Shown here: positions 1 to 64,000 of the stretch, piece after piece
Position numbering within the stretch: the first letter of the stretch is position 1
Layout: each line of letters starts with the position of its first letter
Virus record (IMG/VR): IMGVR_UViG_3300036760_000306
Span: 1 to 64,000 of that record
DNA from: a virus
Length of the DNA: 64,000 nucleotides
Strand: one strand, 5' to 3'
Translations under genes and position numbers: made by a program
Notes under the pieces: generated by a model
Database searches by the model: none
Seen by the model: the letters and a program-made list of their open reading frames with translations, nothing else
What the model was told of the DNA's origin: nothing

Positions 1-1
1 C

Positions 2-3000
2 TTGGCCGATGACCTGATTGACCCAAGCCTCGGATTCGAGACTGAGCAACGGGTCCAGCTTCAGTACCGGATCCGTGTCGTGAAGGGCCTCGTGGGGCTT
101 ACCTCGAACCCCGACGGCTTCGACCCCGTGGTGGTCAAGGCTCAGGGCGCTGCCTCGACTCCGACCGCCTACACGTTCACGAACATGCGTCAAGCGTTGG
201 GTGATCCTGGCCTATGGAGAGCGGGCGACGGTACCCAGAATTCACTTGGGACCGTTGACGGCTACACGTACGCGATTCCGATCTCGGCGATTTTCCGCCG
301 CAACTCAGTGGTGTGGTTGGGTCAATCGAGTCAGAACCTCAACGGCGGGTTCAACCGTAACCCCACGGCGGTGGATCGTCTTGGGATCAAGACGTTCTCT
401 ACGGTTCCCACGCTTGCCGCCGACCTCTCGGCCGCTGCCACGTCGGCAACTTTAGTGTCGGCCACCAATTTGCCGATGCCCGCCACCCCCGCGACACCCG
501 TCACGATTCAAATCGGTGACGAGATCATGACCTACAGTTCGATCACGGGCACAACCGTGAACGGCTTGGTCCGTGGTCAGAACGGCACCTTGGCAGAGAT
601 CCACAAGTCGGGCCTCACCATCAAGGTCTTGTCTGGCCGTCCCGATGGGCTGTACTCGGATCAGATCGCGAACTCGGACATCCTTGATCTGCGGCACCTA
701 GTTAATCCTAACGGGATGGACTACACGGCGCTGCTCAAGTCGAACCTTGACAAGCTTCTGCGTGGTCAGCTCCGTGCCAACTGGAAGCGCTCCGGCGGTG
801 GTCCTCAGGGCAGCTTCGTTCACTACCAGGATGCGATCCAGTCCGCTGCTGTGTCGCTTGGCGTCACTCAACTCGATGCCCCCGATAACATCCGCATGGT
901 GTTCTCGGACGCCGCTACGATTCAGCCCGTAGAGCTTGTGGTAGAGCCTCGGGCCAGTGCTTATGGTCCCGGGCCTGGTGCGCCGATTAACGTAACCTGG
1001 TCATTGGCCCTTACGGCCAACACACTAGGCCGATCTTCAACGTTTGTTCCGACCAACGTTGATCAAGCCACCGTGGCTAATCAGTTTAGCCCGGGTGACG
1101 TGATTGTGGTCCCTGTGAACCAGCTCAAGAATGGGTTGCAAGCCGGTGCTACGGATCAGGTTCGTTGGCTCAATGATGGTGTGGTGGGCGCTGTCCAGTT
1201 ACGTCTGGATGGCGAAACTGGTGATCTCCCGTCCACCATGTACACGGTGACCCCTGCGGTACCGGCATTTGACGAGGATCTCACGATCACCTTGAGCAGC
1301 ACTTTCCCAGCGCAGCCTTCTATCCCGGGTGTGTCTCCGCGTTTGCTGCACATCCGAGCCCACATCGTCTACGGTGCGGGTCGGGGCCTTTCGCGTCGTC
1401 CTGATTCGTTGCACTCGATCAGCTACCTGAACCCTTCGGCAGATCTGTTGGTTCAGCAGGCTGGTGTCCCCTTGAGCAATAAGGGGTCGAGAGTCTCGTG
1501 GGCTCCTTTGTGGAGCAAGTACCGCAGCAGCGTGTTCAACAACGCTCTCCCGTCTACCGCCGAGATGTACTGTGACCTTGGCAGCAAGACCGTGATCGCT
1601 ACGCCTTTCCGGCGGGTCAACTTCACGCAGGGCTTGCTCACGATCGACGGTAATGCGGCCAACGCGCACCCCGATCCGACTCCGTTGGCCCCCACTTCGG
1701 GCACTACGCTTGCATTGAATAGCCAGTTCATCGTTGTCGGATCACACCCCAATACGGCTGTCGGGAACGCTTTGGTGATTTCGAGTGGCCCAGGAGCTGG
1801 TCGCTACACAATCATAGACTTGTCTTCCCCTACACAGATCCAAGTGGATCGTCCTATCCGAGCTAATGGTGGTGTGGTGGTTCCGTTCACCATCCACGCG
1901 GCACAAGGCTGCATGCCCGCGTTCACCAAGACGGGTGCCGCTAAGTGGGGCGCTACGGATCCTCTTGGTTTGTTCTGTAGCGAGAGTGCCGGGAACTTGG
2001 CTTTCAACAGCATCTATGTGTCTCTACCGAGACACTTGGTACCGGGCTGGGGGGAGCTTCATGTGCCCCTCCTCCATTCGGATACCTCAGCATTTGCTCA
2101 AGGCCTGAACTACATCACGAACAGCGGGACAGCAGGCCCAGGAACACACGACAACGCAGACAAGAACTACGTCAACTACAACCCCAACCCGACCTATACT
2201 TACGCGGCTTTCTCAACTGTAGACTTGAGCACACCTGGGTTACTGCCTGCTGCGTACAACACTCTAGTACCCCACGCGGGCAACAACTATGCGGGAATGC
2301 GCTTCTTCACAGACACCCGTGGGCTTGACCGTCAAGGGTTAGAGCTGCCGCCGTTCTATGGCGTGGCCCGTCTTTTTGCGGTTTATGAGGCTGCGGATTA
2401 CAAAGCAGTGGGATCTGCGTTCAATGATGCGACTCGCATACCTAATGGCGGCGGTGCAACGAATCTGCTGCGGCAAGCGATGCCGCAAGGATCTGGGCCA
2501 TCCTTCTGGGTTGAGATCGATTCCGATGGTGACTCTACGTTCATCTTGAACGCCAACGCGATTGATATCACGAAGTCCCCGAACCCGATTGCCAACTTCG
2601 GGGCTGGGAAGTACGTGATTGAAGCTTCCGTGTTCGGTTTCGATCGAGGCACTTTTGACTTGGGTTCGGAAGCCCGTTTGGTTATGTCTCGTCCTGGGGC
2701 AGGCGGCCCCGGATCTGGTAGTTGGACCACTGTAGGCACAGGCCCCGTAGATCAGGTTCCTGCAAACCGCCTCAACAACACCAACAAGTTGGTCGCAGGA
2801 CCCTCAGCGATCATCCCGGGCCCGGCTGAACCGTCGGACCAGATCCTCGTCAACTACTCCCGTACGCCTTACCAAGGCGATGCGTGGGGTTCTCAGACCA
2901 ACTACGCCGATATCCCGTACGCTCCAGGTCCACTGACCTCGGGCAATGCGTACCAGATCGACTCCACGGATCTAGATCCCAATGCCTTAACTCGACCCAA

Positions 3001-3862
3001 CCAGAAGGTCTTGGAGGTTCTAGCTTCCCTGAGCTTCTCCACGGACCTTGGGACTGGCCGCTACTCGGGAGACGCCACCACCACGACCCTAGATTTTAAG
3101 GACGTGGGTTACGAAGATCCGACGGTCTATCCGCCGACCTCGGGAATTGATCCTCGTCCCAAGGTGCTGCCCAACAACTTTGTGACAGCGGATTTGACGA
3201 ACATTGGGACTGAATACTTGGGCGCTTCAACTCGCTTGCCCTTGGGCGCTCTGTTCCGCGACAAGGACTTCCGAGGGCAGTCGTTCAGTGCTTTGCCATC
3301 CAGCTTGATTTACTCAGATCAGGTTGGTGCAGGCCCAGCAACCGGCCTTGCTCCGAGTCACTCAGGTGACCAGGACGAGGTGCTGCTCAACACCGCATCG
3401 TCGGGTGTGGGGTCCCCAGGCGACCTCTTGGTGCATGTGGACGGGGAGCAAGGCAACTACTCGCTCCTGACCAACTTCCGCGTGACCCGTGGTGGCTCAG
3501 TGTTCACGGCCTCAGGGGCGAACCCTGGTGGAACCGTGGCGTTGCAGAACCAGGCGTCGTTGGCTCAGACCAACCACGTCAACGTTTTGCAGGGCCGGGC
3601 TATGCTGGTCCGCAACACGGTCACGAACGTGGGGGCTACGGAAGTTTCGGCCGGAGATGAGCTGATGCTGCTCATCCTAACGACCGTCCAGCGTCCCGTG
3701 ATCAGCACCGTGGATCCCTCGGTAGTGCTCATCGGTACCAACGGTACTGGTGAGGGGTACTCGGCTGCCGACCTTTACCGTATCGAGGGTCACCCCTTGG
3801 TTCGCAACAACGTTCGAGTGAACCTGGATCCAGCGACTATCCCGCTGTCCAAGAGGGGTTGA
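2..3862 (+). CDS. Large virion structural protein (tail/baseplate-type), 5'-truncated by the window edge
   Basis: 1286-aa ORF open at the window start; G/T/S/P/N-rich, beta-strand-like composition typical of tail/baseplate proteins; no enzyme motif recognised. Confidence 0.55.
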   Translation: MADDLIDPSLGFETEQRVQLQYRIRVVKGLVGLTSNPDGFDPVVVKAQGAASTPTAYTFTNMRQALGDPGLWRAGDGTQNSLGTVDGYTYAIPISAIFRRNSVVWLGQSSQNLNGGFNRNPTAVDRLGIKTFSTVPTLAADLSAAATSATLVSATNLPMPATPATPVTIQIGDEIMTYSSITGTTVNGLVRGQNGTLAEIHKSGLTIKVLSGRPDGLYSDQIANSDILDLRHLVNPNGMDYTALLKSNLDKLLRGQLRANWKRSGGGPQGSFVHYQDAIQSAAVSLGVTQLDAPDNIRMVFSDAATIQPVELVVEPRASAYGPGPGAPINVTWSLALTANTLGRSSTFVPTNVDQATVANQFSPGDVIVVPVNQLKNGLQAGATDQVRWLNDGVVGAVQLRLDGETGDLPSTMYTVTPAVPAFDEDLTITLSSTFPAQPSIPGVSPRLLHIRAHIVYGAGRGLSRRPDSLHSISYLNPSADLLVQQAGVPLSNKGSRVSWAPLWSKYRSSVFNNALPSTAEMYCDLGSKTVIATPFRRVNFTQGLLTIDGNAANAHPDPTPLAPTSGTTLALNSQFIVVGSHPNTAVGNALVISSGPGAGRYTIIDLSSPTQIQVDRPIRANGGVVVPFTIHAAQGCMPAFTKTGAAKWGATDPLGLFCSESAGNLAFNSIYVSLPRHLVPGWGELHVPLLHSDTSAFAQGLNYITNSGTAGPGTHDNADKNYVNYNPNPTYTYAAFSTVDLSTPGLLPAAYNTLVPHAGNNYAGMRFFTDTRGLDRQGLELPPFYGVARLFAVYEAADYKAVGSAFNDATRIPNGGGATNLLRQAMPQGSGPSFWVEIDSDGDSTFILNANAIDITKSPNPIANFGAGKYVIEASVFGFDRGTFDLGSEARLVMSRPGAGGPGSGSWTTVGTGPVDQVPANRLNNTNKLVAGPSAIIPGPAEPSDQILVNYSRTPYQGDAWGSQTNYADIPYAPGPLTSGNAYQIDSTDLDPNALTRPNQKVLEVLASLSFSTDLGTGRYSGDATTTTLDFKDVGYEDPTVYPPTSGIDPRPKVLPNNFVTADLTNIGTEYLGASTRLPLGALFRDKDFRGQSFSALPSSLIYSDQVGAGPATGLAPSHSGDQDEVLLNTASSGVGSPGDLLVHVDGEQGNYSLLTNFRVTRGGSVFTASGANPGGTVALQNQASLAQTNHVNVLQGRAMLVRNTVTNVGATEVSAGDELMLLILTTVQRPVISTVDPSVVLIGTNGTGEGYSAADLYRIEGHPLVRNNVRVNLDPATIPLSKRG

Positions 3863-3881
3863 ACCCCTCCGAAGCGAACTC

Positions 3882-4538
3882 CTACTTTTTCTTAGGTTTT
3901 GCGTCCGGCTTTGCGGCTTCTCCTGAAGGGAGGGCGGGCGCTTGCTTTGATACACGGGTGAGCAGGGGGGAGAGGGCCTTGTACCACTCCAGGTTCTCCG
4001 CGTTGGCGTCGGTTTTCTTGATCGTCGAGACGTCGAAAAGGGTTTCGATCTCTTGTGCACGCTGGATAGCGGTCAAGGCACCCTTGACCGCTCTTACTCC
4101 TGACCAGTTGAACACGTCCTCGCCATCCACAGAGGCCCTGACTGCTTGCTCTTTCGGAAGAGAGATGATGGTGCGCTTGTACTTCTTCTGCATCGCCTTA
4201 TTGTTCCCCGACACACGACGGCGAAGCTCCTGAGTTTTGGTGCCATCGGCCTTGGGGACTGCACTCAGTCCCGCGACCAACATACAGAGGTAAGTGTAGG
4301 GGATAGGCAACTTGGGGTAGTGCTTCGCGCAAAGATCAAGGGCATACATGATCTTCTCACCCTCATACCTCATTGCGGGGACGCTGAGCCTGCCGGTCTT
4401 GATGTCTTTTTGAAGACGTCCCAACACACCGGTTGGGTGGTGCAGCACTTTCGCGGTCGCTTGTTTGCCTTTCCGTCCACTATCAGCACCATCTGCGATT
4501 TCAGCCTGTACTCGACTCAGCAACTCTGCATTCTTCAT
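3882..4538 (-). CDS. Hypothetical basic protein, possible ParB-like helical element
   Basis: 218-aa ORF, start overlaps the upstream stop; LQKDIKTGRLSV loosely resembles the ParB post-HTH helix. Confidence 0.45.
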   Translation of the reverse strand: MKNAELLSRVQAEIADGADSGRKGKQATAKVLHHPTGVLGRLQKDIKTGRLSVPAMRYEGEKIMYALDLCAKHYPKLPIPYTYLCMLVAGLSAVPKADGTKTQELRRRVSGNNKAMQKKYKRTIISLPKEQAVRASVDGEDVFNWSGVRAVKGALTAIQRAQEIETLFDVSTIKKTDANAENLEWYKALSPLLTRVSKQAPALPSGEAAKPDAKPKKK

Positions 4539-5557
4539 GGCATAACTCCTTCGTGCTTTTGGTAGAGATCTTTGATTAGGTCGTAAGCATCTGTAATTGC
4601 ATGGAACATAGTTTCGTTACCGCCCCGATCGGGGTGCGCCTCTAAAGCGAGACGTTTGTACTTGGTTGAGACCAGCTTCAGATCGATCCTAAGACCGGAT
4701 TTAAATGGAACCAACTCTAACTGGTCGAAAGCCAGATTCAGAGCTTTACGATTGACGATCGCCTGCCCCATGGACTTGCGCATGATCGCTCGTTTAAAGT
4801 GAGAAGTGGTGAGCCTAAACTCCTCCAGGTAATCACGACGAAGGTGCAAACGTTCTTGTTCTGGTATGCGGTTTAGGTGAGCATCGACCCATACCGTGAA
4901 CTTCTCTCTAAGCTCTCGCATATCGGTATCAGAATCGGGCAGTGGTGCAGCTCGCGTAGCGGTATCAGAATCGGGCAGTGATGCAGCAACTTTACGTGGA
5001 GTCTTGGCCCGCTTAGTTTGAGTGGTTGCTGCCCTGGTTGCTGCCCTGGTTTCGTGGAGGGTGATGGCTTCATGCTCAAGCTGGTCGGCGAGGATTTTGG
5101 AGTAGAGCCCCATGCCTTTGTGACTCTTGACTTCTGAGATTCTCTTCTCGATTACAAGGAAAGCATCGTCTTTCGATAACCCGGACAGTTGGGCGTATTT
5201 GTTGCTCAACCCGATGAATCTGTATGCGTGCGAGATATTCTCGCCACCGCTATCCACCATCTTTAGCAAGCGTGCTTTGTTTTCCTCGGAGATCCCCGCA
5301 CGCATTACGACTCTGCGGTAGTTGTAGTCGTTAGTTGTAAAGACACCCAGAAGTTGCTCTAGGATGATGTGCGCCTCAGCTTTGAACCGTCCACCGTGCT
5401 TTTTGTGGTAACCGTCTAGGAACGCGGTCTCCATGTTGTACAGCTCTGCCTGAGTCATAGTTAGGGCACGTGCTCGATAATCTGACACCAATGCCAATAG
5501 CGGCGGTGTTAGATCACGTTTCAAGTTTCGTAGAACTTCTGTACGTTTTTGAACCAT
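4535..5557 (-). CDS. Protein with C-terminal J-domain (DnaJ-like)
   Basis: C-terminal YKRLALEAHPDRGGNETMFHAITDAYDLI carries the HPD motif; internal LPDSDT duplication. Confidence 0.75.
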   Translation of the reverse strand: MVQKRTEVLRNLKRDLTPPLLALVSDYRARALTMTQAELYNMETAFLDGYHKKHGGRFKAEAHIILEQLLGVFTTNDYNYRRVVMRAGISEENKARLLKMVDSGGENISHAYRFIGLSNKYAQLSGLSKDDAFLVIEKRISEVKSHKGMGLYSKILADQLEHEAITLHETRAATRAATTQTKRAKTPRKVAASLPDSDTATRAAPLPDSDTDMRELREKFTVWVDAHLNRIPEQERLHLRRDYLEEFRLTTSHFKRAIMRKSMGQAIVNRKALNLAFDQLELVPFKSGLRIDLKLVSTKYKRLALEAHPDRGGNETMFHAITDAYDLIKDLYQKHEGVMP

Positions 5558-6889
5558 CTAAGTGTGTAGCCTGGCTTTGGTGCGCTTGGTCAACATAGGC
5601 CACCCAGTTTTTGTTGTAGTCTGAAACTTGTTGTTAACGTCCATAACCCACCCCCAACGCTTCAAGTTGGCCAAGTGTATATTCAGACTGTGCGCAGAAG
5701 TGCCCATCAACTCCGCAAGTTCGTTCTTATCTTTATCTGGGGCCCGTCTAATGGTTTGAAGTACACTGACAATGGTGCAGATGGGTTTTTGTAACAAATC
5801 ATGGTCCGGACCCAGATCTGCGATAAACTCATCCATCAGACGATCCGCAGCACTCCTGCGATCTTCTACTACCGGAACCTCAGCCTTGGGGGCCTGGTTC
5901 AGATCTATCCCCATATCTGTGAACGCCTGTTCCAAAGGACTCACCGGGGTAACCACGCGATACTTGCCGCGCTCCACAGCCTCAAAGACCTTGTTGCCGT
6001 ACTGGTCCACCGTGTTCGACATGACTACGCTGATATAGCTTTTCAGGTTCTTGCTGGGCGGTGGGCCTAGAGCGCGGAGGCCCTGGGCCATTTCACCAAG
6101 GGTCATAATTTTGTTGCCGAGCACGGCGACCATTTTCTGACCCATGGTCATGCTTCCGTCCGCCTTTTTGCGAGTCTTACGTTCGAGCGCTATCAGGTGA
6201 CGCTTGTTACGTTCAACGAGACCGGGAAGATTTTGTATTGAGATCAGGACTTCTGCAAGATGTCCCCCTAAGGCGTGGTTGTGTCTCTCAAATGCCTTAT
6301 TATGGGATCCTTCCGCGTCGTCCGCCTCTTCATCCGCGTTCTCATTTGGTGCGGTCTCGGCTTCGTTACGTAGGGCTTTACGTAGGATTTCGTTGACAGC
6401 AGCCAAAGTCAGGCCCTTAGGCGTGTTCTTGACTATCAAGGCCCGTTGCGAGGGGGTCAACTGGTCGTGGAGCCAATTAAACTCCTCTAAGGGGGTTAGA
6501 CTGACCGCTCTCGCAGTCTTCTGAACAACCTCCGTCCTAACATTCTGAATCCCGATCCACGCCTGCGAAGGTGAAGCCTGACCCTCGACCCACGCCTGCG
6601 AAGGTGAAGGTGAAGCCTGAACCTCAGCAGTTTCAACTACCTGAGCCTCAACGGCTTTGTACGGTGTATTCAAGGCCGTCAGGAGACTCTTGGCGAAATC
6701 CAAACCCTCTATGGGGTCGGCCAGCTTACCGGCCAGTTCCATAAAGAGGGCCGTAGAAAGTGACGCAGGTAACAGTACCCGAAGCTTCTTTTCTTCCTCA
6801 TGGCAGATCTTGATGGCTTCGATAAATTCCTCGCTTGCTGTTTGCAGTCGAAGCGCTTGGGACCCCATGTCATCTACGGTCGTCGGCAC
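5558..6889 (-). CDS. Multi winged-helix DNA-binding protein
   Basis: Internal wHTH (MTMGQKMVAVLG...VERGKYRVV) similar to the 42534 protein; C-terminal HTH (ELAELMGTSAHSLNIHLANLKRWGWV); start uncertain. Confidence 0.6.
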   Translation of the reverse strand: MPTTVDDMGSQALRLQTASEEFIEAIKICHEEEKKLRVLLPASLSTALFMELAGKLADPIEGLDFAKSLLTALNTPYKAVEAQVVETAEVQASPSPSQAWVEGQASPSQAWIGIQNVRTEVVQKTARAVSLTPLEEFNWLHDQLTPSQRALIVKNTPKGLTLAAVNEILRKALRNEAETAPNENADEEADDAEGSHNKAFERHNHALGGHLAEVLISIQNLPGLVERNKRHLIALERKTRKKADGSMTMGQKMVAVLGNKIMTLGEMAQGLRALGPPPSKNLKSYISVVMSNTVDQYGNKVFEAVERGKYRVVTPVSPLEQAFTDMGIDLNQAPKAEVPVVEDRRSAADRLMDEFIADLGPDHDLLQKPICTIVSVLQTIRRAPDKDKNELAELMGTSAHSLNIHLANLKRWGWVMDVNNKFQTTTKTGWPMLTKRTKARLHT

Positions 6890-6956
6890 ACCAGCATTAG
6901 ACTGATTTTATCGTCTGGAAGCAAGGCTGAATGCATCATTTTACTGGAAAAGCGGG

Positions 6957-6984
6957 AAAAAGCGTAGATAATCTGCTTTTTTTA
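6957..6984. terminator. A/T-flanked imperfect hairpin in the AT-rich divergent intergenic region
   Basis: AAAAAGC..AGAT-A-ATCT-GCTTTTT inverted repeat with A and T tracts. Confidence 0.35.
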
Positions 6985-7053
6985 TTGGGCTTACCCGACT
7001 TGCCTACTGCTTTCTAGCCTAAGCGGTCTGGTTTGCTCGATGCCTCAGGCGGT

Positions 7054-7060
7054 GGTGTAG
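7054..7060 (+). promoter_or_regulatory. GGTGTAG element
   Basis: Copy of the recurring motif; ATG at 7075. Confidence 0.45.
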
Positions 7061-7074
7061 ATCGTTGGTCGCAA

Positions 7075-7635
7075 ATGCCCAGTCTCCAGCTCCAAACTCC
7101 GGTTCCGGTTTCCCAGCGGCCTGGGGAACATGTGCCCTTACTAGCGGGGAGTCCGCGTGGGGCGGCCTTGGGTTGGTCTAAAGGGTGGGAATTGCGCGAT
7201 ACTCTGCTGGTAATGACTCCAACGGCTACCTTGTACCTGTTTTTATTCAGGATTCCTTTACAGGAGTCTACTATTGTGGAGAACCTGCTCGCTGTCGGGG
7301 TTGGGGGTCTGAATATAGACCGAGGGAGGGTAAACGGACGTTGGCCTCCCAATGTTCTGCTAGTCCATCACTCTGAGTGCCGTACCGAGTGCTGCCTTGA
7401 ATGCCCTGTGTTCAAGCTAGATCAGCAGAGCGGGGTGTTGAAAAGCGGTGCTGTACGCCCGAATCAGTTGCGCAATAACTCTAGGCTAGCAACGAATGGG
7501 GGGTACCACGGGCGTTTTGGGGATTCATTTTTAATTGGGTATGGGGATGAGGGTGGGGCATCGCGGTTTTTCCCGCAATTCGAGTCCCTTATGCATTGCA
7601 TAGCTTGGGTTAGCGATCTCATTGCAACTGATTAA
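7075..7635 (+). CDS. Degenerate N6/N4 DNA methyltransferase-derived protein, no catalytic motifs seen
   Basis: GWELRD, GGLNID..GRWPPNV and GYGDEGGASRFF match segments of phage N6_N4_Mtase proteins; no DPPY or FxGxG motif. Confidence 0.55.
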   Translation: MPSLQLQTPVPVSQRPGEHVPLLAGSPRGAALGWSKGWELRDTLLVMTPTATLYLFLFRIPLQESTIVENLLAVGVGGLNIDRGRVNGRWPPNVLLVHHSECRTECCLECPVFKLDQQSGVLKSGAVRPNQLRNNSRLATNGGYHGRFGDSFLIGYGDEGGASRFFPQFESLMHCIAWVSDLIATD

Positions 7636-7657
7636 TTTCCCTATTCATTAGGGGTGT

Positions 7658-7870
7658 ATGCCGCTTATCCATCGAAGTTACCTAGATCTCTCCATTGAGC
7701 AACGCAAGGCAGGGGCCAAGGTTGTGCGGGCTAGACTGCGGGCAGCTTTGGGCAACCCGAGTCTGACTCCCGCCCAAATCAAGCAACTTCAAGATCAGGT
7801 ACTCAAGATCAACATGTGGGAAGCCGGTACGCTAGCCCAGATGCCTGAACCTGTGCCCGAACCTGCCTGA
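7658..7870 (+). CDS. Small hypothetical protein
   Basis: 70-aa ORF with ATG start filling an intergenic slot. Confidence 0.55.
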   Translation: MPLIHRSYLDLSIEQRKAGAKVVRARLRAALGNPSLTPAQIKQLQDQVLKINMWEAGTLAQMPEPVPEPA

Positions 7871-7907
7871 CTTTTCTCCCTATGGGTTGGTAGTGGAGAG
7901 GTGTCTC

Positions 7908-8303
7908 ATGGACGGTATAGCTGAATTCGTTAACACCAATCTGATCCCACACTGGCCGTTCGTGGCTGCCATGATGATCTTCATGATCATCGGCCAGGTC
8001 ATGTCAAAAAACATCTTTACGAGAGACGCCCACAAGACCAACAAGCCCGTATGGTTGTTCTGGTGGGGCCGCAAGACCTTGGCACTGCATCCAATCGTCG
8101 CTGGCCTGATCTTGGGTTTGGTCTGGCGTGATCCAGAAGCAGGTGTCAAAGGCTTGGCCGCCAGCATGGGGTACTTCGCGATGGCTGGTACTTTTTCTGT
8201 TTGGGCTTACGAAACGCTGAAAGGGCTTGCCAAGAAAGAAGGGATCGACCTGGATTTGCCCGGGGTCGATGACTCCACACCTCCTGCCCCTCCGGCGAGC
8301 TGA
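7908..8303 (+). CDS. Holin-like membrane protein
   Basis: GGAGAGG RBS before ATG 7908; about three hydrophobic segments and a charged C-terminal tail. Confidence 0.5.
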   Translation: MDGIAEFVNTNLIPHWPFVAAMMIFMIIGQVMSKNIFTRDAHKTNKPVWLFWWGRKTLALHPIVAGLILGLVWRDPEAGVKGLAASMGYFAMAGTFSVWAYETLKGLAKKEGIDLDLPGVDDSTPPAPPAS

Positions 8304-8304
8304 G

Positions 8305-8889
8305 ATGCTTCAGGACCCTCCGGCAACCCCTCCGCCACCGATGCCCCCAGAACCCAAGGCCCCCGCTGAGCCTGGGTTCTGGCAGGTCGTAGGGGCCAAG
8401 CTAGCGGCTTTCGCCAAGTGGGCTGCCCGTGTGCTTGTGGCACCAGGGATCGCGTTGCTCCTGATTGTAGGGGCCATTGTGCTTGTGGCCCTGGGTATCA
8501 AGAACGTCCAGATCGGCGGCCTTCTCGGGATGCTCTTTGGCAAGAAGAAGCCAGAGCACACGGCGATCGATACCGCCAATTCGGTGCCCGAGGATCGCGT
8601 GGACGACAAGGGCAAGATCATCCCAATCGGTGAGCCTGACTCGAAGGGGATGACTCAAGCGGTCGTGGTGCCGATCCAGAACCCTGGGATCTTTGCGGAC
8701 CCGGATCACGTCACGTTCACCCCTCCGGGCGAGACCAAGCCGGTCGAGATCAAGCTACCGGATGGCGTCAAAGCCAAAGACGTTGAGAAGGTGATCGTCG
8801 TGAAGCCCACGAAGTTCGTGGTCACGGTGAAGGACACTTCTGGGATCTCGGCCAAGCATGTCGATGACTTGCTCAAAAAGTACGGCTGA
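8305..8889 (+). CDS. Membrane-anchored protein (possible spanin-type)
   Basis: ATG 2 nt after the previous stop; Pro-rich N-terminus, one long hydrophobic segment (VLVAPGIALLLIVGAIVLVALGI), soluble C-domain. Confidence 0.5.
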   Translation: MLQDPPATPPPPMPPEPKAPAEPGFWQVVGAKLAAFAKWAARVLVAPGIALLLIVGAIVLVALGIKNVQIGGLLGMLFGKKKPEHTAIDTANSVPEDRVDDKGKIIPIGEPDSKGMTQAVVVPIQNPGIFADPDHVTFTPPGETKPVEIKLPDGVKAKDVEKVIVVKPTKFVVTVKDTSGISAKHVDDLLKKYG

Positions 8890-8901
8890 CGGGGGCCCTA
8901 G

Positions 8902-9543
8902 ATGCTGCATCTCTTGCCTTGGTTTCTACTTCTTCCAACCCTAACCTCAGCCCCCGTACCGGCGGCTCCGGCGGCCCCGGTGGTTGTTGAAGAGCCCTTG
9001 GGTCCTGCATGCCCAAGTGGTGCCTATACTTGCGTTGAGAACGCGGATTTGAAGACGTTTATCCTGCTCTTGCGGGAGCAGAAGTGCCGGGCTGAGACTT
9101 CTCCGACAGTCACCGCCGACTCCGTAGTGATCATAGCGGACCGGCAAGGGCGAGTCTACGGATCAGGTACAGGTCCCAAGCCCTACAAATTGCACATAAA
9201 ATGGTGCAACTACCAGCTCGATGCCGCGTCCGAGATCCATCTGGATGTGGCTCAGCGGGTCGAGCCCACGTGGGGCTTTAGGCTGCGGATCAAGGCCACC
9301 GCTGGTGTATTGGTGGCAGACGCTTTCTCAGCAGACAAGCTGTACGAGGCCCTTGATGGGGGCATCTTGGTCGAGCCGTTTTTCATTCAATGGGCCAACC
9401 TCAATGCGTTCGTTGGATTTCGTTCGTTTGGAGCTGGTGTTGGCGCTGACTTGACTCAGAACATGGGAGTGTACAGCGGGTATGCTCTAACCTGGGGCTC
9501 CTGGCGTTCCAATCCCTATCTGGGCGTATCGTTCGCTTTCTGA
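8902..9543 (+). CDS. Secreted protein with outer-membrane beta-barrel-like C-terminus
   Basis: Hydrophobic signal-like N-terminus, four Cys, amphipathic beta strands ending NPYLGVSFAF (terminal Phe beta-signal). Confidence 0.5.
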   Translation: MLHLLPWFLLLPTLTSAPVPAAPAAPVVVEEPLGPACPSGAYTCVENADLKTFILLLREQKCRAETSPTVTADSVVIIADRQGRVYGSGTGPKPYKLHIKWCNYQLDAASEIHLDVAQRVEPTWGFRLRIKATAGVLVADAFSADKLYEALDGGILVEPFFIQWANLNAFVGFRSFGAGVGADLTQNMGVYSGYALTWGSWRSNPYLGVSFAF

Positions 9544-9552
9544 GAATATACT

Positions 9553-9996
9553 ATGAACGACTCAGCCGGGTTGCACATTTTGATGGATGCTAGGGTCGCT
9601 GACTCTAGTGTCTTTACCAGAGAGAAGTTGTGCCAACTCTTCAACCAACTCACCGTGGCTCTCCGGATGCAACCGTTAGGTGCCGTTCAAGTTTATGAAG
9701 TGCCCGTGGACCCACGAACCCTAGAGCGCGTTAAAGAGACAGGCGTTTTTGAGGATGAGGGCGGGATTTCCACCCTGCTCGCCATAACCACGAGTCATTT
9801 ATCTCTCCATGCTTGGCCGCTACAAAGGTACTTCGCCCTAGACACTTTTTCGTGTAAAGACTTCGATGCCGAGGCGGCCCTCGCCATCATACGCGACAGT
9901 ATTGGGGTGATCTCCGAGAACACTTTGATCGTCAAACGTCGTAAACCCTCGGAGGATACCACCCCCACTCGTGTGGTTCGGTACTTCCAAGTATGA
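9553..9996 (+). CDS. speD: S-adenosylmethionine decarboxylase proenzyme (SpeD/SpeH family)
   Basis: GLHILMD, GISTLLAITTSHLSLHAWP (self-cleavage SH site, T in place of the usual E), LDTFSC. Confidence 0.85.
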   Translation: MNDSAGLHILMDARVADSSVFTREKLCQLFNQLTVALRMQPLGAVQVYEVPVDPRTLERVKETGVFEDEGGISTLLAITTSHLSLHAWPLQRYFALDTFSCKDFDAEAALAIIRDSIGVISENTLIVKRRKPSEDTTPTRVVRYFQV

Positions 9997-10060
9997 CTGC
10001 ATCTAGATTCAGAGAAAAACGAGTGAAAGCCCGTTACACTAACACCAAGTTGGCGGTGCC

Positions 10061-11194
10061 ATGAACCACTACGCATTCCTCTTGCTTGCGATGTCGATGG
10101 AGGAGGCCAAGGCCAAGCTTGGTTTCCCTCCGAACAGCAACCCCAGCCCTCAAGAGGTCAAGGAAGCGTACCGGCGCAAGGCGCTTGAGTCGCATCCTGA
10201 TCGGGGCGGGGACGAAGAAACCATCAAGGAGATCAACGTCGCGAAGGACATCCTGGACGGCAAGGCCCGGCCTACTTACGACCGGCGGCCTTCTCCATCC
10301 CCCGGCCCCTCCAGGACCCCGTGGCCCACGGAGGAACAGCAACGCGGCAAGCCGTACGAGCAGCCCAAGCCGAAGGAAGTCTCGTTCGATGATGCCCGAG
10401 CCAAGGCTGGGATCCCGAGCGGTGTGGAGTGGCTATTTGTCACCCCGGCACAACGGGGAATGGGGTATAGCTCGGACGAGTTCCACCGCAGTGATAACTG
10501 CTTCGTGGCCTACGGTCGCACGGACAGCAAGCACTGCTTTGTGACGTCCCGCCATTTTGTGTACCAGCAGTACATCATCGGTGCGGATCAGGGTGAAGAC
10601 ACCTGGACCATGGAGTCGTTCGAGTACCCCATCAAGGACGAGGCCAAGGAGAGCCAGAATCCTGCGTGGCTCTACGGGAACGTGGTGAGGGCGCTCAAGA
10701 GCCTGGACTTCAAGGGTAAGTTCAACTCGAAGGTGCTGGACGCCAAGGGTTGGAAGTTCGGGGACAGGCTACCGACCGGGGCTGAGACTTCCATCAAGCA
10801 CTGGCTCGTGAGCAGCGGGCAAGTTGCCGGGGATGCCCCCTCGGTGGCGGGGCGTAAGCAGGTTGTAGAGTTCCAGGTCGATAGCACGCTCATGGCGAAG
10901 CCTGGGTATTACGCGAACCCGAAGGCCACCTACAGCAGCGACTACTACAAGCTGACCATCCTTCTCAACGGTCGTCCCTTTGAGTTGAGTGAGCGGGACA
11001 CCTTGAAGTTCTTCACAGAGTTCAAGGGCGGCCTTCGCTGGATCTTCGGGGAATACTCGCACCACGGGGGCAAGAAGAACTTGACCCGCATGCCCAAAGG
11101 CAAAGCCGTCCTTCAATGGATGTCCCAGAACTTTAGTCTACCCTCTGAGGCCATGACGGGCCTTCAAGCGGCTGCCGACCAGATGAAGGGTTGA
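10061..11194 (+). CDS. Protein with N-terminal J-domain
   Basis: EVKEAYRRKALESHPDRGGDEETIKEINVAKDIL with HPD motif; C-terminal part unknown. Confidence 0.75.
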   Translation: MNHYAFLLLAMSMEEAKAKLGFPPNSNPSPQEVKEAYRRKALESHPDRGGDEETIKEINVAKDILDGKARPTYDRRPSPSPGPSRTPWPTEEQQRGKPYEQPKPKEVSFDDARAKAGIPSGVEWLFVTPAQRGMGYSSDEFHRSDNCFVAYGRTDSKHCFVTSRHFVYQQYIIGADQGEDTWTMESFEYPIKDEAKESQNPAWLYGNVVRALKSLDFKGKFNSKVLDAKGWKFGDRLPTGAETSIKHWLVSSGQVAGDAPSVAGRKQVVEFQVDSTLMAKPGYYANPKATYSSDYYKLTILLNGRPFELSERDTLKFFTEFKGGLRWIFGEYSHHGGKKNLTRMPKGKAVLQWMSQNFSLPSEAMTGLQAAADQMKG

Positions 11195-11196
11195 CC

Positions 11197-12312
11197 ATGG
11201 TGGATACCCTGAGTCGCCGAGTTGCGGAGCGGTGGTTAATCGCCAAGGCTTCTCGTGGTGTGACGTTGCAGCCTGAGTACGATAAGGCGCTCAAAGCGCT
11301 TGAGGGTGGTGACTACAAGCCCATCGTGGTTTTCGGTAAGAAGGTCATCGAGATCATCACGCCCGGTGGTGGGCTTTTGCCTGCGGACTGGTTCGGGGCT
11401 CTTGGGGTTGCGAAACGCAACGCAATTTCCACCCTCCGTAAGAAAATCCTCGCTTTTGACCCCGGGAGCTTCAACCCTGGGGATTTAGAAAAGCCCGGGA
11501 TACGAGCGTACCTCGTTATGGAGGTGCAGAGCTGGGGCAAGGCGATCCGTACCCTTGAAATCGCGACCGCTGTAGGCGATACGGAACGCGAGATCAAGCA
11601 CGGCCCTTTTACGGTTATCCCCGTTCCGGGTGTCACTCAGGCACAGCAGAACGCAGCGCTCGATGCGCTAGACGCAGCGGCAGACAAGATTCGGGCGAAG
11701 TTCCCCAAGGTGCTTTACGGCAAGATATTCTTGGCCACGCACCTTTCTCGCAAAACGGTGGCTCATTACGTCGTGGATAACGACACGGTTCACTTGGATG
11801 TCAACGCCAACAAGAAAATCGGGGACATCTACACGATTTGCCACGAGTTCGGGCATCGCTTTGACTACAAGTTCCTTGACCGGGATCTGAAGAACCAGTT
11901 TTGGAAGCTCTCGACCCGCAAGATCTACGAGGTCATTGAGTTCGATTCCAAGTTGCGTGAGCAGGTAGCTGACGAGGTGGTGTCTCTCGCGAACGAGAGA
12001 GTGTTGGGTAGGCCTTTACCGAAAATGTCTTCTGAGTTGGTTGCGTGGCTCAAGAGTCCGGATGGCCCGAACGACATTAAGCGTTCTATTGGTGAGTACC
12101 TGACCGGGAAAATGGACGAGAAAGTTCTCCACGCGGAAGCCAAGGGCAAAAAAGACGCCAAGGTTATGACCGACAAAGTGTTGCACGGGCCCCTTTATGT
12201 TACGGAGTACGGCAAGACCAACCCTGGTGAGAACTTTGCTGAGGCGTTTGCCCATTACGTGTTGGGTATGAACATGGCTCCCGAACTCGTGGAGATCCTG
12301 TCACAAGCCTAA
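11197..12312 (+). CDS. Zincin metallopeptidase-domain protein (MPTase/ATLF-like) with N-terminal tag motif
   Basis: ICHEFGHRFD (HExxH) plus TEYGKTNPGENFAEAF; N-terminus LSRRVAERWLIA. Confidence 0.75.
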   Translation: MVDTLSRRVAERWLIAKASRGVTLQPEYDKALKALEGGDYKPIVVFGKKVIEIITPGGGLLPADWFGALGVAKRNAISTLRKKILAFDPGSFNPGDLEKPGIRAYLVMEVQSWGKAIRTLEIATAVGDTEREIKHGPFTVIPVPGVTQAQQNAALDALDAAADKIRAKFPKVLYGKIFLATHLSRKTVAHYVVDNDTVHLDVNANKKIGDIYTICHEFGHRFDYKFLDRDLKNQFWKLSTRKIYEVIEFDSKLREQVADEVVSLANERVLGRPLPKMSSELVAWLKSPDGPNDIKRSIGEYLTGKMDEKVLHAEAKGKKDAKVMTDKVLHGPLYVTEYGKTNPGENFAEAFAHYVLGMNMAPELVEILSQA

Positions 12313-12350
12313 GGATTCTTTTGTCACGTCCCTAGGGAGAGGTTGATCAG

Positions 12351-12674
12351 ATGACGAATCCAGCAAAAGCATTCCAAGAAGCCCTCGATCGTCAAAAGGT
12401 TGGCTCCAAGCAACTCGACCCCCGGGTCATCGAGCGTATTCGCCACTTGACCCACGGGAACCACACCTCTGAGTCTTACGTGGCAGGCGCTGAGGCGCTT
12501 GGAGAAAAGCACTTGGCGGACAAGTTCAAGCTCATCCAGCAGCTCGTCAAGCTTGAGGGGCACCGGCCTAGTGGGCTTGGTGACTACCAGTACAATTTGT
12601 ACCGGGAAATGATGACCCAGGCGGAGCGGACGCTTGACGAGGCGGCTTTCAAAGAGTTCTACGCTTCGTTCTGA
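12351..12674 (+). CDS. Hypothetical protein with MTNPxKAFQ leader
   Basis: GGAGAGG RBS; N-terminus shared with the 38276 ORF. Confidence 0.6.
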   Translation: MTNPAKAFQEALDRQKVGSKQLDPRVIERIRHLTHGNHTSESYVAGAEALGEKHLADKFKLIQQLVKLEGHRPSGLGDYQYNLYREMMTQAERTLDEAAFKEFYASF

Positions 12675-12692
12675 GGGCGCACTTCGGAACTT

Positions 12693-12699
12693 GGTGTAG
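12693..12699 (+). promoter_or_regulatory. GGTGTAG element, leaderless spacing
   Basis: TAG at 12697, ATG at 12709 (12 nt); no SD. Confidence 0.65.
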
Positions 12700-12708
12700 T
12701 ACCGCTTC

Positions 12709-15700
12709 ATGGCGGCCCCTAAAGAAGATGTCGTAGGCAAGCACGAGAAGGCTTACGAGTTCCTGAAGCAGGTCCGGGCGAGCAAGACCGTTACGCTCAA
12801 ACCGACCGCTATGCTGCGGTCGGAGATCGTTGGGCTGGACGGCATGACGCAGCCGCTCAAGATCAGGTACTACCAGGTGCAGGCCATCATGCACCTCTTG
12901 ACCATGAAGCGCATGGTTCTTGGGGATGCCACCGGCACGGGCAAGTGTGTCACAGGTGATACCATGATCTTGACTGATCGTGGGTATGTACCGATTCGAG
13001 ACCTGGCTCCAGACGTTGAGCTACAGGCCGACACAGCTTACGAGATAGCACCTGTTTCGGTTTGGACAGGATCCGAGATGGCTCGGGTCAAATGTTTCTA
13101 CTGGAACGGTCTTGCAAAGACCCGACGCCTGCGGACTCACTCTGGGTTCGAGATTGAGGGTAGTCTAAACCACCCCGTGTTGGTGCGTAACACAGAGGGT
13201 GAAGAGGTTTTCAAACGGTTGGCGGATGTGGCGGTGGGCGACCAGTTGTGTGTCTCCAGGTCTCTTGCCCCCTTCCCAACAGCAGAGCCTAAACTCCCCC
13301 ACAACTCGGATTTGAATGGGCCAAGAACTAAACGGTACGCCGTTCCTGAATGCTTGAGCCCGTCACTGGCAAGGCTGTTAGGTTATGTTGTGGCTGAGGC
13401 ATGGAGCAATTCCTCAGCCAATCTAATTGTGACGCAGCACCGAGAGATAAACCCAGAGGCGCACGACGACATCCGTTCGCTGTTTCTTGAGTTGTTCGGT
13501 TGGTCTGGTAATCAAGCGGCCAAAACAAGAGACATGGATGTCAATGTGTCTAGCACGCACATTAGGCGCTTCTTTCTAGATTGCGGGGTACCCGAAACAA
13601 CATCGCACTTCAAAGACATCCCCTGGTGCATCGGGTCAGCCACACGAGAGTCAACTAGGCAATTCCTTCGTGGTCTGTTTGAGGGGGAGGGTTCAGTTGA
13701 TCTTAGTGCTGGTGGGTTAGAGTTTCCGTCCTCTTCGGAACGTTTGGCAAGGGGCGTGCATCTGCTGCTTCTTCGTTTTGGTATCGTCTCTGCCCTTCGA
13801 CCGAAGTACGTCAAAAAGTACAACCATGTGTACTGGCGCGTCACTATGTTTGGGGACGCCGCTCGATTGTTCGCATCAGAAATTGGGTTTGTCTCTACTC
13901 GCAAACAAGAAGCCCTGACCAAAGTTCTGAATCGCCCTAGCAATTCTAACAAAGATGTTGTGCCGCACACCGCTCGACAGGTGCAAGCTCTTAGGGCTGC
14001 CTTGCTGGCAAATGTGACTCGACATGGATCCAATGCTGTTCGCACTGGCTCAGGGTTAAAACCCTATGGGCGATCGTTCAACAGCACCCTCTCCCATATC
14101 GGTTTGAAGTACCGTAACCCAACCTTCAGGTTCCTGCGGGTCTTACTCCAAGCCGCCAAGGACAAGGGGTTAGAGGCTATTCCAGCTTATGCTGATTTAC
14201 ACCGCGTCGTAGCTAACCACCATTTCTACGAAGCCGTCTCAGAAGTTACGGACGGGGAAGACTATGTGATGGACCTTGAGGTCGATCACCCCAAGCACTG
14301 CTTCGTCGGGAATGGTCTGATTAACCACAACACCCTCGTCCTGATCGCGTCGCTTTGCTACGCCTGGGACAAGGAGCCGACCAACAAGGGCGTGGTGGTG
14401 TGCCCCAAGTCAGCTCTCCGCCAGTGGGAGGCCGAGTTCGTGAAGTTCTCGGTGGGCATCAAGACCTTCCTGGTGGATGGCTCCCCTCAGGAACGCAAGG
14501 CGGTCTACGAGGCCTTCCAGGCCCACCCAACGACCCCTGGGAGCGAGAAGGCGGTGCTCCTGATCGGTTACGCCCCGCTGGTCCGGGATTGGAACGTTGG
14601 GTCTACCAGGCCCTTGCTACCCAGCGGGCAGCCCAACATGAAGGTGCCCCAGACTCCCGGACTGCTCTCAGGCATCATGGGGTCCATCCCGAACCTGACC
14701 GTCACGTTTGACGAGGCCACTGCCTTCAAGAACACCAAGACCAAGACGTGGCAAGTCGCCTCTGAGCTGTCTGCGTACGCGAACCGTTGTTACGGCCTGA
14801 CCGCGACCCTGTTGAAGAACAACCTGATCGAGGGTTTCGCGATCTTCAAGGTCATCTACCCGCAGGTCTTCACCACCATCACGGCGTTCCTTCGGGATTA
14901 CTGTGTGACCAAGATGCAGCCCGTGGGCGGGGGCCGGAAGATCCCCATCGTGGTGGGGTACAAGAACTTGGAAGCGTTCCGAGCCCGCATCGACATGTTC
15001 TTCCTGGGCCGGGCCAAGCACCTGATCTCGGACGAGCTGCCCAAGCTCATCACCAAAGAAGTTCAGGTTGACCTGTCGGAGGCCGAAGACGCCAAGTACA
15101 TCGAGGCTTTGACCGGGATCCTTCAGTTGGGTGACGGGCAGATCAAGGACTACGAGGAACACAAGAAGCTCGTGGCCCTGATCTACTGCCAGCAGACCGT
15201 GGATTCGCTGTCCTTGCTCAAGTACAAGGAGGGTGATGAACTTGAGCTAGGGCTTTACCACGACGAAATCGTCAAGGTAGAGGGCGTGGGGTCCAAGGAG
15301 CAGGCGTTGCTGGACCTTTTGGCTGAGGAGTTCGATGACGAGAAGGTGATCGTCTACACACGCTTTGCCTCTCTCGTGCCCCGGCTTCAAGAGTTGTGCA
15401 AGAAGGAAGGCATCGAGTCGGTGGCGGTGACGGGTCAGGTGGTGGACACCAAGGCCAACCCGGCTCGTCAGAAGGCCCAGCAGGCCTTTCAGGACCTCAC
15501 CTCGAAGGTCCGGGTCATCTTCATCACGGACGCGGGCTCGGAGGCTATCAACCTTCAGGCGGCATCGGCCATGATCTTCTACAACGCCCCGTGGAGCTGG
15601 GGCAACTACGTCCAGCTTCTGGGTCGGCCGATCAGGATCGGGTCACCGCACCAGCACGTGGTGGCGGTGCATCTTGTGGCCCAGAGGCCTAAAGCCAAGG

Positions 15701-15900
15701 GCAAAGAGCGCAAAACCATCGACCACTACACGCTGGCGATCCTCCAGAAGAAGAAGGATTTGATCGACAAGGTGCTCGGGGAGTCAGCGGTGGGGGCCCT
15801 GGACTTCGATTCCGGGGAAAGTTTCGCTCATTTGCTCATGGGCGAGCTGCAAAAGTCAGTTCGTGGCCCAAGTGGTGTAACTAAGCCCCGTGCCACCTGA
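12709..15900 (+). CDS. SNF2-family (SF2) helicase/translocase containing one intein
   Basis: RYYQ Q-motif, GDATGTGK|T Walker A split by the intein, FDEAT Walker B, LTAT, GSEAINLQ, QLLGRPIRIG; about 601 aa after splicing. Confidence 0.9.
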   Translation: MAAPKEDVVGKHEKAYEFLKQVRASKTVTLKPTAMLRSEIVGLDGMTQPLKIRYYQVQAIMHLLTMKRMVLGDATGTGKCVTGDTMILTDRGYVPIRDLAPDVELQADTAYEIAPVSVWTGSEMARVKCFYWNGLAKTRRLRTHSGFEIEGSLNHPVLVRNTEGEEVFKRLADVAVGDQLCVSRSLAPFPTAEPKLPHNSDLNGPRTKRYAVPECLSPSLARLLGYVVAEAWSNSSANLIVTQHREINPEAHDDIRSLFLELFGWSGNQAAKTRDMDVNVSSTHIRRFFLDCGVPETTSHFKDIPWCIGSATRESTRQFLRGLFEGEGSVDLSAGGLEFPSSSERLARGVHLLLLRFGIVSALRPKYVKKYNHVYWRVTMFGDAARLFASEIGFVSTRKQEALTKVLNRPSNSNKDVVPHTARQVQALRAALLANVTRHGSNAVRTGSGLKPYGRSFNSTLSHIGLKYRNPTFRFLRVLLQAAKDKGLEAIPAYADLHRVVANHHFYEAVSEVTDGEDYVMDLEVDHPKHCFVGNGLINHNTLVLIASLCYAWDKEPTNKGVVVCPKSALRQWEAEFVKFSVGIKTFLVDGSPQERKAVYEAFQAHPTTPGSEKAVLLIGYAPLVRDWNVGSTRPLLPSGQPNMKVPQTPGLLSGIMGSIPNLTVTFDEATAFKNTKTKTWQVASELSAYANRCYGLTATLLKNNLIEGFAIFKVIYPQVFTTITAFLRDYCVTKMQPVGGGRKIPIVVGYKNLEAFRARIDMFFLGRAKHLISDELPKLITKEVQVDLSEAEDAKYIEALTGILQLGDGQIKDYEEHKKLVALIYCQQTVDSLSLLKYKEGDELELGLYHDEIVKVEGVGSKEQALLDLLAEEFDDEKVIVYTRFASLVPRLQELCKKEGIESVAVTGQVVDTKANPARQKAQQAFQDLTSKVRVIFITDAGSEAINLQAASAMIFYNAPWSWGNYVQLLGRPIRIGSPHQHVVAVHLVAQRPKAKGKERKTIDHYTLAILQKKKDLIDKVLGESAVGALDFDSGESFAHLLMGELQKSVRGPSGVTKPRAT
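12946..14331 (+). mobile_element. Intein with LAGLIDADG homing endonuclease in the SNF2 Walker A
   Basis: Starts CVTGDT, ends INHN followed by T; FLRGLFEGEG motif; 462 aa. Confidence 0.92.
15874..15880 (+). promoter_or_regulatory. GGTGTAA element, leaderless spacing
   Basis: TAA at 15878, GTG start at 15890 (12 nt). Confidence 0.55.
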
Positions 15901-16780
15901 GGTCAACAGCGCAAACTGCCCGCTCTGCAAAGGGGCCCAATGGTTGTACGAGACAAACGGCGAGGAAGTGATTCCAGTCCGTTGTCGGTGCCTGGAGCGA
16001 AAGCTTCTGCACGACTTCCTGGGCCCGGAAATCTACCGAGCCCCTTGGGTCCCGTCGTCCCTGTACAACATCACGACCAACGAAGCTGGCGAGGTCGAGG
16101 GGGACCGGACAGAGGAGAATCTGTTTCTCAAGGGTTCGTGGGCCGTGGTTTGCCAGCACCTGCACTGGGCGCTTTCGGCCAAGCGTCTCTACAGCCCCAG
16201 GTTCAACTTCAAGATCGTGGGCAACGACAAGCTCCTGACCGTGTGGTTGGGTCTTGAGTCCTATACCCAGCGGTCAACCGCAACTCGCAACGAGATCGAG
16301 ACCAACAACAGTTTGGACGATCTTATCGGTAACGCCCCTCTCGTAATCATCCGCCTTGATGGTCTTGAGCACCATAACAAAGCGGCGGCCAACGTCTTGA
16401 AAGAGGCGCTCAAGGTCCGAGAGTTTGGTTACAAGCCCACGTGGATTGCCGAGTGCGGCCGTCGTTTTGGACCAGGGCATCCGTCCTACAATGAAGCGGT
16501 AGGGGACTACATTGCAGAATGCTTTGACATCGTGAATCTCAGCGATGAGGACCCTCAGACCAAAGCGCAGCAAGCGGCCCTCGATGCAGCGGCCCAAGAC
16601 ATTATGGAGTCCGGGGAAGTCTCGATGGGGGCCGATGTGGAAACCCCGCGTATTGTGGTCCCAGCCTCCAAGGAGCGGTTCTTTGCAGATCCCGAACCAG
16701 AGTCAGATCCTGACACTAAGCGGTATGTACCAGGTGGTAGGGGTAAACGTAACAAGGGCAAAGGCCAAGCGGAGCTTTAA
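15890..16780 (+). CDS. Degenerate DnaC/IstB-like helicase loader with N-terminal Zn ribbon
   Basis: CPLC..CRC Zn motif, NLFLKGSW where a Walker A is expected, LVIIRLD; directly upstream of the helicase. Confidence 0.5.
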   Translation: MPPEVNSANCPLCKGAQWLYETNGEEVIPVRCRCLERKLLHDFLGPEIYRAPWVPSSLYNITTNEAGEVEGDRTEENLFLKGSWAVVCQHLHWALSAKRLYSPRFNFKIVGNDKLLTVWLGLESYTQRSTATRNEIETNNSLDDLIGNAPLVIIRLDGLEHHNKAAANVLKEALKVREFGYKPTWIAECGRRFGPGHPSYNEAVGDYIAECFDIVNLSDEDPQTKAQQAALDAAAQDIMESGEVSMGADVETPRIVVPASKERFFADPEPESDPDTKRYVPGGRGKRNKGKGQAEL

Positions 16781-19700
16781 TGCCTAAACGTCTACTCCGT
16801 TCTATCATCGAGTTCGACTCTGAGATCTCATCGGAGAACCTCGTCCGTAACTTTCAACGGTTGCGGAAAGCCGTTGACGTAGGGCAGCTCGATTGGGGTC
16901 GCCCTGAGGACGAGAAGCTCTACAAGTACGCGCTGGGTTTTTTCATTCAGCACTTTGAGCTACCGTCTGCTCAGACTTGCCTCGACTACTTCCAGAGCGT
17001 CAACAATGTTGAAGTTATCGAGCGCCTCAAGGACGTTCAGGTTGAGCGCCCGTACGCTCGCACGAATTTCGTGCACCTGCTGCGGACTCTGCAAGAAGAA
17101 CAGGCTCGTCTAAAGGCCGTCGCGTTGCTCAAAGAGACGCACGAGATCCTGATCAAGGGTATCGAGGACAAGAAATCTGGGGTGGTTCAAAAGGGCGTGG
17201 AGGACGCCATCCTGCACTTCACCAAGCGTGCGCAAGAGATCAGGGTCAACGAGCACAACGTTCAGATCCACGGTGACATCCGGCAGGACGCTGAGCGGAT
17301 GAAAGAGGAGTACACTACCGCCGAGAATGACAAGGGTAAGGTCATTGGCGTTCTCAGCGGTATCAACGAACTGGACGACTCATGCAAGGGGGCCAAGAAG
17401 GGTGAGCTGTGGATGCACGCTGCATTTCCAGGCGAACTCAAGTGCGTTGCTGGAGACGCTACCATCTTAGATCATGCGACCGGCATGGTACGCACAGTTC
17501 GTGAGATGTTCGAGTCAGGGGCCCTTCCTATTGTGACTGCTCTTGACCGTGAGGGTGAGACACACAAACTTGTGCAGGCTCAGACTTCACACCTTGTTGA
17601 AAACGGGGTCAGGGATGTCTACGAGTTAACGCTAGCTTCTGGCCGATCTCTCGGGGCGAGCAACAACCACAAAGTCTTCACCCCTAAGGGGTGGCAGCAG
17701 TTGGATGCGCTGAGTGCTGGTGATTGGGTGGCGGTGCCATCTATCATGCGGGCCGAACCCCCCAGAGCCTTCACAGATAGTGAGGTCAAAGCTGTTGGGT
17801 ACCTGATCGGGGATGGGGCGGTAGACTACTACATCACCCTCACTAACTCTTGCGAGGCTGTGCGAGAGGATTTCAAAGGCTGTCTTCGTGACTTTGGGCT
17901 GCAAGAAGGGGCGGCAGATTACATCACCCCTAACTTCACCGAAAACTTCCCGGAAGACAGAGCGCCCTATATCCGTGTCAGTCACAGCTCGGGTTTGGGG
18001 AGTGCTGCGGTCCCCACCTCAAGTCTACGCGCTCTCCTGGAAGAGCTGGGGGTCTGGGGTTGCACGTCCCACACAAAGCAAGTTCCGCAAGCGTTTCTAG
18101 GGCTTCCGGATGATCAGGTGGCGCTTTTGCTAGGCGCTCTTTGGGCAACCGACGGGTCATGTCACACAGGGGATCACGAGCGTGAGGATCGGGAGTCGCT
18201 GTGCTCGCGTAATGATATTTCTTACGCTTCGGTTAGCCGTGTTTTGTGCCTCGGGGTCCAAGCTCTACTTCTGCGTCTTGGTATCCAATCCACGGTTACA
18301 ACGATACATACGACCTACCGAGAGGGGCCCTACACGTTCTACTGTGTTCGTGTGGTGACCAACCCATCGAAGCGTGTCTTCGTGGAGCGGATCCAGGTTG
18401 TAGGTAAAGAAGATCGGTTCGCCGAACTTCAGCGTCGTTTACCTTCCACCGACAACCGACCCTTTCCGACCGATTTCATTCCGGAGGGTATGAAGATCCG
18501 CTGGGTTGGGGCGAACGGGGAACGGTGGCGTTACGCTACTAACACCAAAAACCGCCCGTCGGCGCAAGCGGACACCTTACGTCTTTTCACCGCTGACCCG
18601 ACTGTGGCGAAAGCCTTGGACGGGGACTTGGCATGGGAACAAGTGGCGTCTGTGCGGCTCCGTGGCCAGGAGATGACCTACGACCTTTCGGTTCCAGGGC
18701 ACCACTCGTTTGTGGTAAACGACATCGTTACGCATAACACGATGCTCGCCTCGAACTGGTGCTACAACGCGGTCACCCGATTCAAGAAGAACGTTGTGTA
18801 CGTCTCGTTTGAGATGCCTCGCGATCAGATCCGCCGCAACATCTACACGATTCACACTTCCAACGCCCGCTTCCTCAACCAGGGCCACCAAGGGATCGAT
18901 TACCGTAGCATCCGTGACGGTAATCTGACGAAGGCCGAGAAGGAGTTCTACTTCGACGGTGTGATCCCGGACTTCACCACAAACCCCACGTACGGCACGT
19001 TCGAGGTTGTGACCCCAGACCGTGAGTGGACCATGGAGGACGTGCGGTCTGAGATTGAGCTTCTCCACAAGGAATTCGAGGTCGGTCTCGTCGTGCTCGA
19101 CCACGGTCAGTGGATTGAGGCCAAGAAGGCCAAGAAGAACAAGGACTATACGATTGAGTTGAACTCGGTGATCACGGACGCCAAGCGTCTCGCTTTGAAC
19201 TTCGACCACAACTCGGGCATCCCTGTCTTGATGCTGTTCCAGATCAACCGTACCGGCAAAACGGACGCGGACAAAAACGAGGGCGTCTACAAGATGAACG
19301 CCCTCACATATGCCAACAACTGCCTAATAGACGGGACTATGGTGTCAACCGAGTATGGCTTGATACCCGTCTCTGCTGTGACCACAGGAACCCGTGTCTG
19401 GAGTTCCTGTGGTTGGAAAAACGTATTAGCTAACTACGCTAACGGTGTTCGTCCTGTTGTCGAAATCCGAACGGATCGCGGATTGGTAATTATAACAACA
19501 GCCGACCATAAGTTTAGGACGTTAGGCCCTGAGGGGGTGCAGTGGACCGCAGCGGTAGACCTCGTAGGGTCTTACGCTCTAGGGAACATTAATGTGCCTG
19601 TAGAGGGCAGAGCAGCAATTCTTCCTAGGTTAGAGTTTCACCCGTATGAGCACCTAGAACGTTCTGGGGCGGCTATTCAAGCACCGGAAATCTTGGACAA

Positions 19701-21072
19701 GAACCTGGCCTATCTACTAGGCGCACATGCGGGAGACGGTTCGTTAAGCTCTGGGAGCGTGGGCTTCTGCGGACACAAGTCAGAGAAGGCCGTGCTAGCT
19801 CGCCTTCAGACTAGCTTTAAAGAAGCCTTTAATCAGGACCTAGCACTCTGGTACGCCAAAGCCACGAAGACCTTCTACCTGGATATTGGGAGTCAACCCC
19901 TTGTCAGGTGGTTTAGAGCTATAGGCTCTGATCGCGGTGAAACCGGGATACCTCCTTGTGTTCTTGAATCTTCTACGGAGTGCCAGCGTGAGTTCCTGCG
20001 GGGTCTTTGGGACACGGACGGGCACATCAATACGCAAGGTGTGCTTTCTCTGGGTCAAAAGGCATCTAAGCGTAAGACTCTAGAGGACATGCAACTTGTA
20101 CTATTGTGCTTGGGAATTGATTCCTCAATTTCACACAAAATAGAAAAGTTGAACGGTAAGGAGTACCCACAGGAGGTACTCATCATACGCTCTCGCCGTA
20201 GTCGGGAACTGTTTGCATCTTTGGTAGGCTTCACTGAACCGCATAAGCAGCGTAGGTTGGAGCACTTTGTCAACAAATTTGCAGGTTCGGATCGTAGAGC
20301 CTCGCTAGAAGAGTGGCCGGTAGCCTCTATCTATCGTCGTATGCTGTTGAGGTACGGGTGGTTCACGAAAAAAGGAGTAGAACAGCTCAAGGCCATCAAT
20401 CTGTTTATTGGGTCTAGAAAGACATTACGGCTCAGTGCTATTGCCGATCAACTGTACGGTAGTCATGGGGGTAACGAAACCCGAAAAGCCTACAGTTTGA
20501 TGCAGACGTTGGTACGTAAAAAGCTTCTTGAGCGTACTGCTCGTGGGGTGTACATGGGTACTGTTGAGCATGAGCGCTTCTACTTTCCAAGAAAGTGTAA
20601 TGCAGCCTTTAGCAAGACCAAGCGGAACCCATTGGTGGCTCGCGGGGCCATTGAAGTCGCACTAAAGACTCTGGCTGTGCGTGGTATCAGTGACCCCGAT
20701 GTGGAGTTGTTAACCAGACTCTTGGCAAACACGGTGCCCCAACGAGTTGTGTCCGTAACCCACGCGGGTGAGGGGCAGGTCTATGACTTGGAGGTCACAG
20801 GAGATCATGAGTATGCGGCAGGCGGTCTTCTGGTACATAACTGCGAGAAGACCGCAGACGTGATCACCACCACGTATCTCAACACCGATATGCGTGCCGC
20901 TGGTATGACCAAGTTCACCAACCTCAAGAACCGGGACAACCCGCTCTTTGACCCGTTCTCGGCCAATGTGAACTTCGGGTGGCGTCGTATCTCTAGTGGT
21001 AAGCGGATGGAGCCACAGGGCTTCTCAGTGGACCTCATGTCTTCGTACCTGGGCGTTACGGAACAGGTCTAA
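16780..21072 (+). CDS. dnaB: DnaB-like replicative helicase with two inteins
   Basis: SGINELD, AAFPGELK|T, YVSFEM, LVVLDH, LFQINR, CEKTAD, LKNRD; about 491 aa after splicing. Confidence 0.88.
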   Translation: MPKRLLRSIIEFDSEISSENLVRNFQRLRKAVDVGQLDWGRPEDEKLYKYALGFFIQHFELPSAQTCLDYFQSVNNVEVIERLKDVQVERPYARTNFVHLLRTLQEEQARLKAVALLKETHEILIKGIEDKKSGVVQKGVEDAILHFTKRAQEIRVNEHNVQIHGDIRQDAERMKEEYTTAENDKGKVIGVLSGINELDDSCKGAKKGELWMHAAFPGELKCVAGDATILDHATGMVRTVREMFESGALPIVTALDREGETHKLVQAQTSHLVENGVRDVYELTLASGRSLGASNNHKVFTPKGWQQLDALSAGDWVAVPSIMRAEPPRAFTDSEVKAVGYLIGDGAVDYYITLTNSCEAVREDFKGCLRDFGLQEGAADYITPNFTENFPEDRAPYIRVSHSSGLGSAAVPTSSLRALLEELGVWGCTSHTKQVPQAFLGLPDDQVALLLGALWATDGSCHTGDHEREDRESLCSRNDISYASVSRVLCLGVQALLLRLGIQSTVTTIHTTYREGPYTFYCVRVVTNPSKRVFVERIQVVGKEDRFAELQRRLPSTDNRPFPTDFIPEGMKIRWVGANGERWRYATNTKNRPSAQADTLRLFTADPTVAKALDGDLAWEQVASVRLRGQEMTYDLSVPGHHSFVVNDIVTHNTMLASNWCYNAVTRFKKNVVYVSFEMPRDQIRRNIYTIHTSNARFLNQGHQGIDYRSIRDGNLTKAEKEFYFDGVIPDFTTNPTYGTFEVVTPDREWTMEDVRSEIELLHKEFEVGLVVLDHGQWIEAKKAKKNKDYTIELNSVITDAKRLALNFDHNSGIPVLMLFQINRTGKTDADKNEGVYKMNALTYANNCLIDGTMVSTEYGLIPVSAVTTGTRVWSSCGWKNVLANYANGVRPVVEIRTDRGLVIITTADHKFRTLGPEGVQWTAAVDLVGSYALGNINVPVEGRAAILPRLEFHPYEHLERSGAAIQAPEILDKNLAYLLGAHAGDGSLSSGSVGFCGHKSEKAVLARLQTSFKEAFNQDLALWYAKATKTFYLDIGSQPLVRWFRAIGSDRGETGIPPCVLESSTECQREFLRGLWDTDGHINTQGVLSLGQKASKRKTLEDMQLVLLCLGIDSSISHKIEKLNGKEYPQEVLIIRSRRSRELFASLVGFTEPHKQRRLEHFVNKFAGSDRRASLEEWPVASIYRRMLLRYGWFTKKGVEQLKAINLFIGSRKTLRLSAIADQLYGSHGGNETRKAYSLMQTLVRKKLLERTARGVYMGTVEHERFYFPRKCNAAFSKTKRNPLVARGAIEVALKTLAVRGISDPDVELLTRLLANTVPQRVVSVTHAGEGQVYDLEVTGDHEYAAGGLLVHNCEKTADVITTTYLNTDMRAAGMTKFTNLKNRDNPLFDPFSANVNFGWRRISSGKRMEPQGFSVDLMSSYLGVTEQV
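17443..18738 (+). mobile_element. Intein 1 in the DnaB P-loop, with LAGLIDADG domain
   Basis: CVAGDA...IVTHN|T; VGYLIGDG and LLGALWATDG; 432 aa. Confidence 0.92.
19321..20841 (+). mobile_element. Intein 2 in DnaB motif H4, with LAGLIDADG domain and an extra wHTH-like insert
   Basis: CLIDGT...LLVHN|C; LLGAHAGDG and FLRGLWDTDG; 507 aa. Confidence 0.92.
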
Positions 21073-21716
21073 TGGCTCGTGACTATGAGCGTGAAGCGTA
21101 TGCCGACCACGAGCGTGGTCTAGCGATCCAGGCGTGGTTTAAGGCTCGTGTAGCCAACATTCATAGCCACGTTTCGGCGGCCGACGTGCTTTCCCGCAAC
21201 GGAGTGTCGCTTCGCAAGAGCGGCGGCCAAGAGGAACAGATTTCATGCCCTTTCCACGGTGCAGACAAGCGCCCATCGGCCCGCTACTTCCCTGAGCACG
21301 GTGACAGTCTGTCCCACGTTTGGTGCTTCGTGTGCCACAAGAGGTGGGATGCTGTTGGCTTATGGAAGCAGTTTACGGGCGAAACCAAGTTCTCAACCCT
21401 GATCTTCAACTTGGAGAAGGCGTTTGGGATCACAGCCCCCGAATACAACATCGCCCCCGGGCCAGATGAGGACTACGACCCACTAAAGGAAGAAGTCGAG
21501 CGTTTGCTGGATGCCTGTGAGAACCGGCTTCGGGAGTACAAGGATTCCTTTGACATGACAGCACACCTGAAGGTTGGGTCCATCTTGGACCAGGTCAGGT
21601 TCGGGTTGGATCGGGGCGCAGTCACGCTGACAGAGGGTCGGGGTCGGTTGCAGCAGGTCCTAGCTAAGATTGGTCAAAAGGTACGTGCCGAGAAGACTTC
21701 AGCTACCGAGCGTTGA
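21072..21716 (+). CDS. Stand-alone CHC2 (primase-type) zinc-finger protein
   Basis: ISCPFHG.DKRPSA...WCFVC; no TOPRIM domain in 214 aa. Confidence 0.8.
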   Translation: MARDYEREAYADHERGLAIQAWFKARVANIHSHVSAADVLSRNGVSLRKSGGQEEQISCPFHGADKRPSARYFPEHGDSLSHVWCFVCHKRWDAVGLWKQFTGETKFSTLIFNLEKAFGITAPEYNIAPGPDEDYDPLKEEVERLLDACENRLREYKDSFDMTAHLKVGSILDQVRFGLDRGAVTLTEGRGRLQQVLAKIGQKVRAEKTSATER

Positions 21717-22096
21717 AATGGGTTCCTTGGATCTGTACCTCATTTACGATGAGGGCGGTATTTGGGAGCTGGAGTGGCGCGAGCTTCAAGGGGTGCTGGA
21801 TCTCCCACAGGTGAGCAAAGAGGACATGGATCATGCGTTGCATGGTTGGACCAGACCCTTGGTAAACGCTTTGGGCCCACCCCCCAAGGGCATGTTGTTA
21901 AAGCTCCCGAAAACTGCTCGTAGATGTGCGCACGAAGCGACCTGTCCCTTCTACGACAAACGGCGGTGCGAGATTTTTCTCTCGAAGCTCCCGTGGTGTT
22001 TTGAGGCGGCGGGTTTGGAGGCCCCGAAACTTGTGGCCGAAGTGATCAAGCTTTGGCGTCAAGAGGTGTATGTGGTTCTGGTAAGGGAGCCGTTGG

Positions 22097-22119
<23 letters not shown>
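21685..22119 (+). CDS. Hypothetical Cys-containing protein
   Basis: Overlaps neighbours in the replication operon; CAH..CPFY...C...WCF; start uncertain. Confidence 0.55.
22065..22071 (+). promoter_or_regulatory. GGTGTAT element upstream of the polymerase gene (short leader with GGAG)
   Basis: Motif copy followed by GGGAG and ATG 22097. Confidence 0.4.
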
Positions 22120-25155
<3,036 letters not shown>

Positions 25156-25159
<4 letters not shown>

Positions 25160-25755
25160 CCCAACGACATGATCTATATGGTGAGTGCAACACGGTAGGG
25201 GCCCCGACCGAGGTTTTTACCGAGCAGTGTTGCAGGCACTGCATCAACCCGGAGTGCACTCGTAGTGCCTTTGGTAAGACCAAGTTCGACCAGCGGATTG
25301 GCACTTGGTACGACCGTCTGTTTGCCCATGTTCCCCGCATGGATCAGATGGATCCTCGGTTCGAGGGCATTGCGGCTCAGCGCTTCATGCTGATCAACCC
25401 TTCTCTAACCATCAACTCTACGGCTTCGTGGGTAGATCCCCGAGATTTGTCAGATCAGGTTGTGGTGCAGGATCCTCCAGTTCTTCCTGAACCGGTTAGG
25501 GAAGCTTCAGCACCCGCACAACCAACACCCAAAGCAGCACCCGAATTGCCAGAACCGACGGTTTCGCAACCGTCTACGGGGCGTTTGCCAACAAATCTGG
25601 TGACCGCCAACACAGCGGTACAGCAGGGGCGTATGCTTCAACCGCCACCGGGGGCCCCGAAACCGTCCAATTCTTGGGACGCGCCTGTTCCCACGACCGA
25701 CACCGATGGGGTCAAGGTGGTTAAATCGGGGGCTCGCGTGAAATTAGGCGGTTGA
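25156..25755 (+). CDS. Hypothetical protein, Cys-rich N-terminus and Pro-rich C-terminus
   Basis: ATGA overlap with the polymerase stop; CN..QCCRHCINPEC. Confidence 0.65.
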
Positions 25756-25770
25756 ATGGGGCTCTCAAAC

Positions 25771-25777
25771 GGTGTAG
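25771..25777 (+). promoter_or_regulatory. GGTGTAG element
   Basis: TAG at 25775; position +12 is the first base of the GGAGG RBS for ATG 25796. Confidence 0.55.
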
Positions 25778-25795
25778 CTAGGGGGTGGAGGATTT

Positions 25796-25969
25796 ATGCG
25801 AGGTAAGACAACTATCAAGCCGGATGGCACGATCATCACTGAGGTTCTGGAGCGTGAGGGCCAGGACTGCAAAGAAGTCATGAGGCTGACCGAGCGCATT
25901 GGTCAACAGGTCGGTGAGGAAATCACGGGACCTGATTGCGACCCCAACAACGAAACCACCATCGGCTAA
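25796..25969 (+). CDS. DUF2997-like small protein (absent from the ORF track)
   Basis: GGAGG RBS; translated by hand as MRGKTTIKPDGTIITEVLEREGQDCKEVMRLTERIG..., 57 aa; IxPDG..EV..G..C pattern. Confidence 0.7.
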   Translation: MRGKTTIKPDGTIITEVLEREGQDCKEVMRLTERIGQQVGEEITGPDCDPNNETTIG

Positions 25970-25990
25970 GGCTGAGAAAGAAGAAACGTT

Positions 25991-26317
25991 ATGTCACGAC
26001 GCATTTACTCGAAGACTTCGATCACGGACAAAGATCTGGCTCTGCAAGCATTGAAGCAGGCTGGCATCCAGTACCAGGATCAAGGCAAAACTATCCTCTT
26101 CACGTCGGGTGAGATGGCCAACGCCACCTTGGACTTGACCACGGGCACCATCTCCGGTGATTCTGACTTCGGCCACACGAAAGAGGGTTTGGTTGGGCTG
26201 CTTCGCCAGCACTACTCCGAGGCTCAGATCAAGCGTGAATACGCGAAGCTGGGTACAACCATCGACGAACGACAGACCGATGGGCAGGACGTTGTGCTCA
26301 TGTGGCACATGGCGTGA
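25991..26317 (+). CDS. DUF1257 (Ycf35-like) protein
   Basis: MS...KTSITDKDLALQAL..G N-terminus, LRQHYS; lies between DUF2997 and a Ycf46-like ATPase. Confidence 0.65.
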   Translation: MSRRIYSKTSITDKDLALQALKQAGIQYQDQGKTILFTSGEMANATLDLTTGTISGDSDFGHTKEGLVGLLRQHYSEAQIKREYAKLGTTIDERQTDGQDVVLMWHMA

Positions 26318-26583
26318 CCCGGGACGAAATTGCCGAACTTTTCGAGGACGAAAACCCTGAGGCTCTTTTGGCCGATGGGTTTGACGCCGCCTTTGTTGGC
26401 ATGGCACGTCGTTGCGGACAACCAACACTCGCTGTATACGACTACCGCTTGGGGATCAAGGTGCTGATGGAGCGCGAGGGTATGTCGCACGATGAGGCGG
26501 AGGAGTGGATGGAATTCAATGTCGTGGGTGCTTGGGTCGGGGAAAACACCCCAATGTGGCTCGTGATACCAGAGCCGGTGTAG
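26314..26583 (+). CDS. Conserved phage hypothetical protein
   Basis: DGFDAAFVG...YD...EAEEWMEFNVVGAWVGENTP pattern seen in small phage proteins; GTGA overlap. Confidence 0.65.
   Translation: MTRDEIAELFEDENPEALLADGFDAAFVGMARRCGQPTLAVYDYRLGIKVLMEREGMSHDEAEEWMEFNVVGAWVGENTPMWLVIPEPV
26577..26583 (+). promoter_or_regulatory. GGTGTAG element, leaderless spacing
   Basis: TAG at 26581, second ATG at 26593 (12 nt). Confidence 0.6.
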
Positions 26584-26589
26584 TGCGTC

Positions 26590-28137
26590 ATGATGCTTCC
26601 AGAACTAGCGTTCCATATCAAGACGTTCACGCGGCTCATCTACTTCGTCACCCCCGAAGAAGATCGCTTCCTCATTCAGCTTCAGAACGCGATGAAGGCT
26701 CACACGCCGCACGTGAAAGTCTACAATGCGGCGTTCGGTCTTATCCCGTTGACGCAGCTCATTGGTGATTGGGCCAGCAAAGCGCATGCGATCGATGGAG
26801 GCACGAATGGTATCCATGATGCCCTCATTGCGATCTACAAAGAGCCAACCCCTACGGATGCCAAGTTCTACGTCATCACGGATCCAGAACGGTGGTTGAA
26901 GGACGAACACGTTCAGCGTCGCATCCTGAACATCTTGCATCAAGTCCACAACGACACCAGCACCGTGAAAGTGCTGATCTGTGTGGGAAGTCACCGCTTC
27001 GTTCCCGAGAAACTCGCAAGGTACACAGAGGTTGTCCAAGACACCGGGCTGTCCTCAGACGAGATCTTGGGGGTCGTAACCGCGACATGCAGCCTACTCA
27101 AGATCGAACCCCCTGAGGACACCGATCGTGTGTTCAAGAGTATGACGGGTTTCGAGATACAGGCGGCTCTCATTCAGACCAAGCGGAGGGCTCGGTTTGC
27201 TGATCCCAAGCTGCTGTCCGAGTATCGGTTCAAGCAACTCCGTAAGACCGACCTGGTTCACTACATCGACACCTCTGACTACACTTTCGAGTCCGTGGGT
27301 GGGGTGGGCCGCTTCAAAAACTGGGTCAGCAAAATGAAGTCAGCTTGGACCCCAGAGGGCCAGGCGTTCGGGCTTGAGCCGCCCAAGGGTGTGCTGGCCG
27401 TCGGGGTTTGGGGTACTGGTAAGTCCCTGTCGATCAAGGCCCTGGGGCAAGCTTGGGGCCTTCCCGTGGTGCAACTGGACATGGGCCGTTTGAGGTCTTC
27501 TCGTGTGGGTGAGTCTGAGTCCAACGTGTTCCAGGCGATCAAGATCATCGAGGCGGTGGCTCCCTGTATAATCTGGATCGATGAGGCTGAAAAGAGCCTA
27601 TCGGGTGGGCAATCCTCAGGTCAAACGGACTCAGGGACCACGAGCCGTATGATCGGGGCTCTTTCGACTTGGATGCAGGAAACCAAAGCTCCTGTGTGCA
27701 TAGCGATGACCGCGAACTCGCTCAAGACCTTACCTGTTGAATTCGTGAACCGTATGGACGAGCGCTGGTTTTTTGATTTGCCGTCCCAAGAGGATCGCAT
27801 TGACATCCTCAAGATCCACCTGAAGAAGCGCAAGCAAGACCCTCGCAACTACAACCTCGCGTTGCTGGCCGAAAAGGCTGAGTCTATGGTGGGGCGTGAG
27901 ATCGAGCAATGCTTGAAGGCGGCCATGACCTTGAGCTTCGTGGGGGGTCATTCCATCCTTGATGAGACTATTCTTGGCAATGAGCTAGAGCACAAGCCTC
28001 GAATTGTTCGCACGATGGCGGACGAGATCAAGGAAACCCTCGATTGGGTGGGCTTTGATCCGAAGGTCGATGACGGGGTACGGGCACGTTTTGCGGCCGA
28101 TCCCAAGGGTCAGGATCGCAAGTTCGCGGTGGCGTGA
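26590..28137 (+). CDS. Ycf46-like AAA+ ATPase
   Basis: GVWGTGKS Walker A, IWIDEAEK Walker B, VGESE, MTAN, RMDERWFFDLP; degenerate N-terminal AAA-like region (TPEEDR); true start may be 26593. Confidence 0.88.
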   Translation: MMLPELAFHIKTFTRLIYFVTPEEDRFLIQLQNAMKAHTPHVKVYNAAFGLIPLTQLIGDWASKAHAIDGGTNGIHDALIAIYKEPTPTDAKFYVITDPERWLKDEHVQRRILNILHQVHNDTSTVKVLICVGSHRFVPEKLARYTEVVQDTGLSSDEILGVVTATCSLLKIEPPEDTDRVFKSMTGFEIQAALIQTKRRARFADPKLLSEYRFKQLRKTDLVHYIDTSDYTFESVGGVGRFKNWVSKMKSAWTPEGQAFGLEPPKGVLAVGVWGTGKSLSIKALGQAWGLPVVQLDMGRLRSSRVGESESNVFQAIKIIEAVAPCIIWIDEAEKSLSGGQSSGQTDSGTTSRMIGALSTWMQETKAPVCIAMTANSLKTLPVEFVNRMDERWFFDLPSQEDRIDILKIHLKKRKQDPRNYNLALLAEKAESMVGREIEQCLKAAMTLSFVGGHSILDETILGNELEHKPRIVRTMADEIKETLDWVGFDPKVDDGVRARFAADPKGQDRKFAVA

Positions 28138-28226
28138 GCATGTCTGTTTTTAATTGGCTGTTCGAGCAGGGGACCGCTTCTCCAAACCTACGTGCCCTGG
28201 AGGCAGTTCATTGAGGAGCGCGACGC

Positions 28227-29399
28227 ATGCCTGACTTCCTAGCCAAAGTTGATGTATCGGTCCTGACCGTGGCGAACCCGGTTGCCAGGACGCTCCTGGC
28301 TGCTCGAACGGTCATCCGAACCGTTCCGGAGATCCAAGCGCTGTTCCAGGCGGCTGCGGCGGCTCACGAGAAGGGGTGGACCGCTGGGCAGCTCGCCGAC
28401 GCCCTGTACGTCCAGTTGCCCGAGTACCTCTTGGACCCGGTGGACCTCTGGGAAACCTGCCTGTACCTCGCTGACGAGTTCTTCCAACTGGGGGAGCACA
28501 CGTTGCTCGTGTCCGCAGACACGGGGCTCGCAATCGCCAGAGTCCAAGAGGACGACATCTACCTGCCTGCCCCTGTTTCCCGTGAAACAGAGGATGGGTC
28601 GGTACGACTGGCTCAACCGCTACCCCGTCTACGCCCTGACCTGGAGGGTCTGATCGTTCAGTGGCAGTTCGACCGAGCCCAGGACCGGAAGGTGGTTCAA
28701 GGGCTGGCGGTCAAACTGCCGAGTTCTGAGCTACTGGCCCAAGAGGGGGACAACCGGCTCCTGCAAGTCACCCAGGACGGACGGAAAAGCATCGTAGACC
28801 GCTTGCGGGCTGAGCTTCCCACAATCCTTGAGAATGTGCCCGGGGTGAGTGGGGCATTGCTCAGTCTGTGCAAGTTTTGTACAACCGAGGAAGTACCTGA
28901 AGGTTTTTTGCCCTGTGCCCCTTCTATGGCGTTGGTCAGGGTGATCCGTCCGGTGGTTGACCCGTTGGCGGCCAACCTGCGACAGGACGCCTACACGGCG
29001 TTGCTTGGTCAGATCAGGTCCGGGTGGGTCCGAGACATCGCCCGAGTGTTGTCTGGGCTCGTGCATGGCTTACGGGAGGTCCAGGACGCCTCGGTGCTGG
29101 ATGCGTTGCCGGGGAGTCTGTGGATCTGCGAGCCCAACACGGCGATGGCGCTTCGTGGGAAGGTGGTGCTGCCCGTGCCTGGGGCCTCCACCACGTTGGT
29201 TCATGCCTGGCTTGACACGCCGGTCGCGTATATCTGCCCCCGAGAGGACTCGTACGCTTGCTTGTCCCGAGAGTTCTTGGGTCGCTGGGAAGTCGGTGCG
29301 GCCTTCGAGTTTTCGCTGCACCTGAATCCGCAGGCTTTCTCGGCATACCGCCTCAAGGACGTGCCCGAGTCAGGGCTTTCGGTAGAGGTGATGGCGTGA
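28227..29399 (+). CDS. Hypothetical protein
   Basis: 390 aa, GAGGAG RBS. Confidence 0.65.
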   Translation: MPDFLAKVDVSVLTVANPVARTLLAARTVIRTVPEIQALFQAAAAAHEKGWTAGQLADALYVQLPEYLLDPVDLWETCLYLADEFFQLGEHTLLVSADTGLAIARVQEDDIYLPAPVSRETEDGSVRLAQPLPRLRPDLEGLIVQWQFDRAQDRKVVQGLAVKLPSSELLAQEGDNRLLQVTQDGRKSIVDRLRAELPTILENVPGVSGALLSLCKFCTTEEVPEGFLPCAPSMALVRVIRPVVDPLAANLRQDAYTALLGQIRSGWVRDIARVLSGLVHGLREVQDASVLDALPGSLWICEPNTAMALRGKVVLPVPGASTTLVHAWLDTPVAYICPREDSYACLSREFLGRWEVGAAFEFSLHLNPQAFSAYRLKDVPESGLSVEVMA

Positions 29400-29608
29400 G
29401 CTATTACTCTATCGTAGTTTTCGCAACTACCTCTAGGCAGTACCAGGACCCCATGATTTTCATTGAGCCCGGGATGAACGTCTTTACGGTGACCACCGAC
29501 GCGATTGATGCTCTGGTGGCTAGCCTAAAGGCAGACGGGCATCGTATCGATGAGGTGAATCAGCTTGACGGGTCGGAAGCACACGTCGTCGGCCGACTTA
29601 GCTCGTGA
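29396..29608 (+). CDS. Small hypothetical protein
   Basis: GTGA overlap with the upstream stop, GAGG RBS. Confidence 0.5.
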   Translation: MSYYSIVVFATTSRQYQDPMIFIEPGMNVFTVTTDAIDALVASLKADGHRIDEVNQLDGSEAHVVGRLSS

Positions 29609-29858
29609 GGCGTTGCTGCAACATCTCCGACGGGAGCCGTCACGAATCCTGTACGCAGGCCCTATCACTCTTTGGCTCCGAGGCGGTTACAGCTTGGAGC
29701 GTGTAGAAATGCTCCTGGAGGGCTTGGTGACCGAGGGCATCCTCCGGTACGCCACGCCCAAGGAGCTTGCCACTGCTTCGCTGTGTCTTGGTTATTTCTT
29801 GACCCCCGGGGGTGTTGATAAATTACCACCGGAAGATCGTTCCTACGGGGTGACGTGA
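29565..29858 (+). CDS. Small winged-helix-like protein
   Basis: VEMLLEGLVTEGIL..YFLTPGG resembles a wHTH wing. Confidence 0.45.
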   Translation: MTGRKHTSSADLAREALLQHLRREPSRILYAGPITLWLRGGYSLERVEMLLEGLVTEGILRYATPKELATASLCLGYFLTPGGVDKLPPEDRSYGVT

Positions 29859-29861
29859 CTC

Positions 29862-29868
29862 GGTGTAT
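29862..29868 (+). promoter_or_regulatory. GGTGTAT element
   Basis: TAT at 29866, ATG at 29881 (15 nt). Confidence 0.5.
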
Positions 29869-29880
29869 ACCGGGGGTGCG

Positions 29881-30560
29881 ATGCTTGCCTATTTAGTAAC
29901 GAACCTGGCTACGGGTTCCAAATATATTGGGATCACGAAGTTTTCTTTGCGAGAACGCTGGTCCGGGCATCGTTCGTCTGCAAGACCTGGTGGCCCCTCA
30001 ACCCCTATAGCTAGGGCTTTGAGAAAGTACGGGGAAGCAGCCTTCCGTATTGAGGTAATCGCGTGCATGTTTCAGAAGGTGGGTACAACGTCACACGTGG
30101 GGGTGATGGTGCCCTTGGTCGTCCTGTTTCTGAAGAGACTAGGAAGAAGCATTCCGAGGCAGGTAAACGACAGACAGCGAACCCGGATACACGAGCGGCT
30201 ATGTCACGTTTAGCAACGATACAATGGGCATCTCCAGCATTGCGTAAACAGCAATCGCTGCGGCACAAAGGTAAGGTAATTAGCGATGCACAGAGGCTAA
30301 AGCTTTCGGTAGCGGGTAGGGGTAGAGTTGTTGGGGCAGAGACGAGAGCCAAGATTGCGGCTGCGCTTCGAGGGAAATCGCGTCCAGAACATGTGGTTGC
30401 TGCCGTTCGTGCTGCACAGACGGGGAAGAAGCATTCCATAGAGACACGTACGAAGATGTCTCTGTCCAAAAAGGGGGTTCTTAAAAGCGAGGCCCATAGA
30501 ATGGCCATACGAGAGAGTTTGATACGCTTAGCTGTTGAACGTAAGGGGGTACCCTCATGA
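29881..30560 (+). pseudogene. GIY-YIG homing endonuclease with NUMOD3 repeats, frameshifted with an internal deletion
   Basis: AYLVTN...KYIGIT...RW in one frame; GYNVTRGG and SEETRKK/HSIETRTKMS repeats in another frame from about 30063; the catalytic Glu helix appears to be missing. Confidence 0.8.
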
Positions 30561-31111
30561 GGCGCAAACGCCTGCTAGTCGATGTTGATGAAGTCTTGGC
30601 TGACTTCTGTACCCCTGTGTTCGATCTTGCCGAGAAGCTGTTTGGCAAGAAGCTGACCTCGGCGGACTTCGACACCTGGGATCTCTTTGACTACTTTCCG
30701 AAAGCTGAGCGCAAGGCCCTCTTCAATGCGATGGAGCAGCCCGGCTACTGCACATCTTTGCCACCCCTTCCGGGATCCCTTGAGGCGATCCAAGAGTTGC
30801 GGAACTACGTGGACGTGTACGTGGTGACGAGCCCGTTCCCTAGCCCCACCTGGGTCTCGGAACGCTACGCCTGGCTACACGAACACTTCAACTTCAAGCC
30901 GAGTGAAGTGATCACCACAAGCTCCAAGTTCGTGGTCGTTGGAGATGCGTTTCTCGATGACCGCCCCGACAACGTGGTGGATTGGTTGGAACACCACCCT
31001 CAGAAGACCGGGATGCTTTGGCACACTCCGAACACGACTAAAGTGGTCGAGCACAACCATCTGCGGGTGTACTCGTGGGAACAGGTTATCCAGAAAGTAA
31101 AAGCACTATGA
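30557..31111 (+). CDS. 5'(3')-deoxyribonucleotidase (NT5C, HAD family)
   Basis: LLVDVDEVLADF, PLPGS, VVTSP, FLDDRP. Confidence 0.88.
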   Translation: MRRKRLLVDVDEVLADFCTPVFDLAEKLFGKKLTSADFDTWDLFDYFPKAERKALFNAMEQPGYCTSLPPLPGSLEAIQELRNYVDVYVVTSPFPSPTWVSERYAWLHEHFNFKPSEVITTSSKFVVVGDAFLDDRPDNVVDWLEHHPQKTGMLWHTPNTTKVVEHNHLRVYSWEQVIQKVKAL

Positions 31112-32391
31112 GCGACATCTACGTCAACGACGAACTGCATCCTGAAGACAACGCGATGCTTCAAGCATTGTACTCCCGCAGCCCGCAGTCAGTGATCAAG
31201 CACCTGGAGAAGGTGAAGCTTGCGGGCTCTGGCAACTTCATGGGCCAATACTATGTTGGGTACGGGCACCAATCGATCGGGGACTGCGGGACCACCACGC
31301 TCTACGTGGAGTACGTCTCGATGCTGGCCGCCAAAGCGATCCAGGATTCCCCGCTCTACAATGGGCAGGAAGCCTCTACCCGCTACCTCGACATGTCCAA
31401 GCAGCCGGTCTTGAACCCTCTTGGGACACTTGAGGGTATGGCGATTCAAGACGCTTGGATGGAGTTCTACGTGTCAGCGATGGAGCCGACCATCCAGCAC
31501 CTGCACGCGACCTACCCGCTCAAGGAAGGGGAAGACGCCAAGCAATACGAGAAGGCCATCAAGGCTCGGGCGTTCGATGTGTTGCGGAGCTTCTTGCCCG
31601 CCGGGTGTACCACGCTTGTGTCTTGGCACACGACGCTTCGGCATGCCGCCGACCACCTGAGCAACCTCAGGCACTACCCGTTGGCTGAGGTCAGGGGTCT
31701 GGCGGACTCCATGCTGACGAGCCTCCAAGAGCGGTACCCGCACAGCTTCGGGCAAAAGCGCTACGAGGACACTGAGCAGTACCTGGCTGCCGCTGGGGAA
31801 CAGCACCTCTACAACCCCTTTACCCACACAGAAGCGGTGCATTGTAAGTCTAGCATTAAGCATGAGGCTTTGCAGATCCCGGTGATTACGGGGAGGCCGC
31901 CTAAGACGCGGTTGCCCCACTACCTTGATGATCTGGGGCAGATCAGGTATAAATTCCTGCTTGACTTCGGCAGTTTCCGCGACCTTCAACGACACCGCAA
32001 CGGTGTCTGTCGGATGCCTCTACTTTCCACGAAGTGGCGCTTCAACGAATGGTACTTGGAGCAACTGCCCCTGAGTCTTCGGGACCAAGCTGTGATCCTG
32101 ATCGGGCGTCAGACACTAGCGATTGATCGTCTTGACGCCCCTCCAGAAGAAAAGCAGCATTATGTTGCGATGGGCTTTAACGTCCCGTGTAAGGTGACCC
32201 GAGGGTTGCCGGGGACACTCTACCTGATCGAGCTTCGCACAGGCAAAATGATACATCCCACGATGCGTCATGTGGCTCAAGAAATGGCTCAAACGCTTCA
32301 AAACCTGTACCCCACGTTGCCGATCTACGCGGACATGAGTCCGGATGATTGGGACATTCGGCGTGGTGCTCAAGACATTGTGGCCAAGTAG
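31108..32391 (+). CDS. thyX: Flavin-dependent thymidylate synthase, tandem-domain type
   Basis: GYGHQSIGD, QEASTRYLD, ARAFDVLRSFLP, FRDLQRHR; ATGA overlap. Confidence 0.88.
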   Translation: MSDIYVNDELHPEDNAMLQALYSRSPQSVIKHLEKVKLAGSGNFMGQYYVGYGHQSIGDCGTTTLYVEYVSMLAAKAIQDSPLYNGQEASTRYLDMSKQPVLNPLGTLEGMAIQDAWMEFYVSAMEPTIQHLHATYPLKEGEDAKQYEKAIKARAFDVLRSFLPAGCTTLVSWHTTLRHAADHLSNLRHYPLAEVRGLADSMLTSLQERYPHSFGQKRYEDTEQYLAAAGEQHLYNPFTHTEAVHCKSSIKHEALQIPVITGRPPKTRLPHYLDDLGQIRYKFLLDFGSFRDLQRHRNGVCRMPLLSTKWRFNEWYLEQLPLSLRDQAVILIGRQTLAIDRLDAPPEEKQHYVAMGFNVPCKVTRGLPGTLYLIELRTGKMIHPTMRHVAQEMAQTLQNLYPTLPIYADMSPDDWDIRRGAQDIVAK

Positions 32392-32427
32392 GCACTTATT
32401 CTTCGATACATCAAGCAAGGATGAACT

Positions 32428-33228
32428 GTGGATAGTAAAGTGATTGCACCGCTTTCAGACGAGCGTCGTACGGAACTCTTGGCCCGACTCTTGATCGAGC
32501 CATCGGACACCAAGCTAGCGCTGGAATTCGGGATCTCACGCAAAACGCTCTGGCGCATGCGCCAGGCACAGAAGAATCCTGCATCGCCTGTACCCACGGC
32601 TGTGATGACGCCGCCTGCCCCAGGGGCAGCGGTGAAGTTACCGCCTGTGGTGATCCCGCCCATCAAGGTGCCCAAGGTAGCGGTCCCGAAGGTCCCGAAG
32701 TCGCCCGTTACACCTAAGACACCGACACCTGAAGCTGTGGTGACGTCTGAAATCGTGACCCCAGAAGTGGTTCCGGAAGTTGTAAAAGCGGTTCCGACCC
32801 TTGTCCCGCCTTTCCCCGAGGATCCGCGTCCCAAGGTAGACGTAGAGCCTGTGTACCTAAACACGTTCTTCGCCATCCAGCTTCTTCGTGGTGAGTCCCA
32901 CAAGCAGGTGGCGAATGTGGTCTTGACCGAAGCTGAAGCCAAGGGTGTTCTGTTCCGAAAGCTTCAAGTTTTGGACATTGTGTCAGTGGGCACTACGGCT
33001 TTCGTGAGATTCCGAGGGGATCTGCCCAATGCCTTCGCTGTGGTCAAGACACTACAAGATCGGGCGATTATCGTGATTAACGCCGATGGTACTTACACGG
33101 TGACGTTCCCGAACGGTAAAAGCGGCAAGTTCCCCGGGTCGGCCATGTGCAGCTCGCCCAAGGTTGGTTTTGGTCACACGTACGCGGGGACAAGAATCAA
33201 GAGATGGAAGCAGCAGTTCGCGGCCTGA
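32428..33228 (+). CDS. HTH protein with Pro-rich linker
   Basis: TKLALEFGISRKTLWRMR helix-turn-helix. Confidence 0.65.
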   Translation: MDSKVIAPLSDERRTELLARLLIEPSDTKLALEFGISRKTLWRMRQAQKNPASPVPTAVMTPPAPGAAVKLPPVVIPPIKVPKVAVPKVPKSPVTPKTPTPEAVVTSEIVTPEVVPEVVKAVPTLVPPFPEDPRPKVDVEPVYLNTFFAIQLLRGESHKQVANVVLTEAEAKGVLFRKLQVLDIVSVGTTAFVRFRGDLPNAFAVVKTLQDRAIIVINADGTYTVTFPNGKSGKFPGSAMCSSPKVGFGHTYAGTRIKRWKQQFAA

Positions 33229-33255
33229 CTTTCCTCCTATGGATCTGCACTGTAG

Positions 33256-33633
33256 ATGGGCAGCGCTAGCAAGCCGTTTGGTGTGGTTTACCTGATCACG
33301 AATACTGTGAACGGGAAGGTCTACGTTGGGCAGACGACTGTTGGCGTCTCTAAGCGCTGGAAGGGGCACAAAGACGAGGCCCGTAAAGGTAGCGAATGCC
33401 GAGATGGGTATAGGCGGGGTGCCCCTGGAAACTCGACAGCGGTAGACGAAGGCATCTTACGAGTTGCTCTTCAAGGGTTGACTTCAATACAGTACGACGC
33501 ACAACGCCGCTCCAAGGTATTGGACGCTCGGTTCGTCTCTTCCAATGCTTTTCCAAGAGTGTATGGAAAGACATTTATGGAAGTGCGGGATGGGGTCAGA
33601 GACCCCCGGCAAACCAAACGGAGAGCAGCATGA
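33256..33633 (+). pseudogene. Truncated/scrambled GIY-YIG endonuclease remnant
   Basis: GVVYLITNTVNGKVYVGQT...RWKGH N-terminus only, then similarity is lost. Confidence 0.7.
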
Positions 33634-34391
33634 AAGTGGCCGCCATTCAATTTTGCCCAACCTTCAAGGATGTCCCGAGCAATCTTCGACGTTTGGCTGC
33701 TTTAACTATGAAGGCGGCACAGGCTGGTGCGAAGCTTTGCGTGTTGCCAGAGCTTTGTACTACAGGGTATTCCATGATGGGTAAGGCTGAGGCGGAGCCT
33801 TTGGCAGAGGTTATTGGCGACTTCAAACCAGGGGGTAGCGGCACTTCTAGTATGGATGTGTTCCACGCTATAGCTAAAAAGTATAGCACTCATATTGTCT
33901 GGGGCCTGGTCGAAAAGAGTTGCGGATCTGGTAAGCTTCACAATTCTCAAGTTTTGATGTGTCCAGACGGTTCTTTTGAGACTACGGCCAAAGTAAATTT
34001 TTTTGGGAATGACTTCTTGTGGGCTACAGAAGGAAGGGCTAATCCTCCGATTCGTAAGATTGCAGTTGACGGGAAAGATTACAAAGTTGGACTTTTAATT
34101 TGCCGAGATGTGCGGGACAAAAAAGACGACAATTGGAAATCCTTCTACGAAAAGGGCGACGCCGATGTGGTCGCTCTCTCTTGTGCTTGGGGTAAGAGTT
34201 CTTTTCCTGCGACGGCGTGGATGGACTTTGCGGAAGAAAACAGCACTACGTTGATAGTGAGTAACCGCTATGGTGTAGAGGAGAATAACGACTTTGGTGC
34301 TGGCGGTATCGGTATCATCTCACCCGATGGTACCGTGCAATGTGAGGGCCTTGTGTGGGGTCAGGATTGCATCGTCTACGGGGAAGTCTAA
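33630..34391 (+). CDS. Carbon-nitrogen hydrolase (nitrilase superfamily)
   Basis: MKVAAIQ, VLPEL (Glu), AKVN (Lys), LICRD (Cys) catalytic triad. Confidence 0.9.
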   Translation: MKVAAIQFCPTFKDVPSNLRRLAALTMKAAQAGAKLCVLPELCTTGYSMMGKAEAEPLAEVIGDFKPGGSGTSSMDVFHAIAKKYSTHIVWGLVEKSCGSGKLHNSQVLMCPDGSFETTAKVNFFGNDFLWATEGRANPPIRKIAVDGKDYKVGLLICRDVRDKKDDNWKSFYEKGDADVVALSCAWGKSSFPATAWMDFAEENSTTLIVSNRYGVEENNDFGAGGIGIISPDGTVQCEGLVWGQDCIVYGEV

Positions 34392-34393
34392 AG

Positions 34394-34903
34394 ATGACGA
34401 CTCTGGCTCAACGTGTTGTTGATCGTTACTTGACGGCTAACGCCCCAGGAGAATACTACCCTAAGTATTGGATTGAGGATTTCGTGCATGAGAAGACTGT
34501 GCGTCGATTGACGTTACCCAACACAAATTGGGGCATCGCAATTGCACATAGCGAACGTTTGCAGGTTATCTGGGCGGACATCGTAGTTCGTTTCAAGCTC
34601 AAACAGAAGTTGACTCGGGAGCACCCGGACAACAAAGAAGATTGGAACGCCGCTGAGGGTGCCCTAGAGGCGTTCTTCAAAAGCGACACTGAAACTGCGG
34701 GTGTCATCTGCCAGGAGCTGTTCGACAAGGAACTACCCTATGCTCTTGGTGAGCGCATTGGCGCAATTATTCGTAGGGGACTCACGCGCAAAGAAGTCTC
34801 TACTCTAGCGAGCCTTCTCAGTGGATCTCGTACAAAGGATATCCTAGAGGGTATGGCTAAGTTATTACTAGGGGCTGCGGTATCACACTTATTTGGGCGC
34901 TGA
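34394..34903 (+). CDS. Hypothetical protein with N-terminal tag motif
   Basis: Begins MTTLAQRVVDRYLTA. Confidence 0.65.
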   Translation: MTTLAQRVVDRYLTANAPGEYYPKYWIEDFVHEKTVRRLTLPNTNWGIAIAHSERLQVIWADIVVRFKLKQKLTREHPDNKEDWNAAEGALEAFFKSDTETAGVICQELFDKELPYALGERIGAIIRRGLTRKEVSTLASLLSGSRTKDILEGMAKLLLGAAVSHLFGR

Positions 34904-34925
34904 CGTATGCCCCTAGGCGGCAACC

Positions 34926-35168
34926 ATGGCTGAAATCAAAAAAGTTTGGGTTGTCACGGATCCGACACCCGATTCGGGAATCGTGGACATCTTGTTTGAG
35001 GCAACCCCCAGGAAACTCGCCGATTACATCCGAGGTTCTCGGACTACGGACTGGGAGAGTGAGAGCACCAAGCTGTACGACGACAAGGCGTCTGCCACCG
35101 CAGACGCCAATAAGCGCCTAAAAGATCGGGATCAACGGCGAGAGGCCGCTCTCGCCTGGAAAGTTTGA
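34926..35168 (+). CDS. Small hypothetical protein
   Basis: 80-aa ORF with ATG start. Confidence 0.6.
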   Translation: MAEIKKVWVVTDPTPDSGIVDILFEATPRKLADYIRGSRTTDWESESTKLYDDKASATADANKRLKDRDQRREAALAWKV

Positions 35169-35175
35169 CGCTGCC

Positions 35176-35182
35176 GGTGTAG
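35176..35182 (+). promoter_or_regulatory. GGTGTAG element
   Basis: TAG at 35180, ATG at 35195 (15 nt); no SD. Confidence 0.55.
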
Positions 35183-35194
35183 TGTACCCGGGCT

Positions 35195-37516
35195 ATGCCG
35201 AGAGAGCCCCAAATACCCCGTTGCAACTTCTGTGGTCGCCCTCGCAATGAGGTCAAGCACCTCATTGGAGCGCCGGACGGGGCGAACATTTGTAACGGCT
35301 GTATCACCGTTACCTCAGCAACTATCGCTGATGTCGAGCGCAAGGCCCCAGGGCCAGGGACCAAGGTCTCGGGACCGCTCAAGAAGCCCAGAGAAATCAC
35401 AGCATTCGTGGATGAGCATGTAATTGGCCAGGATGCGGCCAAGCGGGAAATTGCCATCGCGGTCTACGAGCACTACCGCCGTCGGGAAGTGGATAAGAGC
35501 AAGAACGGCGTGATCATGCTCGACGGGGAAGCGGTCGAGATCGAGAAGTCCAACATTCTGTTGCTTGGCCCGAGTGGGTGTCACAGGAAGGGCCAACTGA
35601 TCCTCATGTGGGACGGCACCCTACAAAAGGTGGAAAAAATCCGCAAAGGCGATCGTCTTATGGGGCCTGATAGCACCCCCAGGTTGGTCCAAGAGTTACA
35701 CAGCGGTGTTCAGAGTATGTTCCAAGTTACCCCTGTAAAAGGGGAGCCGTGGGTTGTCAATCAGGGGCACATTCTAACTTTGATCCGAACAAGTCGCAAG
35801 AGTCACGGCCAGTATCGGAAAGTCGCTGAGTTGGTGGACGTTTCGGTAGAAGACTGGTTGAGCTGGTCTAAAACGCAGAAGGCAGCCCACAAGTTGCTTC
35901 GAGTGGGTGTCACGTTTAGGGCCAACACCCAAGCACTGCCCTTAGAGCCCTACTTCTTGGGGGTGCTCCTTGGGGACGGTGCTATCACTAGCACTCCTAG
36001 AGTCACAACTGTAGACCCGGAGATTCTGGCTGAGTTGTTCCGTCAAGCAGAGCGGTACGGGTTGAAGGTAGTTCTGTGCAAGCAGAAAGCGAAGTGCCCT
36101 TCGTACAATATCTGTGGGACAAAGGGCGGTAAGCCCAAAGAAAACCCGATCACGGGTAAGCTACGGTCTTTGGGTTTGGCGGGGAAGTCCTGCGGGTTCA
36201 AATTCATACCTCAAATTTACCGGACTGCCTCTGAGGATGATCGCTTACAGCTCCTAGCTGGCCTCCTAGACACTGACGGTCATTTAGGCTGCAATGGCTT
36301 CGACTTCATCAGTAAAGCTAGGCTTCTTGCAGAAGGGGTGGCTTTCATCGCCAGAAGTTTAGGTTTAGCTGCCTATCTAAGGCTCTCTAAAAAGAGGTCA
36401 CAGCGAGGTACAGAAGGCACTTACTACCGTGTCTCTATCTCGGGGGACACTGATCGCATACCCACCCGTATCCCCCGTAAAGTAGCAACCCGTCGTAAGC
36501 AGACTAAGAGCGTGCTTCACACAGGCTTCACTGTAGCCGCTTTACCGCCTGAAAAATTCTACGGTTTTAGCGTTAACCGGGATCACCGTTACCTGCTTGG
36601 GGACTTTACCGTCACCCATAATTCAGGCAAGACGCACATTGCCCGAACGATTGCCCGGTTGCTGGACGTGCCGTTCTACGTCGGGGACGCCACGAAGCTC
36701 ACGAGTGCGGGCTACGTCGGGGAGGACGTGGAGTCGCTGCTTCAGGGGCTCCTGGCGGACGCTCAGAACGATATTGAGAAGGCACAGTGGGGCATCATCT
36801 TCCTGGACGAGTTTGACAAGCTCGCCCGCAAGGCTGGGTACGGTGCGTCTGGGATGCGGGACGTGACGGGGGAAGGGGTCCAGCAGGCGTTGCTCAAGCT
36901 CATCGAGGGTGGGCAGGTCGCGGTCCCCCGGGGCATGGGCTCCAGGGCGGTGTCTGGGATGACGCCCTCTGACGTGGTGGACACCCGGAACATCCTGTTC
37001 ATCTGTGCTGGGTCTTTTGCGGGTATCGAGCCCGTGATCGAACGCAGGCTCAACAAGTCCACGGGCCTTGGGTTTGGCAAAGAGCACCGGAAGCAGCACG
37101 CCAAGTCCGATCTGTACCGTGAGGTCCGGGTCGAGGACATTGAGGAATTCGGTCTGATTCCGGAGATCGTGGGCCGTCTGCCTGTGATCACCAGTACCCT
37201 GGAGTTGACCGAGGATGAGCTGATCCGCATCCTGACCGAGCCCAAGAATGCGATTTGCAAGCAGTTCCGGGCCCTGTTCTCGTTGGATGGGATCGACCTC
37301 CAGTTCGACCCCGAGGCATTGCGGGCGGTGGCTCAGAAGGCTCGGAAGCGGTCCACGGGTGCCCGAGCGTTGCGGGCTATCCTCAAGGAAGTGCTCAAGC
37401 CCTACTCGTACGAGGCCCCCGACAACCTGGACATTGCGGTTATCCGCATTACCCAGGAAGCTGTCGAGACTCCCGGGAAGGCTCTTGTGATGCGAAAAGG
37501 GGTTGGGACGGCTTAG
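35195..37516 (+). CDS. clpX: ClpX AAA+ unfoldase containing an intein
   Basis: CNFCG..ICNGC zinc domain, VIGQ, KSNILLLGPSG|SGKT, AGYVGEDVE, FLDEFDK, RDVTGEGVQQALLK, LGF loop, TGARALR; about 425 aa after splicing. Confidence 0.95.
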   Translation: MPREPQIPRCNFCGRPRNEVKHLIGAPDGANICNGCITVTSATIADVERKAPGPGTKVSGPLKKPREITAFVDEHVIGQDAAKREIAIAVYEHYRRREVDKSKNGVIMLDGEAVEIEKSNILLLGPSGCHRKGQLILMWDGTLQKVEKIRKGDRLMGPDSTPRLVQELHSGVQSMFQVTPVKGEPWVVNQGHILTLIRTSRKSHGQYRKVAELVDVSVEDWLSWSKTQKAAHKLLRVGVTFRANTQALPLEPYFLGVLLGDGAITSTPRVTTVDPEILAELFRQAERYGLKVVLCKQKAKCPSYNICGTKGGKPKENPITGKLRSLGLAGKSCGFKFIPQIYRTASEDDRLQLLAGLLDTDGHLGCNGFDFISKARLLAEGVAFIARSLGLAAYLRLSKKRSQRGTEGTYYRVSISGDTDRIPTRIPRKVATRRKQTKSVLHTGFTVAALPPEKFYGFSVNRDHRYLLGDFTVTHNSGKTHIARTIARLLDVPFYVGDATKLTSAGYVGEDVESLLQGLLADAQNDIEKAQWGIIFLDEFDKLARKAGYGASGMRDVTGEGVQQALLKLIEGGQVAVPRGMGSRAVSGMTPSDVVDTRNILFICAGSFAGIEPVIERRLNKSTGLGFGKEHRKQHAKSDLYREVRVEDIEEFGLIPEIVGRLPVITSTLELTEDELIRILTEPKNAICKQFRALFSLDGIDLQFDPEALRAVAQKARKRSTGARALRAILKEVLKPYSYEAPDNLDIAVIRITQEAVETPGKALVMRKGVGTA
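35579..36622 (+). mobile_element. Intein with LAGLIDADG domain in the ClpX Walker A
   Basis: CHRKGQ...TVTHN|S; PYFLGVLLGDG and LLAGLLDTDG; 348 aa. Confidence 0.92.
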
Positions 37517-37540
37517 AGCTTTTGTGCTTTCTCGTAAGGC

Positions 37541-38227
37541 ATGGATGCTATTTCGTTGATTGCGTTGCGTATCGCCGCTCGGTTCCAGAAGATTGCGTAC
37601 CAAGAAGGCAAGTTCTTGGGGCGGGATTGCCGCCTGACTTGGAGCAGGCACGGTTGGACCCTCGAAGAGCTGCCGATCAAGGGCAAGAAGAAGCTCAAGG
37701 TAGCGTCGTTGCAGAACCCCGTTACCATGGGTTGGGCTAACTTCGATGCCTACATTGACGCGAACATTCTGCAAGATGCCAGACTGAGTGCTTCGGATTC
37801 GTACGATAGCATCAAGCAGAAGATGCTTGATGCCTACGAGTTGGCGGCAGAGGTGTCCATCAACAAGATGACTCCCGATCAGGCCAAGAAGACGCTTTGG
37901 CTTCGTGAACTTAAGTGGTACGAGGATGAGGTTCACTACCTCAAGATCACCCCCGAGAACACGGAACCGTTCGAGGCCGAAGGTAAAGATTACACGATCA
38001 AGGTCACGTGGACCAAGTTTTCGACCTACTCCCCGGACTCTGACTTCCAGCAATCGGATCCGCACTACACGCAGTACGCAGAGTCCTCGGCCCAAGGGGC
38101 ACGTAGGCTGTACCAGATCTTGAAGGCTGACCCGAATGCTCTCAAGAGCGTCCCTTGGAAGAACCTGGGCGACTGGCTCACCAAGAACAAGGTCTCGTAC
38201 AAGATTCATTTCTCACAGTGGGGCTGA
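37541..38227 (+). CDS. Hypothetical protein with N-terminal tag motif
   Basis: Begins MDAISLIALRIAARFQKIA. Confidence 0.7.
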   Translation: MDAISLIALRIAARFQKIAYQEGKFLGRDCRLTWSRHGWTLEELPIKGKKKLKVASLQNPVTMGWANFDAYIDANILQDARLSASDSYDSIKQKMLDAYELAAEVSINKMTPDQAKKTLWLRELKWYEDEVHYLKITPENTEPFEAEGKDYTIKVTWTKFSTYSPDSDFQQSDPHYTQYAESSAQGARRLYQILKADPNALKSVPWKNLGDWLTKNKVSYKIHFSQWG

Positions 38228-38279
38228 GGCCAAATGACGTACAAGATTCATTTCTCACAGTGGAGCTGAAACCAAATGA
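38196..38279 (+). repeat. 42-bp tandem duplication spanning a stop/RBS/start junction
   Basis: CGTACAAGATTCATTTCTCACAGTGG(G/A)GCTGA(GG/AA)CCAAATGA at 38196-38237 and 38238-38279. Confidence 0.9.
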
Positions 38280-38734
38280 CGAACCCAGTAAAAGCATTTC
38301 AAGCAGCATTATCGGCCCACCAAAAGAGGGCCAGTGGTGGTGCTCAAGACCTAGTTACCATTGTTGAAGACGAGTTTGCTAGGATCGCCAAGGTTAACGA
38401 TGCCTTGAAAGTCATCTGGGATCAACAGCTCCCGAACTTGGATGATGCGGTTCAACAGGGTACTGATGCTCTAGCTGACCATGAAGCCAAGTGGCTCATC
38501 TGGGGAGTGGACAAGGACGGCGAAGAGTTCGAGGCAACTATTGACCTATGGGTATCCGGGTCGGGTCGGGGCAAGCTGTATGGTGTTTACCGTCTGGATA
38601 CCCCCACGGTCATGCAAAGCCATATGGGCGAGAACCTGGTCGGTCCTGCTGAGCGGGACCCAAAGAAGCTCCTACCTGTTCTAAGCGGTCCCAGAGGTTA
38701 CGGCCTTACGCGCCTTTCATGGGACCGTCAGTGA
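38276..38734 (+). CDS. Hypothetical protein with MTNPxKAFQ leader, flanked by direct repeats
   Basis: N-terminus MTNPVKAFQAALSAHQKRAS, similar to the 12351 ORF. Confidence 0.65.
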   Translation: MTNPVKAFQAALSAHQKRASGGAQDLVTIVEDEFARIAKVNDALKVIWDQQLPNLDDAVQQGTDALADHEAKWLIWGVDKDGEEFEATIDLWVSGSGRGKLYGVYRLDTPTVMQSHMGENLVGPAERDPKKLLPVLSGPRGYGLTRLSWDRQ

Positions 38735-38749
38735 AATTAACGGCACCCA

Positions 38750-38773
38750 ACAGTGGGACTGAGGCCAAATGAC
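38750..38773 (+). repeat. 24-bp direct repeat of 38215-38238
   Basis: ACAGTGGGACTGAGGCCAAATGAC vs ACAGTGGGGCTGAGGCCAAATGAC, 1 mismatch. Confidence 0.9.
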
Positions 38774-40187
38774 AATCGAAACAACCGCCGAACTAGTCCT
38801 ATCCCGCTTTGAGGAAGGCAAACCAGCCGATCCAACGGAGAACATGAGTCCTGAGGACGCCAAGACGTGGCGTGAGCAGACGGATGAGCACAAGGACGAG
38901 TTCAAGGCTGCGGCCAAGAAGCCTTCGCGCCCTTCGGTTGAGGAAACGCCGGAGGAGAAGCGCTTCACCCGTGAGCGTGAGCAGGTAGAGGAAGCGCTCT
39001 CAGCTCTGCGTGAAGGGATTGCGGACCGCTTCCCTATTCCGGAAGATCGTAGGCACCCTCCAGAAGCGCGTGAGGTGCTCAACCATTACCTTCTTGCAGA
39101 CCGTCTGCAACACAAAGCCTTCATGCAGTCCGTGGGCGGCAATTCAGACGAGCCGTCGGTCCAACGGGAAATGTTTAGCCTCTTGGCTAAAGCGGAGGCG
39201 GAGATCAAAAAGGCTAAGCGCTTGCTGGCCGAGGTGCCGTCCGAGAAGAAGGCTGCTGCGTCTTCCGTGGTGACCCGTTTCCTGACGGCGGATCAGGACA
39301 AAGCGGCCCCTGAGCAGGTGGACAAGTATTTCGAGCAGGTCAAGAAGGACAACCCGTCTTACGATGACTCGCAGGCCTACGCGACAGCGTGGTCCATCTA
39401 CTGCAAGCACAAGAACCCGGGTTCAGATTCGTGTCACCAGGACGAGTACCTGACGGGCAAGACGGCAGGGGACCGCTATTTGGAGGCAGCCTGGAAGGCC
39501 CCCGCGATCAATCAAGCACTCGCCAAGCTGATTGCCAAGAAGGTGGATCGCCATTTCGTCTCGGACCTCTTGAACGAGAAGCTTTCAGGGCGTAGCTGGG
39601 AAACCAAGCTGAAAGAGGCTATTGGAAAGGCTGTGGCCCCCACGCAAATGCGTGATCAGGTTGAAGCCCAGCCTGCGATCAAGAAGTGGTTGGCGGATCT
39701 CTCGGACTCGGAGCTTTCAAAGATCCGGGACCTGGTTGAGGAGACGCTCAACCACGGTAAGGCTGAACAGTATAAGTCCAAACCGGAGGCTTGGAAAACG
39801 GCCGACGCCAAAACGGCAGGGTTCGGCTACGGTGTTGCCACGTTGACCGTGTTGTTCGTTGAGGGCCGTAAGCCCGTCCCGTTCAACATCGACACCATCC
39901 AAGACATCAACCACATCACGATCCCGATCATCGGGGACGATGGTGAGGAACACGACGTCCAACTCAAGGTCGTGAGGCACCAGTCGTCTGGGCCGCTGAC
40001 CCAACCGCAAGAGAAGTTGGGCTGGAAGCGTGAAGTCCTGGTGGAGATACAACACCCGGTGGATGAGGGTGGCTCGCCTCAGACCTCAGCCCGTGCGGCA
40101 CTCACGGCCTTGGCTCAGGTGGGCAAGCAGCACGGCTTCAGGGTTGAGCCGGTGCAGCGTGGCTACAAGCCCGAGACTCGCAAATAG
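38769..40187 (+). CDS. Modular hypothetical protein with several tag motifs and a ChaB-like segment
   Basis: ELVLSRFEE, SSVVTRFLTA, KTAGDRYLEA and KTADAKTA at apparent module borders; SQAYATAWSIY resembles the ChaB AxxxAW pattern. Confidence 0.65.
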   Translation: MTIETTAELVLSRFEEGKPADPTENMSPEDAKTWREQTDEHKDEFKAAAKKPSRPSVEETPEEKRFTREREQVEEALSALREGIADRFPIPEDRRHPPEAREVLNHYLLADRLQHKAFMQSVGGNSDEPSVQREMFSLLAKAEAEIKKAKRLLAEVPSEKKAAASSVVTRFLTADQDKAAPEQVDKYFEQVKKDNPSYDDSQAYATAWSIYCKHKNPGSDSCHQDEYLTGKTAGDRYLEAAWKAPAINQALAKLIAKKVDRHFVSDLLNEKLSGRSWETKLKEAIGKAVAPTQMRDQVEAQPAIKKWLADLSDSELSKIRDLVEETLNHGKAEQYKSKPEAWKTADAKTAGFGYGVATLTVLFVEGRKPVPFNIDTIQDINHITIPIIGDDGEEHDVQLKVVRHQSSGPLTQPQEKLGWKREVLVEIQHPVDEGGSPQTSARAALTALAQVGKQHGFRVEPVQRGYKPETRK

Positions 40188-40232
40188 GCGACCGAAGGTT
40201 ACGAGTTCTAGGTAGCGTCCTAGGGATCTCTT

Positions 40233-40239
40233 GGTGTAG
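40233..40239 (+). promoter_or_regulatory. GGTGTAG(TCT) element, leaderless spacing
   Basis: TAGTCT at 40237, ATG at 40249 (12 nt). Confidence 0.7.
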
Positions 40240-40248
40240 TCTGCGCTC

Positions 40249-41070
40249 ATGCCTTTCAGTGGTATCGCAGAACGTATTCCCTACAGTCTGTCCCGTTGGA
40301 CGGATGTCCCCAGCTCAAAGTGGCGTTGGTTCGAGGCTTGCCTTGATTCCAAGAAGATGGTGGCGTTTGACCCCAGGACCAGTGCCCCTGGGGTTTGGTC
40401 GCTATCTCCTGAAGACACGTTGGGCCTGGTGTTCTGGACCAAGAACCCCGCCACCTTGATCCAGAATCGGGCTCGCTTGGCTCCGTACGATGTCACGGTC
40501 CATATGACGGCCACTGGTTGGTCCGAAGTGGAGAAGGGTGCCCCGTCCTTAGAGGAAGCAGGCGAGTTGCTCGTACAGACCGCCAAGATCTTCCCCAAGA
40601 CGTACTGGCGGTTCAGCCCCATCCCGATTCTACCGGATGCCGAGCTGTTCAGCCGGTTCCATAGGCTTCTCGGGTTTGCAGCCCTTGCGGGCCTCAAGCA
40701 GGTCTTTGTGTCGTTCCTCCAAGAGAATGACAAACTCCCAGAATCCCGAACCCCAGAATCCCGGTTCGACATCTTGAACGTGTTGGCGGACGAGGCCTAT
40801 GGTTTTGGGGTGCAGGTGGTGCTGTGTAAGGACGACCGCACTTTCGAGGACTGGGGTGGCGCACGGTTCACCACCGAGGCATGTGTGCAGCCTGGGGACT
40901 TCGGCGGCCAAGATTGCGTACACCTGGAAGATTGTGGTTGCGTTTTGATGGTGGATCCTTTCACCGTCAATGAATCGTGTTCTTTTGCCTGCCACTACTG
41001 CTACGCCTCGGACAAAAGCCTATCTGCTAAAAAGCGGAACACGACCCGCAGCTTGCACGTGGTGCGATGA
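40249..41070 (+). CDS. DUF1848-family protein (radical-SAM-like)
   Basis: SLSRWTDVP, VFWTKNP, WRFSPI, CGC and C-terminal CSFACHYCYA. Confidence 0.8.
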   Translation: MPFSGIAERIPYSLSRWTDVPSSKWRWFEACLDSKKMVAFDPRTSAPGVWSLSPEDTLGLVFWTKNPATLIQNRARLAPYDVTVHMTATGWSEVEKGAPSLEEAGELLVQTAKIFPKTYWRFSPIPILPDAELFSRFHRLLGFAALAGLKQVFVSFLQENDKLPESRTPESRFDILNVLADEAYGFGVQVVLCKDDRTFEDWGGARFTTEACVQPGDFGGQDCVHLEDCGCVLMVDPFTVNESCSFACHYCYASDKSLSAKKRNTTRSLHVVR

Positions 41071-41339
41071 TCGAGATCCCCGCAGAGCTTGGTGACGACT
41101 CCGCCGACTTCTCCGATGAAGAAGTTGCTCTTGCGGTGGCGTTGCCGTCAGTGGATCGCGTGCTTGAGCATTTGCGTGCCCTGCGTTGTCCGCAGTGCGA
41201 GCAAGCCATGGCTCCGATCGAACATGCACTACGTCGGCGTGTCCCAACATTGTACTGGCGAATGCGTGTGCGGTGTGCGGCACAGCATGACCCCGTGTTG
41301 GTGATCATCCGTGCTGACTGGTTGTACGAATCCTTTTGA
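41067..41339 (+). CDS. Small Zn-ribbon protein
   Basis: CPQC...C...H; ATGA overlap. Confidence 0.55.
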   Translation: MIEIPAELGDDSADFSDEEVALAVALPSVDRVLEHLRALRCPQCEQAMAPIEHALRRRVPTLYWRMRVRCAAQHDPVLVIIRADWLYESF

Positions 41340-41364
41340 TCTTCGGCTAAAGGGAGGTGTCCAG

Positions 41365-41757
41365 ATGTCTTGCGGTTGCCAAAGTTCTCCGTGTTCCTGT
41401 GCCGGTGAGTGTCCGACACCGCCGACAACGAAATGTGATCGCTACGTTGCTGGCTCGAAGAATGTTTGGGTCGAACGTGGTTGTAGCCCGAACGACGTGA
41501 ACGCACTGGGTGTCTGCATGTTGGATACGATGACAAACGAGGACGTCATCTACACACTTGAGCGTGATGAGCAGGCACGTGCAGATCTACTGCAAATCAC
41601 GTCTGATCCGGTTCTTCTAGAGTTGGCCAAAACGATCCCTCGCTTGCCAGTTGTGGAGCAGGCCGACATAGAGCAAGCGGAACTTAATCAGCCGCACAAC
41701 TCGGGCTCGATCCCATTCTACTCCATCTTTCGCGGGCAACCTCCGTTCGCACAATGA
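41365..41757 (+). CDS. Hypothetical protein with Cys-rich N-terminus
   Basis: GGGAGG RBS; MSCGCQSSPCSCAGEC. Confidence 0.65.
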   Translation: MSCGCQSSPCSCAGECPTPPTTKCDRYVAGSKNVWVERGCSPNDVNALGVCMLDTMTNEDVIYTLERDEQARADLLQITSDPVLLELAKTIPRLPVVEQADIEQAELNQPHNSGSIPFYSIFRGQPPFAQ

Positions 41758-42131
41758 ACCGGCACCTGTCGCGTCGAGGTCAAGCAGCAACGGCTGCTAA
41801 CGTATCGAAAGCTCTCGTAGCGGTTCAGTCGTTGCAGGATCTTTCATCCGTTGTCGAACGTCTCAACCTTTTTCTCTCCGAAGCCGACAAGCTCGAAGTG
41901 CGGCTCGCAGAAGCACAGTCCGCAGTACAGGCGGCTCAAGCCGAGAACGTATTGCTTCGTGATGCGTTGGAGAAGCAGCGCCAAACATTCTTGCGCATGT
42001 TTGCTCAAGGCATGGGCATCTCGCTGAAGGATGTTCTTTCGATGGAACAGGCCATACAGGAACAGAACACCGATGCCAACACGCCTTCTGAACCAAGTGC
42101 AACGCCCCGAGAAACGGATTCAGGCACCTGA
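41754..42131 (+). CDS. Coiled-coil hypothetical protein
   Basis: ATGA overlap; heptad-like L/A/E/Q pattern. Confidence 0.6.
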   Translation: MNRHLSRRGQAATAANVSKALVAVQSLQDLSSVVERLNLFLSEADKLEVRLAEAQSAVQAAQAENVLLRDALEKQRQTFLRMFAQGMGISLKDVLSMEQAIQEQNTDANTPSEPSATPRETDSGT

Positions 42132-42315
42132 GCGCAGCGCAGACTGGAAACAGCTTCTCACCAAAGCGATTCAGCAAGCTGAAGCATCTGGGGACCGGAG
42201 ACTTGAGGGGTTAAAACGCGCCCTGGTGGACGGTCAAGCCGAACGCCATTTGCGTCGTTTGGGGATCATTCATGACGTGGATCTGAGTCGTGAATTCCCC
42301 GTTCAAACCCCGTAA
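42073..42315 (+). CDS. Small hypothetical protein
   Basis: ATG at 42073 overlapping the previous gene. Confidence 0.45.
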   Translation: MPTRLLNQVQRPEKRIQAPERSADWKQLLTKAIQQAEASGDRRLEGLKRALVDGQAERHLRRLGIIHDVDLSREFPVQTP

Positions 42316-42393
42316 CCTAATGTTTTCGGTAGTTTACGGAAGCTGATCTGCCTCCGGATCAGCTTCCGTAAAAACGACATTAGGTCAGGGGTT
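42306..42393. other. Long multi-stem inverted repeat (hairpin)
   Basis: TTTACGGAAGCTGATC (42333-48) pairs with GATCAGCTTCCGTAAA (42357-72); outer ACCTAATGT/ACATTAGGT and AACCCC/GGGGTT. Confidence 0.85.
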
Positions 42394-42533
42394 CTTGTGT
42401 TGAATTTGATGTAATGTCGGTTGCAGCCCCTAACCTAAAGAGTTAGGTTGGGTTAGTTAGTCAAAAAAACGGCTCGGAGGTGACTACCGAAGCCCTTGGG
42501 GCAAGCGCCCCAACATCGGATGGAGACAGATAT

Positions 42534-43397
42534 ATGTTGAACGAATTAAACAAACTTCGTGTGAAGGTAGCCACTGACCTGGCCACGTCTGCGAAGAAAA
42601 AACAGGCGGCTGAGGCAGCGTTCCTGAAAGCGAAAGCGGACTACGATAGGGCTTTCGCTGAACACGCCACGGTGATCGAGGTCAGCGAGAAGTTGCAACA
42701 GAGCTTCCCCGTTTCGGTCATCGCGAAGGCAAAGGGCAAGCCGGGTCCGAAGGCCAAGGCGGCTACGGCTCCGAAGGTGAAGGGTAAGCCGGGTCCGAAG
42801 CCCAAGGTGAAGGCCGCTGCGGCTCCGAAGGCGAAGGGTAAGCCTGGGCCGAAGCCCAAGGCAGTTGCGGCTCCGAAGGCTCCGAAGGCGAAGGGCAAGC
42901 CTGGGCCGAAGCCCAAGGTGAAGGCAGCGACCGATGCAGGTCCGAAGAAGTTGACCATGGTCGAGCGTCTCGTTTCTGTGATTGGCAGCAATGTCCTGTC
43001 CATCGACGAGATCGTTCAGGGTGTCATCGCAGCGGGCAACCCCCCGACCAGCAAGGACCTGAAGGGGTATACCAGCCAAGTCCTGAGTTCTGCGATCGTC
43101 AAGGACACCGAAGACAAGGTCTTCATGCCGGTGAGTCGTGGCAAGTATTGCGTGGTTGCCAACTACAAGGGTCCGAAGGCAGCGGCGGCTAAGGCTCCGA
43201 AGGCCCCGAAGGCGGCTAAGGCTCCGAAGGCGGCTAAGGCTCCGAAGGCAGCGGCCCCTGTTGCTGTGAAGGCAGCGGCCCCTGTTGCTGTGAAGGCCCC
43301 GGCTCCCGAAGATCAGAGCCCTGCGGATAAGCTCCTTGCGGACCTTGCTGCGATGGGTGTGGAGCCGGAGCCGTTTGCTCCGGCCCCGTTATCCTGA
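42534..43397 (+). CDS. Lys/Ala/Pro-rich histone-H1-like nucleoid protein with a wHTH domain
   Basis: KGKPGPK x4, AKAPKA repeats, central wHTH; GGAG RBS before ATG 42534 (alternative GTG start at 42480). Confidence 0.75.
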   Translation: MLNELNKLRVKVATDLATSAKKKQAAEAAFLKAKADYDRAFAEHATVIEVSEKLQQSFPVSVIAKAKGKPGPKAKAATAPKVKGKPGPKPKVKAAAAPKAKGKPGPKPKAVAAPKAPKAKGKPGPKPKVKAATDAGPKKLTMVERLVSVIGSNVLSIDEIVQGVIAAGNPPTSKDLKGYTSQVLSSAIVKDTEDKVFMPVSRGKYCVVANYKGPKAAAAKAPKAPKAAKAPKAAKAPKAAAPVAVKAAAPVAVKAPAPEDQSPADKLLADLAAMGVEPEPFAPAPLS

Positions 43398-43413
43398 AGA
43401 AGTAAGCGCAGTA

Positions 43414-43469
43414 AAAGACGGCAGAACGCGACACGGACCCTCCTGAAGCCATCGCGTTCTGCCGTCTTT
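43414..43469. terminator. 18-bp perfect inverted repeat after the histone-like gene
   Basis: AAAGACGGCAGAACGCGA / TCGCGTTCTGCCGTCTTT with a 20-nt loop. Confidence 0.7.
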
Positions 43470-43493
43470 CGTTAAAGACCCTACGAGCCGCCT

Positions 43494-43500
43494 GGTGTAG
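43494..43500 (+). promoter_or_regulatory. GGTGTAG element, leaderless spacing
   Basis: TAG at 43498, ATG at 43510 (12 nt). Confidence 0.65.
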
Positions 43501-43509
43501 AGCCAAGCA

Positions 43510-44016
43510 ATGGACGTAGGTGATCTACTTGAGGGGTGTGGCAAGTTTTGGTTGGTCCGCAGGACTGAGCCGCACCTATGGGTCCTTGAGGCCCAGGGTA
43601 ACCACGGCTACGTCCAGCCTGTGTGTCCGCCCTGGGATCAGTTTACACGACTGTGTAACCCGTCACAGGATTGGCCTGCCGTTACGTTGCCCCAGGTGCG
43701 GCACGGGATTCTGGCAACTGTCACCCGGGCCGACTTTTCCGACCCTCAACTTCTGGGCCACCTGAAAGATTGGGTCCGGATGGGTGTGTTTCAGATTGGA
43801 GGAGCGCTGTACTTGAACCCAGCGTTGGGGCTCGGTTTCCGAGACCGCCTGATCGTGACCTACCAGGATGGGGGCACCGCTTCTGTGGACATCCCCAGGG
43901 ACTTCCAACCCCTCAAGGTAAAGACGGCTCGTTTGACCCCGCAGCCTGCCCCAAAACCGAAAACGCCCCCGGTATCGTTGTTCGGCCGCTTATTGGCAGA
44001 TGGCGACGACGAATGA
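43510..44016 (+). CDS. Hypothetical protein
   Basis: ATG at the motif-defined spacing; coupled to the next gene. Confidence 0.6.
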   Translation: MDVGDLLEGCGKFWLVRRTEPHLWVLEAQGNHGYVQPVCPPWDQFTRLCNPSQDWPAVTLPQVRHGILATVTRADFSDPQLLGHLKDWVRMGVFQIGGALYLNPALGLGFRDRLIVTYQDGGTASVDIPRDFQPLKVKTARLTPQPAPKPKTPPVSLFGRLLADGDDE

Positions 44017-44624
44017 AACGGCACCTCCCCATCATGGTCGAGCGAGCAATCGCTGAGGTAAAGGCGCTCCAAACCGAAGTGGGGTCTGGGTTCGAGGGCC
44101 AGGTAAGACAAGAACGAGCTGTCTCTTGCAAAGTCGGTTGCTCGAACTGCTGTCACCACCCGTTCCTGGTCACTCTCCCCGAGGGCTTGTTGCTGTACCG
44201 TTGGCTCTCAACCCACGGTCGTTGGACCCCTTCTTTACGTAAGCGTATCGAAGAGACTCGCGACAAGACTCTAGGGTTGGCGTTCCGCGTGTGGTTGCTG
44301 AGCAATATCCCGTGCCCGCTTTTGGAGGACCACAAGTGCTTGGCATACGAAGCTCGCCCATTGCACTGCCGGACGACATTCTCAAGGGGTGATCCAGAGA
44401 TGTGCCACCCACATGAACTCGGGTCCAGTGCGGGTATTATCCCCAACACCGAGGTCATCATAAGTTACAACAACCAACTGCTGGCTCTGCTCAAGCGCCT
44501 GGGCCTTCAAGGCTCTCTCATGCCTCTCGCTGAGGCCGTTTTGATTGGCGAGGCCGTCGATTCGGGTAAAATCGAAATCGAAGAATCCGCCCTTCAGCAT
44601 GCAAAGGATCTGTTCGGTGCCTAA
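44013..44624 (+). CDS. YkgJ-family CxxxCxxCC cysteine-cluster protein
   Basis: CKVGCSNCC and CPLL...CLAYEARPLHCR; ATGA overlap at 44013. Confidence 0.85.
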   Translation: MKRHLPIMVERAIAEVKALQTEVGSGFEGQVRQERAVSCKVGCSNCCHHPFLVTLPEGLLLYRWLSTHGRWTPSLRKRIEETRDKTLGLAFRVWLLSNIPCPLLEDHKCLAYEARPLHCRTTFSRGDPEMCHPHELGSSAGIIPNTEVIISYNNQLLALLKRLGLQGSLMPLAEAVLIGEAVDSGKIEIEESALQHAKDLFGA

Positions 44625-44907
44625 TACTTGTTGCGTATGCGAGAACCCTTTTACAGAGGGCAAGTCCTTCACGCTGACTCCCGAAGAAAGGGAAGCCATT
44701 GGTCCCGACGCCCCTCAAGAGATCCACTATTGCAAGCATTGCCTTAGGGTGATGGAGGACAAGGAATCTGGTGCCCAGTTGCTCAAGGGGCTCTACGAGA
44801 TGCAGTTGGCGGCCCGTGGTGTACCTAATGCCAAAGCGATCTCGGAACGCTTTCACACTGAACTGCTTGCCAAGGCAAAACAGGGCACGCTAAGGAAGAT
44901 GCACTGA
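44617..44907 (+). CDS. Small Zn-finger protein
   Basis: CCVC...YCKHC. Confidence 0.6.
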   Translation: MPNTCCVCENPFTEGKSFTLTPEEREAIGPDAPQEIHYCKHCLRVMEDKESGAQLLKGLYEMQLAARGVPNAKAISERFHTELLAKAKQGTLRKMH

Positions 44908-44908
44908 A

Positions 44909-45595
44909 ATGGAAACCATCACAGTCGAACACCACTTGAAAGCCTTTCGCGAGCTAAACGGTGAAGAAGCGTGGCGCAGTGAAGTCCATCGCTTGGCTCT
45001 GGCGGGGATCTGCACGGGCCCCAAGCACGAAGCCTTCTGGCAGGAGTTCACCAAGGACTTCGAGTGGCTCGATTGGGCGGCCTTGAAGCAGCAGGCGGTG
45101 GGCCAGACATCACCCCGGAGTCCTGGATCAGGTCCAATGCGACCTGATCAGATGATGGCGGAGATGCTTCGCAAGCAGATGCCGGGGATCAAGACGCAGG
45201 CTCAGTACGATGCGGTGGTAGGCTCGCTTGATGCCGTGCGACTCGTGGTCAACGCCATCCTGGAGGGCGGTGGATCCAAAGAGGCAGAAGCTCGCCAGGC
45301 CCTGGAGATGACCTTCACGGTTCTGGCGAAAGCCACCGAGGTCACCAACAAACTTGAAGATAGTCCTGAAGCGGCCAGTAGCCCTGCGGCCGAGAAGTTC
45401 AAGGCCCCGCCTGCCCAGTTCCAGGAGCAAGAAGTGTACTCCAAGCTCATGGGTGAGCTTGAGACGCTCGGGACGCTGGACGCCCTGAACTTCTGGTACG
45501 GGCAGACCAAGCCGGAACGTGATCGTGTGGTGACCCAGAGCCTCCGGAACTCCCTCATGGACTCGATCCGGGCGAAACGCAACGGTCTTGTGTGA
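44909..45595 (+). CDS. Hypothetical protein
   Basis: 228-aa ORF coupled to its neighbours. Confidence 0.65.
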   Translation: METITVEHHLKAFRELNGEEAWRSEVHRLALAGICTGPKHEAFWQEFTKDFEWLDWAALKQQAVGQTSPRSPGSGPMRPDQMMAEMLRKQMPGIKTQAQYDAVVGSLDAVRLVVNAILEGGGSKEAEARQALEMTFTVLAKATEVTNKLEDSPEAASSPAAEKFKAPPAQFQEQEVYSKLMGELETLGTLDALNFWYGQTKPERDRVVTQSLRNSLMDSIRAKRNGLV

Positions 45596-45966
45596 AGGTT
45601 CTGGTCTTCGGATCCCGTGAGTGGCACTGGGATGGGGTGATTTTTCGGGTGCTTTCCAGGCTCCCCCCAGATACCATCTTGGTGAACGGGTACGCTCCTG
45701 GGGCGGACAAGATCGCGGACTCAATGGGCCGCAAGCTTGGGTTCGAGGTCCGGCCCTACCCGGCTGACTGGGACAAGTTGGGGCCAGCGGCGGGCCCGAT
45801 CCGAAACGCTGCGATGCTCACCGGGGAGCATCCGGACCCGCAGGGCATCAAGATCGACAAGGGGTTCGGGTTCTCAACGGGCCGCCAAAACAAAGGCACT
45901 CACGACATGGCTGAGAAGCTATGGGATGCTGGGATCAGGTTTGAGATTTTGTTTCCGCCAGGTTAG
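45592..45966 (+). CDS. SLOG-family protein (YspA/DUF2493-like)
   Basis: KVLVFGSR, LVNGYAPGAD, PADW...AGPIRN, KGTHDM. Confidence 0.85.
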   Translation: MKVLVFGSREWHWDGVIFRVLSRLPPDTILVNGYAPGADKIADSMGRKLGFEVRPYPADWDKLGPAAGPIRNAAMLTGEHPDPQGIKIDKGFGFSTGRQNKGTHDMAEKLWDAGIRFEILFPPG

Positions 45967-45975
45967 TCTTGGGTG

Positions 45976-46239
45976 ATGATGGGGCAAGTGATGGTGAGGA
46001 AAACCCTACTTGAGGTTCCTGGTTCGATGCTTGACGCGGCCATGTTGCCTTATGTGAAGAAGTGGTCCGAGCCGCCAAAGGCTCTTGAGGTTTTAGAGGT
46101 GCTGGACCACTGCATCAATGGGGCATTAGCGTCTGGGTTGGTGATCCAGCTCTTGCAGCAAGAGTACGACGACGCTTTGAAGCGGGAAGATCTTTTACAC
46201 GGGCAACTGGTGCCTTTGGCTACGTGGAGAGACGCCTAG
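45976..46239 (+). CDS. Small hypothetical protein
   Basis: TAGTCT 12 nt upstream of ATG 45976 (variant promoter). Confidence 0.55.
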   Translation: MMGQVMVRKTLLEVPGSMLDAAMLPYVKKWSEPPKALEVLEVLDHCINGALASGLVIQLLQQEYDDALKREDLLHGQLVPLATWRDA

Positions 46240-46249
46240 GCAACTACGG

Positions 46250-46630
46250 ATGACCTTCCACATTCGACATAGCGATACCCGCTTTCATACGACTATGTGT
46301 GGGATCCCGTTGTCCTTTCGTGGCCCCATTCTTGGGCAGGATCCCAACTGTGTGTCTTGCGAACTTGCCGGGAAGGCTTGGGATCGGAAGATGGCTCAAG
46401 CGTACGTTGAGTATTGGCGGAAGTACCCAAGAACTAGAATTCACCGTTGGGCGGATCATTGGGCACACTTTGGGGACGGTGATTACGAGGTCTTAGACTG
46501 GTTCCCTATCGGGGTGGCTACGGCGGGTCTTGGCATTCCGGTGGTGATGGCTATGAAACGAGTGGCGCGTGTAGTGCTACGCTTTCAAAAACCCATTAAG
46601 CGCCCGCCTTTCATTCCGCCGGATGCGTAA
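46250..46630 (+). CDS. Hypothetical protein
   Basis: 126-aa ORF with H...CG...CxxC. Confidence 0.5.
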   Translation: MTFHIRHSDTRFHTTMCGIPLSFRGPILGQDPNCVSCELAGKAWDRKMAQAYVEYWRKYPRTRIHRWADHWAHFGDGDYEVLDWFPIGVATAGLGIPVVMAMKRVARVVLRFQKPIKRPPFIPPDA

Positions 46631-46649
46631 ATCGTCGGGCCTCCGGTAC

Positions 46650-46945
46650 CTACGATCCGCTGACTCATCCGTTTCGAGATTCTGTTTCCGCCTGGACCTT
46701 TGAACAGAAGCCTTTGAGCCCTGGGGTTAGCTCGCCCCGATCGAGCATGTGATCGGTCTCAATGCGCTCCTCCGAAGTACGACCTTCGTCCCTGCAAGGG
46801 TAGCATCGCCCTGTGCCCAGATGGTGATCAAGGGTCGCATGCGTGCATAGGCAGGTTTGCTGAAGGGTTGCTACACCACTTAGGGCCGACGGTACGTGGG
46901 CGGGTTCTCTCGCATGAAGCGGTCTACGATCCGCTGACTCATCCG
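46650..46945 (-). repeat. 22-bp exact direct repeat (46650-46671 and 46924-46945) encoding RMSQRIV on the - strand
   Basis: CTACGATCCGCTGACTCATCCG present twice. Confidence 0.9.
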
Positions 46946-47190
46946 GTCCGCGATGGTAGTCTCGATGTGCCGCTCTCGGGCCTTCTCGCTCGTGAAGGCC
47001 AGGTGCCACAAGGGTTTGTCACCCTTCTTGGCGAACACGATGGCGTACGGTCGGCCCCCAGCCTCGTACTCCCACACCAGCAGGTCGGAGCCTGGGGGCG
47101 TATAGGGCTTCATGCCTCGGGTCTTGGGCGGCAGGTAACTCCGGTCGTAGCTGTGCCTTGTGCTCACGCTTTCACTGTTCACAAGGTTAG
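46880..47190 (-). CDS. Probably 5'-truncated hypothetical protein ending in a tag motif
   Basis: Open frame ...KPLWHLAFTSEKARERHI...RMSQRIVDRFMRE; the 5' end runs into an HNH remnant, so the start coordinate is approximate. Confidence 0.45.
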
Positions 47191-47219
47191 AACCGATACA
47201 CTTCGGAACTTCCTTTTCT

Positions 47220-47387
47220 GGCACACGCACTACTGCGTCTCTTGACCGTATTGACAACGACTTGGGGTACACACTAAACAACGTTCAATGGGTATCCAAA
47301 AGCATCAACCTTATGCGTCGGACCCTAACGATACCGGAGTTCAGGGTTTGGTGTAAGAAGGTGGCAGAATGGCAATCACGTATTTAA
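47220..47387 (+). pseudogene. HNH endonuclease C-terminal remnant
   Basis: ASLDRIDNDLGYTLNNVQWVSKSINLM with no N-terminal part. Confidence 0.7.
47350..47356 (+). promoter_or_regulatory. GGTGTAA element
   Basis: TAA at 47354, ATG at 47369 (15 nt). Confidence 0.45.
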
Positions 47388-47896
47388 ATGGAGACGCTAC
47401 GAAACCCACCCTCAGCAAAGGGGAAACAGGGCTGCTGGTACACATATGCAACAATGTCGGTGGATTCGGGAAAGGCTTCGTGCTCGCTATCTCGAAACGT
47501 TGGCCGTACCCCGAGCGGGAGTACCGGCGTTGGCACCGAGAGGGCTCCGACTTGCTGGCCGGGAAGTTCCAGCTCGGGGCCATTCAGGTTGTTCCGGTGC
47601 AGGGTGATCCGCCACTCTCTGTGGTCAACATGATCGCCCAAGAGGGTTACGGGAAGGGCAACCGGAACCGGCATCGTAGTAGTGAACCGGACTCCCGACC
47701 CCCGATCAGGTACGATGCCTTGGAGCAGTGCTTGACTGAGGTCGGGTACTTGGTCAAGAGTGGTCCGGCTCAAGGTGCTTCCGTGCATATGCCTCGCATC
47801 GGCTGTGGGCTCGCGGGCGCGACTTGGGGCGAGGTGGAGCCCATCATTGAGCGAACCCTGAGCCACGTTCAGGTGTTCGTGTACGATCTGCTATGA
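47369..47896 (+). CDS. Macro domain ADP-ribose hydrolase (Poa1p/TARG1-like)
   Basis: YLNGDAT, VHICNNVGGFGKGF, VNMIAQ, HMPRIGCGLAG..W. Confidence 0.9.
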   Translation: MAITYLNGDATKPTLSKGETGLLVHICNNVGGFGKGFVLAISKRWPYPEREYRRWHREGSDLLAGKFQLGAIQVVPVQGDPPLSVVNMIAQEGYGKGNRNRHRSSEPDSRPPIRYDALEQCLTEVGYLVKSGPAQGASVHMPRIGCGLAGATWGEVEPIIERTLSHVQVFVYDLL

Positions 47897-48063
47897 TGCT
47901 GCCTGACATTGACTGCCCCCGGTGCCACCACGCTATGACTCAGCATTACGTGGGTGAAGGCTGGGGACCGCCAGAGTATAAGTGCTGGGAACGCGAACAT
48001 CCCTACGAAAACGGTCGCTGCGGGTGCCGCTACCAACCACCGGATCACTTGCTCAAGGACTAA
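47893..48063 (+). CDS. Small Cys/His protein (absent from the ORF track)
   Basis: ATGA overlap; MMLPDIDCPRCHH...CGC, 56 aa. Confidence 0.45.
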   Translation: MMLPDIDCPRCHHAMTQHYVGEGWGPPEYKCWEREHPYENGRCGCRYQPPDHLLKD

Positions 48064-48090
48064 CTCTTTTGTGTTACCTGTGAGTAAGCC

Positions 48091-48603
48091 ATGTACACGT
48101 ACCGCCGGACAGCAGCCGCACGTTCACCCCAACCGGAGTTGACCGCGTTGCTTGAGAAAGCGATCGAGGTTCACTCTCAGCAGCAGAGGTGGATCGATCG
48201 CTTTCCCGCCATCCTGCGTGAGTCGAGGAAAGAATCGCTAGACCTTCCTGAAGGTCTGGTTTGGCAAGACCTCTTTGTGCCCTACTGGCGGGAACTATAC
48301 GCCTGGGAAAACGAGCTGTCGGAACTCTCGTACCAGGCTGAGGGCTTGGAGTACCCCAAGGGTTCTGCCAACTCAGCTTTGCGGCGGACGATTGAGAACG
48401 CCCTTAGCAGGCATTCTACCCCCGATAAGGCCAAGACTGAGTACGCTACCGCCAAGATACACTTCGAGTTCTCTACGAAGTTGAACCGGAAGGACCACAT
48501 CGCGTACGAGGTCCAGCGTTTGGAAACTTGGGCCATGGCCTTTGAGGCGTGGACTCACGAAGCCAAGCGCACTCTCGTGGCTTCTATGAAGTTCACCCGC
48601 TAG
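48091..48603 (+). CDS. Hypothetical protein
   Basis: 170-aa ORF beginning MYTYRRTAA; CTTTTGT upstream. Confidence 0.6.
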   Translation: MYTYRRTAAARSPQPELTALLEKAIEVHSQQQRWIDRFPAILRESRKESLDLPEGLVWQDLFVPYWRELYAWENELSELSYQAEGLEYPKGSANSALRRTIENALSRHSTPDKAKTEYATAKIHFEFSTKLNRKDHIAYEVQRLETWAMAFEAWTHEAKRTLVASMKFTR

Positions 48604-48613
48604 GCCTTTCGGT

Positions 48614-48620
48614 GGTGTAG
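48614..48620 (+). promoter_or_regulatory. GGTGTAG(TCT) element, leaderless spacing
   Basis: TAGTCT at 48618, ATG at 48630 (12 nt). Confidence 0.7.
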
Positions 48621-48629
48621 TCTGCCCTC

Positions 48630-49580
48630 ATGGCACTACCCCTCGAAAAACTCCAAGCGGTCCAGACCATCATCTCGCATGCCAACTGTGCTGACGGTAC
48701 GGCGGCGGCGATGTTCCTGCACGACGTTCTGCCCGCCGCTAAGGTCATCTTTTTGCAGTACGGGACCGAGGCGTACCGGAATCTCAAGGCTGAGCCCGGG
48801 ATGCTTTTCTGCGACTTCTCGCCCCACCCCGAAACGTACCAGCAGTTCATTGACGCGGGGGCCCTCATCCTTGACCACCACAAGACAGCACGAGGTGTGG
48901 TGGAGGCGTTCGGTGAGAACGGTGTGTTTGGGGATGAGGAAACTGAGCCAGGTGTAGCAGGAGCTACTCTCGCCTATCGTCACGTCTGGAGCCCACTACG
49001 TGGGCAGTGCACGCAAGCCTCGTTTGCAAACGACTTTGCCCGTTTGGCGGGCATTCGTGACACATGGCAGAATCAGAGCCCTGAATGGTTGGCGGCGTGC
49101 GCACAGGGGGAGCTGCTTCGTTTCATGGGCACAGAACGGCTTCTCAGCGTACCATTCATGAAGCTCTCTGAGTCTTGGGACCGTGACTTTAAATGGATCG
49201 GCGAAGTCCTGTTGGAACAGAACGTTCGGTCGGTGAGGGCAGTGATCAAGGGGGCTGTCCGATTCACCAGTGATAAAGGCACCCGAGTCGTGATGTTCGA
49301 TTCTACCAAACTCTCAAGTGACGCCGCAGAAGCGCTTGGAAGCGAAGCTGATCTCGTGATCGGCTTCGGGTACGTCCAGGATGACGTTACAACCCAGCCC
49401 AAGATGATCGTGTCTACACGCTCACACACGATCTTCGATTGTGCCGCGTTCGCCCTGCGGTTTGGCGGGGGCGGCCACACCAAAGCAGCGGGCTTTAGTG
49501 TGGCCATCTATCAGAGTTCCATGAACCCTTACGAGATCGTTCGAGGTCTGCTGGAAAGCTATGAACTAGGTGGTCTATGA
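48630..49580 (+). CDS. DHH/DHHA1 phosphoesterase (nanoRNase-like)
   Basis: SHANCADG, CDFS, LDHHKT, RDTW, GGGGH..AAGF. Confidence 0.88.
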   Translation: MALPLEKLQAVQTIISHANCADGTAAAMFLHDVLPAAKVIFLQYGTEAYRNLKAEPGMLFCDFSPHPETYQQFIDAGALILDHHKTARGVVEAFGENGVFGDEETEPGVAGATLAYRHVWSPLRGQCTQASFANDFARLAGIRDTWQNQSPEWLAACAQGELLRFMGTERLLSVPFMKLSESWDRDFKWIGEVLLEQNVRSVRAVIKGAVRFTSDKGTRVVMFDSTKLSSDAAEALGSEADLVIGFGYVQDDVTTQPKMIVSTRSHTIFDCAAFALRFGGGGHTKAAGFSVAIYQSSMNPYEIVRGLLESYELGGL

Positions 49581-49761
49581 ACCACCATATCGTGTAGTGT
49601 GTTTGGTGCTGAAAGAACTCAAAAACCGGATCGGTAGGTAGGGACTCAGGATCCCTACTTCGAGTTGCTGTTGGAGCAGTTTAAAGCGTCAGTTCAACCA
49701 GGTTGATAATCCATGTGTGCCGTGGGCTTAACGAAGCGCTCTGAGCGCCGTATGCCTAAAG

Positions 49762-50238
49762 ATGAAGCAGGATTCCCAGCCCGCTGATCCAGCAGCTTCA
49801 CCCCCTGTCGTGCCGTTCTTGCCGTTGTTTTCCTACGGTACGCTGCGCCACCCCGAGGTTCAACTGCACCTGTTCGGCCGGACTGTGAAGTCGGAAGATG
49901 CCGTACTTCACGGTTATCGGGTGGTTGCGGGACCCGATGGCTACTTCTTCATTGAACAGGACGAGACCACAGAGACTGCCGGAGAACTTCTGTTCTTGAC
50001 TCAGGAGCAGGTCTATCGCGCCGATCAATGGGAGGAAGTTCCTCTCTATGTGCGAAGCAGGGTCACGGTCCAGCTCAGCAACGGGGACTCCGTGAGCGCC
50101 TGGGCCTACTTTCGGCCAGAGATGACCGGTATGCTGCAACAGCGTGTGGCTCACCGCTTCCTGATCGCCTCGTTCAAGCCGGGCGACTACATCTTGTTCG
50201 GGAAATTCCGGAACAAGCGGGCTCGCGTGATCATATGA
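49762..50238 (+). CDS. Gamma-glutamylcyclotransferase-like (AIG2) protein with a C-terminal tag motif
   Basis: LFSYGTLR, ADQWE..Y.R, AWAY; followed by MLQQRVAHRFLIAS. Confidence 0.8.
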   Translation: MKQDSQPADPAASPPVVPFLPLFSYGTLRHPEVQLHLFGRTVKSEDAVLHGYRVVAGPDGYFFIEQDETTETAGELLFLTQEQVYRADQWEEVPLYVRSRVTVQLSNGDSVSAWAYFRPEMTGMLQQRVAHRFLIASFKPGDYILFGKFRNKRARVII

Positions 50239-52754
50239 CCCCCGAGGCCATTCTGGAGTCACAGCAGTTGGAAGCGGCGGAACGGGCTCTCGTTCAGAGG
50301 GTGGCCCAGCGCTACTTTGAAGGCTCTCGGACACTAGTGGGCGGTCGTCTAGCTCTTCCCATTAAAATGGCTAATGGTATCAATAACTGGGCCAAGGCAG
50401 TCTTTGGGGCCTGGGTTGTAGCGCACACTAAAAAAAGCCTTCTGACCGCTACAATGCCAAAAAGGCAAGCTGAACTTCAGAAGGTGCTCAACGCTGCCAA
50501 ACAAGATGCTAAAGGGCGGGCACCAGTCCCTCCCGATCAGGTGACCAAGACGTTTCGAGTGGCCCTCGATGATTTGCCGTCCGGGTATCCGGTAGACCGC
50601 ATGACGAAGATGCTGAGTGCGCTCCCAGTGACCCTGGACTTCACTGGGAAGCCCTACCCGCACGAGGGTGCTTACACGGCGGGTTACTTCGATGTTGAGT
50701 CTCGCGACCTTGTCTTACACCTTCATGGTACTCTGAACCCACCCTCTGATGTTACGGATTATCAATTCCGTCTAGGGGAGATGCAGACCGTTCTAGAGCA
50801 TGAACTACGGCATATGGTGCAAACCTTGCTTGGTGACGCCTTGGGGAAATCTATACTCAAGGATGACTGGGAAGTGGGCTCCCCTCACAGGTCGGACCCA
50901 GACCATGAGTTACTAAAGAAACACCCTGAGGATCAGTATTTCTTGGAGCCTTGGGAATTCCATACTTGGGTTGGACAGGCAAAAGATCTGTTTCTTAATC
51001 AAGTTAGCTTTCGTCCCGAGTACCTGAAAAAGCTCTATAGTGACGAGGAGGTGGTGCTGGAACCGACACGAAAAGAGTTCAATCTTTTCGTTGGTGATCC
51101 AAAGCCGACTCCAGCGGGAGTCCAGAATCAAGGGGTTTACACCTCTCCGTTTTTTGCGGCCTTGTGGCGGCACGATCGTAAACGTTGGCAAAGAGCGGTT
51201 GCCGAGTTATGGCAACAACTTTCATCGGAGCGGGCTCTCGTCCACAAGGTGGCTCAGCGCTACCTCGAAGCGACTGTCCCTCGGTACGTGTACCATTGGA
51301 CGAAAGCGAAGGCTCTACCCAGTATTTTAAGCAGGGGGCTTCTCCCCATGCCCTCCCCTGCCGCAGAAGGACGGGTTGTTTGGTTGTCAGCCAACCCTGA
51401 CAAATGGCGGGAGTTCGTGGAGAAGCAACACGAGGCACCTGGGAACGAAGCGGTACTACTACGCATCCCTGCAAGTGCAATTCCTGACTTGCAGGGATTG
51501 AAGCAGTCTCCGAACACCTTTGTCACAAACCGACGCATACCGCCAAGTGCTATTGAGGTCGTAACACCCAAGGAAGCGGCGACCGCAGCAAGGTTTAGGC
51601 GTCTGGCCCGTGAGGTACGGATCGTCATCGATCGTGATGCCACGCTTGTAGTCCGGGCCAAGCACCACGACACCTCGATAGTTGGAACCTTTGAATCAAC
51701 GGTCTCTCTGTACCGGATCTTTGACGGTGAAGAATTGGTGCGGTTGGCTCGATCAGGACGTTTCACCGGAGGCACCTACTCGGTTGGTTCAGAACGCGCC
51801 CACGGTGCTAGTTGGGGCGAGAACATCTCCGAGATAATCGGGTGGGGCAACCGTCAACGCGGTCACCGGCTTGGCGACGACTTGTTCTTGGCCAAGATCG
51901 ACGCTTCGGGCCGACGCTTTTACCACATGACCCCGGAGGTCGAGTTTCAACCTGAAGGTGAGTCCCTACAACCCGCCACCATGGATGTATCGAAGTGCAG
52001 CACCGGCCTTGGATGCAGTGTGGTCGATGTCCTGTTCAATGACGCGACGTTCTACCGCGTAGATCCGGGTGGGCAGATTGAACCGCTGTCCGATCAAGAA
52101 CTCCACAGCTACATGAAAGCACGGCCCCAGAAGGATGTGGATCTTCGAGCGGTCAGTCGCGTCATGCACTCCGGCACCATCTACGGGGTTGATGTTAATG
52201 TGGTGCTCGACCAAGAAGCACCCGATCACGAGCTACAGCCGCCATCCCCCTACTACCGCACTTGGTATGTAGAAGTGACGAGGGTGCCCGCCGAAGAGAC
52301 GGTGATCCTGAAGGGTGCCAAGACCCTAGAGCTTGCGGTCCATAAGGCTAAGAATCTCTTGAAGGGTACCACCGCTGATGATTGGCAGGGTGCTCGCCCT
52401 GTGTCCTTACTACCCAAGGCAGCCATGGATGTATGGCGCAAGCGTGAGCAGATCTGGCAGCAACGAGCCCGTTTGCAAAGAACGGCATCTGGGGGAGTAT
52501 CGACGGCAACCAACAGCTTCAATACTAAGCCAGGTAAACGGGTGACCCTGAGTGCCTATCACTCCCTCGCGGGTGACTTTGAAGGTGTAGCGGAATCCGC
52601 TGTGCCTTATGTGTACGCCCCCAAGAAGTTCAAAGAACTGGCTCCCACCATCTATGCAGCGGTGGCGAAATGGTTCAAGGGGGCACACGTCCGATATGCT
52701 GGGGATTCCTTTGCTAGCAATCCCATAGGGGAAGTCGAGGCGGCGCTGTGGTGA
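50235..52754 (+). CDS. Polyvalent protein: zincin peptidase, ART/Tpt1-like domain and further modules
   Basis: ATGA overlap start; LEHELRH + YFLEPWE; YHWT..SILSRGL.P..VWLS..VLLRI..RIPPSAI; modules separated by ERALVxxVAQRY. Confidence 0.75.
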   Translation: MTPEAILESQQLEAAERALVQRVAQRYFEGSRTLVGGRLALPIKMANGINNWAKAVFGAWVVAHTKKSLLTATMPKRQAELQKVLNAAKQDAKGRAPVPPDQVTKTFRVALDDLPSGYPVDRMTKMLSALPVTLDFTGKPYPHEGAYTAGYFDVESRDLVLHLHGTLNPPSDVTDYQFRLGEMQTVLEHELRHMVQTLLGDALGKSILKDDWEVGSPHRSDPDHELLKKHPEDQYFLEPWEFHTWVGQAKDLFLNQVSFRPEYLKKLYSDEEVVLEPTRKEFNLFVGDPKPTPAGVQNQGVYTSPFFAALWRHDRKRWQRAVAELWQQLSSERALVHKVAQRYLEATVPRYVYHWTKAKALPSILSRGLLPMPSPAAEGRVVWLSANPDKWREFVEKQHEAPGNEAVLLRIPASAIPDLQGLKQSPNTFVTNRRIPPSAIEVVTPKEAATAARFRRLAREVRIVIDRDATLVVRAKHHDTSIVGTFESTVSLYRIFDGEELVRLARSGRFTGGTYSVGSERAHGASWGENISEIIGWGNRQRGHRLGDDLFLAKIDASGRRFYHMTPEVEFQPEGESLQPATMDVSKCSTGLGCSVVDVLFNDATFYRVDPGGQIEPLSDQELHSYMKARPQKDVDLRAVSRVMHSGTIYGVDVNVVLDQEAPDHELQPPSPYYRTWYVEVTRVPAEETVILKGAKTLELAVHKAKNLLKGTTADDWQGARPVSLLPKAAMDVWRKREQIWQQRARLQRTASGGVSTATNSFNTKPGKRVTLSAYHSLAGDFEGVAESAVPYVYAPKKFKELAPTIYAAVAKWFKGAHVRYAGDSFASNPIGEVEAALW

Positions 52755-55700
52755 TCCAAGCACGAGTAGCAGAGCGCTTCGTTAGGGTGTCGGCGTACTC
52801 CGAAGACACCCTAGAGGTTGTTGCGGCCGGTCTTGCTCTACTGATCGCACAGAACTACATCGTCACCAATCCCTTCTTCGATGAGAAGGAGATCCGAACC
52901 TACCTGCTGTTGCGCAAGCAGTTCCACGGGGACTTCGTTCAAGCGTGCCTGGACCTGGCGAATGCCTTTGAAGAGGGCCAGTTCGGGCAGAGCGTGCAAC
53001 CGGCTGTCCCAGCTCTACGGGCTATTGGGCATCTTGGGGTCAAGCAGGATCAGCAAGCGATCCGACAACTCGCGAGAGCATTCCGAGGACTCAAGCACCT
53101 CAAGTACAAGGATGTCGAGAACCCGAAGCTCATGCGGCTCATCCTGATGGCCCGCAGACTTGATGTCACCGCCCCGATCGACGCATGGTCGTCCGGTGGC
53201 AGGGATATCAAGGATTTCCTGGAGAACCTGGTCAAGATCCCAGCAGTGCCCACGAGGCTCCGAACACTTCTTCGTAAAGTCATTAAGATGCCTGTGCCCG
53301 GCAGTACACTCACCGAGAACGCCAATCCGGGTGCTTGGTTTGAGATGCCTGCTGAGGAGAAGCAGAATCTTCGGGAGTTGACTGAGAAAGTTGAACAAGA
53401 GCAGCTTGACATCTGGGAGAAGCACAAAGACTCGGATGCCAATGAGCGCATGGCCGCTTACCAGAGTGCGGCTCGACGGCTCCAGAAGATTCAGAGCATC
53501 GCGGGTGTGAACGTTGGGATCATCAAACGCGAGGATAAGGTCCCGCTCGATGCCTTGCTGAAGAAAGAGTCGGGGCTCGAAACCGATGGGCCTACCGAGT
53601 ACACGCGACTCAAGCTTGAGGACTATATCAAGAAGATGGGTACCTACGGTGCCCAACGGAAAGAAGGCGACCCCCTTCCTCGTGAGATCAGCAAGCTGCT
53701 GACCAGCCTTCGTAAGGCTAAGACGTTCCCAACGATGCAGCGCGTGATCAAAGACGCGGTGGATCGTCAAGTGCTGGGCCGTGGGGCTGTCGAGGACGTG
53801 GACCAAATCCTCAAGCAGGCGAACAAGAACCGGGCGTTGAAAGAGGGCAAGCCCCTTACGCCACTTCAGTTCAGCCCACAAACATTGGAGCAGTTCAAGG
53901 CAGCGCACGACACGGGACCTGTGGAGTTCGACCCTGACTTCACGGAAGACGAGAAGCAGCAGTTGCTGGGCCGGGTTTCACGGGCCATCAGTGACTTGGA
54001 GGGTGTCTACGGGGAGGGCTTCTGCGGTAAGCATGCCAAGAAACTCGCGTTCCGTTTCAACAAAGGGTACAGCGGGATGGCATCCGCTCACTACTTCACG
54101 TGGGACGATCGCAAAACGTGGCAACCCAGGGTGACGTTCGGTCCGGAGTACGAAGGACTCTTGGCTCACGAGCTGTCGCACTACCTTGAGGACTTGCTGG
54201 CGTACCAGATCCAGAAGCAGACTGAACCTGAGCGTATCGAGGCCCTCAAGATCAAAGGGATCGAGGGCGGCCCGGGTGTTCTGTTTTCCAACACAGGCGT
54301 ACCCTTGAGTCGCTTCGCTGAGGCGGGTTCCCTGGCGAGCTATCGGGACCACCTGGGCAAGACGATCCCAGAGTTCGTTGATTTCATCGACGCTGTACTG
54401 GCCACACCGGACTACAAGCGCTGGGAGGACAAGCTTGGATCGGCTTACGACTCAGCGCTGCCCAAGGCGATCAAGGCGCTGACCGGCATGAACTATTACG
54501 ACCTGCCCAAAGATCACCCGTATTACAGTCTGATCGACAAAGCACGGTACCGCTCTGATCTACCGCCGGAAGTAAACGCCGAGGCACAGAAGCAGTACAA
54601 GGCTATGATGGGCGGCGACGATCGCAAGCTCAGTTACTACAACAGCTCCACCGAGGTTTGGGCCCGGATGTGCGAGCAGTACGTATACAACCGGCTTATC
54701 GACGCGGGGATCTCAAATCCGTGGCTCACTCAGATGAACTACGAGGATGATGTTTTCATGGACGAGAAGACCTTCGATACCAAGCTACGTCCTATCATGG
54801 ACAAGATCTTTGCCAAGCTGAAAGGCCGTAAGCTTATTGCAGGAGTTCCGATGAGCCCCCTACGTGAACGACTAGCGGACCGCTTCCTACTCGTGGCCCG
54901 AGTGGCGGCCCGCTACAAAGAGGCAAAGTACAAGAGCAAAAAAGTAGTGCCCAAAGCCAGCGGCAAAGGCACTACTGAGGTGTTGGTCTACTCGGATCGG
55001 CAGATAGCCCTACGTAAAAGCAAGAAAAGCAAGCGCCTTCAGAAGCTCAGTGGGCACATCGACAAGATGATGGCCAAGGTCAAGAAGGACTTGACCTCTA
55101 GTGATCAGAAGACTGCACGTGTTGCGCTCGCCATAATGTTGATTAATGAAACGTACGAGCGCGTTGGAAATGATACGAGTGCTGCGGGCGAGAACTCAGA
55201 CACGGATTCCACCCCGCACCTTGGGGTGACCGGGTGGTCAAAAAAGAACATCAAGTTCACGGGCGGTAAAGCCAAGATCTCCTACCGTGGCAAGAGTTCT
55301 GTAGACCATGTGAAAATCGTGGAAGACCCGGCGACGGTCAAGGCACTCAAAAAAGCCTATGACGAATGTGAAGGGGACAAGGACTGCATCTTCCACTGGG
55401 CAGATGGGAAAGTCACGGCCAAAGAAGTCAACGAGGAGTTACGATCCTTTGGGGATTTGACTGCCAAGGATTTGAGGGGGTGGCACGCCAACAGGCTCAT
55501 GAAAGAAGAGCTGGCTAAGGTACGAAAAGGCAAGCTACCCGAGGATAAGAAGGAGCGGGAGAAAAAGCTCAAGGATGAGTGGAAGAAAGCCTTGGAGGTC
55601 ACGGCGGAGGAAATCCAGCACGAACCTGGCACCCTTCAGGGACAATACCTGGTAGACTCAATGCGTGAACAATACCTGAAGGACGGTACCATAATCGAAC

Positions 55701-55933
55701 GTTTGGATAAGACCGCCATGCTTGACAACTGCGTAATTGACAGCCCCGCATCGGTCTTTGACCAAGTTGGGATCAAGCGGGGTGACCATTACACGATCAC
55801 CTGTGATGGTTGCGGAGCTGTGACTCGTTGTCGTTGTGATGGACCTAGAATTGAGGCTCACGTTCCTTCGTGTCCCGAGTGTGCCCCGAGTGCTCTTTCT
55901 GTCCGCTATCAAGTCTCAGAAGGTGCTGGGTAG
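52748..55933 (+). CDS. Polyvalent protein: zincin, LPD1-like domain, topoisomerase IB and Zn ribbon
   Basis: LAHELSH; YYNSSTEVWARMCEQY; Topo IB residues RVGN, YRGKS, KDLR, HEP, QY; terminal CDGC..CRC..CPEC. Confidence 0.8.
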   Translation: MVIQARVAERFVRVSAYSEDTLEVVAAGLALLIAQNYIVTNPFFDEKEIRTYLLLRKQFHGDFVQACLDLANAFEEGQFGQSVQPAVPALRAIGHLGVKQDQQAIRQLARAFRGLKHLKYKDVENPKLMRLILMARRLDVTAPIDAWSSGGRDIKDFLENLVKIPAVPTRLRTLLRKVIKMPVPGSTLTENANPGAWFEMPAEEKQNLRELTEKVEQEQLDIWEKHKDSDANERMAAYQSAARRLQKIQSIAGVNVGIIKREDKVPLDALLKKESGLETDGPTEYTRLKLEDYIKKMGTYGAQRKEGDPLPREISKLLTSLRKAKTFPTMQRVIKDAVDRQVLGRGAVEDVDQILKQANKNRALKEGKPLTPLQFSPQTLEQFKAAHDTGPVEFDPDFTEDEKQQLLGRVSRAISDLEGVYGEGFCGKHAKKLAFRFNKGYSGMASAHYFTWDDRKTWQPRVTFGPEYEGLLAHELSHYLEDLLAYQIQKQTEPERIEALKIKGIEGGPGVLFSNTGVPLSRFAEAGSLASYRDHLGKTIPEFVDFIDAVLATPDYKRWEDKLGSAYDSALPKAIKALTGMNYYDLPKDHPYYSLIDKARYRSDLPPEVNAEAQKQYKAMMGGDDRKLSYYNSSTEVWARMCEQYVYNRLIDAGISNPWLTQMNYEDDVFMDEKTFDTKLRPIMDKIFAKLKGRKLIAGVPMSPLRERLADRFLLVARVAARYKEAKYKSKKVVPKASGKGTTEVLVYSDRQIALRKSKKSKRLQKLSGHIDKMMAKVKKDLTSSDQKTARVALAIMLINETYERVGNDTSAAGENSDTDSTPHLGVTGWSKKNIKFTGGKAKISYRGKSSVDHVKIVEDPATVKALKKAYDECEGDKDCIFHWADGKVTAKEVNEELRSFGDLTAKDLRGWHANRLMKEELAKVRKGKLPEDKKEREKKLKDEWKKALEVTAEEIQHEPGTLQGQYLVDSMREQYLKDGTIIERLDKTAMLDNCVIDSPASVFDQVGIKRGDHYTITCDGCGAVTRCRCDGPRIEAHVPSCPECAPSALSVRYQVSEGAG

Positions 55934-55968
55934 GGAGGTTAAGGAGATGCTCCTTGGTGAACCGGGGA

Positions 55969-56136
55969 ATGGCGTCCAAAGTCCTGACTCGTTACCTCAC
56001 GGCCAGGGATGACCAAGGGGTGCATCGTTGGTCCGAAGAGGACCGGCGAAAAGCCAGTGAAGTTGAAAAAGAACTCAAACAGCTAAAGCAGACTATCGGT
56101 AAGCTTGCATCCGACCTTTTGCGGCTAGACCGCTAG
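55969..56136 (+). CDS. Small protein with N-terminal tag motif
   Basis: MASKVLTRYLTA followed by a short coiled coil. Confidence 0.6.
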   Translation: MASKVLTRYLTARDDQGVHRWSEEDRRKASEVEKELKQLKQTIGKLASDLLRLDR

Positions 56137-56169
56137 ACAGTCGTTTTCTAGTTATGCGCAACCTCAGGC

Positions 56170-56382
56170 ATGACCAACAAAAAGAAGATGCTCTTGGCCG
56201 GTGTGTTGCTCCTACTGGGTGGCGCTGCCGCAGCGTACAAGCCCGTGGCCTCTACCGCGAAGGCAAAGGAAGCCTGCAAAGATCTGCCGTCGTGTCAGGC
56301 AAGTTGTAGCAGCCCCTGTTTTTGCAACAGGTCCTGCTTCATCACTTGGTGCTGGGGGCCGTGGTACTGTCAGTGCGGCTGA
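56170..56382 (+). CDS. Small secreted Cys-rich peptide
   Basis: KKK plus hydrophobic signal/anchor; 9 Cys in the last ~36 aa, ending CQCG. Confidence 0.65.
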   Translation: MTNKKKMLLAGVLLLLGGAAAAYKPVASTAKAKEACKDLPSCQASCSSPCFCNRSCFITWCWGPWYCQCG

Positions 56383-56392
56383 TCAGTCGCAC

Positions 56393-56710
56393 CTAGAACT
56401 CATCGCATTTGATGGGGCAGCTCGGGCCGCGTGGGGAGGCCCCGCAGGTTGGGCACGGGCTCTGTGGCTTGACGTAATCAGGTACAGTGTGAACCGGGGC
56501 TGAGGCTTCGACCCACACGACCCTGGTCTTGTCGTCATGTCCGTGGATCGCCACCACGTCATCGATGGTGGCGTACATACCCATGGAGGATCGCTTGGCG
56601 AGCCAGTGGATCACGCATTCGCGATTCGTGAACTCAACACCTTCGGCAACAACACCTGTGCCGCTGACGCCTGAGGAATCTTCGTCACGATGAAGCTGAA
56701 AGAGCCGCAT
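56393..56710 (-). CDS. Conserved phage hypothetical protein
   Basis: MRLFQLHRDEDSSGVSGTGVVAEGVEF...IHGH, a pattern seen in small phage proteins. Confidence 0.7.
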   Translation of the reverse strand: MRLFQLHRDEDSSGVSGTGVVAEGVEFTNRECVIHWLAKRSSMGMYATIDDVVAIHGHDDKTRVVWVEASAPVHTVPDYVKPQSPCPTCGASPRGPSCPIKCDEF

Positions 56711-56715
56711 TTGGA

Positions 56716-57666
56716 TTACTCCTGGATACGAGTCGAACCGCACCCGCACACAACCTCAGCATAACTATAGAAGGCTCCGCAATCGGCGCATTCAAGAGGA
56801 AACGAGGCAGGCATATAGTTGCGGACCGGGACATCGATCTTCAGGTTCTTTGGCTGCCCAACTATAACTAGCTCGTTGACCTTCCCTCGCTTGTCTCCCT
56901 TCGAGTTGACGTTACGCTTAGCGCCCACGGTGTGCAAAGCAAAGCCTTCATACAATTCGTGCACAAGAGGAGCATCCGAGTTTGACTGCACGCACATGAC
57001 CCCGCGATCCACAAGCTTACGGAACAGCTCGGCAAGTTCCCGTTGTTCGTCAGGCCCAAACTGCCCTGCGTAGGCTGTGAAACTGGCGGTTTCCGAGACG
57101 GGTACGTAGGGCGGATCAAAGTACACGAGATCCCCAGCTTGGGCATCATGCACTGCCTCAGCGAATCCGCCGACCCGTAGGGTGGCAAAGCGTTGAAGGG
57201 TCTCTTGGCACGCCTCAATGTTGTGGCGGTCGTAGAGGCTGGGGTTGTCGTACTTACCGTAGGGGGCGTTGAACTTCCCCGAGCGGTTGACCCGGTAGAG
57301 GCCGTTGAAGCACGTCCGGTTCAGGTAGAGGGTGCGGGCCGCCTTCTCGACTGGATCCTCGTACTCCACCGCACGGATTCGCTTGAACTGCTGTTCCGTG
57401 TTCCAGTCCTGGTCTAGCTTGTATTGGTCAAGACGACGCAGTAGCTCTGGGAGTTGGTCGCGGACCACTTGATAGCAGTTGATCAGCTCGGGGTTGAAGT
57501 CGTTGAGTATGGCTTGGCGGAAACGCCGCCGGTCGGCGAAGTGGAAGAACACTGCTCCGCCACCTACGAAGGGCTCGTAAAAAGTCAGACTCTTGTGGGT
57601 AATGAGCTTGGAGAGCTTACCCAGTAACTGTGTCTTACCGCCAACATATTTAACGAATGGCTTCAA
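56716..57666 (-). CDS. dam: Dam-type (D12 class) N6-adenine DNA methyltransferase
   Basis: KYVGGK, EPFVGGGAV, LNRTCFNGLYRVN, YFDPPY; target sequence cannot be determined from the sequence alone. Confidence 0.92.
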   Translation of the reverse strand: MKPFVKYVGGKTQLLGKLSKLITHKSLTFYEPFVGGGAVFFHFADRRRFRQAILNDFNPELINCYQVVRDQLPELLRRLDQYKLDQDWNTEQQFKRIRAVEYEDPVEKAARTLYLNRTCFNGLYRVNRSGKFNAPYGKYDNPSLYDRHNIEACQETLQRFATLRVGGFAEAVHDAQAGDLVYFDPPYVPVSETASFTAYAGQFGPDEQRELAELFRKLVDRGVMCVQSNSDAPLVHELYEGFALHTVGAKRNVNSKGDKRGKVNELVIVGQPKNLKIDVPVRNYMPASFPLECADCGAFYSYAEVVCGCGSTRIQE

Positions 57667-57757
57667 CGTCTTGCTCCGTGCTTAATCCTACTGATCTGTG
57701 AGTCCCGGACGCCGAATCGAATAGCTAGTTCCTTTCCTGGTAGAGTGCTTGCACGGA

Positions 57758-57946
57758 TTAGTGCAACATATATTCAGTCTGAAGCAACAAATTCCTATGC
57801 TTCCCACCCCTAAGAACTGCGAGATGTGTGTGGTACCGGTTGCGTAAGCGTTTTCCGTTACCGATGTACCGCCGCCCATTCACATGGTTTACGATCGCGT
57901 AAATGCCAGGACTCAACGCGAGATTGTTAGGGACTTCAAATCTCAT
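57758..57946 (-). pseudogene. Truncated GIY-YIG endonuclease remnant
   Basis: GIYAIVN...YIG...R...H..L..GKH.N..LQ, then a stop at 62 aa. Confidence 0.75.
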
Positions 57947-58324
57947 TCACTCGTCCTCAGCATCTGCCAACGTCTCGGCCTCAGCGGTCACGGCCTGAAG
58001 GAAGTCTTGGAAGAAAGACTGCCAGGCGAGTACCACGGGGATTTCCCCACGCTCTTTGCTCCACGCCTCGTAGGCACTGATGACCCCTGGGCCCACCGCT
58101 TGAAAGAACAGGGCACGTAAGTGGTTGTCGGTAGCAAGGGACCGCTTCAGGACGGTCTGGGCAGCCGTCAGAAACAACGCCGTGGAGTCACCCCCGACTT
58201 CGCAGCCCTTCTCGAAAGCATCCTTCGTGAGGGCCAACAGGGCCTCTTGGGCTTGCGCTGGTGGGATGCTGGCCGCCACCATGAGCTGGTACGCGGGGTC
58301 GAAAGTGGGGAGGTCAGTGTTCAT
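57947..58324 (-). CDS. Hypothetical protein
   Basis: 125-aa ORF in the - strand operon. Confidence 0.55.
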   Translation of the reverse strand: MNTDLPTFDPAYQLMVAASIPPAQAQEALLALTKDAFEKGCEVGGDSTALFLTAAQTVLKRSLATDNHLRALFFQAVGPGVISAYEAWSKERGEIPVVLAWQSFFQDFLQAVTAEAETLADAEDE

Positions 58325-58391
58325 CGAGGGCCTCGAAAATGGCGAGGTCTTGTGATCGTCTCAGGGCCAACAGGAGGTAAGGCTAGTACGG

Positions 58392-59018
58392 TTAGCATCT
58401 GGACATCTTTCGCATTGGTGCATAGGTCATCCTATGTGCTGGGCTTGGGCCTAAACTAGTTAGTCCAGTTAGATGCTTAGTTGTACCGTACCCGGCAGAA
58501 CTTGATAAGTCGTACCCAGGGTATTGACGATCTAGCTCATCCATAATCCTATCATGTTGGACCTTGGCCACAATTGACGCTGCTCCAACGACTTGAAGTA
58601 GTGCATCTGCCTTTGGTAACGTGTAGGAGCCTAAGACGCTGCGTATACCGTCAATAATGCACAGAGGCGTTTCTGTTACCCCTTGCTTGGAGTGCTCCGC
58701 TAATGCCCCAGTGATTGCCCTGGAATGCGCTTCTACGAATGCTCGACCAGCCCCAAGTGAATCAAATTCATCCGCATACATGTGTACTACGTGATAGGTA
58801 ATCGATTTGATGAGCTGCGGGTATAGGTACTCACGAGCTGTGCGGGTCAACTTCTTGGAATCTGTGACCCCAGGCATGCTCCAACTTCTTGGCGCAATAG
58901 CGGCACACACGGAAAGCGGACCTGCCCAGCTCCCCAAACCCACTTCATCACTACCAAGGATAAATTGATGGGTCTCAATCTTGGCTTGAAGCAATGGTGG
59001 GATCAGGGGTGGTGTCAT
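58392..59018 (-). CDS. rnhB: Ribonuclease HII
   Basis: GSDEVGLGSWAGPL, DSKKL, IIDG, KAD, AASIVAK, GYGT..H. Confidence 0.92.
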   Translation of the reverse strand: MTPPLIPPLLQAKIETHQFILGSDEVGLGSWAGPLSVCAAIAPRSWSMPGVTDSKKLTRTAREYLYPQLIKSITYHVVHMYADEFDSLGAGRAFVEAHSRAITGALAEHSKQGVTETPLCIIDGIRSVLGSYTLPKADALLQVVGAASIVAKVQHDRIMDELDRQYPGYDLSSSAGYGTTKHLTGLTSLGPSPAHRMTYAPMRKMSRC

Positions 59019-59026
59019 ACCTACCT

Positions 59027-59033
59027 ATACACC
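59027..59033 (-). promoter_or_regulatory. GGTGTAT element
   Basis: TAT 11 nt upstream of the rnhB ATG. Confidence 0.6.
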
Positions 59034-59049
59034 GAAGCAATCTGGAGTG

Positions 59050-59379
59050 TCACCGGAGGCCATGGAGTAACCTGTCTACCCGCTCGGGTTCTCGTTTCCT
59101 GAGTTCCGCTTCGACTCGGCTGTAGAACGTGGCCCGGTTCAGCATCCGGTGCCGCACGGTGGAGATCAGGCCCCCGCCCATCCGGAGGGCGCTGAAGGTG
59201 ATGGTCAAGAACGAAACCATCGCCAGCGTGCTCAGGCGTTCGACCTGGAGCTTGGCGAGGATTAGGTCCGCATCGGGCGCGAGTTCCCCAAGCTCAGGGC
59301 TCATTCTCTCGTAGATGGCATCGACCAACGAGTCGTCGGACCCTTGCCACGTGTAAATCGTCTCAACCCACTCATCCAT
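59050..59379 (-). CDS. Hypothetical protein
   Basis: ATG at the motif-defined spacing. Confidence 0.6.
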   Translation of the reverse strand: MDEWVETIYTWQGSDDSLVDAIYERMSPELGELAPDADLILAKLQVERLSTLAMVSFLTITFSALRMGGGLISTVRHRMLNRATFYSRVEAELRKREPERVDRLLHGLR

Positions 59380-59388
59380 GGGGCGAGA

Positions 59389-59395
59389 CTACACC
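59389..59395 (-). promoter_or_regulatory. GGTGTAG(TCT) element, leaderless spacing
   Basis: TAGTCT 12 nt upstream of ATG 59379. Confidence 0.7.
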
Positions 59396-59399
59396 AGAA

Positions 59400-60992
59400 T
59401 CAACTGCTCAACGTGTGGTTGTGGCCGTTCTGCGTGTGGTTGTGCCCAGTATCCGTAACCCCATGGCTGTGCCCAGAATCGGAGACGGTGACTCCGGTGG
59501 CGCTGGACCCTAAAGTATGGGTGTGCTGTGTCTGCGTTAAATTCAATGAATAGACGTACCACACATCAATGCCGTGATTACCGTGGTGGTTGCCCGTAAC
59601 ATCGAAAGTACCATTCACCGTATCCGTTGCTGCAAACGTTCTAACCTCACCGTCAACGCTGACCTTTAAAAATGCTGTCACGTTGTCATTTGGCACCCCG
59701 AAGGACGCGCCTAACTCGATAGTTACGCTAGTCCCACCACCCACCGGGGCGCTATTCACGTAGTTGGTGACGAAAAAGAAGGCTTTGGCACCCACGACAA
59801 CGCCCCCGCCAACCGGCTTGGTGAACACCTCTGCTAGAGCGCTACCGTTACGACCTGTGCCATTAATCGTGACTGTGCCGCCCGCCCAACCTGCGGGAAA
59901 CGTTACGTCCATGGTCCGGGGCACGCCGGGCTGTGCAGTGGGCACACTACTGGCGGCGGGTTGAGCGATGGTACCCTGAGTAAGTCCATCGGCTTCAACA
60001 GTGTTCAGGGCATACCACCCCGTCAACGTAACCGCATTGTTTACGGGAGTCGTGGAGCCCACCGTGTGGGTGTGTCCAGGATCCGTGACAGCGGTAACGG
60101 CCGTACCCGAGTTGATCGAGAGTCCGGTGGCACTTGAGTTGTTCGTAGGCGTGGTCGAGTTGACCGTGAGAGGATCCGAACCGCCTGCATGTGTCGCAGA
60201 GTGCGCAGTAGGAGTACGAGCGTTTGAAAGCCTAGGGTCGTTGCCAGCCGTAACTGTGTTGGCTGCGGAGCCGTAAGGGACTTCTTCCCATGTTGTGTTT
60301 GCGGCGTTTCGTTTGAGAAACCCATTTGCAAGCTTTGCAGGGAGTGCGTCTGCTTGTAAGCCCACAACCGAAGGAGCCGGGTAAACACCCGCTAAATCGC
60401 CACTAGCGGGACCAACAGGAGGCCCACCGCCAAAGACTATCGGAGCGTGGGTCCACTGGTTTAGAAACGAATCGTAAAGTAGGACATCCCCGTTGCTCGG
60501 GGGCGGCGCTTCGATTGGAATGCCCTCAAGACCCACGACGGTGGGGTTTGGGTAGGTTCCGAATAGATCCCCACCAGCAGGCCCAACCGGCGGACTTCCT
60601 GCAACCCAGTTAACACCGTCCGACCAATAGGGACCGTTATCGGTTGTGTTCCAGATCACGGTTCCGGAGGGGTACCCAGAAGCGGCGGGGAGAGTCAGAG
60701 TCGTGTACGCCTCGGGCGTAACGAACATTTGAGCGATGATGACGCCGACCTGGTGGAACTTCCGGATCGTGCCTGCCTCAAACGAAAGCAAAGATCGGCT
60801 GGATCCAGCGATGTCGATGAAGCCGCCTACAGGGACATAGCAGGCAACTTTGCGGTTCTGGTTCTCGTACCCAACGTCCAAGTCATTGATCAGGACCGGG
60901 TTCGTGTTGGGACGCCCGTCAGCCATCAAACCCGTATGCGTCAACCGAATCAGGAGGACGGGACGAGGCGCTGGGTTCGGCGTCGGGGGCAT
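59400..60992 (-). CDS. Virion fibre/decoration-type structural protein
   Basis: Duplicated PPVGPAxGDLxGxYPxPxVVGL, GNDPRLSNARTP, and several HxH metal-knot motifs (GHTHT, HSHG, HNHT) typical of tail fibres; start ATG 60992 chosen. Confidence 0.7.
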   Translation of the reverse strand: MPPTPNPAPRPVLLIRLTHTGLMADGRPNTNPVLINDLDVGYENQNRKVACYVPVGGFIDIAGSSRSLLSFEAGTIRKFHQVGVIIAQMFVTPEAYTTLTLPAASGYPSGTVIWNTTDNGPYWSDGVNWVAGSPPVGPAGGDLFGTYPNPTVVGLEGIPIEAPPPSNGDVLLYDSFLNQWTHAPIVFGGGPPVGPASGDLAGVYPAPSVVGLQADALPAKLANGFLKRNAANTTWEEVPYGSAANTVTAGNDPRLSNARTPTAHSATHAGGSDPLTVNSTTPTNNSSATGLSINSGTAVTAVTDPGHTHTVGSTTPVNNAVTLTGWYALNTVEADGLTQGTIAQPAASSVPTAQPGVPRTMDVTFPAGWAGGTVTINGTGRNGSALAEVFTKPVGGGVVVGAKAFFFVTNYVNSAPVGGGTSVTIELGASFGVPNDNVTAFLKVSVDGEVRTFAATDTVNGTFDVTGNHHGNHGIDVWYVYSLNLTQTQHTHTLGSSATGVTVSDSGHSHGVTDTGHNHTQNGHNHTLSS

Positions 60993-61048
60993 ACCAGGGC
61001 TTTTGACAAGAACAAAAACCCCGGATCCCCTAATCGTCCCCGCTAGGC

Positions 61049-61399
61049 ATGGACAAGGATCTGGACCGCTGGAATCGCAAACAAGCGGCATACCGTCGTA
61101 GAAAAGCCCTACAAGAGCGGGCCATCAATCATTTGGGCGGTAAGTGCCAGATTTGCGGTTACGCCAAGTGCCTGGCAGCCTTGGACATGCACCACACCGA
61201 TCCTATGGGTAAGGACTTCAACATCTCAGCGGGCTTGACCTCGTGGGAACGTGTTCTACCTGAGCTGGAGAAATGCGTGCTTTTGTGCTCAAACTGCCAT
61301 CGGGAAGTCCATGATGGGCTTCACCCCGGGTATCTCGAACTCGATGGTGTTTGGGGTTCTAGGTACGACACCGAACTGGAAACCGAGGACCTTCATTAG
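61049..61399 (+). CDS. Small HNH endonuclease
   Basis: GGKCQICGY..ALDMHH...CVLLCSNCHREVH. Confidence 0.85.
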   Translation: MDKDLDRWNRKQAAYRRRKALQERAINHLGGKCQICGYAKCLAALDMHHTDPMGKDFNISAGLTSWERVLPELEKCVLLCSNCHREVHDGLHPGYLELDGVWGSRYDTELETEDLH

Positions 61400-61834
61400 A
61401 TGCTTGCCTATTGGTTGAATGCTCAAGAGTGCCTGGATCTCCCGCTTGCTGAACTGCGGCGGAACGGGATTGTGTACGAGTCGATTCCTGTTCAGGACCC
61501 TTGGCCACATTTGAATCGAATCAAAGCGGAGCATGGGTATGTGGCTGAAGACCTGGTGGACTTGAACGCGACTCGACCGGACTTCGAGAACCTAGGCCGA
61601 GCGTTCAAGCGTGAACACTCTCACGAAGAAGATGAGGTCCGCTTCATCGTCTCAGGGAATGGCACTTTCGACATCCGGTCAAACGACGACTGCTGGATGC
61701 GAGTTTGGGTTGAGCCTGGGGACCTGATCATCATCCCGGCTGGCCGTCACCACCTGTTTCATTTGACCAGCGAAGGCATCGAGGCCATCCGGCTGTTCAA
61801 GAACGAGGCGGGTTGGGTGCCTAGCTATCGTTAG
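61400..61834 (+). CDS. mtnD: Acireductone dioxygenase (ARD cupin)
   Basis: EHSHEEDEVRFIVSGNGTFD, GDLIIIPAGRHH.F, AIRLF....GWV. Confidence 0.9.
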   Translation: MLAYWLNAQECLDLPLAELRRNGIVYESIPVQDPWPHLNRIKAEHGYVAEDLVDLNATRPDFENLGRAFKREHSHEEDEVRFIVSGNGTFDIRSNDDCWMRVWVEPGDLIIIPAGRHHLFHLTSEGIEAIRLFKNEAGWVPSYR

Positions 61835-62235
61835 CGACCCCAGCTAAGCCTAGCTGAGTACGACATCGTTACCACTATGTCGTAAGCTTCCGATGGATCT
61901 TGAGTTGAACCCATGAAAGAAGCGGTAACGGTAACGTACCAACCGCCTTTTGAGAACGGAATTTCAAAGGTCCATTGTTTGCCGCTGGTCAGGCTGGGCG
62001 AATTTCTGTTGCTATAGTATTCTGCCCGGTAGTTCTGGATGGGGATCCCAGCAGCAGAGAGTCTGTCGAAGATCGCTGTAATCGGCTTCCAGTCGCTATC
62101 TCTGTGGACCCCGCTTGTCCCCGTCTGGGTAAGCTTCCTCAAGTAGGTTTCTGCCCGAGCCCTGGTCAAGCCTTCTAGGCCCTGATCTTGAGCTTGCAGG
62201 TAACGGAGGGCTACTTTTTGAGTGGTAGGGTCCAT
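61831..62235 (-). CDS. Hypothetical protein with N-terminal tag motif
   Basis: Begins MDPTTQKVALRYLQA. Confidence 0.65.
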   Translation of the reverse strand: MDPTTQKVALRYLQAQDQGLEGLTRARAETYLRKLTQTGTSGVHRDSDWKPITAIFDRLSAAGIPIQNYRAEYYSNRNSPSLTSGKQWTFEIPFSKGGWYVTVTASFMGSTQDPSEAYDIVVTMSYSARLSWGR

Positions 62236-62262
62236 GTACACCACTGTCGGGACAACAATGCC

Positions 62263-63105
62263 TTATTTCTGAACAGTGCTGACCATCCCCAGGGGCTCAT
62301 CCGAAAGCTCGAACCGCATCACCTGCTCGAACCCGACCGGGACTCGCAGGAATGGCCCATCGAGGTACAGGGTGGCGTCGGTCGTGAGGCTGGTGAACGT
62401 GAACTTGTCGCCCAGCCAGACCAAGGAGCCCGTTTCGGTTTCGGAGCAGACCTCACGTAGGACGGTCTGGAGCTGCTTTGAGAGAAGAGGCAGCACTTTA
62501 CCGCCCGAGGACCTGATAGCCCCTGTGGAGCCCGCCCCGGTGCCCACCCAGAGCCCTGAGCAGGCGTAGCGAATCTTCCCCGGGGGTGCAATCCGGGTCA
62601 TGGCCGCCGGACACGTGTGGCTGAACAGGGCCTCATTGAGCACCCGGCGGCTCACCACTTGCTTGCCCACCGTCACGGACATCCTGGGGATCCAGGTGAC
62701 CTTGCGGTCCTCCGATAGCGCCTTCTTGAGCGCCTTGGTCAGCAGGTGCTTCTTCTCGAAGATCTGACAGAAGCGGCCCTTGCTGAATACCGGGTCACTG
62801 TTGATCGCGAACAGGAAGGCCTTTGGGCCAATGTTGTGGCTCGCCGACAAGACCGTGCCATCTCCGCCCACGGTAATCACGAGATCCCCGTGACCCGCTT
62901 TGAACCTCTGCCCAGCACCTTCCACGACCCAAGGCTTCACCCCGAGTTCAGACAGAACCGCGATGGTGAGATTCACGGTACGGACGTGACGGGCGTGGGA
63001 GCCCTCCATGCGGATCCTCGATACCTCGCTGAGCTTACCAAATTGGGCACGGTTTAGGCGGTATTGCTCCCAGGTGGACTGCTTCTTGACGAGGATGACT
63101 CTCAC
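62263..63105 (-). CDS. nadK: NAD(+) kinase
   Basis: TVGGDGTVL, LNEA, SGLWVGTGAGSTG..RSSGG, LDG. Confidence 0.9.
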   Translation of the reverse strand: MRVILVKKQSTWEQYRLNRAQFGKLSEVSRIRMEGSHARHVRTVNLTIAVLSELGVKPWVVEGAGQRFKAGHGDLVITVGGDGTVLSASHNIGPKAFLFAINSDPVFSKGRFCQIFEKKHLLTKALKKALSEDRKVTWIPRMSVTVGKQVVSRRVLNEALFSHTCPAAMTRIAPPGKIRYACSGLWVGTGAGSTGAIRSSGGKVLPLLSKQLQTVLREVCSETETGSLVWLGDKFTFTSLTTDATLYLDGPFLRVPVGFEQVMRFELSDEPLGMVSTVQK

Positions 63106-63156
63106 CAGAACCGCTTTTCAGGGGCCTTCTCAGCCTTTGCTTCGATTTCGTCCACT

Positions 63157-63390
63157 TCAGCTCCTACGTGTAGAACCAAAACCACCCTGGAAGAGCGCGT
63201 TGGGGTGCAGTTGAACACCGTCAAGTAGGAGGGGTTTTCGGTCGGGCATGATCTTGTAGACGGGAAGCCCGAGGTGAGCACGCAGCGAGGTCATCTCGGA
63301 TGCCGCTTTGCTCACGGTGAAGTGCGTGATTTCAGCGTCCCCTGACTTACCAGGGGACAGGATATCGACCATCTTGGGGAACAATGTCAT
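63157..63390 (-). CDS. Small hypothetical protein (possibly a fragment)
   Basis: 77-aa ORF in the - strand operon. Confidence 0.4.
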   Translation of the reverse strand: MTLFPKMVDILSPGKSGDAEITHFTVSKAASEMTSLRAHLGLPVYKIMPDRKPLLLDGVQLHPNALFQGGFGSTRRS

Positions 63391-63420
63391 GCCGATACCA
63401 CACTTGGACTCGGGAAAACT

Positions 63421-63852
63421 CTAGGCTTTGGTGACGATTTCACCAGACGACACCAAGGTTGCCTTCCCCATCAAGGTCTTGTTGTAGACGACCCGCCGGT
63501 CCCCATTCGAGGGGATGTCGAAGAAGAAACTATGCGCGTCCGTGCTACTGCGGAACACATCATAGACGATTCGAGGCGTACCCTCGCCGCATCCTAAAGC
63601 CTCTGCAACTTTCTGAAGGAGATCCGGTTCCTGCTGTAGAACCGACTTGCGTTCCTCCAGGCAGAATTGCCACTCGTGGGAGTGGCTAGCCGACCTGAAG
63701 GCATACATAATTTCGTAGAGCTGGCCCTCAACTCGGACCAAAGAGCCGGGCTGCCACCTAAGCTTAGGCGGTTTGCCCGTTTGCACCGCCATGCGGCCTC
63801 TACCTTCGGGACCCCGAAGGGTCATCATAGGGGGCAACTGAATCTTTTTCAT
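63421..63852 (-). CDS. Hypothetical protein
   Basis: 143-aa ORF with ATG start. Confidence 0.55.
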   Translation of the reverse strand: MKKIQLPPMMTLRGPEGRGRMAVQTGKPPKLRWQPGSLVRVEGQLYEIMYAFRSASHSHEWQFCLEERKSVLQQEPDLLQKVAEALGCGEGTPRIVYDVFRSSTDAHSFFFDIPSNGDRRVVYNKTLMGKATLVSSGEIVTKA

Positions 63853-64000
63853 CCTACGAGTGCTCTACCAGCTCTTTACGGAGCCGATCTTTCATTCGGC
63901 GCTTGCGCCGGTCACGCATCACTCCAGCCTTACGGCCACGAGCGATCACAGCAACCGAGTTACGAACCTCATTGCTCTTTACTTTGGTTGCCATGCCGTT

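Follow-up and report, generated by a model that had tools for sequence, protein, structure and literature searches.

A short portable peptide on unrelated enzymes of an uncultured huge phage and its possible role as a head-loading label

The 64,000 nucleotides analysed here (hereafter the window; positions 1 to 64,000 of IMG/VR record IMGVR_UViG_3300036760_000306) belong to a fragment of 116 kb from an uncultured huge phage and encode ten proteins with strong copies of one and the same short peptide tag. This tag is real, portable and terminal, and it is under selection at the protein level on otherwise unrelated cargo. Its surroundings in related phages suggest that it may be a head-loading label that docks enzyme modules to a common partner for packaging and delivery, a reading for which we see an even chance. 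To our knowledge, the choice of proteins that a large phage packs into its head and delivers is known in detail for T4 only, and the tag would make this selection of head cargo testable in an uncultured clade. If the reading is right, a conserved and position-independent tag would allow the set of injected proteins to be read off the sequence itself, would mark proteins without any family as candidates for first-wave host takeover or anti-defence, and would give a straightforward means of bringing foreign proteins into phage capsids. Should the tag feed the phage-encoded ClpX instead, it would be a virus-encoded degradation code, which would also be new.

Results

The tag motif and its copies

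The tag follows the motif phi-x-x-[RK]-V-A-x-R-[YFW]-L-x-A, an amphipathic helix of about 12 residues (Table 1). All 13 peptides that a preliminary description of this DNA had listed as copies are present in the translation, 0 to 45 nt from where they had been placed, and 12 of them fit the motif. AELVLSRFEE (38787), also taken for a copy there, does not score and instead starts a separate module of about 40 residues that recurs in head-region proteins of relatives; BLASTP matches it to tandem copies in G003 (152845-154437, head region) and also to G001 (240859-242244). We read the doubled tag at the LPD1/Topo IB junction as two tags in succession, the first at the C-terminus of one module and the second at the N-terminus of the Topo IB module; the second lines up with the N-terminal tags of Topo IB proteins that stand alone, and R, A, A, R and Y are invariant in 6/6. 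For tagged proteins without a family, Pfam at E<=0.5 gave sub-threshold hints only (Tpt1, E=0.09, in 50235-52754; a T4 scaffold family, 0.026).

Table 1. Tag copies and neighbouring features, in coordinates of the window
Feature	Position	Strand	Score or match
N-terminal tag, residues 5-16 (ATG 11197), zincin-type metallopeptidase gene 11197-12312	11209..11244	+	score 25.8
N-terminal tag (ATG 34394), 169-aa protein, gene 34394-34903	34403..34438	+	score 30.5; no Pfam or PHROG family for the protein
N-terminal tag, 228-aa protein, gene 37541-38227, directly after ClpX	37559..37594	+	score 19.9
Internal tag, residues 163-174, modular 472-aa protein 38769-40187	39255..39290	+	score 21.6
C-terminal tag, 8 residues before the stop, ORF 46880-47281	46907..46942	-	score 23.6
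Tag 22 residues before the stop, gamma-glutamyl cyclotransferase-like protein, gene 49762-50238	50134..50169	+	score 31.0; Pfam GGACT 1e-15
Tag 18 residues after ATG 50235 (which overlaps the stop of the preceding gene), multidomain protein 50235-52754; HExxH zincin follows	50289..50324	+	score 27.3
Domain-junction tag in 50235-52754, between zincin part and possible Tpt1/KptA-like part	51237..51272	+	score 30.0
N-terminal tag, polyvalent protein 52748-55933 (zincin + LPD1 + Topo IB + Zn ribbon)	52754..52789	+	score 23.4; HExxH; Pfam LPD1 3e-6, Topoisom_I 2.6e-21
Doubled tag, LPD1/Topo IB junction of 52748-55933	54860..54925	+	scores 19.6 and 26.9
N-terminal tag, 55-aa ORF 55969-56136	55969..56004	+	score 26.0
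N-terminal tag (ATG 62235), 134-aa protein, gene 61831-62235	62191..62226	-	score 24.7; no family in Pfam or PHROG for the protein
Weak, doubtful copy near the C-terminus, ORF 46250-46630	46559..46594	+	score 12.7; fits the strict pattern
J-domain protein encoded immediately before the tagged zincin	10061..11194	+	Pfam DnaJ 3.7e-8
Phage ClpX with intein, tagged genes on both sides	35195..37516	+	Pfam zf-C4_ClpX, AAA_2, Hint
Separate module of about 40 residues, not a tag; N-terminal copy in 38769-40187	38787..38900	+	BLASTP

Across 170 ORFs of the 116-kb contig (36,578 aa), the pattern [RK][VIL][AVLST]xR[FYW] finds 15 matches where 1.77 are expected, a count that none of 500 within-protein shuffles reaches, and a longer form of the pattern finds 10 matches against 0.17 expected. 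Both patterns were composed post hoc, once the copies had been seen, and Arg, Ala and Val are common residues at 57% GC, which could speak for a chance, compositional or DNA-level repeat without function. Our controls already contradict this explanation and leave it with next to no probability. As an independent test, a matrix trained on this contig was applied to four other genomes, where a score of at least 14 is reached by 9, 12, 7 and 18 hits against 0.3, 1.3, 0.7 and 0.5 expected, respectively, from 10 shuffles each. A six-frame scan of the contig returns 22 segments at a score of at least 12 and 15 at a score of at least 19; the latter (13 of them inside the window) are the training copies of the matrix, so that their scores are circular, and besides them nothing in any frame or place reaches 19. 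Third codon positions are identical in only 162/470 cases among agreeing residues (0.34), so the tag is not a DNA repeat and its conservation lies at the protein level, with Arg in 54/57 and Val in 52/57 aligned copies of the R-V-A-x-R-aromatic core. A degenerate DNA pattern, tried on five genomes, gave counts near those of the reversed-pattern control except in G004 and was abandoned in favour of protein-level scoring. No promoter-like word recurs upstream of tagged genes and their neighbours (15 regions), and a literature search with six motif strings found no paper that contains them.

Position and predicted structure

The strong terminal bias of the tag also speaks against chance. Among 59 hits in five genomes, 29 are N-terminal (at most 40 aa from the start of the longest ORF), 10 are C-terminal (at most 25 aa from the stop) and 20 are internal or at junctions, compared to background shares of 17% and 10% of positions for the two termini, and five proteins are tagged at both ends. 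Other observations of the preliminary description also held: the domains that flank the tag are unrelated, and none of the window's genes for replication or nucleotide metabolism contains a copy scoring at least 19.

Sequences part ways directly beyond the motif. In the AF2 model of the zincin encoded at 11197-12312, the helix (residues 3-16) has a pLDDT of 55-59 and the following linker (17-24) falls partly below 50, while the domain itself exceeds 90; in a model of one Topo IB protein, the tags at both termini have a pLDDT below 50 and are unpaired. These models suggest that the tag is a loose terminal segment on a flexible linker, apart from the fold of its cargo. An integral helix of a shared domain was rejected because the sequences diverge past the motif and AF2 leaves it unpacked. 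A search of the zincin model against the PDB with Foldseek returned nothing at E<=0.001 and only weak, generic zincin matches.

Export signals were considered and discarded as well. Tat signals are exclusively N-terminal and combine consecutive Arg-Arg and x-Phe-Leu-Lys with a hydrophobic stretch and an Ala-x-Ala site; the tag has two Arg four residues apart, is followed by polar residues and also occurs in C-terminal and internal copies. A Sec signal was rejected because the tag lacks a following hydrophobic stretch and, again, is not restricted to N-termini.

Occurrence in related phages

The four genomes of the independent test are related uncultured phages of 0.3-0.5 Mb, retrieved by an alignment-based scan of viral contigs, and they have just 22-42 of 175 proteins in common with the contig. 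A single zincin sequence used as query against viral contigs gave no close relatives; among GenBank phages, a nucleotide search found nothing and protein searches gave LR745208.1 as the sole relative. Within the zincin family, most of 31 homologues have the N-terminal tag, at identities as low as 26%, while in two longer fused forms it is internal and sits at the junction. G005, a divergent but complete relative, has variant N-terminal tags without the second Arg, as expected if the tag and its partner co-evolve.

Two cultured phages related by their capsid protein have stretches without clear tags (Tunturi_5, no sense-frame copy and one antisense hit in 41 kb; phage G, one weak hit of 11.9 in 50 kb), so that their virion data are unusable for this tag. 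The RNA ligase of Salicola phage SCTP-2 is likewise without a tag.

Cargo and head-module context

The tagged cargo comprises zincins, Topo IB, 2H phosphoesterase, RNA ligase, pyrophosphatase, DRAT-like ART, GNAT, GGACT and a J-domain protein, and zincins are the most frequent among them, often with a copy at both ends. This repertoire and the domain architecture match those of the polyvalent proteins of phages and conjugative elements, which passages of Iyer, Burroughs, Anand, de Souza and Aravind (2017, PMC5512222) propose to be packaged and injected and to be processed by their zincin domains. The protein encoded at 52748-55933 itself combines several unrelated effector domains, including a zincin-like metallopeptidase and an LPD domain, as polyvalent proteins do.

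Since the 116-kb fragment contains no recognised head gene, the link of the tag to the head rests on the relatives. These encode giant multi-enzyme proteins with 3-5 tag copies at domain junctions, including arrays of 2,000-2,800 aa adjoining the portal gene with InPase, peptidase, Topo IB, RNA ligase and poly(A)-polymerase-like domains. At all three loci examined (L033, L037 and L042), a multi-tag polyvalent protein with 2-6 Pfam families lies between the portal and the head-maturation protease, and G002 encodes a 1403-aa protein with three copies ahead of its protease, scaffold-like protein and major capsid protein (MCP). Residues 2011-2103 of the L033 polyprotein moreover match the N-terminus of the G003 protein encoded just downstream of the portal gene (E=4e-11). 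Counted against head loading, this post-portal protein of G003 has only weak copies (scores 11-12) and that of G004 has none at 12 or above; most stand-alone tagged genes of G001-G004 are dispersed or in enzyme islands outside the head modules. A complex prediction of the G002 protease domain with the N-domain of the scaffold, the capsid protein and a 95-aa N-tagged protein scored 0.27 against a mark of 0.32 in a run without controls, and counts neither way.

Copies at the junctions of polyvalent proteins, sometimes doubled, could alternatively mean that the helix is nothing but a recognition element for proteolysis by the zincins or the head protease and that copies on single-domain genes are relics of gene fission without a targeting role. 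The tags at both ends of zincins do resemble self-excising viral proteases, and the zincin-mediated processing proposed in PMC5512222 would fit as well. Relics, however, would decay, whereas the N-terminal copy is kept in stand-alone zincins to 26% identity and is invariant in all six Topo IB modules, free or fused; it is also hard to see what a free enzyme would gain from losing 2-17 terminal residues. The AF2 model of the zincin leaves the tag outside the enzyme's own cleft, and metallopeptidase clefts bind extended chains, for which a 12-residue helix would be an unusual substrate. Altogether, we consider a pure protease mark fairly unlikely.

A companion tripeptide as candidate cut site

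The preliminary description had also noted a K-T-A/R-T-A pattern at module borders. Its four sites exist: K-T-A at 39459 and 39795 (with another at 39810, making three in protein 38769-40187), R-T-A at 52479 within the multidomain protein 50235-52754, and K-T-A at 55709 at the end of the Topo IB module of 52748-55933. In tagged proteins, though, [KR]TA is only weakly enriched, with 23 occurrences against 13.5 in shuffled sequences (300 shuffles, the highest of which gave 24). Around the capsid gene of five genomes, up to a distance of 12 kb, the enrichment is 2.5-fold (66 per 43.3 kaa compared to 394 per 636.5 kaa, p=1e-10); the MCP N-terminus retains the tripeptide in 5/5 genomes, and scaffold-like proteins are dense in it. 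Judged from these sequence patterns, [KR]-T-A is a likelier candidate than the helix for the cut site of the head-maturation protease, and the helix itself is a poor one. What stands of the earlier proposal of an address label and/or protease site is thus a portable, selected peptide whose connection to head loading comes from genomic context and the cargo repertoire, while the helix as a site of cleavage finds little favour.

ClpX and other possible partners

The window encodes a ClpX of its own with a zinc-finger domain, a GYVG pore loop and an LGF loop, the latter at what we take to be the position of the ClpP-docking loop. Degrons of the ClpX type are short peptides found at either terminus, much like the terminal copies of the tag, and the Arg-Val-Ala/Val of the tag presumably echoes, over 3-4 residues only, the tail of SspB that is bound by the zinc-finger domain of ClpX. 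The tag might accordingly be a recognition signal for the phage ClpX, either as a degron that limits the lifetime of early effectors together with host ClpP or as an unfoldase handle. Tagged genes flank ClpX in this phage, one lies directly upstream of it in G003, and a homologue of the ClpX N-domain is found in 4/5 related genomes; a passage in Iyer et al. (2021, PMC7824862) suggests for phage ClpX a possible part in virion assembly or in the translocation of unfolded proteins. Yet G002 and G004 show no consistent adjacency of tagged genes to ClpX, and G001 (92% complete) has nine tags and no ClpX match, although host ClpX could substitute. ClpP-family matches occur in only 2/5 relatives and not in this contig, and a terminal degron explains none of the junction copies in the giant proteins of the portal-protease region. 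We consider a ClpX signal quite unlikely.

Being amphipathic, flexibly linked and found at either end, the helix could also dock to a hub other than the capsid, be it by bundling of tags with each other into a non-covalent multi-enzyme complex, through a chaperone (the J-domain protein with host DnaK) or as an in-plane membrane anchor. The J-domain gene that adjoins a tagged zincin here does so in G003 (L001) too and lies nearby in L010/L011, and the J-domain protein of G004 is itself tagged at its C-terminus. Doubled junction copies would suit pairing helices, but AF2 leaves the N- and C-terminal tags of one protein unpaired. The sharply conserved Arg and Val of the core argue for a protein pocket rather than lipid, and a membrane route is at odds with the lack of a hydrophobic stretch past the tag and, as far as Tat or Sec are concerned, with its C-terminal and internal copies. 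None of these hubs explains the position of multi-tag proteins in head modules, and we regard this family of explanations as rather improbable.

Discussion

In our preferred reading of the tag as a head-loading label, it would dock every enzyme module to a single shared partner while the head is being assembled, and the docked enzymes would enter the capsid along with the DNA and so reach the next host. Some relatives have the modules fused into one giant protein, encoded between portal and head protease, with a tag at each junction, while this phage has them mostly as separate genes with the tag kept at their ends. The head-maturation protease would more likely cut at neighbouring [KR]-T-A than at the helix. 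From the docking partner to packaging, cleavage and injection, we infer these steps from the genomic setting of the tagged proteins.

A broader possibility, which we hold at somewhat less than even, is that one transferable peptide at either end serves the whole clade as a general cargo-loading code for its HK97-fold capsid, much as loading peptides do in encapsulins. Dozens of separately encoded enzymes might then be packed and injected, including anti-defence nucleases and phosphoesterases, a topoisomerase and peptidases, and an injected J-domain co-chaperone could enlist host Hsp70 in refolding the proteins delivered with it. In relatives, the fused polyvalent proteins would represent the covalent version of this cargo train, cut at [KR]-T-A by the head protease.

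Known systems offer partial parallels to the tag. As with ClpX signals, short terminal peptides stand on unrelated proteins in a phage that encodes its own zinc-finger ClpX. The capsid targeting sequence (CTS) of T4 is an N-terminal stretch of about 10 residues on IPI-III and Alt that presumably brings them into the prohead and is removed by the prohead protease gp21 at a Leu/Ile-x-Glu motif directly after it. The tag resembles it as a short peptide on unrelated proteins, among them host-modifying enzymes, with a candidate protease site nearby. Unlike the CTS, to which it has no sequence likeness, the tag is also found at C-termini, at both ends and at polyprotein junctions, and the 57 aligned copies have no conserved Glu two residues past Leu/Ile that would indicate a T4-type cut after the tag.

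The cargo peptides of encapsulins and bacterial microcompartments are short, flexibly linked and at either terminus of unrelated enzymes, and they dock inside a protein shell; those of microcompartments also occur between domains, and encapsulin shells have the HK97 fold of phage capsids. According to our models, the tag is similarly a terminal peptide set off from the fold by a flexible linker. Unlike the helix modelled here, the peptides of encapsulins are extended when bound, and sequence likeness between them is absent, so that the parallel would be one of mechanism and not of membership.

Similar in cargo are the polyvalent proteins, for which the passages of PMC5512222 on domains and proposed processing do not include a shared junction or terminal peptide. 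In contrast to those fused proteins, most modules of this phage are separate genes that have retained the peptide.

Source contig and gene content

The IMG/VR record is 116,457 bp long (the window is its first 64 kb) with an estimated completeness of 24%, which implies a genome size of roughly 0.5 Mb. Pfam identifies replication genes (SNF2 helicase, DnaB-type helicase with inteins, primase zinc finger, family A polymerase), nucleotide enzymes, a ClpX with intein, a J-domain protein, and one protein combining LPD1 with a type IB topoisomerase (Topo IB) core, to which PHROGs annotation adds little. Inteins with LAGLIDADG or Hint domains split both helicases and ClpX. No head genes were found on the contig, and the sole GenBank phage relative found is LR745208.1 (uncultured, 485 kb). 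Coordinates of the features discussed here are collected in the table.

Coordinates of features in the window and in related phages
Sequence	Position	Feature
Window	2-3862	1,286-aa ORF; no match in Pfam or PHROG
Window	10061-11194	J-domain gene directly upstream of the tagged zincin; same order in G003
Window	11197-12312	Tagged zincin
Window	12709-15900	SNF2 helicase, intein-split
Window	16780-21072	DnaB-type helicase, intein-split; two LAGLIDADG matches
Window	35195-37516	ClpX, intein-split
Window	~38190-38280	Last ~40 nt of gene 37541-38227 (stop included), spacer and ATG, tandem-duplicated directly before gene 38276-38734; comparable spacer also ahead of 38769
Window	38769-40187	Protein among the densest in [KR]TA
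Window	38787-38900	~40-residue acidic module opening the 472-aa protein
Window	39459, 39795, 52479, 55709	K-T-A/R-T-A sites
Window	39810	Further K-T-A/R-T-A site
Window	49762 to 56136	Genes that look translationally coupled
Window	50170-50238	Basic ~22-residue tail of the GGACT protein past its tag; gene stop overlaps ATG of next tagged gene
Window	50235-52754	Gene whose second half was labelled ART-like
Window	54860-54925	Doubled tag copy
G001	240859-242244	Acidic module
G001	309.5-311.0 kb	508-aa protein with Topo IB core
G001	311.7 kb	Homologue of the 247-aa protein
G001	313.8 kb	Protease
G003	152845-154437	530-aa protein near capsid gene; acidic module tandem-repeated at C-terminus
G004	171064-172095	J-domain protein with tag at its own C-terminus
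G004	325-357 kb	Enzyme-rich island with stand-alone tagged genes
G005	130002-131603, 232083-232472, 427476-429521	Examples of N-terminal tag variants
Tunturi_5	6862 (-)	Strong match antisense to annotated tail-terminator gene, in long GC-rich open frame

A helical tag shared across a phage clade

The tag, an amphipathic helix of about 12 residues (phi-x-x-[RK]-V-A-x-R-[YFW]-L-x-A), lies at termini or domain junctions of unrelated enzymes. All 13 peptides quoted for it in the preliminary description are present in the translation, 0 to 45 nt from where they had been placed; of these, AELVLSRFEE (38787) opens a separate module of about 40 residues and is not a tag copy. The contig's 170 ORFs hold 15 occurrences of a strict pattern, compared with 1.77 when residues are shuffled within each protein (none of 500 shuffles as high), and 10 of a longer one, compared with 0.17 expected. 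Both patterns are post hoc, and we therefore trained a 12-column scoring matrix on the contig's 15 copies, with its results on other genomes serving as the independent test. When all six frames of the contig are scanned, 22 segments score at least 12; the 15 scoring at least 19 are the training copies themselves, making their scores circular, and no other place or frame reaches this value. Thirteen of these 15 fall inside the window. Pairwise DNA identity between copies is 0.47 and third-position identity at agreeing residues is 162/470 (0.34), so that selection is on the peptide and not on a DNA repeat; directly past the motif, the copies' sequences diverge.

Five whole contigs of related phages (G001-G005) have capsid proteins 83-92% identical to one another and thus form one clade, although their genomes otherwise have few proteins in common; BLASTP matches only 22 of the contig's 175 ORFs to G001 and 42 to G003. 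At a matrix score of at least 14, with the mean of 10 shuffles as expectation, the motif is enriched in four of them (7 to 18 matches against 0.3 to 1.3 expected: 9 and 0.3 in G001, 12 and 1.3 in G002, 7 and 0.7 in G003, 18 and 0.5 in G004). The fifth, G005 (435 kb, complete with terminal repeats), has 0 matches against 0.3 expected and carries N-terminal tag variants with the second Arg replaced by Ala, Leu or Thr, a lineage-specific change that could serve to find a co-evolving partner. The claim that the motif sits on unrelated proteins is confirmed and extends to a whole clade.

Homologues of the tagged zincin are found in contigs as long as 620 kb. Most of 31 aligned homologues, down to 26% identity, retain the N-terminal motif, with its second Arg in at least 90% of the alignment, and two longer fused forms carry it at an internal junction. 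An alignment-based scan of IMG/VR contigs gave 47 loci with the strict pattern 66 times against about 15 expected, a count biased upward by selection via the tagged family and by five near-duplicate pairs; these loci also show that the motif occurs on many further proteins, in C-terminal positions, and three to five times within giant proteins. Judged by capsid protein, the closest cultured phages are Tunturiibacter phage Tunturi_5, at 49% identity, and Bacillus phage G, at 39%. Around its capsid gene, Tunturi_5 has one matrix match in 41 kb, on the antisense strand and probably due to chance, and phage G has one weak match (score 11.9) in its first 50 kb, so that virion data from these phages cannot test the tag idea.

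Cargo and anatomy of the tag

By Pfam, the commonest cargo in the window and relatives is zincin-like peptidases (HExxH with a downstream Glu-x-Phe-Ala-Glu segment). Other tagged proteins match Topo IB, 2H phosphoesterase (including weak Acb1-like matches), RNA ligase, an inorganic-pyrophosphatase-type domain, poly(A)-polymerase/CCA-type nucleotidyltransferase, DRAT-like ADP-ribosyltransferase, GNAT, GGACT and a J-domain protein, and many have no family. One ThyX and one clamp-loader-like match are probably chance or marginal. The earlier label "ART-like" has as its sole basis a sub-threshold Tpt1/KptA match (E=0.09). A sigma-factor-like helix was dropped as a clear false positive and is left out of the alignment of 57 copies, in which the core is conserved as [RK] (51), Val (52), Ala/Val (49), Arg (54) and Tyr/Phe/Trp (51).

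Of 59 matches across five genomes, 29 fall in the 40 residues nearest the longest-ORF start and 10 in the 25 residues nearest the stop, zones comprising 17% and 10% of positions, respectively; at least 5 of the 20 "internal" matches become N-terminal once over-long ORF calls are corrected. In five proteins both ends are tagged; these are two zincins, a further zincin and a Topo IB from G004, and a Topo IB from G002. For the zincin alignment, AlphaFold2 (mean pLDDT 92.5) places the tag in a helix at residues 3-16 (pLDDT 55-59) that leads into a linker partly below 50, and both termini of a doubly tagged Topo IB are unpaired with pLDDT below 50. Since a tag lies about 30 residues ahead of the Topo IB catalytic core in 6/6 modules, free or embedded, the doubled copy in the window is best read as two successive tags, the first at the C-terminus of an LPD1/zincin module and the second at the N-terminus of a Topo IB module.

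Association with head genes

Three relatives' loci (L033, L037 and L042) encode, in order, large terminase, portal, a giant multi-tag protein, one or two small proteins and the head-maturation protease. G002 and G003 share the order of a large protein, a conserved 247-aa protein, protease, a Gln/Asp-rich scaffold-like protein, a protein of about 220 aa and the capsid protein; the large protein has 1403 aa and three copies in G002, where the portal was not located, and 939 aa with weak copies only in G003, where it directly follows the portal gene. An intein-like insertion is also present in the G003 head protease. Over residues 2011-2103, the L033 polyprotein aligns with the post-portal protein of G003 (residues 43-143; 47% identity, E=4e-11), and from this match the giant proteins look like enzyme arrays fused ahead of a post-portal head protein. 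The G001 Topo IB protein lies just upstream of the 247-aa homologue and protease. The stand-alone tagged genes of G001-G004 are mostly elsewhere, often in enzyme-rich islands, and these dispersed positions, like the contig's lack of head genes, count against a head context. The acidic module of the window's 472-aa protein, which recurs in G001 and G003, could represent a second class of shared modules linked to the head.

The four K-T-A/R-T-A sites that the preliminary description had taken as marks of module borders are all present. Near the capsid gene (within 12 kb), the five genomes carry [KR]TA at 2.5 times the density found elsewhere (66 per 43,334 aa near the gene, 394 per 636,525 aa elsewhere; Poisson p=1e-10), and K-T-A alone is among the 15 most head-enriched tripeptides, the others being mostly low-complexity, Gln- or acid-rich. 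The densest proteins are scaffold-like or small head-module proteins and one in the window. In 5/5 genomes the capsid protein keeps [KR]TA about 18 residues from its N-terminus, and in several tag copies the tripeptide stands immediately ahead of the tag; tagged proteins as a class show a modest excess (23 against 13.5 in shuffles, maximum 24). We infer that it is likely a cut site of the head protease. In the capsid protein (about 292 aa), residues about 15-30 comprise the conserved K-T-A and then a tag-like Ala/Arg-rich stretch.

Alternatively, the tag could be a recognition signal for the phage ClpX, as degron or unfoldase handle. This enzyme retains its zinc-finger domain, GYVG pore loop and LGF loop, the last presumably at the position of the ClpP-docking loop of E. 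coli ClpX; tagged genes flank it in the window and G003, and 4/5 relatives have a homologue. However, G001 has 9 tags without a ClpX homologue, ClpP-family matches are limited to G002 and G005, and junction copies inside head-module polyproteins are unlike a terminal degron, making recognition by ClpX improbable. No ClpX match was obtained in five additional contigs with tags, which is uninformative because these are 8-32% fragments. The best-supported reading, from tag anatomy and gene context in relatives, is a portable address label for putative head loading, with a putative partner and putative packaging and cleavage of the tagged proteins.

Comparison with known systems

Capsid targeting sequences and jumbo-phage internal proteins have been studied in T4, SPN3US and P1. 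A full-text search with six spellings of the motif core found no paper. Polyvalent proteins were defined by Iyer et al. 2017 (PMC5512222), in a part of which it is proposed that they are packaged and injected, with zincin or assemblin-like peptidases carrying out their processing, and a junction or terminal peptide common to the modules goes unmentioned. Part of Iyer et al. 2021 (PMC7824862) suggests a possible role for phage BCS1, ClpA or ClpX in translocating proteins that are to be packaged into the head.

Follow-up and report, generated by a model that had tools for sequence, protein, structure and literature searches.

The topoisomerase IB (Topo IB) of vaccinia virus is packaged in the virions and aids early transcription. 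In phage T4, IPI-III and Alt carry a capsid-targeting sequence that suffices for packaging and is cut off by the prohead protease gp21, and some genes of packaged proteins likewise lie at a distance from the head genes. Head morphogenesis proteins of the MuF / SPP1 gp7 type are fused to effectors and encoded right after the portal. Polyvalent proteins, which have been proposed to enter the host together with the DNA and to be processed by their own metallopeptidase (MPTase) domain, are described in the main text of Iyer, Burroughs, Anand, de Souza and Aravind (2017, PMC5512222). The word "topoisomerase" occurs in that main text in the reference list only and Topo IB is not among the domains listed there; its passages on cleavage and autoproteolysis describe no recurring inter-module peptide tag, with 0 occurrences of "linker". 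A phage-specific topoisomerase I has been reported in the jumbo phages phiRSL1, Lu11, PaBG, Motura and NCTB (Iyer et al. 2021, PMC7824862), in a passage where fusions and tags do not come up, and the relevant passages of the PaBG paper hold nothing on topoisomerase in virions. No publication was found that describes Topo IB in polyvalent proteins, or the tag.

The gene analysed here belongs to a huge uncultured phage present in sediment samples and lies on IMG/VR virus record IMGVR_UViG_3300036760_000306, whose positions 1 to 64,000 form the window, the whole record being 116 kb. It encodes a 1061-aa protein in which an N-terminal tag, a helical plus zincin-like/LPD1 module, a doubled tag, a Topo IB and a Cys-rich tail follow one another (Table 1). 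A GAGG is found 7 nt upstream of the GTG at 52748, and a second GTG (52751) overlaps the TGA of the upstream gene as GTGA. When 49400-56800 was scanned for sigma-70 promoters and terminators, the signals stayed at or below chance, and a PHROGs search returned no family for the protein. Transcription evidence from one RNA run (X24) was rejected, as it covered a small share of the stretch and differed in the upstream sequence. With a probability of about 0.5, the gene is considered to encode a phage polyvalent "cargo" protein, made of exchangeable tag-flanked modules and carrying a Topo IB, in which the tags would serve for addressing or cutting.

Table 1. Coordinates of the features of the fused gene and of its upstream neighbour.
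Feature	Position (nt)	Strand	Basis or remark
Upstream translationally coupled 908-aa gene	50028..52754	+	two internal tags
Tags of the 908-aa gene	aa 91, 50298-50315; aa 407, 51246-51263	+	
Whole gene, 1061-aa polyvalent-type protein	52748..55933	+	single open frame, GTG start
N-terminal tag RVAERF, aa 6-11	52763..52780	+	motif search, alignment A4
All-helical N-terminal region of the ~700-aa module, aa 1-369	52748..53854	+	AF2 model
Zincin-like metallopeptidase domain, aa ~370-700	53855..54847	+	VIA-align, invariant residues, LPD1
HELSH	54167-54181	+	within the zincin-like domain
Pfam LPD1, aa 627-692	54626-54823	+	within the zincin-like domain
YYNSSTEVWARMCEQY	54635-54682	+	motif located in the translation
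Doubled junction tag, RERLADRF (aa 706-713) and RVAARY (aa 718-723)	54863..54916	+	RERLADRF 54863-54886, RVAARY 54899-54916
Compact topoisomerase IB module, aa 718-990	54899..55717	+	Pfam, PDB phmmer, conservation, AF2, Foldseek
Topo IB motifs	RVGN 55160-55171; GKS 55289-55297; KDLR 55466-55477; HEP 55619-55627; (G)QY 55640-55648		
Catalytic residues	R805 55160-55162; K849 55292-55294; R910 55475-55477; H958 55619-55621; Y967 55646-55648		
DKTA	55706-55717	+	
Cys-rich tail CxxC-x5-CxC-x11-CxxC, aa 1019-1045	55802..55882	+	six Cys

The sequence-only reading had placed a Topo IB inside a zincin/LPD1 polyvalent-type protein with tags at the module borders. This description is borne out by Pfam, by AF2 and Foldseek and by tag counts above those of shuffled sequences, and all its motifs (HELSH, YYNSSTEVWARMCEQY, the doubled tag, the pentad motifs, DKTA and the Cys-rich stretch) were recovered at the same positions. 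The fusion is not an artefact of assembly or of a frameshift, an explanation whose probability is negligible, because the N-module plus Topo IB order recurs in eight further database proteins, all on separate contigs (P0003-P0009, P0013, P0016), one of them encoded in a complete 398-kb genome (G002), and because the junction is spanned, with no indel, by contigs from two additional runs (X2, 54500-55320; X6, 54839-55268).

The N-module was modelled with AF2 at a pLDDT of 88.2 and a pTM of 0.77. A Foldseek search of the PDB with this module had no match at E ≤ 1e-3, no known fold was found for the helical part (aa 1-369), and a profile of the module gave only marginal helical matches to PDB sequences (formin, E 0.011). 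In the second part, VIA-align recovered the catalytic domain of anthrax lethal factor (Z 9.2, 179 aligned), PPEP-2 (Z 8.1), thermolysin (Z 6.8) and further zincins (Z 7.6 and 7.2), all in a range that the tool rates as middling. Five residues, H474, E475, H478, E636 and E643, do not vary among 37 sequences, so that the HExxH is kept throughout, and E636 and E643 are candidate third zinc ligands. LPD1 just passes its Pfam threshold (27.6 bits against a cut-off of 27) and is present in 37/37 members. No Pfam peptidase family matches the N-module, and the assignment combines the middling Z-scores with the motif; residues ~370-700 are thus described as a zincin-like metallopeptidase domain that keeps HExxH.

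The Topo IB module is more clearly defined. Pfam Topoisom_I (PF01028) covers aa 757-962 with an E-value of 2.6e-21 and 76.5 bits against a cut-off of 23.7. In a PDB phmmer alignment, R805, K849, R910, H958 and Y967 correspond to D. radiodurans TopIB chain residues 137, 174, 239, 280 and 289, which we take to be the catalytic residues. Type IB topoisomerases have the pentad Arg-Lys-Arg-His(Asn)-Tyr and relax supercoiled DNA independently of ATP, by way of a 3'-phosphotyrosyl intermediate. Across 45 sequences, R, K, R and Y of this pentad are invariant and H is conserved in at least 90%. The expectation that the segment would model as Topo IB was confirmed: the AF2 model (pLDDT 82.3) has variola Topo IB 2h7g as its top Foldseek match (E 1.1e-11), followed by 3m4a (3.1e-11) and human Topo I (~1e-10), the matches to variola, D. 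radiodurans and human Topo I ranging from 1e-11 to 1e-8. The N-terminal domain is shrunk to a beta-hairpin in the model. The module is thus a compact type IB topoisomerase of ~270 aa, apparently catalytically complete with an intact R-K-R-H-Y pentad, and is expected to relax duplex DNA by nicking and resealing it, with no need of ATP. It is smaller than the 314-residue variola chain, its best match, a size of interest for enzymology.

Since Topo IB and tyrosine recombinases have a common fold, the domain might instead be a site-specific tyrosine recombinase or a telomere resolvase, or an enzyme acting on RNA, rather than a DNA-relaxing topoisomerase. The best tyrosine recombinase in Foldseek, XerH, reached an E-value of 6e-4 only, so that Topo IB structures score at least seven orders of magnitude better; the Topo IB-specific Lys (K849) is invariant, the whole pentad is kept and Topoisom_I is the sole Pfam assignment of the domain. 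An action on RNA is suggested by many giant relatives, where the module is paired with RNA ligase, PolyA_pol, HAD_SAK_1 and 2H domains of the RNA-repair type. Such domain company says little, because polyvalent proteins combine unrelated activities, and this whole group of alternatives is very improbable.

Like the poxvirus enzymes (variola 2h7g/3igc; vaccinia 1a41), which give the best Foldseek matches, the module is small and has the R-K-R-H-Y pentad. Unlike them, with which it shares 17-19% identity, it is embedded in a 1061-aa protein, and its packaging by the phage is putative. In sequence it is related to the Topo IB of bacteria and archaea (D. radiodurans 2f4q/3m4a; 6z01; phmmer E 1e-4 and 6e-7), whose catalytic residues align with its own and which are, unlike the phage module, free-standing cellular enzymes. 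Among cultured and deposited phages, a tblastn search of 50,697 phage records gave one good match, in an uncultured 485-kb phage (40.9% identity), and five weak ones, in Xanthomonas/Erwinia jumbo phages (E ~1e-5, over half the domain); phiRSL1, Lu11, PaBG, Motura and NCTB were not among the matches. A pattern-limited scan of 185,579 species genomes found the module in only 3 MAG contigs.

In sharing two or more unrelated domains, LPD1, a zincin-like metallopeptidase and a mosaic, variable architecture, the 1061-aa protein qualifies as polyvalent by its sequence and models. The same traits, with unrelated enzymatic domains strung together and a fast-changing architecture, characterize the polyvalent proteins in the main text of PMC5512222. 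Many proteins consist of the ~700-aa N-module by itself; others join it to Topo IB, which may come first or second, or to GNAT, NUDIX or 2H and, weakly, to DRAT or ART-PolyVal. The position of the Topo IB module is not fixed in the proteins that contain it, which are 297-3381 aa long and also carry PolyA_pol, RNA ligase, HAD, 2H, GNAT and DUF5661 domains. Matches to the whole query at E ≤ 1e-30 were obtained in 431 of the 50%-identity clusters.

The modules are exchanged exactly at the tag in natural populations. One fused relative (P0003) is 99.6% identical in the N-module and 54.1% in the Topo module, another (P0005) 68% and 92.3%, with the switch located at the junction tag, and contigs of run X3 change partner at 54922/54923, as natural recombination breakpoints.

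The tag has the consensus [RK]-[VI]-A-x-R-[YFW] and was searched with the core pattern R[VI][AV]xR[FYW]. The 71 ORFs of the window contain a loose pattern 14 times, where shuffling gave 2.0 +/- 1.4. Among 1673 distinct ORF products from related phage DNA, the core was found 128 times, against 3.2 +/- 2.1 after shuffling and 5 for the reversed motif. These 128 tags are spread over 21 sequence clusters, mostly at N-termini and module borders and also at C-termini and between modules. Nearly half (60/128) fall in the 30 N-terminal residues, a segment expected to hold 10% of them, mostly on small, unrelated proteins, and only 21 are directly upstream of a Topo IB. The tags are therefore real, non-random and biased to termini and borders. 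The N-terminal tag is kept in 6 of the 8 other fused proteins of alignment A4, and P0008, P0009 and P0016 start without it. On the 116-kb record, 12 of 17 loose-pattern matches were retained as tags. The five discarded are EFGHRF, EFLGRW, KLAFRF, ELGTRF and QVLYRW, of which KLAFRF is a conserved internal piece of the zincin-like domain.

The exact coincidence of the identity switches and of the partner change at 54922/54923 with the tag, together with the variable junction length and tag number among the fused proteins, could mean that the tags act mainly as joints for recombination or as flexible linkers, whose peptide has no role in addressing or cleavage. Two observations make this improbable. 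The codons of the 12 tags differ at synonymous sites, and conservation therefore acts on the peptide and not on the DNA; and the 60 tags near N-termini stand where there is no junction. In function, the tag would most resemble the T4 capsid-targeting sequence: both are short N-terminal peptides shared by unrelated proteins, some of which are encoded far from the head genes. It differs in sequence and in also occurring at C-termini and between modules.

The sequence-only reading had also proposed that the topoisomerase is delivered in the virion, released by cleavage and active in early transcription. The genomic context agrees with head delivery for the relatives and not for this gene. A census was made of the best 80 of 186 Topo loci (72 with distinct centres), with the proteins of one phage as tblastn queries (E ≤ 1e-5) and a distance of 10 kb. 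A portal lies within this distance in 45 loci, a protease in 51, either in 55 and both in 41, which fits a head-packaged protein; in the remaining 25/80, including L016, L017 and L021-L023, both are more than 10 kb away or unmatched. The typical map of a relative reads portal, giant TopIB protein, p211, p193, protease and scaffold-like protein. In LR745208 the portal is followed by a 134-aa product, a HAD-tag-TopIB protein, two small genes, a homing endonuclease, a small gene and the head maturation protease. In the present lineage, the fused gene is instead found among DNA-metabolism genes (DHH phosphoesterase, Dam methylase, RNase HII).

The gene order DHH - fused gene - Dam - RNase HII is shared by the window, L005/L017, L006/L022, L021, L023 and L062. 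Together with the ~170 kb that separate the fused gene from the portal in the complete G002, and with a 116-kb record that carries replication and nucleotide genes and in which no structural gene was recognised, it would fit a cytoplasmic replication or repair topoisomerase that is never packaged and works with its neighbours, for example by relaxing replication or transcription supercoils or, alongside RNase HII, by processing ribonucleotides; in that case the tags could be a localisation signal, a partner-binding helix or a simple linker. We regard this as rather unlikely, though a serious contender. The distance from the portal is weak evidence, because T4 packaged proteins are also encoded far from head genes, and in other phages the same two modules, tags included, are encoded in the interval from portal to head protease. 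The translationally coupled 908-aa protein carries, between its two tags (aa 104-404), a module that in L075/L077/L079 is encoded in the head interval, between the portal and the Topo IB protein. Moreover, the mosaic architecture with effector-type partners (GNAT, NUDIX, ART-like) is unlike that of a housekeeping enzyme.

A position directly downstream of the portal, as in the relatives, recalls MuF / SPP1 gp7-type proteins, and BFVD proteins that bear the name "phage head morphogenesis domain" are matched by the model of the N-module (E 1.5e-4). In contrast to that type, no MuF domain was detected by Pfam in the 1061-aa protein, and the gene of this phage does not adjoin the portal.

In the most probable mechanism for the cargo protein, the tags would address it to the assembling head and/or mark cut sites between modules, the cutter being perhaps a head-maturation protease or the protein's own zincin. 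A complex prediction between the G002 head protease (aa 1-300) and the junction of the G002 fused protein returned "no answer", with a score of 0.00, which speaks neither for nor against cutting. The Topo IB would travel with the DNA and might ease the torsional stress of the huge genome as this enters the cell, is transcribed early or is packaged. Virion delivery and cleavage at the tags stay at the level of plausible inferences, because the head context is that of relatives and the gene lies elsewhere in this lineage; a role in early transcription is speculation. In its widest form, the proposal is doubtful and put forward very tentatively: R-V-A-x-R-Y would act as a portable address and would probably be cut as well, directing any enzyme cassette that it flanks into the capsids of a large clade of huge phages, the commonest cargo being a minimal, cofactor-free Topo IB that acts on a 0.4-0.6-Mb genome in or leaving the capsid. 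There, it could relieve twist from packaging or ejection where no ATP-dependent enzyme could act.

If true, huge phages would bring their own ATP-independent topoisomerase into the cell, in parallel to poxviruses, this being the first topoisomerase that a bacterial virus carries in its capsid, and a simple peptide code would decide which enzymes enter the capsid. The torsional stress of very long genomes in packaging, ejection and first transcription would become testable, as would the evolution of phage "cargo" repertoires through cassette exchange and the use of the tag for loading chosen proteins into phage heads.

The Cys-rich tail is poorly modelled (AF2 pLDDT 33-60 in blocks 30-37). All six Cys are also aligned in P0007, and the tail is probably a small zinc ribbon. 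The phage encodes an intein-bearing ClpX, and a ClpX-adaptor-like peptide was considered for the tag, as was a clamp-binding motif; both readings were put aside.

The window makes up the first 64 kb of an IMG/VR virus record of 116,457 bp. With a completeness of 24% (CheckV), this record is only part of a phage genome several hundred kb long. Gene content in the window includes intein-bearing SNF2, DnaB and ClpX homologues, a family A DNA polymerase, ThyX, a Dam methylase and RNase HII. No structural genes were recognised in the 64-kb window, nor in the other 52 kb of the record. The GTG start of the fused topoisomerase IB (Topo IB) gene is preceded by GAGG at a distance of 7 nt. This gene and the upstream 908-aa gene look translationally coupled, because a second GTG (52751) overlaps the upstream TGA as GTGA. 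The sequence-only reading described a tag-delimited Topo IB in a zincin/LPD1-type protein; this overall observation is confirmed, and each of its motifs was found in place. The metabolic genes in the table are unusual for a phage, and the 2H phosphoesterase and NUDIX/NrtR-like entries beyond the window are candidate counter-defence and NAD-salvage genes.

Features of the window, the whole record and related loci
Feature	Source	Position	Strand	Remarks
Fused Topo IB gene	window	52748-55933	+	single open frame, 1061 aa; tags at aa 6, 706, 718
908-aa protein	window	50028-52754		upstream of Topo IB gene; tags at aa 91, 407, both internal
373-aa protein	window	11191-12312		N-terminal tag RVAERW at aa 10; own HEFGH motif
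SNF2-type helicase	window	12709-15900		intein and LAGLIDADG/Hint domains (Pfam)
DnaB-type helicase	window	16780-21072		same domains (Pfam); intein and LAGLIDADG matches in two stretches
ClpX	window	35195-37516		same domains (Pfam)
S-adenosylmethionine decarboxylase-like gene	window	9553-9996		metabolic
ARD (acireductone dioxygenase) family gene	window	61400-61834		metabolic
Small tagged proteins without known function	window	34355-34903, 37541-38227, 46250-46630
Small tagged proteins without known function	window	46880-47281, 61831-62244	-
Small tagged protein without known function	whole record	96481-97011	-
2H phosphoesterase	whole record, beyond window	72291-72887		Acb1 (anti-CBASS) match
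NUDIX/NrtR-like gene	whole record, beyond window	82067-84501		adjoins NAMPT-type phosphoribosyltransferase
GAR.VTA.LDRIA segment	related locus L015	7031-7666, 9125-9790
GAR.VTA.LDRIA segment	related protein P0116	C-terminus
GAR.VTA.LDRIA segment	398-kb relative G002	311503-314202	-
Head maturation protease ORF, ~1350 aa	related locus L056	14791-18852
Head maturation protease ORF, ~1350 aa	related locus L075	15101-19216

The Topo IB domain assignment is sound. Residues 757-962 match Topoisom_I (Pfam, E 2.6e-21), and phmmer retrieved the archaeal Topo IB 6z01 (6e-7) and the D. radiodurans enzyme 2f4q (1e-4). R805, K849, R910, H958 and Y967 align with residues 137, 174, 239, 280 and 289 of the D. 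radiodurans chain, the catalytic residues (Arg, Lys, Arg, Asn, Tyr) of that enzyme. Across 45 aligned sequences, R, K, R and Y of this pentad are invariant and H is kept in at least 90%. The AF2 model of aa 700-1061 has a mean pLDDT of 82.3 and a pTM of 0.72, with values above 90 in the core that drop below 60 over the final ~70 residues. By Foldseek, it matches variola Topo IB (2h7g, 1.1e-11), D. radiodurans Topo IB (3m4a, 3.1e-11) and human Topo I (~1e-10); the highest-scoring tyrosine recombinase, XerH, reaches only 6e-4. The module measures ~270 aa from the tag to ...IERL, and its N-terminal domain has shrunk to a beta-hairpin; the model is thus that of a Topo IB which is complete but very compact. 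The six Cys of the C-terminal ribbon are common to the related protein P0007; model confidence is low there, and the assignment of this tail as a ribbon is weak.

The N-terminal module (aa 1-725) was also modelled confidently by AF2 (pLDDT 88.2, pTM 0.77). Foldseek found no PDB match at E<=1e-3, with zincins frequent among the weak rows. In a VIA-align comparison with 48,161 representative chains, the top matches over aa ~290-700 were zincins: the catalytic domain of anthrax lethal factor (Z 9.2, 179 aligned residues, rmsd 4.0), PPEP-2 (Z 8.1), a putative metal hydrolase (Z 7.6), PPEP-3 (Z 7.2) and thermolysin (Z 6.8), all middling values on the tool's own scale. LPD1 is matched in 37/37 family members. 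In an alignment of 37 sequences, H474, E475 and H478 of HELSH are invariant, as are E636 and E643 within the LPD1 stretch. Among predicted viral structures, three matches at E<=1e-3 were obtained: the best (5.1e-5) has no name, the second (1.5e-4) is called a "phage head morphogenesis domain containing protein", and the third (7.4e-4) is a protein named for a "large polyvalent protein-associated domain". With moderate confidence, aa ~370-700 form a zincin-like peptidase domain that ends in helices corresponding to LPD1; the ~370 residues before it are also helical, but match no known fold.

The possibility, raised earlier, that the fusion is an artefact is ruled out, as contigs of two other sequencing runs, X2 (54500-55320) and X6 (54839-55268), span the junction without indels. 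In a third run, X3, one contig tracks the window until 54922 and continues with other sequence; another begins to match at 54923, its upstream part being different. This breakpoint lies two codons 3' of RVAARY. The sediment-run contigs confirm both junction continuity and module exchange. Among nine fused proteins, P0003 is 99.6% identical to the gene product over the N-terminal module and 54.1% over the Topo module; for P0005, the values are 68.0% and 92.3%.

A word-indexed search found 62 proteins. The N-terminal module is free-standing in many of them; elsewhere it has Topo IB as a fusion partner, before or after it, or is joined to other domains. In 12 fused proteins, Pfam identified the arrangements GNAT-Topo-module, NUDIX-Topo-...-module and module-2H, with DRAT and ART-PolyVal weakly. 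An exhaustive search of 50%-identity representatives yielded 1146 proteins at E<=1e-3, of which 431 reach E<=1e-30. In most, the similarity is confined to query residues ~716-990; the proteins range from 297 to 3381 aa, and the matching part can lie anywhere in them. In 20 of the largest, PolyA_pol, RNA ligase, HAD_SAK_1, 2H, GNAT, ChaC, DUF5661 or ART-PolyVal lies beside Topo IB. Such mosaic architecture is the defining pattern of polyvalent proteins. The word "topoisomerase" appears in the main text of Iyer et al. 2017 (PMC5512222) only as part of a reference title; a passage of Iyer et al. 2021 (PMC7824862) reports that phiRSL1, Lu11, PaBG, Motura and NCTB have a topoisomerase I specific to phages. 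By tblastn against 50,697 phage records, one good match was obtained, in an uncultured 485-kb phage, and five Xanthomonas/Erwinia jumbo phages matched weakly; among 185,579 prokaryote species (one genome each), a pattern-limited scan found just 3 MAG contigs with the module. Literature searches for a tag-delimited enzyme cassette family of huge phages found no description. The gene belongs to a very large, apparently unpublished family of this kind, in which the notable features of the window's variant are the fusion of a zincin/LPD1 module to Topo IB and the location outside the head gene cluster.

The tags are more frequent than chance would give. A search with the loose pattern yields 14 matches in the 71 ORFs of the window (2.0 +/- 1.4 in shuffled sequences) and 17 in the 170 ORFs of the record (3.8 +/- 1.9), where 12 of the 17 were accepted as tags. 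These 12 differ in codons; therefore, conservation acts on the peptide and not on the DNA. All fetched loci and the record together comprise 1673 distinct ORF products with 494,396 residues; in them, the core R[VI][AV]xR[FYW] occurs 128 times against 3.2 +/- 2.1 expected, and the reversed motif 5 times. Sixty of the 128 fall within 30 residues of the N-terminus, 12 within 30 of the C-terminus and 56 internally; in giant proteins, tags are placed between domains. Single-linkage clustering groups the tagged proteins into 21 clusters: one has 69 polyvalent proteins, while the other 20 consist mostly of small proteins whose tag is at residues 4-31. Only 21/128 tags immediately precede Topo IB. Of 139 Topo IB proteins, a full tag is present up to 40 residues upstream in 81, a half tag in 27 and a variant such as K-T-A-x-A-K-Y-K in 31. 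In the six small tagged proteins of this phage, the tag is near the N- or C-terminus, and that of the 37541-38227 product is retained in homologues of relatives. The 373-aa protein may be a second tagged zincin.

In LR745208 (485-kb phage), the portal gene (phrog_16240, 1.2e-33) is followed by a 134-aa ORF, a 508-aa HAD-like-tag-Topo IB protein, two small genes, a GIY-YIG homing endonuclease, one small gene and the head maturation protease (phrog_18299, 1.9e-10). With this portal and protease as tblastn queries (E<=1e-5, 10-kb radius), the best 80 of 186 IMG/VR Topo IB loci (72 with distinct centres) were surveyed. The portal was found within 10 kb of Topo IB in 45/80, the protease in 51/80, either in 55/80, both in 41/80 and neither in 25/80. 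The usual order is portal, giant Topo IB protein (1200-1800 aa), p211, p193, protease and an acidic scaffold-like protein. The 908-aa protein has no Pfam or PHROG match; its inter-tag stretch (aa 104-404) is homologous to a module lying between portal and Topo IB protein in the loci L075, L077 and L079. A portal or protease is nearby in 3/10 loci with the N-terminal module. The closest relatives of the window's phage fall among the 25 loci without head genes and share the order DHH phosphoesterase, fused gene, Dam (opposite strand) and RNase HII. The relative G002 is a complete genome of 398,071 bp with terminal repeats (100% complete). Its fused gene maps to about 143-145 kb, whereas its portal gene occupies 314,227-316,032; N-terminally tagged small proteins are present in its head region.

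Head packaging and delivery is the best-supported reading for the gene, at about even odds. Cleavage at the tags, less certain than packaging and delivery, is its weakest link. The end of 16 scaffold-like proteins (consensus ...PRKASTGVK.LG.VTKTAS...), tag residues 1-4, R-V-A-(A 55%, S 11%), and the K-T-A-x variant upstream of many Topo modules would fit an Ala|Ser-type cut site, a short motif. The herpesvirus assemblin cut site is of this type. The DKTA singled out earlier does sit between the Topo module and the Cys ribbon, but is not conserved in fused relatives. The proposed role of Topo IB in early transcription is only an analogy.

Two further observations concern the head genes of relatives. 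A conserved segment (consensus ...GAR.VTA.LDRIA.LFQ..H..LG.P.K.A.DFAYRCDLLSD.IEK.AG...) occurs as small proteins beside the head protease and as the C-terminal part of Topo IB giants; it may be a scaffold-docking part. In the ~1350-aa protease ORFs, protease homology is split in three pieces, which suggests large insertions, possibly inteins.
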